Virus record (IMG/VR): IMGVR_UViG_3300014493_000001
Length of the DNA: 46,023 nucleotides
Source of the DNA: a virus
Direction: 5' to 3' (one strand)
Shown: positions 1 to 46,023 of the stretch, in pieces
How positions within the stretch are numbered: position 1 is the stretch's first letter
Layout of the letters: each line of letters starts with the position of its first letter
Translations under genes and position numbers: made by a program
Notes under the pieces: generated by a model
Seen by the model: only the letters and a program-made list of their open reading frames with translations
Databases searched by the model: none
What the model was told of the DNA's origin: nothing

Positions 1-123
1 AGACTTCCTCGACATCGCCCTTCGGCTGGAGAAATCGAACATCCGCTTCCTTTCCGTGACTCAGCGGATGATCGACACCGACCAGAAAGACCCCATGGGC
101 CGTTTTCTTCTTCAGCTGTTCGC
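1..123. repeat. Terminal overlap copy A (identical to 45901..46023)
   Basis: Direct base-by-base comparison of the first and last 123 nt shows no mismatch. Confidence 0.99.
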
Positions 124-358
124 TTCGCTCGCCGAGCTCGAGCGCGGCATCATCATCGAGCGGGTGAAGGCCGGCGTCAAGGCAGCCCAGGCCCGCGGGG
201 TGAGATTCGGGCGGCCGCGGAAGGTAATCGATAGGGTCCGGGTGATGGAGATGCGGGCCAAGGGCGTCAGTTTCCGCGCCATCGCCCGCGAGCTCGGGTT
301 CCCCCTGGCCAAGATCCAGCGGACTGTATCGGCTGCCGGCTCAAACCCGCGCCAATAG
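1..358 (+). CDS. Small serine recombinase (resolvase/invertase family), C-terminal part; 5' part is at 45668..46023
   Basis: In frame with the ORF left open at 46023 (the 45,900 offset is divisible by 3). The C-terminal HTH is GVSFRAIARELGFPLAKIQR. TAG stop at 356..358. Confidence 0.9.
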   Translation, partial: DFLDIALRLEKSNIRFLSVTQRMIDTDQKDPMGRFLLQLFASLAELERGIIIERVKAGVKAAQARGVRFGRPRKVIDRVRVMEMRAKGVSFRAIARELGFPLAKIQRTVSAAGSNPRQ

Positions 359-395
359 GCTGTATCGGATGTCGCTTCAAAACCGCCGCGCTAAG
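324..395 (+). repeat. 36-bp tandem repeat (2 copies, 26/36 identical) covering the last 12 codons plus stop of the recombinase gene
   Basis: 324..359 is CTGTATCGGCTGCCGGCTCAAACCCGCGCCAATAGG and 360..395 is CTGTATCGGATGTCGCTTCAAAACCGCCGCGCTAAG. Both copies end in an in-frame stop. Confidence 0.8.
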
Positions 396-541
396 TGACG
401 CATTGAAAACGCTAGGCTTCCCCCCGGAGAGCTCCAAATATACTGTAGGTTCCGATACTGACGGGTCCTGCGGTTTTGGCGGGTTTCGTCCGGAGGATCG
501 GCGATTCCGCCCTCCCGCGGCGCCCCCGGCGCGGCGGGGCT

Positions 542-727
542 TTATGCGTCCGAATGAGTCGCGCGCGCACGGAGCTGGCGCCAGGCGAGTGCCAGGAGCA
601 GAGCCGCGGTGAGCAGCATCGCGGCCGTGCCCATGGCAGGAGCGACCACTGGCGGGCAGCTACAGATGCCGTGGGGACAGTAAGCACTTGCGATGCAGAT
701 CTCGATTTGGGGATCGGGGGTGTTCAT
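542..727 (-). CDS. Small Cys-rich membrane protein (hypothetical)
   Basis: 61-aa ORF with ATG preceded by AGGAGAA about 9 nt upstream. N-terminal CIASAYCPHGICSC and a C-terminal hydrophobic helix AAMLLTAALLLALAW. Confidence 0.55.
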   Translation of the reverse strand: MNTPDPQIEICIASAYCPHGICSCPPVVAPAMGTAAMLLTAALLLALAWRQLRARATHSDA

Positions 728-787
728 CGGTCGAATTCTCCTATATGGGGACGGATGTCTGGGTGGAGCCGCAATTGTACGAGCTCC

Positions 788-1012
788 TCAGTTGGGATCT
801 GCCGGGGTACCGGGTTCGAGGGGCAGCGCGGCGGCCGCCTGGCATCTCATCGCATGTACTGCGAGGGCGCGAGCAAACTGTATGGCAGCGTCCGGGGTTA
901 AGAGCAGCCAGGAGATCGGCTTGCCGAACTCGATGCTAACGCCGCGCGCATCGTGGCCGATTGCCACAGCTCCCTCGGCGGTGTCGGTGTGGACCAGGGG
1001 TTCGTCAGCCAC
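788..1012 (-). CDS. Hypothetical protein
   Basis: 74-aa ORF. Its GTG start overlaps the stop of the upstream gene by 8 nt. No domain recognised. Confidence 0.4.
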   Translation of the reverse strand: MADEPLVHTDTAEGAVAIGHDARGVSIEFGKPISWLLLTPDAAIQFARALAVHAMRCQAAAALPLEPGTPADPN

Positions 1013-1217
1013 GGTTCACCTCGATCACGGGTATGTGGTTGGCCGCGTTGAATCGATTTCGGGTAGGATTCTGCGTTTGGCTGTAAGACCATTTCACCAG
1101 GTCTGCCACGGTGGCGGTGGTCATCAGGTGGGGCGTTTGGGCGAGCCAGTCGGCGACCAGCTCGTCTAGGGACTCGTGTAGCTCGTGGTGGCGTTGCCTG
1201 TGTTCTTCGTTGCTCAT
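1005..1217 (-). CDS. Hypothetical protein
   Basis: 70-aa ORF with ATG and GGAGG about 12 nt upstream. Confidence 0.5.
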   Translation of the reverse strand: MSNEEHRQRHHELHESLDELVADWLAQTPHLMTTATVADLVKWSYSQTQNPTRNRFNAANHIPVIEVNRG

Positions 1218-1238
1218 CTTCTCGAAATCCTCCGTCTT

Positions 1239-1688
1239 TCATGCTGAGGCCTCCAGTAACGGACGTTCTCCGTCCTTCCGATTGCACCTCGTGTCTCTCG
1301 AATGCACTAGATGCACGGGCCTGTCGTAGTTCAAATGACACCACTGGCAGAGCATCTTCCCGTTCTCCAACCGGTCGTCTCCAGCTACTCGGTTTAGGTG
1401 CGCGGCTGTAAGCACGATCTTGACCCCACGCCAGTTCGCGTTCGGATACGCCTCGATAAAGGCGTAGAACTCCAAATGCGGCTGGACGGCTCCCCAGGGG
1501 GCATGTGCCGCGCCCGAATCGCTCCACCACCATCCTGCGAAGGCCTTCAGATTCACTCGCCACACTCTCGCTCTATTCGGTGCGTGGCATTGTTCGCAGG
1601 CGTTCCCTGATCTATCCAGGAGTGCATTTACGAAGGCCCTGTATTGAGGACCTCGGTAGAGGTGACGGAGGTGTCTAGGAATGGGCAT
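1239..1688 (-). CDS. HNH endonuclease
   Basis: CEQCH near the N-terminus, and AAHLNRVAGDDRLENGKMLCQWCH, which is the His-Asn-His core flanked by CxxC pairs. Confidence 0.65.
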   Translation of the reverse strand: MPIPRHLRHLYRGPQYRAFVNALLDRSGNACEQCHAPNRARVWRVNLKAFAGWWWSDSGAAHAPWGAVQPHLEFYAFIEAYPNANWRGVKIVLTAAHLNRVAGDDRLENGKMLCQWCHLNYDRPVHLVHSRDTRCNRKDGERPLLEASA

Positions 1689-2409
1689 ATTGCTTTCTCT
1701 GGCTTGTCGGGAGCGCCTCCGGCCTCAAAAGCTTCATCGCCTCAAGACCGATGAATCGTGAGTATGCCGGCGGAATAGCCTGCGAGAGCTTGCTCATGGG
1801 CATCCAGTTGATTCCCATCGCCTCCCGGGCCTGCTGCACGGTGAACGTCTCGCGCGTGCGATTGTGGTCCGTGTTCGTCTGAGGCGTGCTCCCGCGACGA
1901 TCATGACATCGCGCGCCACCACGGCCGCGAGTCCCGTTGCCGGTCCCAGTGACGCTGATTGCTAGCCTTTTCCCCGAATCGCTCATTCCCGGCGCACTGT
2001 GGCCGATGACTGAAATCGTGGTGCGCCGGTTATCCACCGGGGTGTGGCCGCAGACCGTCAGGGAGGCCTTCCGATTCGCGTTTACCTCGGCATAGTCTCC
2101 AGCGATCGACAAAGAGCCGACCGAACCGCCTCCATGCTGGCACGCCGGCCGCAGGGCGATTGAGAAGCTCGTCTCGAAGAGCCGGTGCCTCCTCAGTTCC
2201 GCACGCCCATCTTGCGTCTGAAGGCCGAACATCGTGCCGCAGAGCAAAATCAGGTAACCGGACTCTCCCAGGGGCGCGCCCTCCACGTTCTCGATGCAGT
2301 AGGGAATCCCGCTCGCTACCAAACGCGCCCGCGTGTCGGGAATCAGGTTCGGGTGCTCCTTGGCGGTCGGCATAAAACGCAGAGAGGTGCGATCCTTAGG
2401 ACGGCCCAT
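1675..2409 (-). CDS. C5-cytosine DNA methyltransferase-like protein lacking the N-terminal AdoMet (motif I) and catalytic PCQ (motif IV) region
   Basis: Motifs seen: HPNLIPDTRARLVASGIPYCIENVEGAPL (ENV motif), LLCGTMFGL...RRHRLFE, and C-terminal AMGINWM...LSQAIPPAYSRFIG. ATG 2409 has GGAGG 8 nt upstream. No FxGxG or PPCQ is present in any frame upstream. Confidence 0.6.
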   Translation of the reverse strand: MGRPKDRTSLRFMPTAKEHPNLIPDTRARLVASGIPYCIENVEGAPLGESGYLILLCGTMFGLQTQDGRAELRRHRLFETSFSIALRPACQHGGGSVGSLSIAGDYAEVNANRKASLTVCGHTPVDNRRTTISVIGHSAPGMSDSGKRLAISVTGTGNGTRGRGGARCHDRRGSTPQTNTDHNRTRETFTVQQAREAMGINWMPMSKLSQAIPPAYSRFIGLEAMKLLRPEALPTSQRKQYAHS

Positions 2410-2608
2410 GCTCGGTGCCTCCTGCCGACACATGGAGGGTCCGTCCGCTGAATCCGCGAGCCAGCAGCCAAGCTGTGGCTCGCTCGCAGTATTGATTCCA
2501 GCTGCCCTGTCTGGCGTAATGGTCGAGCTCCATGGTTTCCTCGTCGCTCAAACGTTCCAGGGCCTCGGCGATGGCCTGAGGAGTGAAAATAATCAGTGGC
2601 TCTGGCAT
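2396..2608 (-). CDS. Hypothetical protein
   Basis: 70-aa ORF with ATG and AGGA about 9 nt upstream. It overlaps the next gene by 14 nt. Confidence 0.45.
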   Translation of the reverse strand: MPEPLIIFTPQAIAEALERLSDEETMELDHYARQGSWNQYCERATAWLLARGFSGRTLHVSAGGTEHGPS

Positions 2609-2609
2609 A

Positions 2610-2933
2610 TCAGTCGTCCTTGTACGGCAGCCATTGCTGGCGCACAGGCGGCGGAGGCGGCGGCGGAACGTTCAGCAAAAACAACGGAACTCCTCCCGGT
2701 ACCGGGGTCGCACCCTCCAGGACCTCGTTCACGCACGCTATGGAGCGTAAAAGACTGAGGGAAGACCCGCAGACGTTCACGTTCTTGCGTGTGACCTGAT
2801 AGTTGATTCGAACCCCCTGAGAAGAGAGGTCCGTCCAGATTCTGACGCGGTGGCCGTTCCTTCGGCCGGTCCACTTCCGTTTCTTCCTCAGTTGCGCGAA
2901 GATAGTAGCGCGCTGTTGATCGTCGATGATCAT
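2610..2933 (-). CDS. Hypothetical protein with C-terminal poly-Pro run
   Basis: ATG 2933 has GAAAGGA 8 nt upstream. The longer ORF to 3005 only adds an Arg/Pro-rich extension. Confidence 0.5.
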   Translation of the reverse strand: MIIDDQQRATIFAQLRKKRKWTGRRNGHRVRIWTDLSSQGVRINYQVTRKNVNVCGSSLSLLRSIACVNEVLEGATPVPGGVPLFLLNVPPPPPPPVRQQWLPYKDD

Positions 2934-3001
2934 AAGCGTTGATCCTTTCACCGGTGAAGATCTAGGGGACCGCGACGGGAGATCCGGTCCCCTTTCTCTT
3001 T

Positions 3002-3160
3002 TCACTCTTCCCAGTTCATCCGGCCGGGAAGATTCGCCTTACCGCGGCGCGCCCGCGGTGCGGAATCGTAATTCGCGTGGTAGAACTCCCGCCATCCTAA
3101 GACTCGCCGGATCAATCCGAGCAAGACCAGGGCGGCGAGGAAGATGAGCGCTACCCGCAT
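3002..3160 (-). CDS. Small membrane protein (hypothetical)
   Basis: 52 aa beginning MRVALIFLAALVLLGLI, a single TM helix. The upstream part of the 104-aa ORF is Arg-rich and looks non-coding. Confidence 0.4.
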   Translation of the reverse strand: MRVALIFLAALVLLGLIRRVLGWREFYHANYDSAPRARRGKANLPGRMNWEE

Positions 3161-3185
3161 TAGATAATCATCCGGATTGTGACGA

Positions 3186-3434
3186 TCATGAACCTGTCCT
3201 CCTGGTCGCTTCCGGCGTCTCCGAGCGAATCGCTTTCGGCGCACCGTGCGGCCCACAGTTGCACATGGCGCGGGCCCGCCGGGCCATCTCCCCGAGAGAC
3301 AACATCCCGAGCGCATCGGCGTGCTCCGCCATCTCTTCGAGCGGCAGGCGCCGCAGTCTGTCCACCGCGAGCAGTAAGTCCGCCTGCCCGTTGGCGTAGT
3401 CCTGAAGCTTAATTCCGATAGCAGAATTACTCAA
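3186..3434 (-). CDS. Hypothetical protein (TTG start; alternative ATG at 3332)
   Basis: The in-frame TTG has GGAGGA 6 nt upstream and overlaps the stop of the preceding gene. The rest of the 242-aa track ORF is out-of-frame shadow of 3431..3967. Confidence 0.35.
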   Translation of the reverse strand: MSNSAIGIKLQDYANGQADLLLAVDRLRRLPLEEMAEHADALGMLSLGEMARRARAMCNCGPHGAPKAIRSETPEATRRTGS

Positions 3435-3967
3435 TCGGAGTCCTCCATCCTCGCCACTTCCGACACCGTGAGACCCCTGGAGGGGCCGACGTACTTCTCC
3501 ATGGCCTTGACCACCTGGTTGAGCTCCTGGGTGCGTTCGTAGTGCCGCTGATTGAGCAGCTTCACATACCAGCGAACCTGGCTGATCGTCGCGTTGGCCA
3601 ACAGCGGACGCTTGCCTTCTGCGGTGAGAATTCGCCGCGGCAGATGGGATAGCTCGCGGAAGAGGACGATCTGCGCCGGCTTGGGGCGCACTTTCCGGCG
3701 GTGGGACTGGATAGCCCGCTGGAGGAAGCGGATCAGCAGCACGCTGGCGAATTCGTCGAGCGGGCTGAAGAGTGGGTCGCGATCGTCGTGAATCAACGAC
3801 CGTACCACGTCGTCCACCGGCTCCTGCGGGTGGAGGATGGCGGCATTTTCCACCAGCCCCAAAACCTGGGATTTTAATTCCGAATCCGAAATTACCGTAG
3901 CTTTTGAGCCACACTCTGCAAGCTGTCTCAAAACGGCCTCTCTATCTCCCCGTGGACTAGTCGCCAT
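3431..3967 (-). CDS. Hypothetical early protein
   Basis: 178 aa from ATG 3967 with GGAGG 6 nt upstream. Balanced amino-acid composition. Confidence 0.6.
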   Translation of the reverse strand: MATSPRGDREAVLRQLAECGSKATVISDSELKSQVLGLVENAAILHPQEPVDDVVRSLIHDDRDPLFSPLDEFASVLLIRFLQRAIQSHRRKVRPKPAQIVLFRELSHLPRRILTAEGKRPLLANATISQVRWYVKLLNQRHYERTQELNQVVKAMEKYVGPSRGLTVSEVARMEDSD

Positions 3968-5654
3968 GGGCGGCCTCCGCTCTGGCCTGGCCTTCTTCGC
4001 TGTCGACCGGCTTGCGATTTTGCAAGTCCTCAAGTTGCGCCAGGAGATGCTCTTCGTCTTCCCTCAAGCGCTGTAGCTTGGCCTTGGCGCGCGTAGTGGC
4101 GATCGACGATGTCCCGGCGTCCTGCAGGTCTTTGGTGGCGCAGACGATGGCATCGCGGACCTTGCGCAGCAGTTCGCGCACTCCCCGGACCTCTTCGCTG
4201 TCCGGCTCGATGAGCGGCGCGCCTTTTTCCCAATCGACCACCTCCATCCGCGTCGGATTCGCCGATGTCGGCCGTTCAACGGGATTGTCGTGGAACTTCT
4301 TAGGCAGGTATTTGATCAGCCACGCGAAGGGTGAACCCTTCTTGCGCGCTTCCTTCACCATCGCTTCAGCCATGGCAGCGATCTGCGCTATGGTGGCCTT
4401 CGGAGAGCCCATGCGGGATCGCCGGATGATCATGTCGCAGCCTTCCACGTCGGCATTCACATGGCCTCGCAACGTGTCCATTAGTTGATAGGCTTCAGGT
4501 CCGTACATTGGAGTTTCTTTCTTCCGGGGCTGGGAGACGAGTTCGCTCCCGGCGTCAGCCGGATTCGCGGAATGGGAATATTCGGCGCCTCTACCGGCGG
4601 ATGGTGCTGACGGAAGCCCTTCAACGGGGGGATTTAGAGACGCCGAAACTGGTTGGGGCGTGACGCTGAACAGAGGCCCCTGAATGCCGGCGATGGTTGG
4701 CGATCCGGCCTCCCGTGCGATCAGCTCCGCCATGGAGCGTGCCCGGAGTATCTGGCGCTCATAAGCGAGTTGGTCTTTCTGCTGGCGCTGCTGGTCTTTC
4801 TGGCGCACTTGATCCAGACGCGTGAGTTGACGCACCTGGACCTGCATCTTCGGGTGGGCGCGGAATATCTCAGGATCGACCCCGAATTCGTTACCCCAGG
4901 TCAAAAATAGCTGGTCCGGGGTGAACGCGTTGTTGGAAGCATTGGACTTATCGTCGGACCTGTAGTCAAAGTCGGCTACAGCCCCCCTCTGTCGGTATGT
5001 CTTCGCCGGCTTTGGCCGAGCCAGGAGAAATATGCCGACGCGGATGCCCCTGCCGGTCTGGCCGAGTTTGCGGCGCTCTTCTGCAGGCAGCGTATGCAGC
5101 GGCGTGAGGAGTTTTAGTTCCACGGCCTTTTCGTACCCCAGGCCGAGCAGATTCTGGGGCAAGCACTCCAGCCGCGCCCTTTCGATCCAGCCGTCCGCTT
5201 CCAGGGTTTCAAAGACCTTGCGCAGTTGCTGGCGCGCCTTCTTCATCTCCGCGAGTTGTTGCTTCGAGGGCTGATAGGCGGAATCGGCATAGTCCTCCAT
5301 CCAATACTCGAAGAGCTTCACCGCAATGCTGTTCGACGTCATCACCTCCGTAACCAACGGAGTGCCGTGCTCCTCCGCGCGCTTGTCGTACTTCCGGTGG
5401 AGTGTGGGACTCTCTTCGAAGACCTCGAAGCGCTTCAGCTTGCGCATCACCACGGCCAGCTCGGTCTCGAAAGGAAAGGTGTGGATGAACAGCACACCCA
5501 GCACGTTGACCTTGAGCGGCACGATTTCCGGCCGGATGAGCGCTCGCAATGGAAGCCGGCTATTAGTGCCCCACTCGCCGTCGTAGAGGCCCTGTGCCAC
5601 GATATGAGGCGGGGTGTCCTTGTGGCGGGCCTTCTCTTTTATCCGCTTAGCCAT
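3957..5654 (-). CDS. Large early protein of unknown function (possible replication/initiator role, speculative)
   Basis: 565-aa ORF and first gene of the leftward operon. It has a central Gln/Arg coiled-coil-like stretch (QKDQQRQQKDQ). No catalytic motif recognised. Confidence 0.7.
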   Translation of the reverse strand: MAKRIKEKARHKDTPPHIVAQGLYDGEWGTNSRLPLRALIRPEIVPLKVNVLGVLFIHTFPFETELAVVMRKLKRFEVFEESPTLHRKYDKRAEEHGTPLVTEVMTSNSIAVKLFEYWMEDYADSAYQPSKQQLAEMKKARQQLRKVFETLEADGWIERARLECLPQNLLGLGYEKAVELKLLTPLHTLPAEERRKLGQTGRGIRVGIFLLARPKPAKTYRQRGAVADFDYRSDDKSNASNNAFTPDQLFLTWGNEFGVDPEIFRAHPKMQVQVRQLTRLDQVRQKDQQRQQKDQLAYERQILRARSMAELIAREAGSPTIAGIQGPLFSVTPQPVSASLNPPVEGLPSAPSAGRGAEYSHSANPADAGSELVSQPRKKETPMYGPEAYQLMDTLRGHVNADVEGCDMIIRRSRMGSPKATIAQIAAMAEAMVKEARKKGSPFAWLIKYLPKKFHDNPVERPTSANPTRMEVVDWEKGAPLIEPDSEEVRGVRELLRKVRDAIVCATKDLQDAGTSSIATTRAKAKLQRLREDEEHLLAQLEDLQNRKPVDSEEGQARAEAAHGD

Positions 5655-5851
5655 GCTTCTGATCCTGGGTTACAAAACGTTGCAGGTTTACGCTTGGGAA
5701 AAGAGAAGCTCTGTGGCAGAATTGAGGAGAGCCGACTCCTTCCGGCGTTCTAAAGTTCAGCCTCGGCGCGCGCAACTTTCGACGGGAACGCGTTTCGAGG
5801 AAAATTCAGGGTATCGGGGGGAGACCTTCCACGGCTGCTGAGTGCGGCATG

Positions 5852-5884
5852 GCAAGATCGATTACAATAATCTTGCTGTAATCG
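5852..5884. promoter_or_regulatory. Interleaved inverted repeats A-B-ATA-A'-B' upstream of the tyrosine recombinase gene
   Basis: GCAAGAT (5852..5858) pairs with ATCTTGC (5870..5876). CGATTACA (5859..5866) pairs with TGTAATCG (5877..5884). Confidence 0.5.
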
Positions 5885-5944
5885 AAACCCACCCAGTACC
5901 GACCACCCTAGAAAGCAGCCCAGACGCGCCGATAAGTGCTCCGA

Positions 5945-6880
5945 ATGAGCCCCCAGGAGACTTACCTCCGCACTCTCCGAGAAGAGAGCAAGAGGTTGAC
6001 TCAGGGGACGGTCGCACGGAACACAGTCGTCGGCTACCGCTACGACTGGGCTATGTTCGAGAGCTGGTGTCGCCAGTACAGTCGCGTGCCCTTCCCCGCA
6101 GACCCGGAAACGGTTCTGTTGTACCTCACCGATCTGATCCACCAGGGAAAGAAGCTCACCACAGCCAACCGGCGTAAGTGCGCCATCGCCTACGAACATC
6201 GCCTCCGGGGAACCGACTCCCCAGTTACTCAGGAAGTGAAAAGGATGCTCTGCGGCGCGCAGAGATTGATGGCCGAGAAGCCGCGGCAGATGGTTCCGAT
6301 CACAGTCGGGCAGTTGTCCGAAATGAGCGGACAACTGGAAAGGCTCAATAAATTCACCGCCTGGCGGGACCGTGCGCTGCTGGTGCTGGGCTTCGCCTCC
6401 GCCTTGCGCCGCTCTAACCTCGCAGCCTTGCGCCTGGCCGATATTGAGTTCCGCAAGGAGGGGCTGGCGATCGGCGTAGGCCGCGAGAAAAACGATCAGC
6501 AGGGCCATGGGCGCCTGTTGGGAGCGCCCCGCGGACATCACCGGGCCACTTGTCCGGTACGGACGATGCGAGACTGGCTCAAGCGCCGCGGGGAGATGCC
6601 CGGTCCGTTGTTTCCGCGGCAGCGGAGGGACGCCGGTTGCTTGGACGGCGACTCGGTAACACGCATCGTGAAAACCTGCGTTCGAATGATCGGCCTGGAT
6701 GCCAAGCAGTATGGAGCCCACTCGCTGCGCGCCGGATTCATCACCGAGGCTGGACTCGCCAGCGTGGGCGAGTTGCAGATTGCCAAGCAAACGGGACACC
6801 GCTCGATGGCGGTTTTGCGGCGCTACTTCCGGCCGCAAGACCTGTTTCGCGGCAACGCTGGCGCGATGCTGGGGCTGTGA
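5945..6880 (+). CDS. int: Tyrosine recombinase/integrase, Cre-like
   Basis: ALRRSNLAALRLADI (Arg), HSLRAGF (His-x-x-Arg) and GHRSMAVLRRYF (His, Tyr). The N-terminal YDWAMFESWC...FPADPETVLLYL matches the Cre-type W..WC...FPA.PE.V..YL pattern. An alternative GTG start lies at 5936. Confidence 0.9.
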   Translation: MSPQETYLRTLREESKRLTQGTVARNTVVGYRYDWAMFESWCRQYSRVPFPADPETVLLYLTDLIHQGKKLTTANRRKCAIAYEHRLRGTDSPVTQEVKRMLCGAQRLMAEKPRQMVPITVGQLSEMSGQLERLNKFTAWRDRALLVLGFASALRRSNLAALRLADIEFRKEGLAIGVGREKNDQQGHGRLLGAPRGHHRATCPVRTMRDWLKRRGEMPGPLFPRQRRDAGCLDGDSVTRIVKTCVRMIGLDAKQYGAHSLRAGFITEAGLASVGELQIAKQTGHRSMAVLRRYFRPQDLFRGNAGAMLGL

Positions 6881-6882
6881 GT

Positions 6883-7071
6883 TCATACCTCTGCAGTGTC
6901 GGCTGCCGGCTTACTGTCGGCGACTGGCGGATGCCAGCGGGCGTTCGCCATGCGGCGCGCGCGCTCAGAGCGTTGCTCAAGAGTCATGGTCTCTATTCGC
7001 TTGCGCTTGGCCGCTTTGGCCCCTCGCTTCCCTATGACCGCCATCACTCTGCGAATTTCCGATTTGCGCAT
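6883..7071 (-). CDS. Small basic protein with TxEQR...ARW motif
   Basis: ATG 7071 has GGAG 5-6 nt upstream. The sequence is MRKSEIRRVMAVIGKRGAKAAKRKRIETMTLEQRSERARRMANARWH. Confidence 0.5.
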   Translation of the reverse strand: MRKSEIRRVMAVIGKRGAKAAKRKRIETMTLEQRSERARRMANARWHPPVADSKPAADTAEV

Positions 7072-7094
7072 GATTACTCCGAATGATAGTCCCA

Positions 7095-7124
7095 TGCATA
7101 GCTGGAATGCAACAGAAATTTCAA
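7095..7124 (-). promoter_or_regulatory. Sigma-70-like promoter for 6883..7071
   Basis: On the minus strand: TTGAAA (7124..7119), an 18-nt spacer, then TATGCA (7100..7095). This places the TSS about 15 nt upstream of the SD. Confidence 0.35.
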
Positions 7125-7224
7125 GGTAGCCTCCGGAAGTCTACCGCCAGTAGCCGCCCCGGAACGAACGCAGTAGGCTCTCCAGTCCAGCGTATTGAGA
7201 ATACATATAGAGAGTACAGATAGG

Positions 7225-7482
7225 AGACCCACCGGCCCCCTTCTTTGAGAGTGGAATCGACACAATCCCGTCGTCGTCGTGTTCCCGCTTTAGAGGGCCG
7301 GAACAAAAACGACGACGACGGGCCACAGCCTAAGCCCCCAGGAGCGCACACAAAGACCCACCGGCCCCCTTCTTTGAGAGTGGAATCGACACAATCCCGT
7401 CGTCGTCGTGTTCCCGCTTTAGAGGGCCGGAACAAGAACGACGACGACGTGCCGCAGCCTAAGCCCCCAGGAGCGCACACAA
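7225..7482. repeat. Two tandem copies of a 129-bp unit, each carrying a long hairpin
   Basis: 7225..7353 against 7354..7482 shows 3 mismatches. The hairpin in copy 1 pairs CCCGTCGTCGTCGT (7267..7280) with ACGACGACGACGGG (7309..7322), with an inner GTTCC/GGAAC stem. Confidence 0.95.
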
Positions 7483-7764
7483 CCCAGCGCCACACGTGCA
7501 GCCCGGAGGATGGACCCCCCGGAAGCACCATTCCCCGAGCATGGCTTCCGGATGGTGGAGAGCCCAGAGGGTCAGGCGATCGCGCCCGTGAGTTCCCAGG
7601 CAGCGGTTGAGATCGTCGATGTAGCCGGCAGCCGTGCTTTCGGCGAGGCGGAGGGTGGCGGCGATGGCTTTGGTGGTGTGATCGGAATGGAAGTCGCAGA
7701 GGATGCGAAGGATCTGGCCTTCTCTTACCGACAGCCTGATTCGCCCCTCCCGGTCGGTCTGCAT
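7459..7764 (-). CDS. LuxR/GerE-type HTH transcriptional regulator
   Basis: LSVREGQILRILCDFHSDHTTKAIAATLRLAESTAAGYIDDLNRCLG. The 3' end runs into the 129-bp repeat. Confidence 0.7.
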   Translation of the reverse strand: MQTDREGRIRLSVREGQILRILCDFHSDHTTKAIAATLRLAESTAAGYIDDLNRCLGTHGRDRLTLWALHHPEAMLGEWCFRGVHPPGCTCGAGLCALLGA

Positions 7765-7811
7765 GGCTAACTTTTGGCTACGTGTGGATTGCCGCCCGCA
7801 GTTTTACGGGA

Positions 7812-7840
7812 TTGTTCCATTGTAACTTCGCTCCTATGAT
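7812..7840 (+). promoter_or_regulatory. Sigma-70-like promoter giving a near-leaderless transcript for 7850..8296
   Basis: TTGTTC (7812..7817), a 17-nt spacer, then TATGAT (7835..7840). ATG 7850 lies 9 nt downstream and has no SD. Confidence 0.4.
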
Positions 7841-7849
7841 TTCCGATAG

Positions 7850-8296
7850 ATGCCTCCTTTTATCGAACTGCCTAAAAGGCCATGCCTCAGTGAGTCCTCC
7901 CTCAGACAGAAAATCGACCGCGCCGGGGAGTTGGACCGTCAGATCCAGCTCGTCGCCCCCGCGGTCGACGAGTACGAGGCCCTCAAAAAAGAAATCGCCG
8001 ACCACTTCGGCGAGGCGCCGGCCGACAAGCCCCAGGTTGCCGACGGCGACTCCTACCAGGTCCAGCTTGGGACCAAACGGCGCGAGCGCACGATCGTCGA
8101 CAAGAAGAAGGTGTTCGGCCTTCTGAAGAAAGCCCTCGGCTTCGAAGGCCTGCTGGCAGTGATCGATATCTCCCTCGGTACGGTCGACAAGAACCTGCCG
8201 GAGAGTGCCAGCAAGAATCTGATTAACGACGAACGGAGCGGCTACCGCACGTTCAAGTTGGTTGCCAGGCGTCCGCAGGGCGCTAAGGCGGCCTGA
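7850..8296 (+). CDS. Hypothetical protein
   Basis: 148-aa ORF and first gene of the rightward block. Lys/Glu-rich. Confidence 0.6.
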   Translation: MPPFIELPKRPCLSESSLRQKIDRAGELDRQIQLVAPAVDEYEALKKEIADHFGEAPADKPQVADGDSYQVQLGTKRRERTIVDKKKVFGLLKKALGFEGLLAVIDISLGTVDKNLPESASKNLINDERSGYRTFKLVARRPQGAKAA

Positions 8297-8297
8297 C

Positions 8298-8483
8298 ATG
8301 GCAAACCTACTGGCGCGCGATATCAGGGACGTGATCCGCGATCGCATGGCGGACAAGATCGCCCGGCAGCGGCTGGAGATCGAGCGGCTACGGTCGCAGC
8401 AACTGGCGAGCCTCAAAGAGCGCAAGGCGCGGGTGGAATTCCTGATCGGCGCTTTCGAGTCGGCGCAGTCATGCTCGAACTAG
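8298..8483 (+). CDS. Hypothetical coiled-coil protein
   Basis: 61 aa from ATG 8298, 2 nt after the upstream stop. Confidence 0.45.
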   Translation: MANLLARDIRDVIRDRMADKIARQRLEIERLRSQQLASLKERKARVEFLIGAFESAQSCSN

Positions 8484-8701
8484 CCAGCGGCGCCGATCTT
8501 GAGGAGGCCGTGATCGTAACCATCTCGAAGGGGCGGGGCAAGTGCGCAGAGGACAAGGCCGTGTTCCTGATCCTGGCGGGCTGGAAAACGACCGACAAGG
8601 GCTTCACCTGGGACAGCCCCAGGGGTGTGCGGTACCGCGGCCCGCACCTGGCCTGGATCGCGATGCGGCGCCAGGCCAAGCGCCGACAGAGGACAGCCTG
8701 A
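8471..8701 (+). CDS. Hypothetical protein
   Basis: 76-aa ORF that overlaps both neighbouring genes. Confidence 0.45.
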   Translation: MLELASGADLEEAVIVTISKGRGKCAEDKAVFLILAGWKTTDKGFTWDSPRGVRYRGPHLAWIAMRRQAKRRQRTA

Positions 8702-8946
8702 TGGCCGATCTACAATCGCGGCCTTACAATCCGTCGCCGGATCTCTGCTGCGAGGCCTGCGCGTTCGGCCGCGGCGGTCATGCCGAATGGTGTCGCCATC
8801 GGCCCGAGCCGGTTCCCGTACGCACTCGATGCAAAGGTACGTGCGGCGAGCCGGTTCCCGTACGCACTCGATGCAAAGGTACGTGCGGCGATGCCGAGTG
8901 CGAGGACATGGAAAGAGCTTGGCAAAATGCCCGCGAAGGGAACTAA
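8701..8946 (+). CDS. Cys-rich small protein containing a duplicated 14-aa unit
   Basis: The ATG overlaps the upstream TGA. CCEAC, HAEWC, and two copies of EPVPVRTRCKGTCG. Confidence 0.45.
   Translation: MADLQSRPYNPSPDLCCEACAFGRGGHAEWCRHRPEPVPVRTRCKGTCGEPVPVRTRCKGTCGDAECEDMERAWQNAREGN
8806..8889 (+). repeat. Perfect 42-bp tandem duplication (2 copies)
   Basis: GAGCCGGTTCCCGTACGCACTCGATGCAAAGGTACGTGCGGC occurs at 8806..8847 and again at 8848..8889. Confidence 0.95.
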
Positions 8947-9364
8947 AGGCACTCGGTCGCAGAAAGACGTCAAACGCCGCATTGTGGCCGCCGGCGCCAT
9001 AACGGGCAAGCGCACCTCGGAGATCGCCAAGGATGCCAATTGCAGCGAGCGGCACGCTCTGCGCCTGGCGGCCGAGACAGAGACGAAATTTATCATCGCC
9101 AACGCCCTGTCTCCGTACCGCGAGCAACTGCGCAAGATGGCCGGCAAAGCGGTGCGCGCGGTGGATCGCGCTTTCGTCGCCAGGAAGACCGATAAGGCGG
9201 ACCATTTTACCCAGCTCAAGGCGGTGGAGCGTTACGGCGATCTGCTGGAGTTGGCGGCGGGAGATACCCGTTACCTGGGCAAGGACGCCGATGCCGGCCG
9301 GCATCTGGTGACGTGGCAAGAATTCATTCTGATCGGCAAACAACGCAGGGAGGTAGTCGAGTGA
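8927..9364 (+). CDS. HTH DNA-binding protein (function unknown)
   Basis: 145 aa from ATG 8927. GKRTSEIAKDANCSERHALRL looks like an HTH. Confidence 0.55.
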   Translation: MPAKGTKGTRSQKDVKRRIVAAGAITGKRTSEIAKDANCSERHALRLAAETETKFIIANALSPYREQLRKMAGKAVRAVDRAFVARKTDKADHFTQLKAVERYGDLLELAAGDTRYLGKDADAGRHLVTWQEFILIGKQRREVVE

Positions 9365-10059
9365 AACAGGCCGGCAAACCACGAGATGGCGAAAGGCCGC
9401 CTAAGATGCCCGTGATACGACTCAGCAAGCGACTCTGGGCCGAGTATCTTCACCAGGTGAAGGCAAAGGCCGTGCGTGCCGCGGCAGAGAACCGGCTCAG
9501 GCAGCAACGCGAGCGGATCATCGTCGACCACATGCACGTGGCGCGCGCTATCGCCCGCCAGGTGTTTCACAGTTTCCGGCATGCCGCGGCTTCGGGCAGC
9601 AACAGGATCAGTTTCGAGGACATGCTCTCATCGGCATATGTCGGCCTGGTGGAGGCGGCCGGCCGCTGGGAACCGAGCAAAGGCGACTTCGCCAAGTACT
9701 GCTACTTCCGGGTGCGGGGTGCGATCATCGACGCCCACCGCCGGCAGGCGTACCAGGAACTGCTGCCGGTCTCGTTCGAAGAGTGGGTGCAAGGAGGCGA
9801 GAAACATACCCGTGAAATCGCGGACCGTTCCGCCCTCCCCGACGAGCTCGCCGGTGGGCAGGAAAAGGCGCGCCTGCTGGTGGCCGTGATTAACCGGGTG
9901 CTCCCGGACGAAGAGCGCGACGTGATCCGGGAAGCTCTCGCTGGCAAGAATGTCACGGAGATAGCCCGAGCTCACCGGCAATCGCCGCTGTGGGCAAGGG
10001 CGAAGCTGAACGCGGCGCGAGTGAAGGTAGCCGCGGAAGTCCAAAGGAGAGTGGCATGA
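9361..10059 (+). CDS. Sigma-70 family sigma factor, group-3 (FliA/SigF-like)
   Basis: Region 2 is FEDMLSSAYVGLVEAAGRWEPSKGDFAKYCYFRVRGAIIDAHRR. Region 4 is EERDVIREALAGKNVTEIARAHRQSPLWARAKLNAARVKV. The GTG start has GGGAGG 7 nt upstream (GTGA overlap). Confidence 0.8.
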   Translation: MKQAGKPRDGERPPKMPVIRLSKRLWAEYLHQVKAKAVRAAAENRLRQQRERIIVDHMHVARAIARQVFHSFRHAAASGSNRISFEDMLSSAYVGLVEAAGRWEPSKGDFAKYCYFRVRGAIIDAHRRQAYQELLPVSFEEWVQGGEKHTREIADRSALPDELAGGQEKARLLVAVINRVLPDEERDVIREALAGKNVTEIARAHRQSPLWARAKLNAARVKVAAEVQRRVA

Positions 10060-10388
10060 TCCTGCAGATCCGTCTTTTCCGCCTCGTGTGGGAGCTCCTG
10101 TGGGTCAAGGGGTTCCTGGTGGGGTTCACCCTGCCGGATGGCGCCTGCCGGGCCCTAGGGCTCAATCTAGGGCCATTTACGATCTGTATCTACATCGAGG
10201 CGATCCCGGCCCACTGCAAGATCTGCCGGCGCCCGCTGAGGTGGGGATTGCACGGCAAGATAGGCAAGCGGTCGCTGTGTAAACCGCGGGCCTACAAATG
10301 TTGCGATGTCTGGTGTCGCGATAACGCGCTGGCCGGCGATCTCCGCTGTGAGTTCCATTCTGCCTTGCACAAACGCTCCTCGCTATGA
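10056..10388 (+). CDS. Cys-rich (zinc-finger-like) protein
   Basis: ATG with AGGAG 7 nt upstream (ATGA overlap). HCKICRRP...CKPRAYKCCDVWC...CEFH. Confidence 0.55.
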   Translation: MILQIRLFRLVWELLWVKGFLVGFTLPDGACRALGLNLGPFTICIYIEAIPAHCKICRRPLRWGLHGKIGKRSLCKPRAYKCCDVWCRDNALAGDLRCEFHSALHKRSSL

Positions 10389-10690
10389 GCCGCGACGACC
10401 TCATTTTCCTGGGAGCCTGCATCCTGGCGGCGCCGGGCGGAGTGTCGCTGGCCGGGGCAGTTGAAAAAGCCGAGGCGTTAATGGCGTTCTCGCGCTCGCG
10501 CACCTCGGTCTCTGCTCCACCGGTGGCGCCGCGGAACCTTCGGGAGGAACTGCTGGCAGACCGCGACCGTAAAATCCGCGAGGCTATGGAGATTTGCGAG
10601 TACAACATTTCCAAAGCCGCCCGGATGGTCGGGATGAAGCGAACCACCCTCACCGAGCTCATGAAGCGGGCAAGGGCGCAGGCCGCGTGA
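10385..10690 (+). CDS. Fis/NtrC-type HTH protein, possible packaging specificity (small terminase-like position)
   Basis: The C-terminus is NISKAARMVGMKRTTLTELMKR. It sits directly upstream of the large terminase and overlaps it. Confidence 0.55.
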   Translation: MSRDDLIFLGACILAAPGGVSLAGAVEKAEALMAFSRSRTSVSAPPVAPRNLREELLADRDRKIREAMEICEYNISKAARMVGMKRTTLTELMKRARAQAA

Positions 10691-12432
10691 AATACCAGGA
10701 GCTGCAGCGCGCCTTCGCCGATCACGCCCGATTCTGCCGGGAATCGCTGGTAGTCGAGAACGAACGCCGGCGGATTGTGCCTATGATCCTGCAGCCTGGC
10801 CAGGTCCGTCTGCGGGAAGCCATCGACAAGGAACGCAAAGCCGGAAGGCCGGTCCGGATCGTCTACCTGAAATCGCGCCGCATTATGGCCACCACAGGCA
10901 CCGCGGCGGAGTTCTTTCGCACCACCGCATTCGACGCCGGCGTACACACCCTGGTGATGGCGCACACCGACGACGCGGTCAAAGAGATCTTCCCGATCTA
11001 TAAGCGCTTTTACCAGAAATACCTGCCCTTCGGTCTGAGTGAGGATCCGCCCCCACCGGGCAAAGACGACTACGCCATCACTATGGGCCCGTCGCGCGCC
11101 CTTGCGAGCGAGATCTACTGGGAACACGGCGGCGATCCCGAGTCGAGTTACATCAAGATCCACACCGCCGGCAGCGAGAACTTCGGGCGCGGCACGCGGT
11201 TCACCAACGCCCACTTTTCGGAATTCCCTTATTATCCGGATCCGGCGGCCACTATGCGCGCGGTGATGTCGGCGGTCCCTGCCCTGCCCGATACCTCGGT
11301 AGTGATCGAGGGAACCGCGAAGACCATCGGCGACACTTTTCAGCATATTTGCCTGGAGGCGCTCGAGCACCGCGGCGAGTGGGTGTTCCTGTTCATGGGC
11401 TGGTGGGAGCACCCGCTCAACCGGATGCCCCTCTCCGTGCCTCCGGACCGCTTCCAGGAGTCGCTGACACGCGAAGAGCGCGAACTGATGGGCAGGTACA
11501 ACCTCGACCTGCCGCAGCTCGCCTGGCGCCGCTACAAGATCGGCTCCGAGTTCCCCAACGACCCGCAGGGGTTCAAACGCGAGCATCCCGCCACTCCCGA
11601 GGAGGCGTTCAGCGCTTCGTCGCGCAACCGGTTCTCCATCCCCCATATCAACCGGATGCCGATCCAAAGAAATGCCGTCGCCGGCGAGCTGGCTTACGAC
11701 GAGATCGGCGCCGAGAAGCGCCTGGTGTTCCTGCCGAACGAAACAGGGCCGCTCACAATCTACCGCATGCCGGAGCGAGGCAGGCTGTACGCATGCGGCG
11801 CCGATCCCTCCGGCGGCGCCGATGCCAACCTGGGCAAAGGCACGGCGGATCCCGATTGGGCGGTGGCACAGATCGGCGATCGCGACACCGGCGAGCAGTG
11901 CGCCACGTTACGCCTGCGGTGCATGCCGGGAGAGTTCGGCCGCCAGGTCTACCGGCTGCTGCGCTGGTTCAACAATGGCCAAGTGGCTCTCGAGAGAACC
12001 GGCGCCGGAGTCGGCTCCCTCGAGGCGCTGCTCAACGAGAACTACCCAACCTCGCTCATCTACCACCGCGCGGTGGCTACCGATCAGGACCCCGAGGTGC
12101 GGTCCGACAAGATCGGCTGGCAAACCGACGAGGTGAGTCGCCAGCAGCTGATCTCGCTACTCGACGACGCGCTGCGGGCTCCGTCGATCTTCGTCCACGA
12201 TCCGATCACGATCCGCGAGCTGCTCACCTTCGTCATTAACCCGCGAGGCAAGCCGGAAGCCCAGGCGGGCGGGCATGACGATTGCGTGATCGCCCTGGCT
12301 CTGATGGTGGTGGTGATGGCGCGCATGCCGCGCCCGGTCATCCCTGCCTCGCTGACAGCGCCGCAGTTGCAGAAGTACGGCCAGAAAGTCGAAAGAGACA
12401 GCAGGGGCCAACTTGTCAAACTGCGCCGATAA
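10687..12432 (+). CDS. terL: Terminase large subunit
   Basis: LKSRRIMATTGT (Walker A-like), GRGTRFTNAHFSEF, FKREHPATPEEAF, YACGADPSGG...DWAVAQIGD and GGHDDCVIALALMVV (nuclease C-terminus). Start taken as GTG 10687, though the ORF is open from 10594. Confidence 0.9.
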   Translation: MKYQELQRAFADHARFCRESLVVENERRRIVPMILQPGQVRLREAIDKERKAGRPVRIVYLKSRRIMATTGTAAEFFRTTAFDAGVHTLVMAHTDDAVKEIFPIYKRFYQKYLPFGLSEDPPPPGKDDYAITMGPSRALASEIYWEHGGDPESSYIKIHTAGSENFGRGTRFTNAHFSEFPYYPDPAATMRAVMSAVPALPDTSVVIEGTAKTIGDTFQHICLEALEHRGEWVFLFMGWWEHPLNRMPLSVPPDRFQESLTREERELMGRYNLDLPQLAWRRYKIGSEFPNDPQGFKREHPATPEEAFSASSRNRFSIPHINRMPIQRNAVAGELAYDEIGAEKRLVFLPNETGPLTIYRMPERGRLYACGADPSGGADANLGKGTADPDWAVAQIGDRDTGEQCATLRLRCMPGEFGRQVYRLLRWFNNGQVALERTGAGVGSLEALLNENYPTSLIYHRAVATDQDPEVRSDKIGWQTDEVSRQQLISLLDDALRAPSIFVHDPITIRELLTFVINPRGKPEAQAGGHDDCVIALALMVVVMARMPRPVIPASLTAPQLQKYGQKVERDSRGQLVKLRR

Positions 12433-12616
12433 CACACCGCAACAACGCGCGCGGCTACGGCGCACGCCGACACACAGCGAAGCCGAGGCCGATGAGCATT
12501 TCTTCGCGGAGCTGCTCACCGACTACGGTATGGCGGTCGAGTTCGGGGATGCTCGCCTGGCGCGGTTTTACCTCGACGAGTGCGTGAAGAAATACAGCGA
12601 GGCGGTGCGACGATGA
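12413..12616 (+). CDS. Hypothetical protein
   Basis: 67-aa ORF that fills the terL-portal gap. TTG start with AGGGG upstream. Confidence 0.4.
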   Translation: MSNCADNTPQQRARLRRTPTHSEAEADEHFFAELLTDYGMAVEFGDARLARFYLDECVKKYSEAVRR

Positions 12617-14841
12617 CCCAGAAAGACTATCAGCTGAAGTGGCCGCAGTCCGAGCTCGACCGCATCGGCAACCGGGTCGAAACGGACTACCGCGCCGACA
12701 TCGCCGATCACAACCGGAGAATCGATCGCTGGCGCGGCTACTACCGCCGCTGGCGCGGCCTGGTGGACAGCCCCAACGAGGGAGAGGAGACCGCCTCCAA
12801 CCTGCCGGTACCCTACACCCGCTGGAACTGCATGACCAAGTGGGCCAAGGAAATGGACTCGCTCTTTGGCGACGACGCCGAGATTGTGGCAGTTCCGGTC
12901 GGACCCAGTAACTACAAACGCGACCAGAAAATCTCCAAATACATGAGTTGGCGCGTGTTCAACTCGATGAAGCTGACCAAGCGTTTCTGCGAGTTCGTGC
13001 TCCGCAAAATCATCTTTGGCCGATCGGTAGCCTATTCGCCCTGGAAGCGCGACACCTTCGTCGTACCGCCAACGGAGGACACCGAGCAGGCAGTGAAAAA
13101 GGGGTATCTCAAAGACAGCGAGGAAGACGACGGCGGCTATCGCGTGGTGGACTACGAGGGACCCGACTTCGATCCGCTCTGGCCCGACGACTTCATTGTG
13201 CCGGCGGAGGAAGTGCGATCGCTTCATGAGTTCTCGCATGTGATCCGGCGTTACCGAGTGACACCCGAGCAGCTCCTGCAGGGCGAGGAGGAAGGGCGCT
13301 ACCAGAACATCACCAAGAACTGGAAGACCATCGTCGCCCTGGCTCAGCACGGCTCGCAGCGCGAATACGACGGCGAGGAAATCAAGCGCGAGAAGGACGA
13401 AGCCGAGGGAGTGATGTACGAGCGCCCCATGTCCTCCGGCGAGTGGCTGATGGTGATCGAGTGGTACGGACGCTGGCGGCCGCTCAAGCGCGGACCCCGC
13501 GGCGGCATGCCGAGCGCTTCGGAGTGGGACTTCGACAAGCGCGAGATGCACCAGCAGGATTTCGTGGTCCGATTTCTGTGGGACCTGCGCCTGGTGATCG
13601 GCTGCCAGTCTCTCGCCGAACTGTATCCGCTGAAGAAAGACCGCCGGCCCTTCGTGGAGTCGGCCATGATGGCGGACGGAACCTACTGGTCTCCGGGGCT
13701 GCCGGAGCTGCTCTGCGACCTCGAAGACGATTTAAAGGCGAACCACAACCAGGCGACGGAAGCCGGACAGCTGGCCATGAATCCGCCGCTCGGGTTTAAG
13801 CCCGCCTCCGGTTTCGATCCGCAGACCTTCCGCGTCGAACCCGGCCTGGCGATTCCGCTTAACGATCCGAAAAACGACATTTTCCAGTTTCAGATCAAAG
13901 CGGATATGTCGATCGCGCAATGGAAAGAACAGGTTCTGCTGGCCTACGGCGAACGGCTGACCGGTATGAGCGATATGCACCTCGGCCGGCAGTCGGACCG
14001 CCCCAACGCTCCCAGGACGGGCGTACAGACCCAGCAGCTGCTCGAGGAGGGTAACGTCAGGATCTCGCTCGACACCAAGGTGCTGCGTGAGGACATGTCC
14101 GCCGTTCTCGGCCATTTCTGGGACCTGGAGTATATGTTCTCCGGGCCCCAGATCTTTTTCCGGGTTACCGAAGAGGACGCAGACGGCATGTTTGCGGTGA
14201 ACAACGGCGGCGCCATGCTGACCCTCGAGGACCGCGACGGCCGCTACGATTTCCGCCTGCAGTTCGCGAACTCGGTCTACTCGCGCGAGGCCAAGAAAGA
14301 ACAGAGCCTGGCACGCTACCAGCTGGACCTGCAGAATCCGCTGATAATGTCGAACCCGCTGGCGCTGTGGGAAGTCACCAACAAGGCCCACGAAGCTCTC
14401 GGCGATCCCAACTTCGCCGACCTGGTGCCGCGGCCGCCGCAGCCGGACATTCCGGTGGATCCAAAGACGGAATGGGTCAACCTCCTCCACGGGGAGGACG
14501 TCCAGGTCAACCCGCAGGATAACGACCAGCTCCACCTGATCCGCCATATGAAGGACCTGCAGAGGGCCGAAGACGACACCAGCGGCGCCACCGCAGATCC
14601 GGACGCCATCCAGAAGCTTATGAAGCACTACCGCGACCATATCGCCCAGTTGCAGCAGAAGAAGCTGCAGCAGGCCATCGTGGAGCAGGCGGTGCAGGCG
14701 GCCAGCCGCCTCGCCCAAAGCGGTGCCTTGAAGTTCCCGAACGGGCTCTTCGGTAACGCGCCTCAGATTCCCGCCGGCGATCCGGCAGCAAGCGGGCCGA
14801 GCCCGTACGACGCCGGCGAGCAGGCAAGAAAGGCAGCGTAA
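12613..14841 (+). CDS. Portal protein
   Basis: 742 aa immediately after terL, with an acidic C-terminal region and typical size and position. Assigned by position and general resemblance, not by a strict motif. Confidence 0.7.
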   Translation: MTQKDYQLKWPQSELDRIGNRVETDYRADIADHNRRIDRWRGYYRRWRGLVDSPNEGEETASNLPVPYTRWNCMTKWAKEMDSLFGDDAEIVAVPVGPSNYKRDQKISKYMSWRVFNSMKLTKRFCEFVLRKIIFGRSVAYSPWKRDTFVVPPTEDTEQAVKKGYLKDSEEDDGGYRVVDYEGPDFDPLWPDDFIVPAEEVRSLHEFSHVIRRYRVTPEQLLQGEEEGRYQNITKNWKTIVALAQHGSQREYDGEEIKREKDEAEGVMYERPMSSGEWLMVIEWYGRWRPLKRGPRGGMPSASEWDFDKREMHQQDFVVRFLWDLRLVIGCQSLAELYPLKKDRRPFVESAMMADGTYWSPGLPELLCDLEDDLKANHNQATEAGQLAMNPPLGFKPASGFDPQTFRVEPGLAIPLNDPKNDIFQFQIKADMSIAQWKEQVLLAYGERLTGMSDMHLGRQSDRPNAPRTGVQTQQLLEEGNVRISLDTKVLREDMSAVLGHFWDLEYMFSGPQIFFRVTEEDADGMFAVNNGGAMLTLEDRDGRYDFRLQFANSVYSREAKKEQSLARYQLDLQNPLIMSNPLALWEVTNKAHEALGDPNFADLVPRPPQPDIPVDPKTEWVNLLHGEDVQVNPQDNDQLHLIRHMKDLQRAEDDTSGATADPDAIQKLMKHYRDHIAQLQQKKLQQAIVEQAVQAASRLAQSGALKFPNGLFGNAPQIPAGDPAASGPSPYDAGEQARKAA

Positions 14842-14850
14842 ATAGTCCAG

Positions 14851-15438
14851 ATGGCGGCACTGGCGATGGAGGCTATCGACGAACCGCTATGGAGCCGGTC
14901 GGCGGTGCTGGGCATGGCGAAAGTCTCCTGCGTTCACTGCCGCGGGTACGGCCTGGTCTCGACCCTCCACAAGGGCCGCATTGAGGAGTCTCCCTGCCCA
15001 TGCGTCCTTCGGGAGGTGTTCCGCCAGTGTTACCGGCGCTTCCGGGAGTGCGTGTCCGCGCAAGGGAACACATCGGGAGTCTGGTATGGGGGGGGCGGCG
15101 GAGCGCCCAGCGGGCGGCATCGCTACGGGCGGAAGCGCGAGGAATTCGTGGCGGATTTCTGCCTCCTAGCCAGACGAATGCTCAATGACGTGGACTTTGA
15201 GATCTTCCGCCGCCACTATGTGCTCGGCGCCGAGTGGCGGCAATCTGGCGTCGACAGGGGCACGTTCTTTCACAGCGTCTATCGGATCGAAGAGACGCTC
15301 GGACGCTATTATGCGGAAGTGAGGCCCTACGCGCTCTACCCGCTCTTCGTGTACTTCGACGGCAAGCCCGTGGGCACTGAGGCCGCTCTGCCCCTGAGAT
15401 CGAGCACCGGACTCGGAATCGAGCGCCATCCCCGCTAA
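14851..15438 (+). CDS. Zn-ribbon protein with sigma region-4-like HTH
   Basis: CVHCRG...CPC cluster, then DFEIFRRHYVLGAEWRQSGVDRGTFFHSVYRIEETLGRYY, which resembles sigma-70 region 4. Confidence 0.55.
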   Translation: MAALAMEAIDEPLWSRSAVLGMAKVSCVHCRGYGLVSTLHKGRIEESPCPCVLREVFRQCYRRFRECVSAQGNTSGVWYGGGGGAPSGRHRYGRKREEFVADFCLLARRMLNDVDFEIFRRHYVLGAEWRQSGVDRGTFFHSVYRIEETLGRYYAEVRPYALYPLFVYFDGKPVGTEAALPLRSSTGLGIERHPR

Positions 15439-15449
15439 GGCGTCAAAAC

Positions 15450-15713
15450 ATGAAAACGTCTATCCATCCATCCACCCGCCTCGACGATCTGGACGCGCGC
15501 GAGTTCGAACAGATGCTCGCCTCGAAATCCTGGGGTATTTACGAGAGACGGCTGATTCAAATGCGCGGCCGTCTGCTCGAGTCCTGCGCCACGGTAGACG
15601 ACGAGGTGAACCTACGGCGCGCGCAAGGCGGGGTGCAGTACCTGTCTGCCGTGCTCGATATGCCGAAGACCCTGCTTTCGGAGATGAAAAAAAAGCCGAA
15701 TAGCCCAACATGA
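15450..15713 (+). CDS. Hypothetical protein
   Basis: 87-aa ORF with an ATGA overlap to the next gene. Confidence 0.5.
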   Translation: MKTSIHPSTRLDDLDAREFEQMLASKSWGIYERRLIQMRGRLLESCATVDDEVNLRRAQGGVQYLSAVLDMPKTLLSEMKKKPNSPT

Positions 15714-16036
15714 TCCCTTCCTATCTGCTATACGTCGCGGTTGCTCTGCTCTTCGTTCTCGTGTTCGGGGTGCTCTTCTCGTGGGCTCCTCGCAAGAAAA
15801 CAAAACGCGAATCTGCAGGCCCTCACCTGGTGATCGTCGGCAGTGTCGCCATCAACGTCGACAATATGGCTTACATCGACGGCAGCGACTGCCAGAGAGT
15901 CCTGATCTCCGCCGGTAACGAGCTGCTGGACTTCACCGGCCAGGACGCCGCCGACATCCTGCGGTACTTCCATATCCCGGCGCCGGCGGCGCACGCCGCT
16001 CACAAGCCGCACAAGTCCGCTCCCGTTGCCGAATAA
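15710..16036 (+). CDS. Membrane protein (N-terminal TM)
   Basis: N-terminus MIPSYLLYVAVALLFVLVFGVLF. Confidence 0.5.
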   Translation: MIPSYLLYVAVALLFVLVFGVLFSWAPRKKTKRESAGPHLVIVGSVAINVDNMAYIDGSDCQRVLISAGNELLDFTGQDAADILRYFHIPAPAAHAAHKPHKSAPVAE

Positions 16037-16040
16037 CCCC
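16028..16040 (+). promoter_or_regulatory. GCCGAATAACCCC box (copy a of six)
   Basis: Shared motif G[GC]CGAAT[AT]ACC, located 42 nt upstream of GTG 16083. Confidence 0.45.
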
Positions 16041-16082
16041 ACGGACAGCCATGGGAGCCCGTGCCCTTCAAGGAATGGTGTT

Positions 16083-16868
16083 GTGAAAACTATAAGCGAC
16101 GGCGCAAGATGTGCTTCGCTTGTCCCCGCCGCGCTGATTCTCTGCGCGATCGCGATCTCAGCGGCCCTCTGCTGGTTCATCCTCTGTCTGGCGACGACAG
16201 TAAACCAAGTGCCGCACCAGATGACGGCCATTCGGCAAGCCACCCTGCAGCAACTGACGACGCTTGAGGCCGACTCGCTCAAGCTGATCGATAAACAAGC
16301 CAGCGGGATTCGGCAGGACGCGAGCAAACAGATCACGGGCATCCGCACGGATGTTATGACCCAGCTCAGCACCACTGTGGACGTCTTCAACGCTCGTACC
16401 CTGGAAGCGCTCGGCAAGCTCGATCCGGCCCAAAAGGATCTCGACAAGCTCACTAATTCGACAGTGCGCGATCTGGACAGCGCGCGCATGGACCTCGATG
16501 GCATACAGATGCAGTTACGCCCCACGCTACAGAACCTGGCCACGGCCACAGGGAAGGCCTCAGACATCGCCACGCACATCGACGATGCTTTACCGCCGTT
16601 CACGGACTGCGCATATCTAGACGACTCGGGCAGCCCCATAGGCGGCAACCCGGATTGCGTGTTCAACCGCTACCAGGGTGCGAGCAAGGCTTTCGAAAAC
16701 ACCATGATCGCCATCGGCAAGGCGGCGCCCGGGGTGAGCACCTCGGCGGAGGGCATTTCGCAATCGGTGGCGAAAGAGGCCGCCTCACTGACTAAACCCC
16801 AAACATTCTGGCAAGGCTTCAAAAGCTGGCTGCTGATTATCAGCCGGTGCATCGGATTCTTTTTGTAA
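16083..16868 (+). CDS. Membrane-anchored coiled-coil protein (lysis-associated?)
   Basis: GTG start with AAGGAA 7 nt upstream. It has an N-terminal TM (LVPAALILCAIAISAALCWFILCL), a long helical region, and a C-terminal hydrophobic tail. Confidence 0.55.
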   Translation: MKTISDGARCASLVPAALILCAIAISAALCWFILCLATTVNQVPHQMTAIRQATLQQLTTLEADSLKLIDKQASGIRQDASKQITGIRTDVMTQLSTTVDVFNARTLEALGKLDPAQKDLDKLTNSTVRDLDSARMDLDGIQMQLRPTLQNLATATGKASDIATHIDDALPPFTDCAYLDDSGSPIGGNPDCVFNRYQGASKAFENTMIAIGKAAPGVSTSAEGISQSVAKEAASLTKPQTFWQGFKSWLLIISRCIGFFL

Positions 16869-16883
16869 AAGGAACAAACACTC

Positions 16884-17225
16884 ATGACGATCACAAACGC
16901 ATTCACCACAGCATGGAAAGACCTCAAGGCCGGCGCCGCCAAGGTCGATTCCTTTCTGAACCAGAACAGCGCCACGATCCAGGGCGCCATCGCTGAAGGC
17001 AGCGCCGTGGCCGTGGCTGCCGGCGTTCCCGCCGCGGCGGTCACTTCGTTCGATTCTCTGGAGGAAGTGGTAATGGCCAAGGTTGCCGCGGCCGCGCAGG
17101 ACACCGCGAACACCTCCAGCCTCACCGCCTTGTTAGGCGATGCCCTGCCGGCGGTGCAGTCGGTCTCCACGCTACTGAAGACGCACCCCACGGTGGCCAC
17201 CGTTACGGCCGCGCTCAAAAGCTAA
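16884..17225 (+). CDS. Ala-rich hypothetical protein
   Basis: 113-aa ORF with SD AAAGGAAC. Confidence 0.5.
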   Translation: MTITNAFTTAWKDLKAGAAKVDSFLNQNSATIQGAIAEGSAVAVAAGVPAAAVTSFDSLEEVVMAKVAAAAQDTANTSSLTALLGDALPAVQSVSTLLKTHPTVATVTAALKS

Positions 17226-17229
17226 ATTT

Positions 17230-17421
17230 ATGTCCGGCTTCATGCTCACCATCGCCGCGTGCCTCGAGCGTGAGGCCGGATACTGCCTGATCTCGCTCGC
17301 GGTGATCAGCGCCGGCGTGCGCTTTATGGACCCATCGCAACGGGCACAGGTGGGGCACGACCTGGTCGTTTTCGGAATGGGAGTGCTCGCCAGGTCGATG
17401 GGAGCCAATAAACCAACATGA
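17230..17421 (+). CDS. Holin-like small membrane protein
   Basis: 63 aa with two or three hydrophobic segments. It lies immediately upstream of the endolysin and overlaps it. Confidence 0.45.
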   Translation: MSGFMLTIAACLEREAGYCLISLAVISAGVRFMDPSQRAQVGHDLVVFGMGVLARSMGANKPT

Positions 17422-17861
17422 GAACCTCGCCGGCCGGCCGCGCCCTGATCCAAGCGGCTGAAAGCTGCAAACTCGAAGCGTATCCCGACCCCGGCGTAGG
17501 GTGGAAGCTGCCGACCATCGGCTGGGGGCACACCGGCCCCGACGTAGTCCGCGGGCTGAAGATCGGCCAGGCAATCGCGGATGAGCTCTTCGATAGCGAT
17601 GTGCTGGCCAAGGAGGGCCTGGTCCTGGCGGCAGTCCACCGCGCGCCTCTCACTCAAGGGCAGTTCGACGCCCTGGTGAGTTTCGCATACAACTGCGCGG
17701 GATGGCAGAATTCGACCCTGGTTCGGATGGTCAATGAAGGCAACTTCACGGCGGCGGCCGATGAGTTCCCGAAGTGGTGCCATGCCGATGGCCGAGTACT
17801 GCCTGGCCTCGTTACCAGGCGCGCTGCAGAGCGGGCCATGTTCCTCGGGGAGGCAGCGTGA
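17418..17861 (+). CDS. Endolysin, GH24 (T4/lambda-type) lysozyme
   Basis: LIQAAESCKLEAYPDPGVGWKLPTIGWGHTG and QGQFDALVSFAYNCAG. Confidence 0.85.
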   Translation: MRTSPAGRALIQAAESCKLEAYPDPGVGWKLPTIGWGHTGPDVVRGLKIGQAIADELFDSDVLAKEGLVLAAVHRAPLTQGQFDALVSFAYNCAGWQNSTLVRMVNEGNFTAAADEFPKWCHADGRVLPGLVTRRAAERAMFLGEAA

Positions 17862-18070
17862 AGAAACGCCGCGGCACCATTTGCCTCTCGCTTGAGGCGC
17901 TCCGGTGTCTCCTGCATTTACGCGAGGGCATCACTGTTACCGGAGCTGCGTATTCCGCCGAAGCGGAGACGGTCGAGTTTTACCTGACCGGCGAATCGCT
18001 GCGCCTGACCGGTCGGCGGGAGCACCCGGAGCGCTTTCCTTTGACCGGACTAATGGAAGACTTCGAATGA
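17858..18070 (+). CDS. Hypothetical protein
   Basis: GTG start with GGGGAGG upstream (GTGA overlap). 70 aa. Confidence 0.45.
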   Translation: MKKRRGTICLSLEALRCLLHLREGITVTGAAYSAEAETVEFYLTGESLRLTGRREHPERFPLTGLMEDFE

Positions 18071-18420
18071 CCCCGGCCTTCATCGAGACGTTTGTCTGCA
18101 ACTGGTGCCAACGCTCTCGGCCCAAGTTCCGGATCCACCGTTTGCACTCGAAACAAATCATCTGCGACTATTGCCTCGACTGGCAGCAGCACGCCCTCGA
18201 CGTGCTCGCCGGCGAGACGCCGCGCGGGTGCCAGGGATGCGTGAAGACCTGGGGGCAACTGAGCGCCGAGACGCCGGGCGAACAGGTGCGGATGTACGTC
18301 GTCCCCAAGGACGGCATCTATCAGCTGCTTTGCAAGGCGTGCGTCAAGCCATACCTGCCGAAGACCTCCGAGCTCTATAAGGGGACGCAATTCGGCGCCG
18401 AGACTTTAAAGTTACTTTGA
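18067..18420 (+). CDS. Cys-rich zinc-binding protein
   Basis: Four CxxC pairs: CNWC, CDYC, CQGC, CKAC. Confidence 0.55.
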   Translation: MTPAFIETFVCNWCQRSRPKFRIHRLHSKQIICDYCLDWQQHALDVLAGETPRGCQGCVKTWGQLSAETPGEQVRMYVVPKDGIYQLLCKACVKPYLPKTSELYKGTQFGAETLKLL

Positions 18421-18432
18421 GAGGAAAATTCT

Positions 18433-18723
18433 ATGCCACACGATGCGAACGGAAATCTACTGAAACCGGGAGACCTGGTGAACATTCCAGGCACAGTGCT
18501 GTCGGTACGACCGGGCGACTATTGCACCTGCGAGGTCCAGCTCGATTACCCAATGCCGCCGTACACAACCAAGACGACAGTCTCGGCGATCAACGCCGCT
18601 CAGGTGGTGAAACGCGTTGGGGGCAAAATCTACGCCTGTGAATGCCGGGCATCCGGAGCGGATGACCTTCCGGACTACTGCTCCGAGCACCCGGAGTCCT
18701 CTGAGCCGAAGCAAATTCTATGA
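18433..18723 (+). CDS. Hypothetical protein
   Basis: 96-aa ORF with SD GAGAGGAAAA. Confidence 0.55.
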   Translation: MPHDANGNLLKPGDLVNIPGTVLSVRPGDYCTCEVQLDYPMPPYTTKTTVSAINAAQVVKRVGGKIYACECRASGADDLPDYCSEHPESSEPKQIL

Positions 18724-19499
18724 CAACCGAACCCGTAGCCCCTACCACCGTTTCCCCGGCCGCGGCACCGCTCGCCGCGGGAACTCCCCAGACACCCACG
18801 GTCGACGCCGCGGCGCTGCAGCAGCAGATCGACGATCTGAAAACCGCGGCCGCGGAAAGCAAACGTACCGCGGAATTCTGGTATAACAAGGCCACCGAAA
18901 AGCCGGCCCCCGCGGCGGCGTCGACACCGGCCGCCGAAACGGAGCCCGAGGTCGACGTCCTCGACCTGGCGACGAAAGGCGGCAAGGCCTTCGAGCGCTA
19001 CATGGAGACTTGGGCCAAAAAGGCCGGTTTCGTCAAGGGAGACGAGATGGCCCAGGCCATCTCGCAGAAAGCCCAGGAGCTGGCCAAGCAAGGCGAGCTC
19101 GTCGCCAAGTATCCCGACCTCAAAAAAAACGATTCCGAGTTTTTTAAGTCCACCGCGCTCGAATACGGCTCCCTCAAAAAGCAGGGCGTCGGCGAAGCGC
19201 TCGCTATGGAAATGGCCGCCGAGCGGGTCGAGCTCCGCTTCCTGCGCGAGGGCAAGACCAAGACGCCGGCGCAGATTCAATCCGACAAGGAAGAGGCCAG
19301 GCGCACACGGGCCGCCGCCGGCGCCGGCGATCGCAACCACCGCGCGGCAGAACGGCCCGACGAAGAAGACACCGAAATGACGGACGAGCAAAAGCAGATC
19401 GCCATCCGCATGCTGGTGGACGACGACACGACACCCGAACAGGCCATCGAGAAGTATAAGGCCCGCGCTACTAAAGGCGTGGCAATGAGGCTCAAATAA
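18720..19499 (+). CDS. Scaffolding-like protein
   Basis: Ala/Pro-rich N-terminus followed by a charged helical region. It lies upstream of the capsid genes. Assigned by position and composition only. Confidence 0.45.
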   Translation: MTTEPVAPTTVSPAAAPLAAGTPQTPTVDAAALQQQIDDLKTAAAESKRTAEFWYNKATEKPAPAAASTPAAETEPEVDVLDLATKGGKAFERYMETWAKKAGFVKGDEMAQAISQKAQELAKQGELVAKYPDLKKNDSEFFKSTALEYGSLKKQGVGEALAMEMAAERVELRFLREGKTKTPAQIQSDKEEARRTRAAAGAGDRNHRAAERPDEEDTEMTDEQKQIAIRMLVDDDTTPEQAIEKYKARATKGVAMRLK

Positions 19500-20413
19500 T
19501 GCCGAGACCTACACGAAGAGCGCCCGATCCGGCGCAGGCCGCCAACGAGAAAGTACTCGCCGATCGCCAGGCGCGACTCGACGCACAGATGAAAGAAATC
19601 CCGGACCTGGGACTCGGCCTGAAGGACGAAGGCCCCAAGGACGCTAACGAGTTCTTTGCGGGGCTCGACACGTGGGACAAACAGGCATTCGGCAACCCGG
19701 CGACTACGACCGTACGGTGGGTCTACGGCCCAAGTCCGTTGATCGACGGCTGCCCACACATGCTTGCGCTGGTAGAGCGCGAGGGATTGGAAGCGACCGC
19801 GGAACTCTTCCGCAAGACGATCCTGCTCAAGCAGCATGAGGCAGTCGGCGACGAGATCCTCCGCCGCGGCATTTTCCACGGCATCAAACGCTTCGGCGTG
19901 GAGAAAGTCGCGCAGGCCTTCGCCGATCAGATCCTCCAGATCCCGCGCAAGCAAGTGGAGTACGAGACCGGCCCGGAGGAATTCGGAGACCCGCTCTTGC
20001 TGGGCGGCAACGTCCTCCGCGAGGTGGTGATGAAGCACGGCAACCGTCCGGGCATGAGCTACCGCTTTATGTCGGAGCGGTGTATCGCAGTCCTGGGCAT
20101 GCGCGGGTACACCCTGGTGAAAGACGAAAAAGGCGAGCTCGCCAAGGCCGGCACTCTCCTGCTGGCCGAGATCCCGGCGGCGATCGCGGCGGGGCGCGCG
20201 CGCCACTACCGCGACCAATCGCAGCAGCTGGTGAGGGACGCGGAAGACGAGTACATGGCGAAGACCGAGCAGCTCCTCGCCTCTGCGGGGCGCGTGGGCG
20301 CGGGTTCGAGACCCTTGCGCGCCAATGAAGTGATCCACGGCAACGCCAGCGAGAGACAGGAACTGGTGGGCGCGGATCTCTCGATGGGCATCCACTTTTC
20401 CGACAAGCCGTAA
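19499..20413 (+). CDS. Head-module protein of unknown function
   Basis: 304-aa ORF with a TAATG overlap to the upstream gene. Confidence 0.6.
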   Translation: MPRPTRRAPDPAQAANEKVLADRQARLDAQMKEIPDLGLGLKDEGPKDANEFFAGLDTWDKQAFGNPATTTVRWVYGPSPLIDGCPHMLALVEREGLEATAELFRKTILLKQHEAVGDEILRRGIFHGIKRFGVEKVAQAFADQILQIPRKQVEYETGPEEFGDPLLLGGNVLREVVMKHGNRPGMSYRFMSERCIAVLGMRGYTLVKDEKGELAKAGTLLLAEIPAAIAAGRARHYRDQSQQLVRDAEDEYMAKTEQLLASAGRVGAGSRPLRANEVIHGNASERQELVGADLSMGIHFSDKP

Positions 20414-20443
20414 AAAGTTTCCTCCTGTTGGGCGAATAACCAC
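20411..20443 (+). promoter_or_regulatory. Sigma-28-type promoter candidate for the capsid genes (box copy b)
   Basis: TAAAAAGTTT (20411..20420), 10 nt, then GGCGAATAACCAC (20431..20443). Compare the E. coli FliA consensus TAAAGTTT-N11-GCCGATAA. GGGGGGA SD and GTG 20466 lie downstream. Confidence 0.55.
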
Positions 20444-20465
20444 TCAGCAGGGGGGACTTTTCTAA

Positions 20466-21038
20466 GTGGCAAATCCTAACAACCCGTTCGGCTTCCGGCC
20501 GATCAGTCGTTTCGGCGGCGCGCCGTTCAGTTGCACGGAATACGGCAAGCCCGCAACCGACACGCATACGCTCTTCGCTTTCGACATCGTCCAGAAAGTC
20601 ACCGGCGCGGTCGCGATCCCCGAGTCTCCTATCGGGTACAACGTCCCGACCTGCCAGACCGGATACAACGGCACGCCGGGGACTACGCTCTGGCTGGGGG
20701 CTGCGCTCAACTACGGCCTACTCTCGACTCTCACCGTGCACATGGTGACCGATGAGCAGGATGTCATCTACATGGCGATGTGCGACGCCACCAATCCGAT
20801 GACGACTGCCTCGTACATCGGCAAAAACGCCAACATCAATATCGCTTACAACACGGGGAGCCTGTCGACCAAACAGTCGGGCATGACCGTGAACACCACC
20901 GGCATTGCGACCACCGCGACCCTCGATCTGAGGTTGACGCGCGTGTCGATGATCACGCCGAACCTGGAAGGCACCAACGCGATTGTCGAGTGCCTGATCA
21001 ACAAGCACCAGTTCGCTCAGGGTTCGGTGGGCGTCTAG
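20466..21038 (+). CDS. Capsid decoration/cement-like protein
   Basis: 190 aa, Thr/Asn/Gly-rich and beta-rich, directly upstream of the major capsid gene. The functional call rests on position. Confidence 0.5.
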   Translation: MANPNNPFGFRPISRFGGAPFSCTEYGKPATDTHTLFAFDIVQKVTGAVAIPESPIGYNVPTCQTGYNGTPGTTLWLGAALNYGLLSTLTVHMVTDEQDVIYMAMCDATNPMTTASYIGKNANINIAYNTGSLSTKQSGMTVNTTGIATTATLDLRLTRVSMITPNLEGTNAIVECLINKHQFAQGSVGV

Positions 21039-21110
21039 TAGCAGAGGTTTTGAGAGGGCGGCAGCCGGCCAGAGAGCAGGCGCCGCCCGAAAGTTTCGGA
21101 GGGGCTTTAG

Positions 21111-22043
21111 ATGTTTATCAGAACGTTATTCCCGGACCTGTTCCTGCAGAGCATGCTCCCGGCGATCGACGAAGTTGTCATGACGAAGTACTCCCGCTTC
21201 CCCGACGAGTTCGTCGACGTTTTCCGCATGGAGTCCAGCTCGCGCTCCATCGAGCAGACCACGGAAGTCACGGGCTTCGGGCAGTTCGCGCTCATCCCGG
21301 AAAACGACACCACGCGCTACGACGACGCGTTGCCAGGGTTCAACAAGACCTACGTCCATGCGCAGTACGGCCTGGGCTTCAAGATGTCGAAAGTGTCCCT
21401 GGACGACGACAAGTTTGGCGTGACGCGCAAGCTCGCGACCGAACTCGGGCGCTCGGCCAAGGAAACCAAGGAAGTCACCGCGGCCAACGTGTTCAATTCG
21501 GGCTTCTCCTACGACACCGGAACTACCAACGGACCGGACGGCCAGCCCCTGTTCTCCACCGCCCACCCGCTCATCGGCGGCGGAACGCAGACCAACAAGC
21601 TCTCTTATGCCACCGATCCCGACGTCACCAGCATTCAGTTGGCGTTGACGGATATGCGGCAGACGGTCGATCACCGCGGCAAGCGGCTGCGGATCCCCTC
21701 GAAGAAAGCCATCTTTCCGCCCACTCTGGAATTCGTGGGAGCGGAACTGTTGGGCGGTTCGGACCGCGCCGACACGGCCAACCGCACCATCAACGCTTTC
21801 CGGCACCGCTCGGGCATGCCCAGCTTCGACTCCTGGATGGTGTGGGACTATTTGACCGACCCGCACGCCTGGTTCCTCGAGGGCGAGAAGTCGGACACCG
21901 AGCTGCGCTTCTACGAGCGCGAGGCCTTCCACACCGTGCACGACATCGATTTCGATTCGCGTTCGGTCAAGACGGCCGGCTGGATGCGCTTCAGCGTGGG
22001 CTTTAACGGCTTCTACGGCATTTACGGAGTCCCCAGCCAATAA
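21111..22043 (+). CDS. Major capsid protein (HK97-fold, Mu gpT-like family)
   Basis: 310 aa with SD GGAGGGG. Motifs PLFSTAHPLIGGGTQTN, LRIPSKKAIFPPTLEFVGAELL and DPHAWFL. The size and pattern are typical of this family. Confidence 0.8.
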   Translation: MFIRTLFPDLFLQSMLPAIDEVVMTKYSRFPDEFVDVFRMESSSRSIEQTTEVTGFGQFALIPENDTTRYDDALPGFNKTYVHAQYGLGFKMSKVSLDDDKFGVTRKLATELGRSAKETKEVTAANVFNSGFSYDTGTTNGPDGQPLFSTAHPLIGGGTQTNKLSYATDPDVTSIQLALTDMRQTVDHRGKRLRIPSKKAIFPPTLEFVGAELLGGSDRADTANRTINAFRHRSGMPSFDSWMVWDYLTDPHAWFLEGEKSDTELRFYEREAFHTVHDIDFDSRSVKTAGWMRFSVGFNGFYGIYGVPSQ

Positions 22044-22072
22044 GGGCCAGGGGCAGCCGCTAAGGAGAATCC

Positions 22073-22600
22073 ATGGCTCTCATTCCTCAGAAAACGCGCC
22101 CCGCGTCGACCAACGTCACGCGGGAGCGCATCGGACCCACGCGGGTACCGAAAGACCGGTCCATCCTGGCGATGTGCGCGCCCAACCCCGCCAACAAGAG
22201 CACCAACACTTCGAACAACCAGGTGCAGATGGTCGACTGCATTCTTACCGCGACCTACTCGCCAGCGGCGGCCCCCACCCAGTTAACCGGCATCACCACG
22301 CACTCGCTCGCCATGTGGAATATCACGGCAAGCGAGGCCGGCCACGCGCCCGACTACTTCCCCGGCGACATCTGGGAATTCCTCAGCCAGGACAACGTGA
22401 ACGGCGCCACCACCGACGCATTGACCAACTCCGGGCTGCTCTGCCTGGGCATCTATGTCCTCGGGACCGGCCCATACGATCTCGGGATGCTGCTGTACAA
22501 CAACACCGCAGGCACTCTATCGACGCCGGCGGCGTACCTCCCTACGCTGTTCGTTTCGCGCTTCACGAACCTGTGCAGCGATCCGAATCCGATTTATTAA
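22073..22600 (+). CDS. Virion structural protein (unknown)
   Basis: 175-aa ORF with SD AAGGAG. Confidence 0.6.
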   Translation: MALIPQKTRPASTNVTRERIGPTRVPKDRSILAMCAPNPANKSTNTSNNQVQMVDCILTATYSPAAAPTQLTGITTHSLAMWNITASEAGHAPDYFPGDIWEFLSQDNVNGATTDALTNSGLLCLGIYVLGTGPYDLGMLLYNNTAGTLSTPAAYLPTLFVSRFTNLCSDPNPIY

Positions 22601-22609
22601 GGGGGTTGA

Positions 22610-23053
22610 ATGCCTTTCGACCTCAGAATTCAGCAACGGAATGTCTTCCCCTCGACGGCCTGCACGGCCGCCGGGGGGCCCTACTTCTCCGTCACTCACA
22701 AATCGACCGTGGGGAAGGGCATCCGGCTGTACATCACCACTTCGCTGGTGACTCTCTCGACCGCTCCGGACTCGATATCTCTTTGCGCGATGCCTCCGAA
22801 CGGCGGCGCCGCGGTGCCGATCGCCACGCTCTCCGGTCCTACTGCCGGCGGCAACCTGACCGTGGCGGGAACTTACGTCTTCGATTTCTATCCCGGCTCC
22901 ACCACTTCGCAGGTGCCTCCTGGCACCGGTAGCGCGGTGACGTTCGCCGGCGGCATTGTGGCCATCTCGATTCCGTTGCAATGGCAGATCAAGATCGCGC
23001 TCGGTACCGGCGGCGCGGCCACCATCGCGATCGACGCCGAGATTCTGCCCTAA
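22610..23053 (+). CDS. Virion structural protein (unknown)
   Basis: 147-aa ORF with SD AAGGGGG. It is followed by the palindrome GCCGCCCATGGGCGGC (23061..23076). Confidence 0.6.
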   Translation: MPFDLRIQQRNVFPSTACTAAGGPYFSVTHKSTVGKGIRLYITTSLVTLSTAPDSISLCAMPPNGGAAVPIATLSGPTAGGNLTVAGTYVFDFYPGSTTSQVPPGTGSAVTFAGGIVAISIPLQWQIKIALGTGGAATIAIDAEILP

Positions 23054-23108
23054 TGGAACGGCCGCCCATGGGCGGCTAGTCCCTGGGCGCGCCGGCGAAA
23101 AGCCAGGT

Positions 23109-24419
23109 ATGAGGATTCGCTCCGCACCCCTCCTGCTCCTAGCGATCGCCGCCGGCGCATTCGGCCAGGCCATCAGTAACCCCGGCTCGCCCAGCAGCAA
23201 TCCGTTTCAGACCAATGTCTCGACCGCTTACCTGTACTTCAACAAGGTGCACTACGCCGGCGCCTGGTCGAGCTCGACGACTTACAACTCCCAGGACCTG
23301 GCACTCTATAGCGGGGCGAGTTACATCAGCCTGCAGGCGCTCAACACGGGCAACAATCCGGCGGCGGCGCCGCTCTGGTGGATCGCGCTGCCGGGCAGCG
23401 GCGGCTCGGGCAACGTGGTCTTGACGACGGGATCGGGAGCGCCCTCGGCGAACTGTACGGCGCCATCGACGTCGAACCTGGCTGTCTATCTAGACAGCAC
23501 CAACAACGATGAGTGGTGGTGCTATGCCACCAACGCCTGGAAGAAAACTCTCAGCGTTACGGGCAGCGGGCCTTTCCAGATGACGGGGGAGGTTGGCTCT
23601 CTGCCGAGTACGCCGGCATCGGGGAGCGTCAGTTGTGTCTTCCTGGCATCGTCTGCCCTGGTGTGCGTCGATGCGAGCGGCAACGACTGGACGATGTTGC
23701 CCCCCGGCGCGACGGCCATCGCCAACGCCACCACGGGCAATGCGGGCACGGCCACCGCCCTGGCATCGGCGCCATCGCTTTGCAGCACGGGCAACGCGCC
23801 CACCGGCGTGCTGGCAAATGGCGATGCCACCGGATGCGCGGCGATCGGCGGCGGTGGAGGCGGATCGTCGCTGAAGGGAACCATCTCCCTCCCTACGAGC
23901 CTGCTGGCTAGCGGGGCCTGCCTGGCGGCGACGCCAGTTACCGGCACCGGCATCGCCACTTCCGACACGATCGCCATCAGCTTCAGCGCGGACCCAACAT
24001 CCACCACTGGCTATATCGCCCCGTCGATGTTGTCGTTCATCCCTTTTCCTACAGCCAACACCGTCAACGTGAAGGTGTGCAACAACACCTCGGCAGCCAT
24101 CACTCCCGGGGCCATCACGCTCAATTGGGCAGTGGGCGCGCGAACGGTCGCCAGCGGCACGGCAACGCTCGGGACTTCTGCAATCGCGAGCGGTGCGTGC
24201 GCGGCCCCGGTTACCGTCGCCAACGCGGCCATCGCTACCACCAACGTCATCTCAGCCACTTTCAATGGAGACCCGACATCCAGCGCGGGCTACCTGCCGG
24301 GAGCGATGTTGTCGATCATTTCATACCCCACAGCCGGGAACGCGAACTTTAAGGTCTGCAACAACACGGCCAGCTCGATCACCCCCAGCGCGGCCACCCT
24401 GAATTGGAGTGCCCAATGA
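23109..24419 (+). CDS. Sec-signal-bearing fibre-like protein with two tandem 84-aa domains
   Basis: MRIRSAPLLLLAIAAGAFGQA signal peptide. Fibre-type motif YSGASYISLQALNTGNNPAAAPLWW. The repeated domains lie at 23877..24128 and 24156..24407. Confidence 0.65.
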   Translation: MRIRSAPLLLLAIAAGAFGQAISNPGSPSSNPFQTNVSTAYLYFNKVHYAGAWSSSTTYNSQDLALYSGASYISLQALNTGNNPAAAPLWWIALPGSGGSGNVVLTTGSGAPSANCTAPSTSNLAVYLDSTNNDEWWCYATNAWKKTLSVTGSGPFQMTGEVGSLPSTPASGSVSCVFLASSALVCVDASGNDWTMLPPGATAIANATTGNAGTATALASAPSLCSTGNAPTGVLANGDATGCAAIGGGGGGSSLKGTISLPTSLLASGACLAATPVTGTGIATSDTIAISFSADPTSTTGYIAPSMLSFIPFPTANTVNVKVCNNTSAAITPGAITLNWAVGARTVASGTATLGTSAIASGACAAPVTVANAAIATTNVISATFNGDPTSSAGYLPGAMLSIISYPTAGNANFKVCNNTASSITPSAATLNWSAQ

Positions 24420-25144
24420 TGAAGCGTCTAGTCCTCACAGCAGCTTGCCTGGCCTTGGCAGCCGGCGCACAGATTTATCCAGGACCTGGAATGCCTATGG
24501 GGGGCAGCAGCATTGCCCTCGTCTCTCACGGGTACATAAACAGTGGCGGGGCGATTGTTACCCCAGGCTGGGTCACCATCAATTCCACCGGTGCGAACTT
24601 CATTGTAGTTCTGGAGACCCTTTACCAGAACGCTACCGTGGCCCCATCAGACAGCAACTCGAACACTTGGGCGCAATGCGGGTCCGACTACATCAGCATC
24701 GCCAATAACAACTTCCACATCGGGATATGGTATGCGGCCCACGCAACAGTGGGCACCAGTCATGGTATTGGCTTAAGCGGTCCGACATCGTATTCCAGCA
24801 TCTACGTGGCGTCGTTCAGCGGCTTAACTTCCTCTCCCTGCACGGCTGCAACCAACGGAACTACAGGTGGAGGGTCACCAGCGGCAACGTTGCAGCCCGG
24901 TTCTATCACGCCGGTATCCAACGGATCATTGATAGTCACCGGGGATTTGGCGTATAACGGGTCTGGGACAGGGTCGTCCACCATCAACTCGGGATTCACA
25001 GTAACAGATTCCGGCAGCACCAACACTGGGTTCGCATATGGGGGTCTTGCATATCTTGTGCAAGGAACGGGAGCGGCAATCAACCCTACTTGGTCTCAGG
25101 CAGATGCCGAGTTATTGGGGGCAATTCAGGTGGCCTTTAAATGA
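24416..25144 (+). CDS. Sec-signal-bearing beta-rich protein (possible receptor-binding/lectin-like), lower GC than its neighbours
   Basis: MMKRLVLTAACLALAAGAQ signal peptide. My hand counts of 60-nt blocks gave 50-60% GC, against 67-70% in the flanking genes. Confidence 0.65.
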   Translation: MMKRLVLTAACLALAAGAQIYPGPGMPMGGSSIALVSHGYINSGGAIVTPGWVTINSTGANFIVVLETLYQNATVAPSDSNSNTWAQCGSDYISIANNNFHIGIWYAAHATVGTSHGIGLSGPTSYSSIYVASFSGLTSSPCTAATNGTTGGGSPAATLQPGSITPVSNGSLIVTGDLAYNGSGTGSSTINSGFTVTDSGSTNTGFAYGGLAYLVQGTGAAINPTWSQADAELLGAIQVAFK

Positions 25145-25248
25145 AGCGGGTTATCTTATTGCTAGTGTCGGTGTGCGAAGCTGATCGTCCAATCCGCATC
25201 GAACGGCTCCGCGGTGGGGACGGTGGGATTTTGAGTTTCAAGCCATAA
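25141..25248 (+). CDS. Possible 35-aa mini-ORF
   Basis: ATGA overlap with the upstream stop. Hydrophobic N-terminus MKRVILLLVSVC. Too short to be confident. Confidence 0.2.
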   Translation: MKRVILLLVSVCEADRPIRIERLRGGDGGILSFKP

Positions 25249-25257
25249 ATGACGCCT

Positions 25258-25270
25258 GGCGAATAACCCT
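25258..25270 (+). promoter_or_regulatory. GGCGAATAACCCT box (copy c)
   Basis: Ends 2 nt before GTG 25273. Confidence 0.45.
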
Positions 25271-25272
25271 AC

Positions 25273-26250
25273 GTGACGTGGGGACAACTCAGATTTCAGC
25301 TACAGACCGGCGCGCCGGGCGTCTCGGCCGACCTCCTCGACGAGTTTCTCAACTCGCGCTACGAGCAACTCCTCGAGGCCACCAACTGGCAGGGCCTGCG
25401 GTATCCCGCCACGATCCAGACAACCGCGGCGTACCAGTCGACGACAGACACGGTGAACCTCACGGTGGGCTCGACAGCGGTGACGGGAGTCGGCACTGCA
25501 TGGACCTCGGCGAACACCAACGGCATGAACTTCTACCGGCCCGGGGACACGGTGATCTACACCTTCACCTGGGTGTCGGGAACCAGCGGGACGCTCGACC
25601 GGCCCTATGAGGGCGTCGGCACCGACGCACCCGGGACGCTCTACACCGCGGCTGCCTATGTCTTCATGCAGGACGTCTACCAGCTGCCCTCGGACGTACG
25701 AAGCGTCGAGTACGCCCTGGATCCGATCACGGGCTATGCGCTCGGCAAGATGAGCTCGGCGGAAATGGACGCTTCTTGCGGACAGCGCACCCTGGTGCAG
25801 GACCCGACTACCTGGGCGATCGTCGACGACACCAACGAGTCGAGTCCACCGGTAGCGCACCAGATCCGACTCTTTCCTCCTCCGCTCTACGCCCGCGGGA
25901 TCAAGATCGAGTACATCCACACCGCCAGCGGATTCGACGGCGGCAACACCAGCGCATCGCCCCTGCCGTGGATCTCCCAGAGTTCGCTCCTGGCGGGCTG
26001 CCGTTGCTCGATTGAGACCTACCTCGCCTCGCAGAGCGAAGGGCAGGCATTTGCGGCGCATCTCAATGCAGCCAAGACCTACGCCGCGGAGTGGGCGGTC
26101 GAGATCAACCGGCTGCTCCTGGTGGAGTTCACCCAGAAACGCAAGAAAGTGCCGATGCAGATGGCCTCCAGGTTCACCCGGCATCGCGTGTTCCGCGTCT
26201 GCCGCGGCTTCCGGAATGCGTGGGGACCCGGAGCCGGCGGGCCGAACTAG
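25273..26250 (+). CDS. Structural protein, paralog family member 1
   Basis: 325 aa. It shares an architecture with 26253..26969 and 28277..28966: Y/F-x-LP ... W ... P ... lYP/FPPP ... Y. Confidence 0.6.
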   Translation: MTWGQLRFQLQTGAPGVSADLLDEFLNSRYEQLLEATNWQGLRYPATIQTTAAYQSTTDTVNLTVGSTAVTGVGTAWTSANTNGMNFYRPGDTVIYTFTWVSGTSGTLDRPYEGVGTDAPGTLYTAAAYVFMQDVYQLPSDVRSVEYALDPITGYALGKMSSAEMDASCGQRTLVQDPTTWAIVDDTNESSPPVAHQIRLFPPPLYARGIKIEYIHTASGFDGGNTSASPLPWISQSSLLAGCRCSIETYLASQSEGQAFAAHLNAAKTYAAEWAVEINRLLLVEFTQKRKKVPMQMASRFTRHRVFRVCRGFRNAWGPGAGGPN

Positions 26251-26252
26251 CC

Positions 26253-26969
26253 ATGACGCTCGCGACGATGTACGGCCTGGTGTCGCAACGCCTCAACGAA
26301 GGCGCCAGCGGGCCCGTGTTTTATCCCAAGAGCGAAATGATCGCCGCGCTGAATGAGGCGGAGCGCTTCTTCGTCCTGCTCACGCTGGGCCTGGAAAACA
26401 CCGCGCCATGGACCATCTCAGCCAATACGACGTTCTTTCACATGCTGACGGCTTTCCCCGACTGGATCGCGCCGCTCCGGATCTCGAACCTGGACGGCTC
26501 GCGCGTAAGACCCTCACGGCTGGAGGATCTATGCTCGCTCAACAGCGGGTGGATCGCCTCGCCGCAGATCGGCAACCCGCAGCGCTATTGCGTCATCGGG
26601 GGAGACCTGCTGGCGATCTATGGGCAGCCGACCGTCAATACGACAGTGAACGTCACCTACGCGCAGGCGCCCGTCCCTCTGGTGCAGGACACCGACGTGC
26701 CGCAGTCGCCGGCCGAGTACCATCCGCGCCTGGTCGACTATGGCGTCTATCGCATGCGGCAAGTGGAAGGCGGGCAGGAGTTTCAGAAGGGGCTGCCGTT
26801 CTTCGCCAGCTTCTTCGAAGGCGCCCAGCACTACGCGGCATACGTCCGGGCGCGGAATATCGGATCCAGGTACGACAAAGTGCCGTTTGAGCTAGAGCGT
26901 TTCGATTTATCGCAGCTGCTGAAGCTGCGCAAAGATCTATTGCCGGGCAACAAACCGGCGGAGGTGTGA
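26253..26969 (+). CDS. Structural protein, paralog family member 2
   Basis: 238 aa, with ATG 3 nt after the upstream stop. Confidence 0.6.
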   Translation: MTLATMYGLVSQRLNEGASGPVFYPKSEMIAALNEAERFFVLLTLGLENTAPWTISANTTFFHMLTAFPDWIAPLRISNLDGSRVRPSRLEDLCSLNSGWIASPQIGNPQRYCVIGGDLLAIYGQPTVNTTVNVTYAQAPVPLVQDTDVPQSPAEYHPRLVDYGVYRMRQVEGGQEFQKGLPFFASFFEGAQHYAAYVRARNIGSRYDKVPFELERFDLSQLLKLRKDLLPGNKPAEV

Positions 26970-26972
26970 GTC

Positions 26973-28268
26973 ATGGCTATTTCGACGGTTGCAATCACGC
27001 AGGGCAGCGGCACAAATATCACGGTCGATACGTCGAGCGGCGGCGACATGCAGGTGATCAAGATCGCCGAGTCGGTCCTGGGATCGAACAACCTGGTGCC
27101 GGCGTCGGCGAGTACCGGCCTGCTGGTCAACATCGGCACGTGTACGGCGACTTCCATCCCCATCACCAACGTTACCGCGCAGAATCTCAATGTCGCGGTA
27201 GTCGGGACGGCAACCGTCGCCGGCGCCGTCACAATCAGCAATGCTCCCTCGGTGAACCAGGCTGGCACCTGGAACATCGGCACGGTGGCCACCATCACCA
27301 ACGCGGTGACTGTGACGGGTACGGTGGCCATCTCGGGCACGCCCTCGGTGGTGCAGTCGGGGACGTGGAACGTCGGCACGGTCGCCACCATCACCAACCC
27401 GGTAACGGTCGCGGGCTCGGTCTCGATCACGGGCACGTCGACCATCACGGGCACGGTAACGGACAACCAGGGGACGCCGGCGGCCACGTCTAACGCCTGG
27501 CCGATCAAAGTGACGGACGGCACCAACGTGCTGGCCATGCAGAACGTGAGCTCGGTTTACGCGCTGCCGGTGAAAGTGCTGGCGCAGGTGGGCGGCGGAT
27601 TCTCGCAGGCAGACGGCTCGGCGTTCGCGGCGGGCACCACTCCCACCGACGTGTTCGGCGGAGTGTACAACGACTCCATCGCCTCTCCGGGAAGCGGGCA
27701 GACGGCGGCGGCGAGGATCACGGGATTTCGCGCGCTGCACATCAATCTGCGGCGCAATGACGGCACGGAACTGGGCACGTCGACCAATCCGCTGCAGATT
27801 GCCAGCGCGGCGGGCAGCATTCCGGTGTACTTTACCAGCGTCCTGAACCAGGGGAACGGAAACGACGGCCTTGCCAATGGCCCCTATCCGTGGCTTACGT
27901 GGAACTCGCCCTCCATGACCACACAGAATATCGGGTACAACCCCGGGGCCGCGTCCGCCTGGAAGTCCGGAATCAGCATCTCTGCGATCACCACCGGGAA
28001 CGCGATCCACACCCCGGCCTCCGGGAAAGGCTATTGCATCGAAGGCCTGGTCATCTGCATCCAGGGCAGCGGCACCTATACAGTGACGATCTATGACAAC
28101 ACAAACGCTGCCGCCAACGTCGTCTTCCAGGCGCTCGGCCAGGGTACGTACGTGGTCACTCCCTCTCGCCCGATACCATCCAGTGGGATTAATAACGTCC
28201 TCAAGGCCGACATCACCGGCACAGGCACGGTCACCTGCCTGATTACCGCGTGGGGCTACGACGGGTAG
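26973..28268 (+). CDS. Tail fibre/spike-like protein
   Basis: Thr/Gly/Val/Asn-rich, with a 32-aa (96-nt) tandem repeat GTWN[IV]GTVATITN.VTV.G.V.I.GT at 27264..27455. Confidence 0.7.
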   Translation: MAISTVAITQGSGTNITVDTSSGGDMQVIKIAESVLGSNNLVPASASTGLLVNIGTCTATSIPITNVTAQNLNVAVVGTATVAGAVTISNAPSVNQAGTWNIGTVATITNAVTVTGTVAISGTPSVVQSGTWNVGTVATITNPVTVAGSVSITGTSTITGTVTDNQGTPAATSNAWPIKVTDGTNVLAMQNVSSVYALPVKVLAQVGGGFSQADGSAFAAGTTPTDVFGGVYNDSIASPGSGQTAAARITGFRALHINLRRNDGTELGTSTNPLQIASAAGSIPVYFTSVLNQGNGNDGLANGPYPWLTWNSPSMTTQNIGYNPGAASAWKSGISISAITTGNAIHTPASGKGYCIEGLVICIQGSGTYTVTIYDNTNAAANVVFQALGQGTYVVTPSRPIPSSGINNVLKADITGTGTVTCLITAWGYDG

Positions 28269-28276
28269 AGAGTCCA

Positions 28277-28966
28277 ATGCTTCTCCTGCTTTTCACCGGC
28301 GCGTCTGCGAACTACACGCTCGACGTCTCCAAGTCGCTCGCGGACGTGGCGTACCGGCTGGGGTTCGCAAGCCTGTCGGACTTGATCTCCGATGCCGAGG
28401 CCTACACCAACGTGGCGGAGCTGTACCAGTTCGCCGACGATGGGGCCAAGAAGATTGCGTACGAAAGCGGGGTCTTTCAAAACTACGACACCAGCGTCAG
28501 TGTGACGCCTGGCACGGCGGTCTACGCGCTGCCGGCGACTCACGTCTTCACGGTGCTGGCTGTGCTCATCGACGGGACCACAGGCGCGCCCCAGCTCCTA
28601 CGTCCTACCGCGGTGCGGAATTTGTGGGCGCTCGATGCCAACTGGCCGACGACGACAGGGAGCCCCAATCGTTGTTCGCTCGACGCCGGCGGCGTGGGGA
28701 CGATCACGCTCTATCCGGTCCCGATCGCGGGATCAGGGGGAACGCTCGGCCAGGTCTGCCAGGAGTTCCCGAGCCCGGGGATCAGCCAAGGCTTCACCCT
28801 GGTACCGCTATCCGTGGTTTTGCAGGACTACTTCAGTTACTGCATGCTGGCGGGGGCGAGGGGGAAGGAATCGGAGGCGGCGATGCCGGACATGGCGGCC
28901 CACTTCCAATCGCGGTGCGATCTGTACGGGCAGATCGTTGAGCACTTGTGGGGCGCAGGTCAATAG
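28277..28966 (+). CDS. Structural protein, paralog family member 3
   Basis: 229 aa from ATG 28277. VYALPATH...NLWALDANWP...ITLYPVP. Confidence 0.6.
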   Translation: MLLLLFTGASANYTLDVSKSLADVAYRLGFASLSDLISDAEAYTNVAELYQFADDGAKKIAYESGVFQNYDTSVSVTPGTAVYALPATHVFTVLAVLIDGTTGAPQLLRPTAVRNLWALDANWPTTTGSPNRCSLDAGGVGTITLYPVPIAGSGGTLGQVCQEFPSPGISQGFTLVPLSVVLQDYFSYCMLAGARGKESEAAMPDMAAHFQSRCDLYGQIVEHLWGAGQ

Positions 28967-29781
28967 TCGACCGACCTGGTGGTATCGTCGCCGTTGCCGA
29001 GGCTGGCGACCGCGGAGAGCAGCGCCTGCCTTTTCAGGGTGGGCATGTCGCGCAGCTTGCGGGTCCAGCTGGCCACCTGGCGCTTGAGATCCTGTCTCTT
29101 GCGGAAGTCGTCGCCGAGATACCTATAGTCGTGCAGGACGGTGGGAGGTTCGAAATTGAACCACACCCACTCTGTAGCCATCCCGCCGCGCGTCATGGCT
29201 TCGAAGTGAATGGAGGTCCAGCTCCGGAGCGCTTCGGCGTACATCTCCGACCAATACCCGGAAACCAGGATCCTACAGGGCAGGCCGCCGATGGTCGACA
29301 GCAACTCGGCGTGTTGGGCGTCGCTGAATTCGTGGTTGTAGAGACGGCCAGAGGAACGCGTTTCCATCAGGTAGGGCGGATCGAGGTAGATGAGATCGTC
29401 AGGGCCCAGGGGGTAGGAGGCAAGAAATGTGAGCGCGTCGCCGCGCAGGAAGCGGAAGCGGCGCGGATCCGCAATCGGCGAGACAGCCGAGCGGCGCCGG
29501 CGCGGATCGGCGGATTCTCCGCGAACGGCCAGCGGCGCTTTCACCGTTCCTGCAGGAACGCCGATGTTCCCGGAGAAATCGGCGGATTCGCCTTGGTGCG
29601 ATCGCCATCGCTCGATCACGCCGACGTCCAGGTCTATGCCGATGTTGTAATCCGCCGGCCGCTTCAGCCGCATCACTGCGCCGCCGCCGAGGAAGGCCTC
29701 GATATAGGTCCGGTGGGGCGGCATCAGGTTGATCAAACGATGGTAGACGCCGGGCCCGGACTTTCCTCCTGGGTAGCCCAT
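28960..29781 (-). CDS. DNA N6-adenine methyltransferase (Dam/D12 class)
   Basis: MGYPGGKSG...YIEAFLGGGAV (FxGxG) and IYLDPPYLME (DPPY). It lies antisense within the structural block. The 3' end overlaps the convergent gene by 7 nt. Confidence 0.85.
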   Translation of the reverse strand: MGYPGGKSGPGVYHRLINLMPPHRTYIEAFLGGGAVMRLKRPADYNIGIDLDVGVIERWRSHQGESADFSGNIGVPAGTVKAPLAVRGESADPRRRRSAVSPIADPRRFRFLRGDALTFLASYPLGPDDLIYLDPPYLMETRSSGRLYNHEFSDAQHAELLSTIGGLPCRILVSGYWSEMYAEALRSWTSIHFEAMTRGGMATEWVWFNFEPPTVLHDYRYLGDDFRKRQDLKRQVASWTRKLRDMPTLKRQALLSAVASLGNGDDTTRSVDY

Positions 29782-29787
29782 AGCTCG

Positions 29788-29816
29788 AGCATCGGCGACT
29801 TTGCCGAGAAAGTCAA
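29788..29816 (-). promoter_or_regulatory. Sigma-70-like promoter giving a leaderless Dam transcript
   Basis: On the minus strand: TTGACT (29816..29811), a 17-nt spacer, GATGCT (29793..29788), then 6 nt to ATG 29781. No SD is present. Confidence 0.4.
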
Positions 29817-29919
29817 GGCCGCCGAAAGACCCTTCGCTTCGGGCGGCGTCTCGATCGCGATCGCGTAGGAGATCAATCGCCAAGTGGACGCTGCGCAACA
29901 GCCTCCGGAGACCGCCCCC

Positions 29920-29932
29920 GGCGAATAACCCC
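29920..29932 (+). promoter_or_regulatory. GGCGAATAACCCC box (copy d)
   Basis: Ends 3 nt before GTG 29936, where + strand transcription has to restart after the antisense Dam gene. Confidence 0.5.
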
Positions 29933-29935
29933 GCA

Positions 29936-32900
29936 GTGGGGTACCAGCGAAAAGAAATCCAGATATTGGGCGGCAGCCTGAACCTGCTACCACCGGTCGA
30001 CAAGATCCCGATCACCGACTATCTGCTGGCGCAGAACTGGCGGGTCGATCGCCTTGGCCGGCTGGTGACCAGGTTCGGCTACTCCCTCAAGGGCAATTAC
30101 GCCGGCGCGACGTTTGCGCACTCGGCGGCGATTTACGGGGGCGTCGAGGGCAACTGGTACGTGGCCGCCAACCTGCCCCAGGGCGGGGGTGGGCTCTGGT
30201 TCGCCGGCGGCAACTTCAGTTATATAGCCGGCGGCTACGACGGCAACCGCGTGGGCATGGTGCCGTTCGACGGCGCCATGTATTTCATGAACCAGGGGGC
30301 GCAGGGGAAGCACACGCCGGCGCTCGGCTATCAGCCCTGGACGGTCCTTTCGCCTCCCACCACGGCACTCAAAGCGGCCGCGGGGACGGCGGACGCCAGC
30401 GGACCGAACGGCACCTACCAGTTCTACGTCACCTACGAAACTACCGACGAGAGCCAGGAGACCAATCCGGGACCGGTTTCGGCGCCTGTGGTGTTGAGCG
30501 GCCAGGACGTCATTCTCACAAACATACCGATCAGCACCGCGGCGAATGTCGGCATCCGGAACATCTACGCCACCGGAGGGACGCTGGGGCAGCCCTACCT
30601 CGTCGGCGCGATCAACGACAATACGACGACGTCGGCCGCGTTCAACCTAGCCGACCAGACGGCGACTCCCGGATCCGCCCTGCTGGCGCCGTGGAACGAT
30701 CTTTCGGCTACCGACGAGGGCATCGTCATGCCCATCCAGAACGATCCGCCGCCGCCCGCGGCGGTGATGGTGGGGCCTTACTTTGCGCGGCTGATCGCGT
30801 GTAATACGCTCACCAATCCCAATCGCCTGTGGTGGACTGATCCGGATGAGGTGTACTGGCCGGGCGCATCGGACCCGGCGGTGGGCAACTGGGTCGACGT
30901 GGGCTCCGATGGAGAGGCGATCGTGTGGTGCACCATGCACACCAACGTGCTGGTGATCTACAAAGAGCGATCGATCTGGCGCCTGGTGGGAGATCCGGAC
31001 ACGGGCACGCTCGAGCAGGTGGTGGAAGGCGTCGGCCTGGTGAGCGCGTTTGCGGTGACGTCGGCCGGGCAGCACGATTATTTCGTCGCGCCCAACGGCC
31101 TCTACAAATTCGACCTGGACCGCGCGACCGACATCACCGACCCGATCCGGCCGCTGTTCGACACCACCTACCAGAACGCGGGGCCTCTCACGCGCCTGGG
31201 ATCGATCGCGCCGGGCCCGAACTACTTTTCGAACTCGCTCAACTGCTACGGCGTGGCGCTGGGCTACGCCATGGGTAAGCTGTACGTGGCATTCATGGAG
31301 GAGAGCTCCATCGCGCAAACCCACTGCCCGATGCTGGTCATGCATGAGGCGAGCGGCAAGTGGTTCTACCACCGCACCGCATCGGACGCCGGCGACCTGG
31401 TGGGGTTCAAAGGTTTCGTGTTCGATGGCGTCAACATGGTGGGCCTGACCGGCGACGGCAACTCGTTCTTTCTGTTTTCGCTCGACGACTTCCAGGGGCA
31501 CTATACCCAGGATTCCATCAATGCCGCGATCGAGTGCGTGTGGCAGTCGCACTTCGAAGACGTGGGCGCGCCCGACAATCAGAAAAACTGGCTCGAGGTG
31601 GTGATCGACTGGGAGCCCGCCGGCGACAACGCCACGGTGTGGGTGGCCTACGACGGCGGCACGCGGGCGCTCACGAGCATAGGGCAGCTGCCCGCGGGCA
31701 CGTCTCGGGCGCAGGTCTCATTCCCGCTCGGGCAGGACGGTGTGCTGGCCAAGAATATTTCGGTGGCGATCGATTGCCAGTCCAACTTCGGCATCGTCCT
31801 CCACAACGTTTATCTGTATTACTACGAGGAAGCGCGCCTGGCGATGTCGGCGAGCACCATTCCGGTCGACCTGGGCAGTCCCAAGGTGAAACAGTGCAAG
31901 GAGCTGCAGCTCGACATCGACGCCTCGCGCGGACCGGTGTCCGTCAATCTCTATTCCGACCTGCCCAGCAACCAGCTGGCGGTACAGCACAGCCTCACGG
32001 TGGCGCAAGGCTACGGCCGTTCGCCCATCAATTTCCCGTTTTCCGTGACGGAGGGCTATCTGTGGCGCATCGCGCTCACCGGGCTGAACAGTAATCCCTT
32101 CCGTCTCTATGCCGCGCGCCTGCTGATGCGGCAGATGGGCACTTACGTTCAGGCCTACGAGGCGGCCAACGGCTTCGTGTGGGACTCGATGGAGCACAGC
32201 TTCGAGAGTGCTATTACCAAGATCCCGCGCAGCTTCGCGGTGGCTCTTTCGGCGGTGCCGATCAAACGCTTCCGGACGCTCTCCATCGAAATCGAGACCT
32301 TCGGAGGCAACGTTACCTACGCCTTCTTGACGGATCTTCCAGGGAACGCGCAGGCCTCGCGCCAAACAGGCACGATCAACACGGCGGGGGCCGGCCGGCG
32401 ATACGTGCACATCCCTCTGCCGCAGGGAACCAACACGGCGATCGAGGGGCGGCTGTGCCGTCTGCAGCTGGGCGGAGCTTCGAAGTTCATCCTGTACTCG
32501 GCCGCGGTGGAGCTGCTGCCGATCGGTCTCTACATCGAAGCCTACGAGGCGGCCGGCGGGGCGATGTACGACTCACGAGCGCAGGACGGCGGGACGCCGG
32601 CGGTGAAGGAATGCCGCGAGCTCGAGTTAGACATCGAGACCACCGGCAGCGTGACCGTGCAACTGCTGAGCGATATCTCGGCCACTCAAACATTCGGCAG
32701 CGTGAGCACCACCGGGCGGCAGAAGGTCATGCTGCCTCTGACCGTCAACGCGGCCACGGAGCAATTTGTCGAAGGCCGGCTGCTGCAGCTGCTCATCTCC
32801 GGAACGAACGCCTTCCGGCTGTACGGCGCGCGCGTCAAAGCGCGGGCATTCGGTCAATACCTGCAGGCCTCGGAGACCGCGGGCGGAGCGCTGTGGGACA

Positions 32901-34177
32901 CCACCGATATCGACCTGGGCACGCCCAAGGTCAAACAGTTCCGCGAGCTCGACCTCGACATCTGGGCATACGCGGCCTACACAGTCACCGTCTATTGCGA
33001 CCTGCCGAACCGGCTGGGCGGCACAGTCGGGATGACCTCGCAGGCCACCTTCAGCCAGGGCGCGACTACCGGGCGGACGCGGGTGCGTATCCCCATGGCA
33101 CAGGGCTCGGTACCGGACAACTATCTCTTCGGGCGCCTGGTGCGGGTGACAATCACGAGCTCCGGAGCGTTTAAGTTGTTCAGCGCGCGGATCGACTTCC
33201 GTCCGATCGGGGTGTACATCGAGAGCTACGAAGCCACGGCCAGCCCGGCGGCGGTGTGGGACTCGACGCCGGCGGACCTCGGTAGCCCGGCCGAGAAAAC
33301 CTTCGACCAGGTGCGCTTCGAGATGGACAGCGACGGCAGTTCCCAGGTGACCGTCTACACGGACCTGCCTGGCGAGGTTTTCAGCTCAAAAGGAACCTAC
33401 TCCCTCACGACGGGCCCCACCTCGCGGCACTGGGCGACCGTGCCGCTACTTGGGCCGCCGCTACTCGGGCCGTTTTCCGACCCGGAGGGCCGATCGATCC
33501 GCCTGGTGGCCACGGGCGGCGCCGGGTTCCGCATCTACAAAGCGCAGGTCAGGCACTTCAAGGTGGGGCGATACCTGGCGGCCACCTCGCCGGCCGGCAG
33601 CGACTCCTTCAATACGCTCGACTTCGACTTTCAATCCGAGCGGCCGAAGATGTACAAGCGGATCGAGGTCGACCTGCGCGCCGACCAGCCCGTGAGTCTG
33701 ACGGTTTACACCAGCCAGGGCGGGGGCACGGTGAACTGGGTTTACCAGGCGTCGGTGGCATCGAGCGGACGCCAGGCGCAGACTATCATCCTGCCTCCGG
33801 GGGTGCGCGGGCGCCTGTTCCGGATCGTCATCACAGGCGGTCCGGCGCGCGTCTACCACCTGCGGGTGTGGACGCGGCCGCTCAACGAGCCTAACGCGCA
33901 GTGGAGTTGGGAAGAGTATCCGCTCGAGCAGAGCGACGTGCTGCCGGCCTGGGCCGACCTGGCGGTGGATGCCACGCCGCCGGCGTTCACGATGGCCGAG
34001 ATGCCGGTAGCTGCCACGCCTCCGGATTGGCAGTGGGCGCCGTTTCCGGTGAACCCCACGCCGCCGAGCGCGATCAACGATCCGGCGCAGTGGATCTGGG
34101 GCAAGTTTTTATCGGTGGAGGAGACTCCGGACCTGTGGCAATGGATCGACGTGCCCTTCGAGGTCCAGGGTAAATGA
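29936..34177 (+). CDS. Giant virion structural protein (~1,413 aa): N-terminal beta-propeller-like region plus seven tandem repeats
   Basis: The ORF is open from 29801, but the first 45 codons are Arg-rich and overlap the Dam promoter. GTG 29936 follows box d. Confidence 0.75.
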   Translation: MGYQRKEIQILGGSLNLLPPVDKIPITDYLLAQNWRVDRLGRLVTRFGYSLKGNYAGATFAHSAAIYGGVEGNWYVAANLPQGGGGLWFAGGNFSYIAGGYDGNRVGMVPFDGAMYFMNQGAQGKHTPALGYQPWTVLSPPTTALKAAAGTADASGPNGTYQFYVTYETTDESQETNPGPVSAPVVLSGQDVILTNIPISTAANVGIRNIYATGGTLGQPYLVGAINDNTTTSAAFNLADQTATPGSALLAPWNDLSATDEGIVMPIQNDPPPPAAVMVGPYFARLIACNTLTNPNRLWWTDPDEVYWPGASDPAVGNWVDVGSDGEAIVWCTMHTNVLVIYKERSIWRLVGDPDTGTLEQVVEGVGLVSAFAVTSAGQHDYFVAPNGLYKFDLDRATDITDPIRPLFDTTYQNAGPLTRLGSIAPGPNYFSNSLNCYGVALGYAMGKLYVAFMEESSIAQTHCPMLVMHEASGKWFYHRTASDAGDLVGFKGFVFDGVNMVGLTGDGNSFFLFSLDDFQGHYTQDSINAAIECVWQSHFEDVGAPDNQKNWLEVVIDWEPAGDNATVWVAYDGGTRALTSIGQLPAGTSRAQVSFPLGQDGVLAKNISVAIDCQSNFGIVLHNVYLYYYEEARLAMSASTIPVDLGSPKVKQCKELQLDIDASRGPVSVNLYSDLPSNQLAVQHSLTVAQGYGRSPINFPFSVTEGYLWRIALTGLNSNPFRLYAARLLMRQMGTYVQAYEAANGFVWDSMEHSFESAITKIPRSFAVALSAVPIKRFRTLSIEIETFGGNVTYAFLTDLPGNAQASRQTGTINTAGAGRRYVHIPLPQGTNTAIEGRLCRLQLGGASKFILYSAAVELLPIGLYIEAYEAAGGAMYDSRAQDGGTPAVKECRELELDIETTGSVTVQLLSDISATQTFGSVSTTGRQKVMLPLTVNAATEQFVEGRLLQLLISGTNAFRLYGARVKARAFGQYLQASETAGGALWDTTDIDLGTPKVKQFRELDLDIWAYAAYTVTVYCDLPNRLGGTVGMTSQATFSQGATTGRTRVRIPMAQGSVPDNYLFGRLVRVTITSSGAFKLFSARIDFRPIGVYIESYEATASPAAVWDSTPADLGSPAEKTFDQVRFEMDSDGSSQVTVYTDLPGEVFSSKGTYSLTTGPTSRHWATVPLLGPPLLGPFSDPEGRSIRLVATGGAGFRIYKAQVRHFKVGRYLAATSPAGSDSFNTLDFDFQSERPKMYKRIEVDLRADQPVSLTVYTSQGGGTVNWVYQASVASSGRQAQTIILPPGVRGRLFRIVITGGPARVYHLRVWTRPLNEPNAQWSWEEYPLEQSDVLPAWADLAVDATPPAFTMAEMPVAATPPDWQWAPFPVNPTPPSAINDPAQWIWGKFLSVEETPDLWQWIDVPFEVQGK
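31532..33893 (+). repeat. Seven tandem protein-level repeats of ~105-127 aa inside the giant gene
   Basis: Recurring pattern: YEA..G..WDS...DLG.PK.K...EL.LDI....V.V.LYSDLP......GR.....PL....EGRL.RL.L.G...FRLY.AR. Unit starts are near 31532, 31815, 32146, 32528, 32856, 33212 and 33570. Confidence 0.8.
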
Positions 34178-35028
34178 GCGCGATCCCTCCGATTCCGTCA
34201 GGCCTGAGTCTGGCGGATCTCATCCTCGCGATCAACGATCGGCTACGGAGGATTAACACAGCGGTGGCCGCGGCGAGCTCGCCGGCTACCGCGGCGGTAG
34301 TGAATCAGTCGACCGGGAACTCGGGCCCGGCCCCCGTGATCTCGCGCGTCTCGGCTCTGGACGCGTCGACGCTGGCAAACACTGCCCCTGACTACCAGAG
34401 GCAGTGGCAGGACCAGGCCGGAGCCCTGCACACCGTGGTCAGTGCCAACGTGCTGGGGACGAACCTGGCGGGCGCCACTGTGGGCGTGTGGCTGTTCAAC
34501 CCCTCCGAGCCGGCCGGCCTCTTTATGGGGGTTTTCGGACTCACGAGCAACGCCAATCAAATCTTCTTAGGGCTCCCAGGTAGCACCACCCAGAATATTC
34601 TCACCCCATTGGCCTCGACTGGCTGGTGGGTCCAGGTTGCGCTGGGGCAGTTCTTTGCCAACAACTACTCGCCGCCAAGCGGCTCCGTGGCCAGTGCCAC
34701 CTTCTATACGCTCGCGCCCCCCGCTTCGCAGACGCTGGTGTTTGAGCCTCTTCCGAGCCAGGTGCAGATGCAGGCAGTAATCAACAATGACGGCCTGATC
34801 GTGCTACTGACAGGGGGCCAGGCCCAGCTCACGATGGGGCAGAATGCACTCGGCGGGTACGAGGGCCAGTTGTATCTGCTGGGCCCCGGGAACTCCTCTT
34901 TGCGCCTAGTGCCGGAGTTTGCCAGTACGGCGAGCCCCGGCGGCGGCACGCTGCCTTCGAACCCCACCGGATTCCTGGCCGGCTATTTCAACGGGACCAA
35001 GGTCAAGTTCCCGTTCTACAACGTGTAG
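34174..35028 (+). CDS. Fibre-like/structural protein
   Basis: 284 aa with an ATGA overlap. Ser/Thr/Gly/Asn-rich. Confidence 0.6.
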   Translation: MSAIPPIPSGLSLADLILAINDRLRRINTAVAAASSPATAAVVNQSTGNSGPAPVISRVSALDASTLANTAPDYQRQWQDQAGALHTVVSANVLGTNLAGATVGVWLFNPSEPAGLFMGVFGLTSNANQIFLGLPGSTTQNILTPLASTGWWVQVALGQFFANNYSPPSGSVASATFYTLAPPASQTLVFEPLPSQVQMQAVINNDGLIVLLTGGQAQLTMGQNALGGYEGQLYLLGPGNSSLRLVPEFASTASPGGGTLPSNPTGFLAGYFNGTKVKFPFYNV

Positions 35029-35045
35029 GGGGCGAAAAGCCCGGT

Positions 35046-35876
35046 ATGCCCATCGAAATAATCGAGCCGTTCCCCCCTTACGCCTGGCCCATGGCTTGGG
35101 CCTGGCTCGAAAAACACCGGCACATGGTATGCGACGACTTTTCGCCGAAGACGCCGGAAGAATTTGTCGAATTACACAGTAGGGTGGCAGGGTCCTGGCG
35201 GACTTTCGCGGCGCTGAAAGACGGGCAGATCGGAGGGGCTCTGCTCTTTGAGATTTCCGGAGCGATGGCTATCATGCACGTTTTGTATAGCCGGCGATTC
35301 TGGGATCATCGCAGCGCGGCTGAGGCATCGCGTCAGGCCTGCCGCCGAATTTTTGAGTCGACTGGGGTAGTCAAGATTTTGGGCCTGGTTCCGGAACACA
35401 ACCGGCTCGCGCTGGCTTTAGCGCTGCGCGGCGGCGGCAAGGTGGAGGGGCTTCTGCGGCACCACACCACCGTCGACGGCAAGCCGGTGAACGCGGTGGC
35501 GGTGGGGATCACGAGGGAGGAATTCGATGGGATACGCGATGGGCAGCAGCACGCAAAACGACACGCTAACGAACGCGACGCAGAACTCGGCGGGCTCGAA
35601 CACGAACTCGTACAGCACGGCCCAGTCGAGCCTCCAAAACCAGCTGATGCAGGCATTCGCGTCGATGCTGCCGGCGACGGCGAACGGGGGACTCTCCCCG
35701 AATGTGCAGAACATGGAGACGGCCAACGCCAACCAGATCAACGAAAACTCGCAAAGCGTGGGCACGCAGATGAACCGGTACCTGGCGGCCAGAGGATTCG
35801 GAAAGTCGGGAACCATGGGAGAAGCGGCCGAGCAAACCCAACTCGGCCGCGCAAGCGCGCTGGGAGCAAACGCTAG
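35046..35876 (+). CDS. GNAT-like acetyltransferase domain ORF with a long out-of-frame overlap
   Basis: The first ~160 aa resemble RimL-type GNATs (KDGQIGGALLFE..., GLVPEHNRLALALALRGGGKVEGLLRHHTTVDGKPVNAVAVGITREEF). No stop occurs until 35876, and the Arg-rich tail overlaps 35527..36066 in another frame. Confidence 0.45.
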   Translation: MPIEIIEPFPPYAWPMAWAWLEKHRHMVCDDFSPKTPEEFVELHSRVAGSWRTFAALKDGQIGGALLFEISGAMAIMHVLYSRRFWDHRSAAEASRQACRRIFESTGVVKILGLVPEHNRLALALALRGGGKVEGLLRHHTTVDGKPVNAVAVGITREEFDGIRDGQQHAKRHANERDAELGGLEHELVQHGPVEPPKPADAGIRVDAAGDGERGTLPECAEHGDGQRQPDQRKLAKRGHADEPVPGGQRIRKVGNHGRSGRANPTRPRKRAGSKR

Positions 35877-36066
35877 TGCCGCCAGCGGCACTCAGCTGAG
35901 CTTCGATCAGAGCCTCCTGTCGGATTCGTTGGCGGCGGCCTTCACGTCGATGGGCAGCACGGCCACGGCGAACAGCCAGAATTATTCGAACGTCTACGGG
36001 ACGGGAAGCAGTTCGTCCGGCGGCGGCGGCCTCAATCTGACGTTCGGCGGAGGCGGAGGGGACTAA
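35527..36066 (+). CDS. Ser/Thr/Asn/Gln/Gly-rich internal virion-like protein
   Basis: ATG with GGGAGG 6 nt upstream. Low-complexity polar composition ending in GGGGLNLTFGGGGGD. Confidence 0.6.
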   Translation: MGYAMGSSTQNDTLTNATQNSAGSNTNSYSTAQSSLQNQLMQAFASMLPATANGGLSPNVQNMETANANQINENSQSVGTQMNRYLAARGFGKSGTMGEAAEQTQLGRASALGANASAASGTQLSFDQSLLSDSLAAAFTSMGSTATANSQNYSNVYGTGSSSSGGGGLNLTFGGGGGD

Positions 36067-36067
36067 C

Positions 36068-37582
36068 ATGGGCGGCTGGCAGGCAACGCTCGGGAGCCCG
36101 GGACAGGGCGGGGTCAGCATCAACCTGGCGCAGAATCTGCGGACGGCCGCGGCGCAACAGGCGAAGCTGGCCGCCCAGCAACAGCAGCAGGACTTCCAGG
36201 ACGAGCTCGAGCTGCGCAAAGCTGGCGCGGTGCCGTACGAGCCGCTGAAGGCTCAACCTAATGCGGATCCACATTCGCTCACCCGCCGCAGCCCGAACCC
36301 CGCACAGCAGGATATCGATCGCAGCCGGATCGTCACCATGCGGGACGGCCGCCAGTGGGTGATGCCGGATAAATCGCAGCTCACTCCCGAGCAGCAGAAC
36401 ACCCAGCAGCACCAGAGCACCGGCGACTTACTCAGCGCGCTGAGGGAAGGCGCGCGGCCGGTCTCGCCGAGCGCGATGGATCCGGCAGGCACCGTGCAGC
36501 AGAATGGCGATATTCCCCGCATGTTGGAGACGGCGGATCCGAACGATCCGAACGCACAGAGTCAGCTGGTACCGGAGGCGCGGTCCGGGGTAAATCTCCC
36601 GGTGTCGGATCAGCCGGGGACGGCATTCTCCGCGGGCGGCAAGCAATTGTACATGCCGACCGACGCGGAGAAATCGGAGCAAGCGCTCCGCGAGAAGACG
36701 AGCCAGGCCTCGGCGATGCAGGACGCGGAGGGATGGGTGCTGCCCGATTCGCTCGCGCGCGCCGCGGCGAAGCATGCGGGACTGCCGGAGGATGCTCTCA
36801 TTGGGGTCAAGCTGCCGCACGAGACAGTTTCGGAGGCGTTCAAGTCGGCCAGCGGTCCGGAGAAACAGGACACACAGAATCCGCTGCCTGGGTATGTGGG
36901 GCCGAAAGGCGGCCCCCTGGTGCGCGATACGAAGACCGGGAAGGTGAACGAGCTCGATCTGCCGGCGGGATCGAAGCCCGCCCTGACGGAAGAGCAGAAG
37001 GCGCGCAAGAGTGAGTTCGATACCGCCGAGGCGGAGCGGAGGGCGAACCGCGATGGACGCGAATCCGACAGAATCGACCGCGCGACGGAAGCCCTGCAAA
37101 CCAAGGTCGACAAGTCGAAGACCGACGAGGACCAGTATCGCCAGCTGGCGGACTCCTACAACTCTGCGGTGGGAGTCGCCAACGGGGAAAAGTATATCGA
37201 CCCGATGGATAAGACCCGGACGCCGAAGATCATGACCCCGGAGAAACGCACCGCCATGGCACAGGCCTACATGCGGTACAAGACCAAGGCCGACGATTTG
37301 GCGAAGCAAGGGGCGGATTACTCGAAACAGATTGAGTCTCGCCAGGCGAAGCGGACCCCGCAGGGACAACAGGCCCCGGCCCCAGCTGGCGGACCGCCGA
37401 CTCGCGCCGGACAGACTCCTGGCCCTACCGCCGCGCCTGGTCAGGGAGCACAGCGGCAACCTACCAGCGTTTCCTCAAGACCGATCGGTATCAACCGGAA
37501 GCTACCGCCGTCTCAGGGAGACCGGGAGCACCACCAGGGGCGGGATTACGTTTTCAACGGCAAGGTGTGGGTGGGGCAATAA
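36068..37582 (+). CDS. Gln/Lys/Pro-rich internal virion-like protein
   Basis: 504 aa, starting 2 nt after the upstream stop. Confidence 0.6.
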   Translation: MGGWQATLGSPGQGGVSINLAQNLRTAAAQQAKLAAQQQQQDFQDELELRKAGAVPYEPLKAQPNADPHSLTRRSPNPAQQDIDRSRIVTMRDGRQWVMPDKSQLTPEQQNTQQHQSTGDLLSALREGARPVSPSAMDPAGTVQQNGDIPRMLETADPNDPNAQSQLVPEARSGVNLPVSDQPGTAFSAGGKQLYMPTDAEKSEQALREKTSQASAMQDAEGWVLPDSLARAAAKHAGLPEDALIGVKLPHETVSEAFKSASGPEKQDTQNPLPGYVGPKGGPLVRDTKTGKVNELDLPAGSKPALTEEQKARKSEFDTAEAERRANRDGRESDRIDRATEALQTKVDKSKTDEDQYRQLADSYNSAVGVANGEKYIDPMDKTRTPKIMTPEKRTAMAQAYMRYKTKADDLAKQGADYSKQIESRQAKRTPQGQQAPAPAGGPPTRAGQTPGPTAAPGQGAQRQPTSVSSRPIGINRKLPPSQGDREHHQGRDYVFNGKVWVGQ

Positions 37583-37595
37583 GTCGAATTACCCC
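37583..37595 (+). promoter_or_regulatory. GTCGAATTACCCC box (copy e)
   Basis: Ends 4 nt before ATG 37600. Confidence 0.4.
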
Positions 37596-37599
37596 ATAG

Positions 37600-40500
37600 A
37601 TGGGGCCCGACACTTTACCGGCGGATTTCTTCGATCAACAACAGCAGGTCGCGAGCTCCGCACCTCCGGATACTCTGCCGGCGGACTTCGACTTTACGGC
37701 CAAACCTGCAACTCCAACTCCTGGGGCGAAGACGACAATCGGGGCAGCTCCGCCCGCACAAGCACCGCTCAAACCTTCTCAGCAACTCCCACAGCCCAAC
37801 CAGGTCGTACAGGATGCCACCCAGCACGCCAGGGTGATCGCAGAGGCAGCCACGAGGCCGCCGGACCAGACCATCGGGGCATATCACCCCGGAGTCTTAG
37901 AGCGCCTCTGGGCGCCGATCCGCGAGGGTGCCTTCGGGCGCGCTACTCACATGAGCAGCGAAACCGCCGGCGCGCGCGAGGAAGATCCCAGCAATCCCCT
38001 GCTGAAGCTCGATGCCGCGGCTCCGGACGTGGGGCCCGGTGTAACCAAGGCGGCGCTGCAATTCGGCAGCGGATTGACGACGCCGGAGAATCTCCTGCTG
38101 ATGGCAGGTACCGGAGGATTGGGGGCTCTGGAGAAGCAACTCGGCAAGAGCCTGGTAACACGGCTGGTATCGGCCGGCTTTTCGGGGCAGATGTTAAAAA
38201 GTGCCTACGACCAGGTGCCAGCGTTGCGCGAGCACTGGAACAAACAGGACTGGCCCAACGTTCGTGCAGACTTAACTCGTATCACGCTGTCGGGCGGTAT
38301 GGCAGGACTTGCGGCGACGCACGCGGCGAAAGGACCCAAGGAGACCACCAATGTTCCCACCGAAGAAAAGCCCGGCCAGAGCGCCGAGCATGAAGCGGCC
38401 AGCCCCCAAGCGCGGCCAATCGCAGCCGCCGGGCAGCCTGCTCGACCGGCTGAACGCGGCAACCAACCGGCCGCGGTCGATGCCGGTACCGCAGGCCATC
38501 CCGCCGCGCAAACGGAGGTAACCCATGCGGGTGACGACGCTCGTAATCAGGGCGCACCAGGCCCAGCTCCGCGAGGTAGAGCAACTGGTGGGACGCCACC
38601 GGCTGTACGAGAAGGGGACGGACAGCAGCCGATACCTGGACTACCGCGACCGGGCGGAGGCGGACCTGGCGATGGTGAACCTCAATCTCATCCCGGGAGT
38701 GTCGGTGAGAATACTCGGAGAGTGACGGGGTCGGCGGACCTGCCTCTCACCAAGCAAGGAGAGAGGCACGCCGCCAAGATCGACGTCGATCCGGACACGC
38801 AAGTCTTCCACGCGCCGAATCGGCGGAGCGAACAGACCGGGCAGATCGCCAGCGATCGGGCCAAGCCGGCCGCATGGCTGGAACCGTGGAGGCTGGGAGA
38901 GCACGAAGGCAAGCCCCTCCCAGGTGCGCAGCCGATCATCGACGATTTGATGCGCAACCCCGACAAGAAACCGGGGGTCAGTCCGCACTCAGGAGAGGCG
39001 GGGGAATCGTTCCGGACCGCGCGCGATCGCCTGATTACCGGGGCGGCACGGCAGCGCGCCGGCATCGAACCGGGCGATAAGGTTTTGAATGTGACGTCGG
39101 GGCGTGCGATCGCGATCGCCGGCGGACATCCGGAGCAGGAAATCGCGACGGGTCAATTATACCAATGGACTCCGCAGGGCATGAAAGCGGTGGAGGCCGT
39201 CGAGCCGGGTAAGCAGCATTTCATCACGCACGAAGATACGATTTGGAACCCGAGCCCTGATAGTAGTGGCGACGGAAAAGGGCGAGGGATTGCACCCCGT
39301 GTCGTCGTGGGTGATGCTTCAATGGGGCCGCCGCCACCGCAGGAAAGTGTAACACCGCGCGGGCCGGGGTTCATCGGCAATATTCCCACGTCCGAGATCC
39401 ACGCCGACCCCGTGCGATTCCAATTCAAACAGAACGTAGGCCAGGGCGGCGCCGGCGAGACTTTCCGGGATGTGACGAAGTGGGACCCGGAGATGGGCGG
39501 CACGGTCTCGGTGTGGCTCGATCCGGCGGACGGGAAGACGTACGTGGTCAATGGGCATCACCGCCTCGAGATGGCGCAACGCCTGGGCGTTCCCGAGCTG
39601 AGCGTGCGGTACCTGAAAGCCGCGACGGCGCAGGAGGCGCGGCTCAAGGGCGCCATTATTAATATCGCCGAGGCCTCGCAGACGGCCAGCTCGATCGACG
39701 CGGCGAAGGTGTTTCGCGACTCCGGCATGACCGAGGAAGAGATCGCGGCCGATGGCCGGATCGCCATGAAAGGAAAGCTCGCGAAAGAAGGATTCGCGCT
39801 CTCGAAACTAGCGCAGCCCATCTTCGACGATGTAACTGCGGGCGAGCTCACGCCAGCGCGCGGCGCCGTAATTGGTGCGGGAGTTCCCAACCACGCGGAC
39901 CAGATTGCCTTGTACGACATCGTCCGCAAGATGGAGCGCGGAGGTAAGCGGCTTACAAACGATCAGCTCGAAGAGTTGATCCGGATGAACAGCCGGGCGC
40001 CGAAGATCACAGAGAGCACGGCGGACCAGGCGCAGGCCTCCATGTTCGGCGAAGAGGAGATGACGCGCTCACTGCTGCCGGAGAAGGCCATCGTTTCCGA
40101 CTATGTGCGGTCGCAGCTGAAAGCGGAGAGGAAACTTTTCGGGGCGGTGTCTTCCCAAGCGGCCGCGGAGCGTTTAGGGGAGGCCGGTAACGTTATCCAA
40201 ACCAGTACCAATGCGGCCAAAGCCGAGGGTGCAAATCAGGGCATTTCGCTGTACGATAAGCTGAGCACTTCAGCCGGACCGATCGATGGCATTCTCGACC
40301 GTGCAGCGCAGCGACTTGCCAATGGAGAAAACGCCAATGACGCCAAAGAGCAAGCCTACCGAGAGACCCGAGACTATCTCGCGCAGCAGATCCGTCAACT
40401 CTCCGGAATTCCGGAGGGAGATGCTCGACGAGTTAGTGGAAGCCTACCAGCAGGGGACAGTGAAGCTCGCGCCGGGCAACACGATCAAGCCCCGGTAGTC

Positions 40501-43341
40501 GAACCGCAGCCCGCGCCGGCCGCGGAATCCCCTAAGTCCGACCTCGAGCGCCAGGTCGAAGCCGCGCGCGCAGAGCATGACAAACTCGTCGAGGCAGCCA
40601 AAGCCCGCCTCAAAGCCAGAAAGAAGCGACTCGAGCGCGGCAGTTTCTCACAGCGGGACTCGGAAGCCGGCCAGGGACTCTTCAGCAAGCAGGATTTCGA
40701 CGACATGGTGCTGGTGGCGGGGGACTACATCCACCGCGCCGGCGATGCCTTCGTGGAATATGTCAAGGCCATGGTGGCAGAGTACGGCGACACTGTGCGC
40801 CCGCTACTGCGGAAAGCATACCTTGCGGCCAAGACGCGGGCGCAGGCGCAGGACGATCTTTTCGCGGAGCGGCCGGCGGCGCCGGAGCCCGGCGGATTCA
40901 CTCCGGAGGCGCTGCTGCACGATCGGCTTACCGCTCAGATGAAATCCGGCGGGCGGGTCAAGGCTTCGAAGTTGAAGGCGGCGCAGTCGCGGAGTCTGTT
41001 CGACGAGGAAGGGCCGGAGAGCGGCAACCTGTTCGCAGCCGAGGATCTGCCGCGGGCGGAGCGGGAGAGCTTGAGTCTGTTCGCAGGCGACGAGCGCGGG
41101 AGTTTTTCGTTCAAGGCGAAAAGCGGCGGCGGCGTGGCGGACTCATTTCTGCGGGCGGATCTCAAGGCGGTAAAGGAACTGAAGGCGAAGAGGGACGCGG
41201 GCCTGGCCGCGGTGAAGAAGGCGGCCGCCGATCCCGCGGAGAAGGCTTTCGGGCAGCGGCTGGTCGAATACTACACGGGCGAGCGTGACATGTGGGTCAC
41301 GCGCGTCAACCAGGTGCTCGATCGGCTCAAGGCCCTGGTGCCGGGAGCGGTGGAGCGGCAGGGCATCGCCATCTACCGTGATTTCAAGACACGGCCCGGC
41401 GAGCTGCAGCAGTGGCTCAACGGTACCCACGTCAATTTGCGGACGCTCAGCGGCGCCGATCTAAAGACTGCGATGGATCGGATCCAGGAGTTGCGGCCGG
41501 CAATCCTGCAGGCGCTGCACCCCACGAAACGTATGCTCGATGCGGATAAGGTGCTGACCACGATCGCTGAGGCGTCATTCGCCGAGGGGCATCGGTTGGG
41601 ATTCATCCCTCGAGAATTGAACTCGGAGCGGTACTTCACCCACCTGTTATTTCCGAAGGGCGAAGCGCCGGTGCCGGTGCCGATCGGAGAGCGAATGGGA
41701 AAGGCGCTCGGCGGCAAGATCGGTCGGGAGTACGCGTTCTCGGCGAGGCGCGAATATCCCACCGTGCTCGATGCGATCGCGGACAATGTGAAGCCGAAGA
41801 CCCTCGACCCGTTCGTAGCGTTTGCGATTCACGGCGACGCTTTCGCCACGGCGCGCGCGACTCACTTACTGATCGAGGCCCTGCGGCGTCCGGGAGTCGG
41901 AGGGTACGCCAACGGCGCCGCTAAATGGTTCGCCGGTTCGGACCGCCGGATTCCGGAGGGCTGGGTCGCGGCCGCGCGCCATTCTCGCTTGTTCTCACAG
42001 GATGGCGAGTATGTAGACCCAGTGACGGGAGAAAAGGTACTCGCGGAGCAGCAGCTCTATGTCCCCAAAGTTATCGACCAGGCTCTGCGGCCGATCACGG
42101 ATCCGGATTACATGAACCGGTTGCCGGGCTTCGCGCAATTGCGACACACGCAGGCATATCTGAAGGCCGTACAGTTGGGTCTCTCGTTCTTCCACGTGAC
42201 CACCGAGAACTATATGGCTCTGGCCAACATGGGGCCAAAGGGTTGGTGGCAAGGCCTACGTGCCGATCGCGATAGCGCCGACTTCCTGAAGGCGGAGCGG
42301 GAGTTCATCGGGCACGGCGGTACCACCTCGGTGCTCGGGCGCACGGTGGAAGCGTACAAAGCGCTCGAGCCCGGGCTGATTCCGACCTGGGGGGATATTT
42401 GGAAGAGCGCTCCGGTGGTGCGCGAGGTCGACCATCTCGCCGGCAAAATCACGGAATTCACTTTCGGCAAGATCCAGCGTCAGTTCAAGGTCACCGATTA
42501 CGGACTCCATAAGGCGGCCTGGCTGGCGGACCACCCGAACGCGACGCAGATGGAGACGCGGGCGGCCATGGGCTCGATCAGTAAAGAGATTAACGCGGTC
42601 TACGGTGGGCTGAACTGGGAGAATCTTGGGATCAACCACATGAGCGTCGAGGTCACGCGCGCGCTGTTATTGGCGCCCGATTGGACGATCAGTAACGTGT
42701 TCAATCTCAAGTACTCGTTCGAACGCGGTACAGAGGCTGGGAAGCTCGCGCGTATGTTCTGGATCCGCCAACTGGTGGGCGGGATCGCTCTGACGGAGGC
42801 CACTAGCCTAATGCTGGGCGGGAGACTGTCGAAGGATCCCACGCAGGTGTACATGGGGCACGACAAGGACGGAAAAGACATCTACCAGAACGTGTTTTTC
42901 AAGGGCGCCGGGGGCGACGTCGTCAACTTTGTGCACGACACGCTCGACTACGGCGGAGTGCAGGGGCCGATCCGGTTCATGGCTGGGAAGGGCGCCCCGT
43001 TCATCCGGACCGGGATGGAGCTGGCGAACAACGAGGACTTCCTGCACCGCGAGCTGATTCCGAAGGGCATGAATCCGGTGGCGTCGACGGCGCGCGGACT
43101 CTGGGAAGCGGCTAAAGGCGTCGCGCCCACTCCGCTCACTCTGACGAACTGGAAGGACATGCTGATCGGTCCGAAAGCGGATCAGTACAGTGTGCCGGAG
43201 TTTCTGACGGTTCCCTTCGCTGGAACGGCGCCGCGGCACGTCCCCTCAGGTGGCATGCGGATGAGACACGGCGAGCTCGAAGAGTACGAGCCGCCGGCGA
43301 ATCGGTCGATCTGGGATGAAATCGTTTCGGGCAAGCGCTAG
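37600..43341 (+). CDS. 1,913-aa polyvalent-type virion protein with a ParB/Srx domain and a degenerate histidine-phosphatase-like domain
   Basis: The ParB-like segment at 39382..39663 reads IPTSEIHADPVRFQFKQ...YVVNGHHRLEMAQRLGVPELSVRYL. The HP-like segment at 38716..39117 reads ADLPLTKQGERHA, FHAPNRRSEQTGQIA, LGEHEGKPL, GEAGESFRTARDRL, VTSGRAIAI. A large conserved-looking C-terminal region follows. Confidence 0.8.
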   Translation: MGPDTLPADFFDQQQQVASSAPPDTLPADFDFTAKPATPTPGAKTTIGAAPPAQAPLKPSQQLPQPNQVVQDATQHARVIAEAATRPPDQTIGAYHPGVLERLWAPIREGAFGRATHMSSETAGAREEDPSNPLLKLDAAAPDVGPGVTKAALQFGSGLTTPENLLLMAGTGGLGALEKQLGKSLVTRLVSAGFSGQMLKSAYDQVPALREHWNKQDWPNVRADLTRITLSGGMAGLAATHAAKGPKETTNVPTEEKPGQSAEHEAASPQARPIAAAGQPARPAERGNQPAAVDAGTAGHPAAQTEVTHAGDDARNQGAPGPAPRGRATGGTPPAVREGDGQQPIPGLPRPGGGGPGDGEPQSHPGSVGENTRRVTGSADLPLTKQGERHAAKIDVDPDTQVFHAPNRRSEQTGQIASDRAKPAAWLEPWRLGEHEGKPLPGAQPIIDDLMRNPDKKPGVSPHSGEAGESFRTARDRLITGAARQRAGIEPGDKVLNVTSGRAIAIAGGHPEQEIATGQLYQWTPQGMKAVEAVEPGKQHFITHEDTIWNPSPDSSGDGKGRGIAPRVVVGDASMGPPPPQESVTPRGPGFIGNIPTSEIHADPVRFQFKQNVGQGGAGETFRDVTKWDPEMGGTVSVWLDPADGKTYVVNGHHRLEMAQRLGVPELSVRYLKAATAQEARLKGAIINIAEASQTASSIDAAKVFRDSGMTEEEIAADGRIAMKGKLAKEGFALSKLAQPIFDDVTAGELTPARGAVIGAGVPNHADQIALYDIVRKMERGGKRLTNDQLEELIRMNSRAPKITESTADQAQASMFGEEEMTRSLLPEKAIVSDYVRSQLKAERKLFGAVSSQAAAERLGEAGNVIQTSTNAAKAEGANQGISLYDKLSTSAGPIDGILDRAAQRLANGENANDAKEQAYRETRDYLAQQIRQLSGIPEGDARRVSGSLPAGDSEARAGQHDQAPVVEPQPAPAAESPKSDLERQVEAARAEHDKLVEAAKARLKARKKRLERGSFSQRDSEAGQGLFSKQDFDDMVLVAGDYIHRAGDAFVEYVKAMVAEYGDTVRPLLRKAYLAAKTRAQAQDDLFAERPAAPEPGGFTPEALLHDRLTAQMKSGGRVKASKLKAAQSRSLFDEEGPESGNLFAAEDLPRAERESLSLFAGDERGSFSFKAKSGGGVADSFLRADLKAVKELKAKRDAGLAAVKKAAADPAEKAFGQRLVEYYTGERDMWVTRVNQVLDRLKALVPGAVERQGIAIYRDFKTRPGELQQWLNGTHVNLRTLSGADLKTAMDRIQELRPAILQALHPTKRMLDADKVLTTIAEASFAEGHRLGFIPRELNSERYFTHLLFPKGEAPVPVPIGERMGKALGGKIGREYAFSARREYPTVLDAIADNVKPKTLDPFVAFAIHGDAFATARATHLLIEALRRPGVGGYANGAAKWFAGSDRRIPEGWVAAARHSRLFSQDGEYVDPVTGEKVLAEQQLYVPKVIDQALRPITDPDYMNRLPGFAQLRHTQAYLKAVQLGLSFFHVTTENYMALANMGPKGWWQGLRADRDSADFLKAEREFIGHGGTTSVLGRTVEAYKALEPGLIPTWGDIWKSAPVVREVDHLAGKITEFTFGKIQRQFKVTDYGLHKAAWLADHPNATQMETRAAMGSISKEINAVYGGLNWENLGINHMSVEVTRALLLAPDWTISNVFNLKYSFERGTEAGKLARMFWIRQLVGGIALTEATSLMLGGRLSKDPTQVYMGHDKDGKDIYQNVFFKGAGGDVVNFVHDTLDYGGVQGPIRFMAGKGAPFIRTGMELANNEDFLHRELIPKGMNPVASTARGLWEAAKGVAPTPLTLTNWKDMLIGPKADQYSVPEFLTVPFAGTAPRHVPSGGMRMRHGELEEYEPPANRSIWDEIVSGKR

Positions 43342-43625
43342 TATTTCCCGCCGTGGGTGATCGCCGAGTTGGCATCCATGCGCGCCTCGCGGATCTTCCG
43401 TATGGCGACGGCGCGGTCGGGGCCTGGTGGGACGTCAGAAATGATCTGGCAGACGGCCTGGGCTAATACCTGGCGTACGCGGCTGCCCGCTTCGATTTGT
43501 TCCGGGGTCCACGCGTGGTAGTCGAAGGCATCGAACACCGCGGCTTCGACGGCTGGAGTGAGTGTTGTTGCGCGCGTGATGTCCACCTTGGGGACGGCAG
43601 GCTCGGAGAGTTGTTGTGGTGTCAT
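43338..43625 (-). CDS. Hypothetical small protein
   Basis: 95-aa ORF. The pattern FDYHAWTPEQ...VPPGPDRAVAIRKIREARMDANSAI recalls a small protein family I have seen in other phages, which is unverified. Confidence 0.6.
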   Translation of the reverse strand: MTPQQLSEPAVPKVDITRATTLTPAVEAAVFDAFDYHAWTPEQIEAGSRVRQVLAQAVCQIISDVPPGPDRAVAIRKIREARMDANSAITHGGKY

Positions 43626-43637
43626 GCCTTCAAGTAT

Positions 43638-43650
43638 GGCGAATTACCAC
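43638..43650 (+). promoter_or_regulatory. GGCGAATTACCAC box (copy f)
   Basis: It lies in the 37-nt gap between a minus-strand gene and ATG 43663. It shares the extension ACTCAG(C)AGGGG with copy b. Confidence 0.5.
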
Positions 43651-43662
43651 TCAGAGGGGAAC

Positions 43663-43857
43663 ATGGCGGGGTGGATTTCGGCGGTGGTGGCGTTTTTGGC
43701 GATCGCAGGCCAACTGGTGAACGTGTATCTGAATCTGAAGCTGCGGAACTCCGTGCTCGAGTCAGAGACGCGAATACTCTCCGAGGTGGCCCTCACCTAT
43801 AAGCGCAAAGACGTCTGTGCGGCGGAGATGTCGGCGCTGGTGCGCGAGAGCTCTTAA
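43663..43857 (+). CDS. Small membrane protein
   Basis: 64 aa beginning MAGWISAVVAFLAIAGQLVNVYL, with SD AGAGGGGA. Confidence 0.5.
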   Translation: MAGWISAVVAFLAIAGQLVNVYLNLKLRNSVLESETRILSEVALTYKRKDVCAAEMSALVRESS

Positions 43858-44249
43858 TTTTGCGCGCCCGTGAGCAGGACCTTTTCGAGCACTGTCATCT
43901 GCCATTCTTTGCCCGAGTTGTCGAGCAGGTAGAACTTACCCTTCACGAGCGCATACTTCACGGAGCCGTGCAACGTGACATCCGGCGTGTGGCCGCCTCG
44001 CGCGGCGCACATGACCTGGTAGACGAGGCCCGGCGTCTCGATCCGCAGACCGAGCCAAGCCGTGGGGCTGAAATTGAGTGAGAGGGAAGGCCCGGCGGCT
44101 GCGGGGTCGGGGAGGCTGCCGAACATTGCCACAGGCGGCTCGCGTTGCAGAGCGTGAGCAGTCTCGATGATAGTTCCGGGTTTCCACTCCCGCTTGGGCG
44201 CCGCGGCGAATACCGCGCAGACTGCGGCGAGCACTAGGAGTACTCTCAT
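43854..44249 (-). CDS. Secreted protein (signal peptide)
   Basis: N-terminus MRVLLVLAAVCAVFAAAPK. 131 aa. Confidence 0.6.
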   Translation of the reverse strand: MRVLLVLAAVCAVFAAAPKREWKPGTIIETAHALQREPPVAMFGSLPDPAAAGPSLSLNFSPTAWLGLRIETPGLVYQVMCAARGGHTPDVTLHGSVKYALVKGKFYLLDNSGKEWQMTVLEKVLLTGAQN

Positions 44250-44416
44250 TTGGCGGCCTTCTTTCTTTTGTTCCCCCAGCGTTTGAGCGCGCCCTTTCTG
44301 CCCTGCTCTTTGCGTTGCTCAGGGGTGAGGGCTGATGTGCCCTTTGGGACGCGCGCGGCGCCGCCCTTGGCTCCGATCGTAGCTAGGTATTCGCTGATGA
44401 CGTCCTGCTTAGCCAT
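44246..44416 (-). CDS. Small basic KGG/TPEQR...RW-motif protein
   Basis: 56 aa, below the ORF-track cutoff: MAKQDVISEYLATIGAKGGAARVPKGTSALTPEQRKEQGRKGALKRWGNKRKKAAK. ATGA overlap with the downstream gene. Confidence 0.45.
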   Translation of the reverse strand: MAKQDVISEYLATIGAKGGAARVPKGTSALTPEQRKEQGRKGALKRWGNKRKKAAK

Positions 44417-44469
44417 AAGTCTACCTTAAGCCGTTAAAACCTTTTTTGCAACGCCGGTGCTGTTTTCTC

Positions 44470-44498
44470 TTGATTGTTTAAGCTGCTTAAGCTATTCT
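44470..44498 (+). promoter_or_regulatory. Sigma-70-like promoter with a palindromic operator in the spacer
   Basis: TTGATT (44470..44475), a 17-nt spacer, then TATTCT (44493..44498). The palindrome TTAAGC-T-GCTTAA lies at 44478..44490, and a third TTAAGC half-site at 44426..44431. Confidence 0.45.
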
Positions 44499-44518
44499 GG
44501 TTTCAGGAGGCAATGCGA

Positions 44519-45148
44519 ATGAGCGCGGCGTACATGGTGAGCCCGAGACCGATCGAGTCGAAGCCGATCAGTGGACTGAGAGAGCCGGTGGAATTCGAGC
44601 CAAACAAGCCGGTCGAGATGGCGTTGAAGTACTCGCAGGGCAAGACGGTGAACACGCGGACCGGAGAGAGAGTGATGTTCTCACTGGTCGACGGGCGGGT
44701 GATGTTCCTGGATCCGGAGCCGGCGGCGAAGATCGCGGCACTGGGCGCGCGGGCGGGTGAAAAGATTTGCGTGTGCATGCAGTGGAGCGGGAAGCGCGGG
44801 GATCCGCGCGAGTGGACGGCCTGGCTATCGACGGACTCGGAGCTCCGGAGGGCGCAATCGGACGCCAGGGCGAACGGCGACAAGTGGAACGATCGTAGAC
44901 TGGAGGACAAGATGATTCAACGGGTGGAATCGGCTGCGCAGGCACCGCCGATCGCCGCGGCGGCGCCGGCAGCGCAGCAGATGATGAGTCCCGAATCGCT
45001 GGCATTGCTCTCGCAGTGCCGGCAGCTGGTGGACGTCTTTTGGTTCACCCTGTCGTACGCTCGCAAGGAATACGGCGACCAGGTTAGCGCGCAAACGGTC
45101 CTCGGGCTGGTTCAGGCGGCCGCGGCGCCGAAGAAAGCGGGGCGCTGA
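44519..45148 (+). CDS. Hypothetical early protein
   Basis: 209 aa from the second ATG, 8 nt after AGGAGG. The first ATG at 44513 lies only 2 nt from the SD. Confidence 0.6.
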   Translation: MSAAYMVSPRPIESKPISGLREPVEFEPNKPVEMALKYSQGKTVNTRTGERVMFSLVDGRVMFLDPEPAAKIAALGARAGEKICVCMQWSGKRGDPREWTAWLSTDSELRRAQSDARANGDKWNDRRLEDKMIQRVESAAQAPPIAAAAPAAQQMMSPESLALLSQCRQLVDVFWFTLSYARKEYGDQVSAQTVLGLVQAAAAPKKAGR

Positions 45149-45253
45149 ATGCGGGAGATCGGCGCCGGAGTGCTGCTCGCGATCTACGCGGCCGACGTGT
45201 TTCTTGGGGCGCGCCTGCTATGGTACGCGTTCCATCGGACGAGGGGCAAATGA
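45149..45253 (+). CDS. Possible 34-aa membrane mini-ORF
   Basis: The ATG abuts the upstream TGA and the stop overlaps the next ATG. MREIGAGVLLAIYAADVFLGARLLWYAF. Confidence 0.25.
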   Translation: MREIGAGVLLAIYAADVFLGARLLWYAFHRTRGK

Positions 45254-45471
45254 TGAATACCGAGAGGATGCTCCGCGAATTGCACGACGAGCTCCGCGCC
45301 ATCGACACCGCGATCCGCCGGCTGGAGCGCGTGCGGGATGGGAAGGGCAAGCGCGGCCGGAAATCGATGGGCGCCGACGAACGGCAGGAAGTCTCCGCGC
45401 GCATGAAAAAGTACTGGGCAGGCACCAGGGCGGTGATTGTCACTCGCCTGCGGGATAAGGGGACAGAATGA
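45250..45471 (+). CDS. Small coiled-coil protein with SxxERQ...KKYW motif
   Basis: 73 aa with GAGGGG upstream. RGRKSMGADERQEVSARMKKYWAG. Confidence 0.5.
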   Translation: MMNTERMLRELHDELRAIDTAIRRLERVRDGKGKRGRKSMGADERQEVSARMKKYWAGTRAVIVTRLRDKGTE

Positions 45472-45668
45472 AAGTCACCTGCCCGGTTTGTAAGCGCGAG
45501 GTCGAGACCTGGCAGGAAGCGCCGGAGGTCATGGTATGGCACACCGGCAGGAGCCTGCCATTGCGGCGGTGTCCGGGATCGAATGTCACCCGGATCGAAG
45601 CCCTGGCTGGACCGGAGCCGGCCCGCCCGTACTTCAGGCAGGATGACCCGTGGCGAAAAGCCCGGTAA
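45468..45668 (+). CDS. Zinc-ribbon-like small protein
   Basis: CPVCKRE...RRCPGS. ATGA overlap upstream and TAATG overlap downstream. Confidence 0.5.
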   Translation: MKVTCPVCKREVETWQEAPEVMVWHTGRSLPLRRCPGSNVTRIEALAGPEPARPYFRQDDPWRKAR

Positions 45669-46023
45669 TGAGAGCAGCCATCTACGCCCGCGTGTCCACC
45701 AAACAGCAAAAGCAGGACATGCAGCTCGACGAGTGCCGGGCTTTCGCCAAGGTCAACGGCTGGGAAGTGGTGGAGTACCTCGAGACGGAAAGCAGCGTCA
45801 AAAAGCGCCCGATCTTCGACGGCATGATGGACGATGCGCACCGGCGCCGCTTCGATATTGTGATCGCCTGGAAGCTGGACCGCATAGCGCGATCGCTGAA
45901 AGACTTCCTCGACATCGCCCTTCGGCTGGAGAAATCGAACATCCGCTTCCTTTCCGTGACTCAGCGGATGATCGACACCGACCAGAAAGACCCCATGGGC
46001 CGTTTTCTTCTTCAGCTGTTCGC
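45668..46023 (+). CDS. Small serine recombinase (resolvase/invertase family), N-terminal part; continues at 124..358 after circularisation
   Basis: MRAAIYARVSTKQQ (catalytic Ser motif), DIVIAWKLDRIARS. The ORF has no stop before the window end. The joined product is 196 aa. Confidence 0.9.
   Translation, partial: MRAAIYARVSTKQQKQDMQLDECRAFAKVNGWEVVEYLETESSVKKRPIFDGMMDDAHRRRFDIVIAWKLDRIARSLKDFLDIALRLEKSNIRFLSVTQRMIDTDQKDPMGRFLLQLF
45901..46023. repeat. Terminal overlap copy B (identical to 1..123)
   Basis: Direct comparison. Confidence 0.99.

Follow-up and report, generated by a model that had tools for sequence, protein, structure and literature searches.

The stretch of DNA analysed here (the window, 46,023 nt) is the complete 45.9-kb genome of an uncultured tailed phage, whose host is probably a member of the Bryobacterales (Acidobacteriota). 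The large terminase (TerL) shares <27% identity with that of known phages, a search of the INPHARED phage collection for DNA nearly identical to positions 20000-32000 found no match, and scans of the whole window with Rfam (gathering thresholds) and for tRNAs returned nothing. The late block on the + strand opens with the following gene, which lies just 5' of the gene for a putative small terminase (HTH_8), itself followed by TerL:

9361..10059, + strand: sigma-70-family factor, 232 aa from GTG 9361 (217 aa from ATG 9406 in the public call)

The encoded protein has two domains, sigma-2 and sigma-4, matches Pfam Sigma70_r2 (E=5.5e-9) and passes the NCBIfam model TIGR02937 (55.2 bits, cut-off 42.9), while its AlphaFold2 model (pLDDT 85) consists of two helical domains joined by a short disordered linker and finds exclusively sigma factors in Foldseek, which bears out the phage sigma gene named in the first-pass annotation. 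The next best NCBIfam models are FliA and WhiG, both far below their cut-offs (39.2 bits against 189.6 for the FliA model TIGR02479), and FliA (9wsm_F, E=1e-5) and WhiG are also the best sequence matches in the PDB. Region 2 is closest to that of FliA/WhiG, and the protein as a whole is not a bona fide FliA, since it scores far below the family cut-offs and lacks a sigma-3 domain, and its predicted promoters have no conserved -35. Regions 2.3-2.4 read YCYFRVRGAIID (the FliA counterpart is YAGIRIRGAMLD) and keep the equivalents of sigma-28 Y76, R80, R82 and D87, residues which in Pseudomonas aeruginosa contact -11A, -12G and -13C of the promoter (PMC12784957).

Distributed over the window from the lysis region onward is a short box, of which the following copies are recognized:

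15695..15705, + strand: box GCCGAATAGCC, 15 nt from box start (4-nt gap) to ATG 15710 (108-aa membrane protein heading the lysis region)
16028..16038, + strand: box a, GCCGAATAACC, 55 nt ahead of GTG 16083 (261-aa membrane protein)
20431..20441, + strand: box b, GGCGAATAACC, ahead of GTG 20466 (190-aa protein encoded immediately 5' of the major capsid gene)
23094..23104, + strand: variant box GGCGAAAAGCC, 15 nt ahead of ATG 23109 (436-aa secreted protein)
25258..25268, + strand: box c, GGCGAATAACC, 15 nt ahead of GTG 25273 (325-aa tail protein)
29920..29930, + strand: box d, GGCGAATAACC, 16 nt ahead of GTG 29936 (1413-aa virion protein)
35031..35041, + strand: variant box GGCGAAAAGCC, 15 nt ahead of ATG 35046 (276-aa protein)
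37583..37593, + strand: box e, GTCGAATTACC, 17 nt ahead of ATG 37600 (1913-aa protein)
43638..43648, + strand: box f, GGCGAATTACC, in a 37-nt gap between divergent genes, ahead of ATG 43663 (64-aa membrane protein, the sole + strand gene among - strand neighbours)
45652..45662, + strand: variant box GGCGAAAAGCC, 16 nt ahead of ATG 45668 (196-aa serine recombinase, spanning the junction of the circular genome)

The strict pattern GNCGAATWACC accounts for six of these (16028, 20431, 25258, 29920, 37583 and 43638), all on the + strand with none on the -, compared with a mean of 0.13 and a maximum of 1 in dinucleotide-preserving shuffles. The first-pass annotation had listed exactly these six copies as + strand boxes, more numerous than chance would allow and lying 2 to 42 nt before the starts at 16083, 20466, 25273, 29936, 37600 and 43663; the recount bears out their number, strand, rarity and distances, and the list itself was incomplete, as it had missed four further copies, namely 15695 and the identical GGCGAAAAGCC trio at 23094, 35031 and 45652, each member of which sits 4-5 nt ahead of an ATG. 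At least 10 copies in the window therefore fit G[GTC]CGAA[TA][AT][AG]CC. The GGCGAAAAGCC copies belong to the same family; the orthologs of gene 23109 in five relatives (L001, L002, L004, L036 and L039) bear the canonical GGCGAATWACC-N4-ATG/GTG. The intermediate pattern GKCGAAWWRCC has eight matches in the window (0.5 expected), every one on the + strand, and a position weight matrix built from the relatives only recovers all ten copies among 16 matches on the + strand and 6 on the -, where simulations give 3.6 per strand. Matches of this matrix at 35166, 35967, 41263, 43023 and 44205 fall within coding sequence and were not counted as boxes; the one at 35166 shows protein-level conservation in L039. 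None of 16 - strand genes examined in the window has the box, and the TerL and portal genes have no clear box, so it does not cover all late genes. One copy precedes the serine recombinase gene (45668), which is not an obvious late gene.

The gene at 15710 lacks a Shine-Dalgarno sequence, and the box ahead of it reads GCCGAATAACCggacATG at the ortholog in L001 and GCCGAATAGCCcggcATG in L047 and L048. The open frame of gene 25273 begins just two codons upstream of its start, leaving no room for a Shine-Dalgarno sequence, and an in-frame stop codon abuts the ATG of gene 37600 on its 5' side. Altogether, Shine-Dalgarno-like sequences are missing from six of the seven window genes with a closely spaced box, whereas 18 other + strand genes possess one, and at the three distant boxes (a, b and f) one lies between box and start codon. 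Box a is the weakest, poorly conserved and least certain copy, and I regard it as doubtful: its position in the closest relative reads GACGAAATAAC, and ORF 15710-16036 uses the TAA of this box to terminate. The idea that the TAA of the box serves generally to end the preceding gene was rejected, since it applies to copy a alone: in two of the window copies the triplet is TTA, and the frames upstream do not as a rule terminate at the box. Boxes d and f both sit, as had been claimed, at points where + strand transcription must restart; the accompanying placement of box d relative to the antisense Dam-like methyltransferase gene needs amending, since that gene most likely starts at ATG 29781, which puts the box outside it in a 154-bp divergent intergenic region.

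The box is also a family trait. About 49 related loci were gathered via TerL, the 1413-aa protein and the sigma factor, and as these share ancestry, the counts that follow are not independent events. In the first 38 of these loci, a homolog of the sigma gene adjoins TerL in 33. An initial logo drawn from all G[GT]CGAA[TAC][TA] matches (343 on the + strand, 229 on the -) was swamped by coding-sequence matches, and a curated set was used in its place, in which the core G[GT]CGAAT recurs in 62 copies on the late-gene strand versus 4 on the opposite strand, thus answering in the affirmative whether homologous phages carry the boxes. The distance from the start of G[GT]CGAA to the start codon peaks at 15 nt (65 matches; neighbouring in-phase distances have about 10-25 and the - strand has 6), and is exactly 15 nt in 40 of the 62 curated copies; similarly, CGAATWA is followed 6-7 nt later by a start codon opening an ORF in 20 of 53 + strand matches versus 1 of 27 on the - strand. 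A pyrimidine immediately precedes the start codon in 47 of 71 cases (controls, 50%). This 15-nt peak and the missing Shine-Dalgarno sequences uphold the leaderless geometry proposed for the close-spaced copies at first pass.

Footprints of the box stand out amid diverged flanks at the orthologs of box genes b, c, d and f, and of the genes lettered g and h. At box b, TGGCGAATAA is an invariant block shared by the window, L047, L001, L002 and L036, and box plus Shine-Dalgarno leader recur ahead of the orthologs of this gene in about 15 relatives. Box c corresponds to GTCGAATACAA in L040 and GTCGAATTGCC in L044, 15-16 nt before the start; box d to GGCGAATTGAC in L039, GGCGAATTCCG in L041, GTCGAATTTAC in L043 and GTCGAACAACG in L044, each 14-16 nt ahead of a conserved MGY N-terminus; the variant box of gene 35046 to GTCGAACAACCgggcATG in L044; and box f to GGCGAAATACCcagagggg in L039. 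Boxes b and f also have in common ACTCAG, which would comprise the discriminator and the start site. L049 retains the box even though its sigma factor is just 28-30% identical, and position 2 of the box tracks the sigma clade: G predominates (11 of 16 boxes) in phages with a sigma factor at least 42% identical, and T predominates where the identity is <40%.

Despite the sigma-4 domain of the phage protein, no conserved -35 was found upstream of the curated boxes, where the information content stays <0.15 bit at every position, and a k-mer search for such an element gave only weak enrichment of GAAA, AAAT and AAGT (GAAA in 16 of 71 versus 41 of 588). Sigma-70-type promoters number 0 against 3.9 expected in the 9-28 kb region and 2 (one per strand) against 2.9 expected in the 28-46 kb region, and intrinsic terminators in the late region are not above shuffles.

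Taken together, I consider it probable, at roughly 70%, that the box is the -10-type core element of late promoters read by the phage's own sigma factor. Expressed from the first gene of the + strand block, the factor would bind host core RNA polymerase and direct the holoenzyme to G(G/T/C)CGAA(T/A)(A/T)(A/G)CC, a box predicted to span about -15 to -5, with GNC acting as an extended -10 and G-12/A-11 as the point where melting nucleates, in the manner of sigma-28 promoters, and no specific -35 would be required. Transcription would begin about 15 nt past the first G of the box, which at 15710, 23109, 25273, 29936, 35046, 37600 and 45668 would be the start codon itself or 1-2 nt before it, so that the mRNAs of these seven genes would be leaderless and need no Shine-Dalgarno sequence. 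Genes 16083, 20466 and 43663 would instead carry leaders of 10-40 nt with a G-rich Shine-Dalgarno: at box b, a predicted start at A 20446 gives a 20-nt leader with GGGGGG before GTG 20466, and at box f, a predicted start at A 43653 gives a 10-nt leader with GAGGGG before ATG 43663. That the reader of the box is the phage sigma factor and not another one, where transcription starts, and that it occurs late are points that I infer from sequence. The first-pass suggestion that the box is a -10 promoter element resembling that of sigma-28 and linked to the phage's sigma gene gains support from the conservation across the family and the FliA/WhiG-like region 2.

The promoter might alternatively be read by a sigma factor of the host, either FliA (the flagellar sigma-28) or a different alternative sigma, while the phage factor would work at other promoters. 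The 5' half of the box does match the sigma-28 extended -10/-10 (GCCGA) in both sequence and register, and at promoter b alone, TAAAAAGTTT lies 10 nt upstream of the box and resembles the sigma-28 -35 TAAAGTTT; however, this candidate -35 overlaps the upstream stop codon and is not conserved generally, the 3' half of the box has an A inserted relative to the sigma-28 -10 region GCCGATAA, no second repeated motif came to light as a target for the phage sigma itself, and sigma gene and box co-occur throughout the family with position 2 following the sigma clade, all of which makes a host reader unlikely. Somewhat less probable still is a role at the RNA level, in which the box would take over from the Shine-Dalgarno sequence in initiating translation of one group of phage genes. 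It would explain the fixed 15-nt spacing and why the box occupies the place of the Shine-Dalgarno sequence at genes that lack one, but 22-55 nt separate box and start codon at copies a, b and f, as well as at some 15 orthologs of b, and an ordinary G-rich Shine-Dalgarno lies within these intervals, from which it follows that the function of the box is independent of its spacing to the start codon. In addition, GGCGAAUAACC lacks complementarity to CCUCC, the anti-Shine-Dalgarno in the usual 3' tail of 16S rRNA, and neither the boxless - strand genes nor the empty Rfam scan favours a signal of this kind.

Operator sites can be short conserved boxes too, and the small HTH_8 protein (10385-10690) encoded beside the sigma gene would be a ready DNA-binding regulator, either activator or repressor, for which the box could be the site in place of a sigma element. 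This protein, however, occupies the position expected of the small terminase, activator sites normally lie upstream of the core promoter, and here the genes start 4-6 nt past the box, leaving no room for a separate -10 and start site; together with the asymmetry, single copy per site and strict strand-specificity of the box, this renders an operator very unlikely. The least credible proposal of all is an RNA hairpin, formed by the box and ACCCC...GGGG, with a role in translational regulation or as the mark of a processing site. Small hairpins can indeed be drawn at boxes c, d and e, and the ACCCC/GGGG pairing put forward at first pass exists, but its role as a hairpin is not supported: fold energies are within those of shuffles (z = 0.0 to -1.3 overall, -0.6 to -1.3 for the ACCCC/GGGG pairings), the relatives retain the box but not ACCCC, the GGG that follows the start codon encodes the Gly of the conserved MGY N-terminus, and the 5' arm would be outside the RNA if transcription starts at the start codon.

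The putative promoter element and its presumed sigma factor can be compared with several known systems. The -10 region of sigma-28 promoters, GCCGATAA, is placed at -15 to -8 (PMC12784957), and with the start codon as the point where the phage transcripts begin, GNCGA would lie at -15 to -11, the same register as the sigma-28 GCCGA. In sequence, GNCGA matches the -10 of the FliA/WhiG/SigD class with its extended -10 GC, A/T-rich bases follow in both, and the Y, R, R and D that contact this part of the promoter are found in the phage sigma. Sigma-28 promoters differ in having GATAA where the phage box has GAATAA (one extra A), in their TAAA(GTTT) -35, which is set about 11 nt ahead of the -10 region and is not conserved at the phage boxes, and in driving flagellar genes, whereas the phage boxes precede phage late genes. 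Because sigma-3, which in sigma-28 provides R97 for the extended -10, is absent from the phage protein, the analogy at the level of residues extends to only part of the box. The two-domain sigma-2/sigma-4 architecture is also that of ECF (group 4) factors, and the protein passes the broad TIGR02937; yet ECF promoters rely on a conserved -35 (AAC; GGAAC-like) and a short -10 (CGT) at fixed spacing, neither of which is present at the phage boxes with their CGAAT core, and the region 2.4 signature of the phage protein, RxRGAxxD, is of the group-3 (FliA/SigD) type instead.

Among phage-encoded sigma factors with late or middle promoters, gp55 of T4 is a sigma factor using the late promoter element TATAAATA with no -35. 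phiEco32 gp36 (TAATGTATA) and its counterpart in phage 7-11 similarly use a single 8-12 bp -10-type element and no -35 (PMC4331800). Shared with these three are the diverged sigma-70-family factor encoded by the phage itself and a single -10-type element, repeated on the coding strand before structural genes with no conserved -35; the differences lie in the consensus, in the host phylum (here probably Acidobacteriota), in most of the boxes abutting the start codon, which implies leaderless mRNAs, and in the T4 co-activators gp33 and gp45, since there is no evidence of such proteins, or of an anti-sigma, in this phage. The boxes most likely add a new case to an established type of switch in phage gene expression and do not constitute a type of their own. 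A full-text search of the literature for the motif strings yielded nothing beyond primers and unrelated sequences. In Thermus phages, too, middle and late promoters lack a Shine-Dalgarno and have a -10-type element whose end lies 6-7 nt ahead of the start codon. The same layout, present at the close-spaced phage boxes, is shared by the leaderless-gene promoters of high-GC bacteria, in which TANNNT lies about 12 nt before the ATG or GTG (PMC3160421). The hexamer at -12 to -7 of the phage box is GAATAA, GAATTA or GAAAAG and not TANNNT, making the box unlike an element for a housekeeping sigma. Acidobacteria are themselves predicted to use leaderless genes at 9.7-19.4% (PMC3160421).

The general picture of temporal regulation in phages is unchanged by these boxes. 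A more far-reaching reading, which I offer tentatively and think less probable than its opposite, is that a large, uncultured family of Acidobacteriota phages runs its entire late programme on a sigma-28 relative devoid of sigma-3, with a GNCGAAT box and no -35, nearly every late gene without a Shine-Dalgarno sequence having its own promoter and leaderless mRNA, and with the GGCGAAAAGCC copies forming a second class of different strength or timing. If this were true, late expression would be independent of Shine-Dalgarno initiation and possibly resistant to host shut-off.

Acidobacteriota are among the most abundant soil phyla, yet gene regulation in their phages has hardly been described. A promoter consensus together with its putative cognate sigma factor would help to annotate late operons, and the true (leaderless) start codons, in phages recovered from metagenomes, and this compact, orthogonal sigma/promoter pair is a candidate genetic tool for Acidobacteria. 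Beyond this, the phage would offer a natural case of sigma-28-like -10 recognition without sigma-3 or a -35, one that bears on how group-3 sigma factors may have evolved toward two-domain forms.

The GNCGAATWACC box that recurs ahead of late genes in this phage is probably (I would put it at roughly 70%) a late promoter element read by the phage's own sigma factor, of the -10 type and without a -35 element, as judged from sequence comparison. The six copies listed in the first-pass annotation (boxes a to f: 16028, 20431, 25258, 29920, 37583 and 43638) are all present at those coordinates with the flanks and box-to-start distances claimed for them, and the six matches to GNCGAATWACC in the window are all on the + strand, while a background of dinucleotide-preserving shuffles gave a mean of 0.13 matches and a maximum of 1. 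The list was not complete, however: further copies bring the total to ten, and they are given here with the recombinase gene that follows the last of them:

15695, + strand: box GCCGAATAGCC, 4 nt ahead of ATG 15710
23094-23104, 35031-35041 and 45652-45662, + strand: three identical copies of the variant box GGCGAAAAGCC, each 4-5 nt ahead of an ATG
45668 to 358, + strand: serine recombinase of the resolvase/invertase type, 196 aa, running across the genome junction

The GGCGAAAAGCC variants belong to the same box family because five relatives carry the canonical GGCGAATWACC-N4-ATG/GTG at the ortholog of the 23109 gene. A weight matrix trained on relatives' boxes only (threshold at least 11 bits) recovered all ten window copies, with 16 matches on the + strand and 6 on the - strand against 3.6 per strand in simulated sequence. 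At its three sites GGCGAAAAGCC is lineage-specific, the relatives carrying the canonical box there, and the recurrence of the same pair of substitutions at all three points to a promoter sub-class under selection, of different strength or timing; the serine recombinase gene lies downstream of one such box (45652). Directly after the recombinase, a 64-codon ORF (745-939) opens with ATG 745, and exactly 15 nt ahead of it stands GTCGAATTCTC (730-740), a possible eleventh box with an unannotated small gene.

Across 49 related loci, collected via TerL, the 1413-aa virion protein and sigma, CGAATWA is followed 6-7 nt on by the start codon of a long ORF in 20 of 53 matches on the TerL strand versus 1 of 27 on the other, and for G[GT]CGAA the commonest distance between first G and start codon is 15 nt, with 65 matches (neighbouring in-phase distances have about 10-25, the opposite strand 6). 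In a curated set, which admits only starts near the 5' edge of ORFs with 70 codons or more, the late strand has 62 boxes, 40 of them at exactly 15 nt, and the opposite strand has 4. Homologous phages do keep the box at orthologous late-gene starts, upstream of genes c, d, f, g and h despite diverged flanks, and the b-gene orthologs of about 15 relatives have it upstream, in each case separated from the start by a G-rich Shine-Dalgarno sequence. More distant relatives have many copies of a GTCGAAT form (locus L017, for one, has nine or more in 17.8 kb), and GTCGAATA[AT]C[CT] boxes still occur in one relative despite a sigma identity of only 28-30%. With a sigma at least 42% identical to that of the window, G predominates at the second base (11 of 16 boxes), and below 40% T does, a suggestive sign that this base may track sigma identity, confounded by phylogeny. 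The more distant relative L017/L018/L044 (IMGVR_UViG_3300035696_000080) has at least 12 GTCGAA(T/C/A)-N8-ATG/GTG boxes in about 35 kb, one directly before TerL, and nearly every late gene of its lineage seems to have its own box.

Seven window genes have the box at 15-17 nt, six of them without a Shine-Dalgarno-like sequence; a further 18 + strand genes, all lacking a box, have a Shine-Dalgarno sequence, and the more distant boxes a, b and f have one between box and start. The starts of genes c (GTG 25273) and e (ATG 37600) cannot shift upstream, since an in-frame stop immediately precedes each. A pyrimidine stands before the start codon in 47 of 71 cases versus 50% in controls, which agrees with the pyrimidine(-1)/purine(+1) preference commonly seen at transcription start sites. 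At boxes b and f the shared ACTCAG that follows would be discriminator and start site, ahead of the Shine-Dalgarno sequence. Boxes d and f had been placed where + strand transcription must restart, and both indeed lie in divergent gaps that require a promoter: f in one of 37 nt, ahead of the region's only + strand gene, and d in one of 154 bp, because the antisense methyltransferase gene most likely starts at ATG 29781 (MGYPGGK) rather than GTG 30015.

28960-29781, - strand: Dam-like D12 methyltransferase, the sole antisense gene within the late block, converging on the upstream + strand gene (28250-28966), whose end it overlaps
9361/9406-10059, + strand: sigma-70-family gene, first gene of the + strand block

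This sigma matches Pfam Sigma70_r2 (E=5.5e-9) and scores above the cut-off of NCBIfam TIGR02937, FliA/WhiG being its next best models and best PDB sequence matches, far under the family cut-offs. In an alignment of 28 homologs region 2 is conserved, the linker is short and variable, and region 4 has a helix-turn-helix. The AlphaFold2 model of the phage sigma (pLDDT 85) has two helical domains, for which Foldseek matched sigma factors only, and in 33 of the first 38 related loci a homolog adjoins TerL. GGCGAAAGGCC at 9388-9398, 18 nt ahead of the publicly called start ATG 9406 and not kept in the closest relative L047, could serve positive autoregulation, by analogy with that proposed for phages 7-11 and phiEco32.

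If transcription started 15 nt after the first G, box bases G0-A4 would occupy -15 to -11. In the Pseudomonas aeruginosa fliC structure, with the element (-15)GCCGATAA(-8), the flipped -11A rests on Y76, -12G is contacted by R80, D87 is close to -13C/-12G, and sigma-3 R97 contacts the -15/-14 guanines (PMC12784957). Phage sigma YCYFRVRGAIID aligns with FliA YAGIRIRGAMLD, so that Y, R, R and D are retained at the corresponding positions. The phage box would share the -10 logic of sigma-28 but falls outside that promoter family, because it has no conserved -35 and the phage sigma scores under the family cut-off and lacks a sigma-3 domain. Upstream of the curated boxes no conserved sequence was found, no position between -55 and -1 reaching an information content of 0.15 bit; a k-mer test of the -35 zone gave weak GAAA/AAAT enrichment only, and the late region shows no enrichment of sigma-70-type promoters. 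Other phage-encoded sigmas likewise read late promoters that are single -10-type elements without a -35, T4 gp55 among them. The same is described for phiEco32 gp36 (TAATGTATA) and phage 7-11 (PMC4331800).

Reading of the box by a host sigma-28 would be less economical, as the phage sigma is co-conserved, and I consider it unlikely. A translation signal in the RNA would account for the fixed box-to-start spacing, but it leaves unexplained both the copies whose leaders carry a Shine-Dalgarno sequence and the absence of the box from - strand genes, and is more doubtful still. It is highly improbable that the box is a regulator binding site, which would leave no space for a core promoter ahead of the gene. 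An ACCCC/GGGG RNA hairpin, the pairing put forward in the first-pass annotation, is scarcely credible: such hairpins are no more stable than shuffles, they lack conservation, and the GGG encodes the Gly in the conserved MGY N-terminus. Rfam gave no match, and no description of the box motif was found in a literature search.

The genome in which these putative phage-sigma promoters lie is complete and circularly closed, with 45,900 unique bases, as follows from a 123-bp direct repeat at both ends (1-123 and 45901-46023). It encodes TerL, a portal-like protein, a Mu-gpT-type major capsid protein, tail proteins, the 1413-aa virion protein, a 1913-aa polyvalent protein and lysozyme, and no close relatives of it were found among sequenced phages. 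In the 1913-aa protein (37600-43341), residues 371-507 resemble a histidine phosphatase, another stretch is ParB-like, and a third matches the C-terminal part of phrog_21, which is annotated as a portal protein; it looks like a polyvalent, possibly injected protein. Two small membrane protein genes (15710 and 16083), a box before each, and then a phage lysozyme gene (17418-17861; L047 has one at the same position) form a probable lysis cassette at 15710-17861. The major capsid gene (21040-21110 region) has no box and a strong GGAGGGG Shine-Dalgarno sequence, upstream of which a GC-rich inverted repeat (gggcggcagccggcc...ggcgccgccc), kept in relatives L001 and L002, may fold into a hairpin that, placed between b gene and capsid gene, has an RNA-stabilising or attenuating role.

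A TerL profile search found relatives in eight GTDB genomes (L031-L038), one binned to Verrucomicrobiota, one to Streptosporangiaceae and six being Bryobacterales/Bryobacteraceae MAGs, so that the host is probably an acidobacterium of that order; these six include sites within contigs of 3.04 Mb (L037) and 114 kb (L035), and the phage family is therefore probably temperate and infects Acidobacteriota, a phylum in which 9.7-19.4% of genes were predicted to be leaderless (PMC3160421). What is new here is the box consensus, the probable host phylum and the window-specific GGCGAAAAGCC sub-class, together with a predicted family-wide leaderless layout of one box per gene.

Follow-up and report, generated by a model that had tools for sequence, protein, structure and literature searches.

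A predicted circularly permuted histidine-phosphatase domain in a giant modular protein whose gene ends a late structural operon of a temperate phage

The window, a stretch of viral DNA of 46,023 nucleotides (IMG/VR record IMGVR_UViG_3300014493_000001), carries on its plus strand an open reading frame at 37600..43341 encoding a protein of 1,913 aa. The frame is genuine, as originally proposed: it opens with ATG, and homologues begin within ~6 residues of the same point and have an N-terminal motif in common with it. The protein comprises four modules. Residues 1-304 form an N-module and residues 365-556 a histidine-phosphatase (HP) domain; these are followed by a ParB/HTH module (aa 590-775, with conservation extending to ~aa 975) and a C-module (aa 1130-1913). 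The 16 large homologues, which range from 1,100 to 3,100 aa, each carry a differing subset of these modules. The only PDB matches of the whole protein by phmmer, to de novo TIM barrels, were rejected as spurious. The features are as follows, all in residues of the 1,913-aa protein, with the evidence for each in brackets:

37600..43341, plus strand: whole gene, modular polyvalent protein of 1,913 aa (ORF list and translation)
37600..38511, plus strand: N-module, aa 1-304, first half of the chassis (blastp and phmmer homologues)
37606..37695, plus strand: duplicated short motif PDTLPADF(F/D), aa 3-12 and 23-32 (read from the translation)
38692..39267, plus strand: circularly permuted HP (His_Phos_1) domain, aa 365-556 (Pfam, AF2, Foldseek, family profile)
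38716..38733, plus strand: RRVTGS, aa 373-378, signature of the permuted family, equivalent to the "GRxxG" segment downstream of RHGETxWN in canonical enzymes, not RHG (Pfam and family alignments)
38824..38907, plus strand: R409 (Arg62 equivalent) and E436 (Glu89 equivalent), numbering of E. coli GpmA (family alignment)
39094..39105, plus strand: T499-S500-G501-R502, second His replaced by Ser (aligned with "vTHG" of PhoE and the family)
39217..39249, plus strand: H540-FITHEDTIWN-550, permuted strand 1 and RHGETxWN motif (family alignment, de-permutation, AF2)
39367..39924, plus strand: ParB/Srx-type N-domain and ParB-type HTH, aa 590-775 (profile against PDB, phrog_1033)
39550..39564, plus strand: NGHHR box, aa 651-655, within the ParB/Srx-type N-domain (GHHR aligned with GERR)
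39925..40524, plus strand: helical continuation of the ParB module, aa 776-975 (phrog_21, 10-homologue alignment)
40525..40986, plus strand: Pro/Ala/Glu-rich and charged helical linker, aa 976-1129 (composition, low pLDDT)
40987..43338, plus strand: C-module, aa 1130-1913, ~780 aa, second half of the chassis (homologues, AF2 model)

The gene is the last of a late structural operon, and the phage that carries it is temperate and novel. Upstream of it, on the same strand, lie genes for the terminase, portal, major capsid and tail proteins, as well as, 3.4 kb away, the gene of a 1,458-aa protein that PHROG links weakly to families of virion structural (E=1.5e-9) and internal virion (E=1e-4) proteins. 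A gene that comes last among the late structural genes would suit a protein that is packaged or ejected, in agreement with the original prediction. A related phage (L002) has the same synteny as the window, with the homologue co-oriented and contiguous with structural genes. At two further loci (L003 and L004), the homologue lies at the border of an integrated element, beside an integrase and regulators, and the flanks that were retrieved show no structural genes. Because neither the C-module nor the 1,458-aa neighbour matched any cultured phage by tblastn, and the portal found a match of just 26% identity, the phage is left without taxonomic placement; a podovirus-like label is weakly supported. 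Like the T7 ejection proteins gp14/gp15/gp16, the protein is encoded at the far end of the structural genes, and its ParB module (34% identity) recurs in the giant 2,563-aa protein of P-SCSP1, a lytic T7-like podophage of the cyanobacterium Prochlorococcus, which is encoded downstream of the tail-tube genes gp11/gp12. However, it differs from the T7 proteins in having neither sequence or fold similarity to solved ejectosome proteins in the PDB nor a lytic transglycosylase domain by Pfam and PHROG, and the P-SCSP1 protein has neither the C-module nor the HP domain, the ParB module being the only common part. Large genes downstream of tail-tube genes have been speculated to encode internal virion proteins (PMC9860041), and a large polyvalent protein, gp47 of phi24B, has been detected by virion proteomics (bioRxiv 10.64898/2026.04.10.717836).

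The comparison with relatives revealed a pronounced modularity. The order N-module, permuted HP, optional ParB module and C-module recurs in ~10 proteins. In other relatives, the N- and C-modules are kept and the middle is a Zeta-toxin kinase, 2H/Acb1-like, RelA/SpoT, ART-PolyVal, PBECR1 or DdrB-ParB domain. Specifically, carriers of the C-module have DdrB-ParB, PBECR1, Zeta_toxin or AAA_33 as alternatives, while the place directly upstream of the ParB module is taken by Zeta_toxin, CTP_transf_like, RelA_SpoT, 2H/Acb1-like or ART-PolyVal; LPD38 also occurs among the domains of relatives. In L002, cargo and chassis are split into adjacent, overlapping genes, the cargo gene with a partial ParB module and a faint PBECR1 match and the chassis gene with a C-module of 797 aa. 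As relatives swap their middle domains, the protein bears the signature of phage polyvalent proteins, and its earlier description as polyvalent-type holds. ART-PolyVal, PBECR1, DdrB-ParB, Zeta toxin, 2H and RelA/SpoT are all hallmarks of this class, of which P1 DdrB/DarB and the N4 vRNAP-type fusions are known examples (Iyer, Burroughs, Anand, de Souza, Aravind 2017, J Bacteriol, PMC5512222). For the polyvalent criterion of at least two unrelated conflict-type domains, the protein offers the HP and ParB/HTH domains, plus two conserved uncharacterised modules. Further, like the published polyvalent proteins, it is a very large multidomain protein among late virion genes, its unrelated catalytic and DNA-binding domains are separated by low-complexity linkers, and its model matches phage entries named "large polyvalent protein associated domain". 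It deviates from them in lacking MPTase, MuF, portal, LPD and helicase-methylase domains by Pfam and PHROG, which likewise detected no peptidoglycan hydrolase domain, in a ParB module that is not of the DdrB-like type, and in its HP domain, a domain that the main text of PMC5512222 does not treat. We take the protein to be a new member of this known class, and its permuted HP domain to be a new variant of the fold.

The HP domain matches Pfam His_Phos_1 over aa 371-507 at 29-34 bits (cut-off 21.7), across profile positions 12-154 only. Its AF2 model has a pLDDT of 93 and gave 135 Foldseek matches in the PDB at E<=1e-3, the HP superfamily accounting for 50/50 among the matches listed, with E ~2e-6 and TM 0.57-0.67. 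The HP-like fold proposed for 38716..39117 is thereby borne out, but the motif details given with it, including the loss of both histidines, are not. Specifically, RRVTGS had been taken for the RHG position, whereas it aligns with approximately profile positions 14-20, in the GRxxGxxDxPL region downstream of RHGETxWN, and it is where the Pfam alignment of the domain begins (profile position 12-16). The canonical N-terminal strand 1 and RHG are missing from the N-terminus of the domain, and their equivalent, with H544, is found at its C-terminal end, where the strand at aa 538-543 is modelled with a pLDDT of 98. As judged from the family alignment and the AF2 model, the domain is a circular permutant, in which strand 1 and RHGETxWN come last instead of first. 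In a de-permuted construct, T547, W549 and N550 fall in register with Pfam profile positions 9-12, the score of the query rising by just 0.8 bits, and the family profile matches PhoE at E=3e-24 as two pieces aligned out of order. The possibility that the C-terminal RHG stems from a tandem duplicate that was truncated was rejected as far as present-day proteins are concerned, since standalone members stop 1-12 residues past the motif and lack an N-terminal RHG. We found no published description of a circular permutation of the HP fold in the literature. An exhaustive profile search of 1.84 billion proteins recovered 109 representatives of the permuted family, and it was this search that was informative, a word-indexed search with the same profile having found few members. 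Those members whose context was inspected lie in phage structural-gene contexts or inside giant multidomain proteins; one standalone gene directly follows a 777-aa gene with no Pfam match, which we read, from its sequence and position, as a putative portal gene.

Relative to HP branch 1 (dPGM, PhoE, CobC, SixA; PF00300), the 1,913-aa protein shares the alpha/beta fold, with the order of elements permuted, and keeps the nucleophile His, the Arg62-like Arg, the Glu89-like Glu and TxWN, but it has Thr for the Arg of RHG and Ser for the second His. The claim that both catalytic histidines are replaced therefore fails for the nucleophile, which is present as H544 in a column that is His in 93/93 family sequences; the H and T columns of the permuted motif are invariant in 48/48. 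R409 and E436 occupy columns that are R in 124 and E in 116 of the 131 aligned family members, and both are near-invariant in the 48-sequence alignment as well. For the second histidine the claim was correct: the "SHG" reads T499-S500-G501, in a column that is His in PhoE and in about half of the permuted family. Around the nucleophile, T543 stands in place of the Arg of RHG and E545 in place of its Gly, and the replacement of the Gly-Glu of RHGE by E545-D546 is the most divergent form of the motif, found in 2/93 sequences, both of this phage. Because two of the four phosphate-pocket residues are gone and de-permutation gains so little, this HP copy may be inactive. The earlier designation as non-catalytic can thus be kept only in part: the pocket is changed at S500 and T543, but inactivity, although possible, is not implied, because the permutant keeps its nucleophile His and the Arg62 and Glu89 equivalents.

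The alternative with the most weight is that the domain is, as proposed earlier, a pseudoenzyme that binds a ligand or phospho-ligand within an otherwise delivered polyvalent protein, a reading that we regard as less likely than not. The substitution of both the Arg of RHG and the second His, the extreme form of the RHGE motif and the barely rising Pfam score of the de-permuted query all point that way, whereas the presence of His544, Arg409, Thr413, Glu436, T547, W549 and N550 argues against it. So does the distribution of pocket states across the permuted family, where the positions of S500 and T543 co-vary (counted as sequences, not as independent events) and the combination of Ser at the second His with Glu, Gln or Thr at the Arg of RHG is found in ~40% of members, which looks like a pocket that was remodelled rather than one that has decayed.

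The ParB segment that had been placed at 39382..39663 proved genuine. It matches phrog_1033 (ParB-like) at E=1.7e-4, and the top four matches of its family profile in the PDB are ParB, Noc and Spo0J (best 6t1f, ParB, E=3.5e-4), in an alignment that spans the GERR box, box III and the HTH. The module as a whole matches phrog_21 over aa 584-932 (E=1e-65), and aa 776-975 are conserved jointly with it in an alignment of 10 homologues. Pfam ParB models, ParBc included, did not match the segment, and HTH_ParB matched weakly in one homologue. On these sequence comparisons, we hold the assignment of aa 590-775 to ParB with moderate confidence. The likeness to ParB/Noc/Spo0J runs from the GERR-box region (NGHHR here) through box III and the HTH; in contrast to those proteins, the 1,913-aa protein has no C-terminal dimerisation domain and no ParA partner among the proteins scanned. 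Of the CTP-clamp boxes, NGHHRLEMA is found in place of GERRxRA and (I)NIAE in place of ENLQR, such that GxxR is kept but the CTP-binding arginines and the box III ENLQR are lost. The His-His-Arg box is presumably closer to ParB-like nucleases than to the CTP clamp. A DdrB-like identity was tried and rejected: DdrB-ParB (PF18763), a profile that includes a GGNSR-type motif, had no match in the protein at E<=1, and hhalign against the DdrB-ParB regions of four relatives (P0012, P0013, P0017, P0026) gave a probability of 0.1.

The two modules that flank this cargo are conserved. The N-module, whose conserved core (aa 140-250) is Gly-rich and helical, has homologues by blastp and phmmer in P0003, P0004, P0005, P0013, P0016, P0018, P0028, P0043, P0055, P0089 and P0138, and no match among Pfam, PHROG or NCBIfam models. 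Related to its duplicated N-terminal motif are D[IV]FDQ[VI] duplicates within aa 3-18 of P0003, P0013, P0138 and P0151, motifs of this type occurring 16 times against 1.4 expected from shuffles. The C-terminal region of ~800 aa, previously described as conserved-looking, is indeed so: 27 homologues of the C-module were found, among which are standalone proteins 776-824 aa long. Its AF2 model is mostly helical (pLDDT 74, pTM 0.76), with a low pLDDT over most of model residues 1-110 (aa 1101-1210), and it matches C-terminal pieces of phage polyvalent proteins in BFVD (E=3e-15, TM 0.5), many of these matches being "large polyvalent protein" entries of uncultured phages. No Pfam or NCBIfam model covers it, and Foldseek found no matching fold in the PDB (best E=0.12). 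What it gave were insignificant matches to helical transporters (E>=0.12, TM ~0.1), set aside as generic helix matches, the 1,913-aa protein having no classical transmembrane helices by the Kyte-Doolittle scale.

Taken as a whole, the analysis leads us to favour, with reasonable though not strong confidence, a large phage polyvalent protein of chassis and cargo that is carried in the virion and passes into the cell along with the DNA; carriage and injection are themselves probable. The chassis, formed by the N-module and the ~780-aa C-module, would serve to place the protein in the particle and to let it leave with the DNA, and the cargo between its halves would consist of the permuted HP domain followed by the ParB/Srx N-domain and HTH. 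We infer that the protein is made late, packaged, and ejected into the cell on infection. Once inside, its ParB/HTH module would engage DNA, most likely by binding and perhaps by nicking it, and the HP domain may bind or hydrolyse a phosphorylated small molecule, the substrates, the activity of the remodelled pocket and the counter-defence role proposed earlier being, like the delivery, predicted. The HP target is most likely nucleotide-derived, because the same slot in relatives holds nucleotide-handling enzymes. Several observations weigh against this reading: Pfam and PHROG detected no peptidoglycan hydrolase, MuF, portal or MPTase domain, the protein lacks classical transmembrane helices, the C-module is without a match among cultured phages, two pocket residues of the HP copy are changed, the ParB support is moderate, and the homologous genes of L003 and L004 stand away from visible structural genes.

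It is also conceivable, but in our view unlikely, that the protein is purely a structural part of the virion, such as a tail-tip, central-fibre or tape-measure-like component, in which the enzyme-like domains would be spacers or inert decoration, with no action in the host. This would suit a gene that is the largest and stands last in the structural block, a large, helical and conserved C-module, and an HP pocket that is degraded at two positions and whose enzymatic activity is only predicted. However, spacers would not be expected to be swapped for effector enzymes (ART, Zeta kinase, 2H, RelA/SpoT, PBECR), the invariance of the nucleophile His and core residues across 93 HP copies points to selection on the site, and the protein has neither the long continuous coiled coil nor the transmembrane segment typical of tape-measure proteins. 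Least probable of all is a protein of a temperate element that works inside the cell and is no part of the virion, made after entry rather than delivered: a ParB-like factor for DNA binding, partition or replication initiation that has a phosphatase as an accessory. The resemblance of the ParB N-domain and HTH to chromosomal ParB, Noc and Spo0J and the integrases of related elements (with L003 and L004 as described) would favour it, but there is no ParA among the proteins scanned, the gene is contiguous and co-oriented with structural genes in both the window and L002, the ParB module recurs in the P-SCSP1 protein of a lytic phage, and the size and cargo swapping are typical of polyvalent proteins.

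Beyond the reading of a packaged and injected polyvalent protein, a more specific proposal can be made, which we offer as speculation with a small chance of being right: the permuted HP domains may be phage-restricted, virion-delivered enzymes whose remodelled variants have switched to a nucleotide-derived phospho-compound, of immune signalling or otherwise, which they would destroy or sequester as the genome enters, and may act as a dyad with the ParB/HTH module. If so, the permuted HP domains would be a new class of injected counter-defence enzyme, and a candidate Acb2-like sponge encoded downstream would belong to the same anti-signalling island.

These results bear on annotation and enzymology alike. 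First, they correct a pseudoenzyme call in which the nucleophile seemed lost yet is kept by a circular permutant, and circular permutations can mislead annotation that relies on motif order. Second, the small HP family, with two covarying pocket residues around an invariant nucleophile, provides a natural series for specificity enzymology. Third, the C-module is a widespread ~780-aa unit of polyvalent proteins that has no Pfam model or solved relative. Finally, the layout of chassis and cargo, which exists in a split-gene version in a relative, could guide searches for injected anti-defence proteins in uncultured phages, as well as the engineering of cargo delivery.

Of the immediate surroundings of the gene, a scan for promoters and terminators on its 3' side gave nothing above chance, and a 504-aa protein encoded upstream was rejected as a conserved partner, with no homologue at the same position in L002-L004. 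No Acb2-like ORF was found in the related loci; in the window, the candidate Acb2-like sponge gene lies directly downstream of the 1,913-aa gene.

The 1,913-aa ORF of the original prediction, at 37600..43341 (+), held up in both ORF and translation; we refer to it as the polyvalent gene and to its protein as the query. GC content is ~0.62 and even over the whole window. Upstream of the ATG at 37600, no obvious Shine-Dalgarno sequence was found. Query residue 8 aligned by blastp to residue 2 of the homologue P0013, so that the homologue starts within a few residues, and a duplicated acidic-aromatic N-terminal motif is common to the query and its homologues; because homologues start nearby and have the same motif, the start at 37600 is credible. 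Module borders came from a blastp comparison with 16 large homologues and then from scanning every collected protein with HMMs:

aa 1-304, N-module, whose Gly-rich core (aa 140-250) is conserved
aa 3-12 and aa 23-32 (window 37606..37695), duplicated short motif, PDTLPADFFD and PDTLPADFDF
between the N-module and the next domain, P/G/A-rich linker
aa 365-556, histidine phosphatase (HP)-like domain
between the HP-like domain and the ParB module, short linker
aa 590-775, ParB module, with a helical continuation to ~aa 975
between this continuation and the C-module, charged linker
aa 1130-1913, C-module

Subsets of these modules differ from homologue to homologue. The N-terminal motif has counterparts in four relatives (P0003, P0013, P0138, and P0151), which carry DIFDQV twice within their first 20 residues, and it turns up again in linkers of relatives (across 166 proteins, 16 occurrences versus 1.4 expected from shuffles). 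It may serve as a signal for docking or for packaging.

The HP-like domain appears to be circularly permuted. Pfam His_Phos_1 matched query aa 371-507 above its curated cut-off, a match already present in precomputed annotations, and since it spans only profile positions 12-154 of 194, it leaves strand 1 and the RHG motif uncovered. Standalone members of the family begin with ...RRVTGSADxPL, carry xTHGR mid-protein, and end with YFARHGETxWN, which lies 1-12 residues from the C-terminus and is the canonical N-terminal HP signature, here C-terminal. Three tests support permutation. When the C-terminal strand and motif were shifted to the N-terminus and the sequences rescored, the Pfam bits of three relatives rose (96.9 to 107.2, 55.3 to 70.0, and 100.4 to 112.5), and their matches reached profile position 1-2. 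PhoE (1ebb/1h2e) aligned to the HP family profile as two out-of-order pieces, with residues 17-163 on profile positions 22-168 and residues 4-19 (LYLTRHGETKWNVERR) on positions 212-227 (iYfarHgeTawNeedk). Finally, the AF2 model of the query has a confident C-terminal strand, aa 538-543, running into H544; we infer the position of this last strand within the sheet from sequence. The model of the domain (pLDDT 93, pTM 0.89) had 135 Foldseek matches in the PDB at E<=1e-3, and all 50 of the 50 listed belong to the histidine-phosphatase superfamily (best E ~2e-6; TM 0.57-0.67).

Permutation relocates the active site. The RHG-equivalent motif of the query is H540-FITHEDTIWN-550, and once the query is de-permuted, T547, W549, and N550 fall in register with Pfam profile positions 9-12, which places H544 on the nucleophile position. 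That column is His in 93 of the 93 family members in which both regions were aligned. The RRVTGS segment had been taken for the RHG position, with both catalytic His replaced; given H544, this was wrong for the motif and for the nucleophile, and only the loss of the other His (now S500) stands. The pocket replacements in the query are thus that His and the Arg of RHG (now T543), and this copy may be active, re-specified, or binding-only. R409 and E436, the equivalents of Arg62 and Glu89 in E. coli GpmA, are both nearly invariant in the family. Across the 93 members, the second-His and RHG-Arg columns co-vary, as follows (counts are of related sequences, not independent events):

His with Arg, 38 members
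Ser with Glu, 22 members
Ser with Gln, 8 members
Ser with Thr, the state of the query, 6 members
mixed states, fewer members

The family is small: when 1.84 billion representative proteins were searched exhaustively with phmmer, only 109 relatives reached E<=1e-3. Of these, ~40 stand alone at under ~260 aa, and the remainder are embedded in bigger proteins of up to ~4,700 aa. Among the standalone permuted proteins P0049, P0051, P0052, P0056-58, P0064, P0072, P0084, P0101, and P0118, many open with the conserved sequence MP(T/R)A(K/H)(L/I)S(D/E)I, ahead of RRVTGS; this peptide may belong to the fold itself or act as a signal for targeting or for cleavage. In the family alignment, the 537-aa P0047 continues past its permuted HP domain into a C-terminal segment whose last residues are ...PPSHPNCMCSL, which we take to resemble the Phage_Mu_F minor-head-protein motif; if correct, this would link the family to MuF-type capsid-packaged fusions. 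A standalone permuted gene, P0152, lies directly 3' of a 777-aa gene, read as a portal, on a 56-kb phage contig, and minor head proteins usually occupy the place right after the portal.

For the module that follows in the query, Pfam gave no match, while phrog_1033 (ParB-like) matched aa 635-717 (E=1.7e-4) and phrog_21 matched aa 584-932 (E=1e-65). A profile of 10 module sequences retrieved Caulobacter crescentus ParB first in the PDB (6t1f, E=3.5e-4), then Noc (two sequences) and Spo0J, with the alignment spanning the GERR box (query NGHHR, aa 651-655) through the HTH. These matches support a ParB assignment of aa 590-775; the module does not keep the CTP-clamp residues of partition ParBs. 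A DdrB-like ParB was rejected: PF18763 did not match the query, and its hhalign comparison with the regions of relatives that bear DdrB-ParB returned a probability of 0.1. The same module, at 34% identity, occurs in the T7-like cyanophage P-SCSP1, in a protein of 2,563 aa encoded downstream of the tail-tube genes gp11/gp12, and large genes in that position have been speculated to encode internal virion proteins (PMC9860041).

The C-module has 27 homologues. Some stand alone at 776-824 aa, and others are fusions with DdrB-ParB, PBECR1, Zeta_toxin/AAA_33, or an HP domain. No Pfam, PHROG, or NCBIfam model covers it, no classical transmembrane helices were found, and tblastn against 50,697 phage records gave no match in cultured phages. 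Its mostly helical AF2 model (pLDDT 74, pTM 0.76) had no significant fold match in the PDB. In BFVD, it matched C-terminal pieces of many uncultured Caudovirales entries (E to 3e-15, TM ~0.5), annotated as large polyvalent protein, Zeta toxin, RelA/SpoT, helicase, or methylase.

The best-supported reading is that the query is a chassis-plus-cargo polyvalent protein that would be packaged and delivered at infection. Experimental precedents for virion presence are phi24B gp47, a large polyvalent protein (bioRxiv 10.64898/2026.04.10.717836), and the P1 Dar proteins (reviewed in PMC5512222). In relatives, the slot upstream of the ParB module holds a Zeta-like kinase, nucleotidyltransferase, RelA/SpoT, or 2H/Acb1-like phosphodiesterase, which suggests that the HP domain may act on a nucleotide-derived phospho-compound. 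A split version of the protein, with cargo and chassis separate, is found in L002, a 47.7-kb phage contig with the same synteny as the window:

8628..10010, 460-aa gene with a partial ParB module and a faint PBECR1 match on record
10001..12394, standalone C-module gene of 797 aa, overlapped by the preceding gene

The ParB module of the former begins inside the GHHR helix and lacks its N-terminal half; the split may reflect a true fission of the gene or, alternatively, a frameshift introduced in assembly.

Both polyvalent proteins and the ParB modules they carry are already known; apparently undescribed so far are the permuted order of the HP fold and its co-varying pocket. The main text of PMC5512222 mentions neither phosphatases nor PGM, and the full-text literature, at incomplete coverage, yielded no circularly permuted histidine phosphatase or phage phosphoglycerate mutase and no polyvalent protein with a histidine phosphatase. 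The query is a new member of the polyvalent class with a new variant of the histidine-phosphatase fold; the original observation was confirmed in part and its interpretation supported in part.

The window looks like the complete or nearly complete genome of a very novel temperate phage:

10594..12432, large terminase
12580..14841, portal-like gene
21111..22043, HK97-type major capsid protein
25273.. and 28250.., tail and structural protein matches
29801..34177, 1,458-aa protein with PHROG matches to virion structural and internal virion proteins
35046..35876 (+), weakly supported GNAT-like ORF (phrog_4470 at E=1.5e-3; a sub-cut-off match to Pfam Acetyltransf_3 at E=7e-4)
36068..37582 (+), 504-aa Q/A/P-rich protein, directly upstream of the polyvalent gene
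43338..43625 (-), 95-aa ORF, convergent to the polyvalent gene and overlapping its stop codon by 4 nt
44474..45148 (+), 224-aa ORF downstream of the polyvalent gene

Among the 50,697 phage records, the best match of the portal covered 39% of its length at 26% identity, and neither the 1,458-aa protein nor the C-module had any; judged by such comparisons, a very large distance separates this phage from cultured ones. The GNAT-like ORF is kept at the same position in L002 (35% identity), where Acetyltransf_3 is also weak. The 504-aa protein had no family match and no detectable homologue at the equivalent position in the related loci L002, L003, or L004, each of which has a 437-480 aa protein there. 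Integrases lie near the polyvalent-type gene in these three loci, and the 224-aa ORF is exactly as long as the L002 gene annotated as Phage_integrase and lies about as far downstream of the polyvalent gene; it had no Pfam match at E<=1e-3, and its NCBIfam match was spurious. The 95-aa ORF matched Pfam PF24729 (Acb2_Tad1_hairpin; E=1.5e-6, 28.7 bits versus a cut-off of 27) over profile positions 1-57 of 58 and, weakly but in the same register, 'Acb2 homolog 43' in the PDB (9ptq, E=0.8), making it a candidate sponge for cyclic nucleotides, of anti-CBASS or anti-Thoeris type; searches of L001-L006 turned up no homologue. The host lineage is weakly hinted at by a single C-module homologue, whose annotation places it in a Gemmatimonadaceae MAG.
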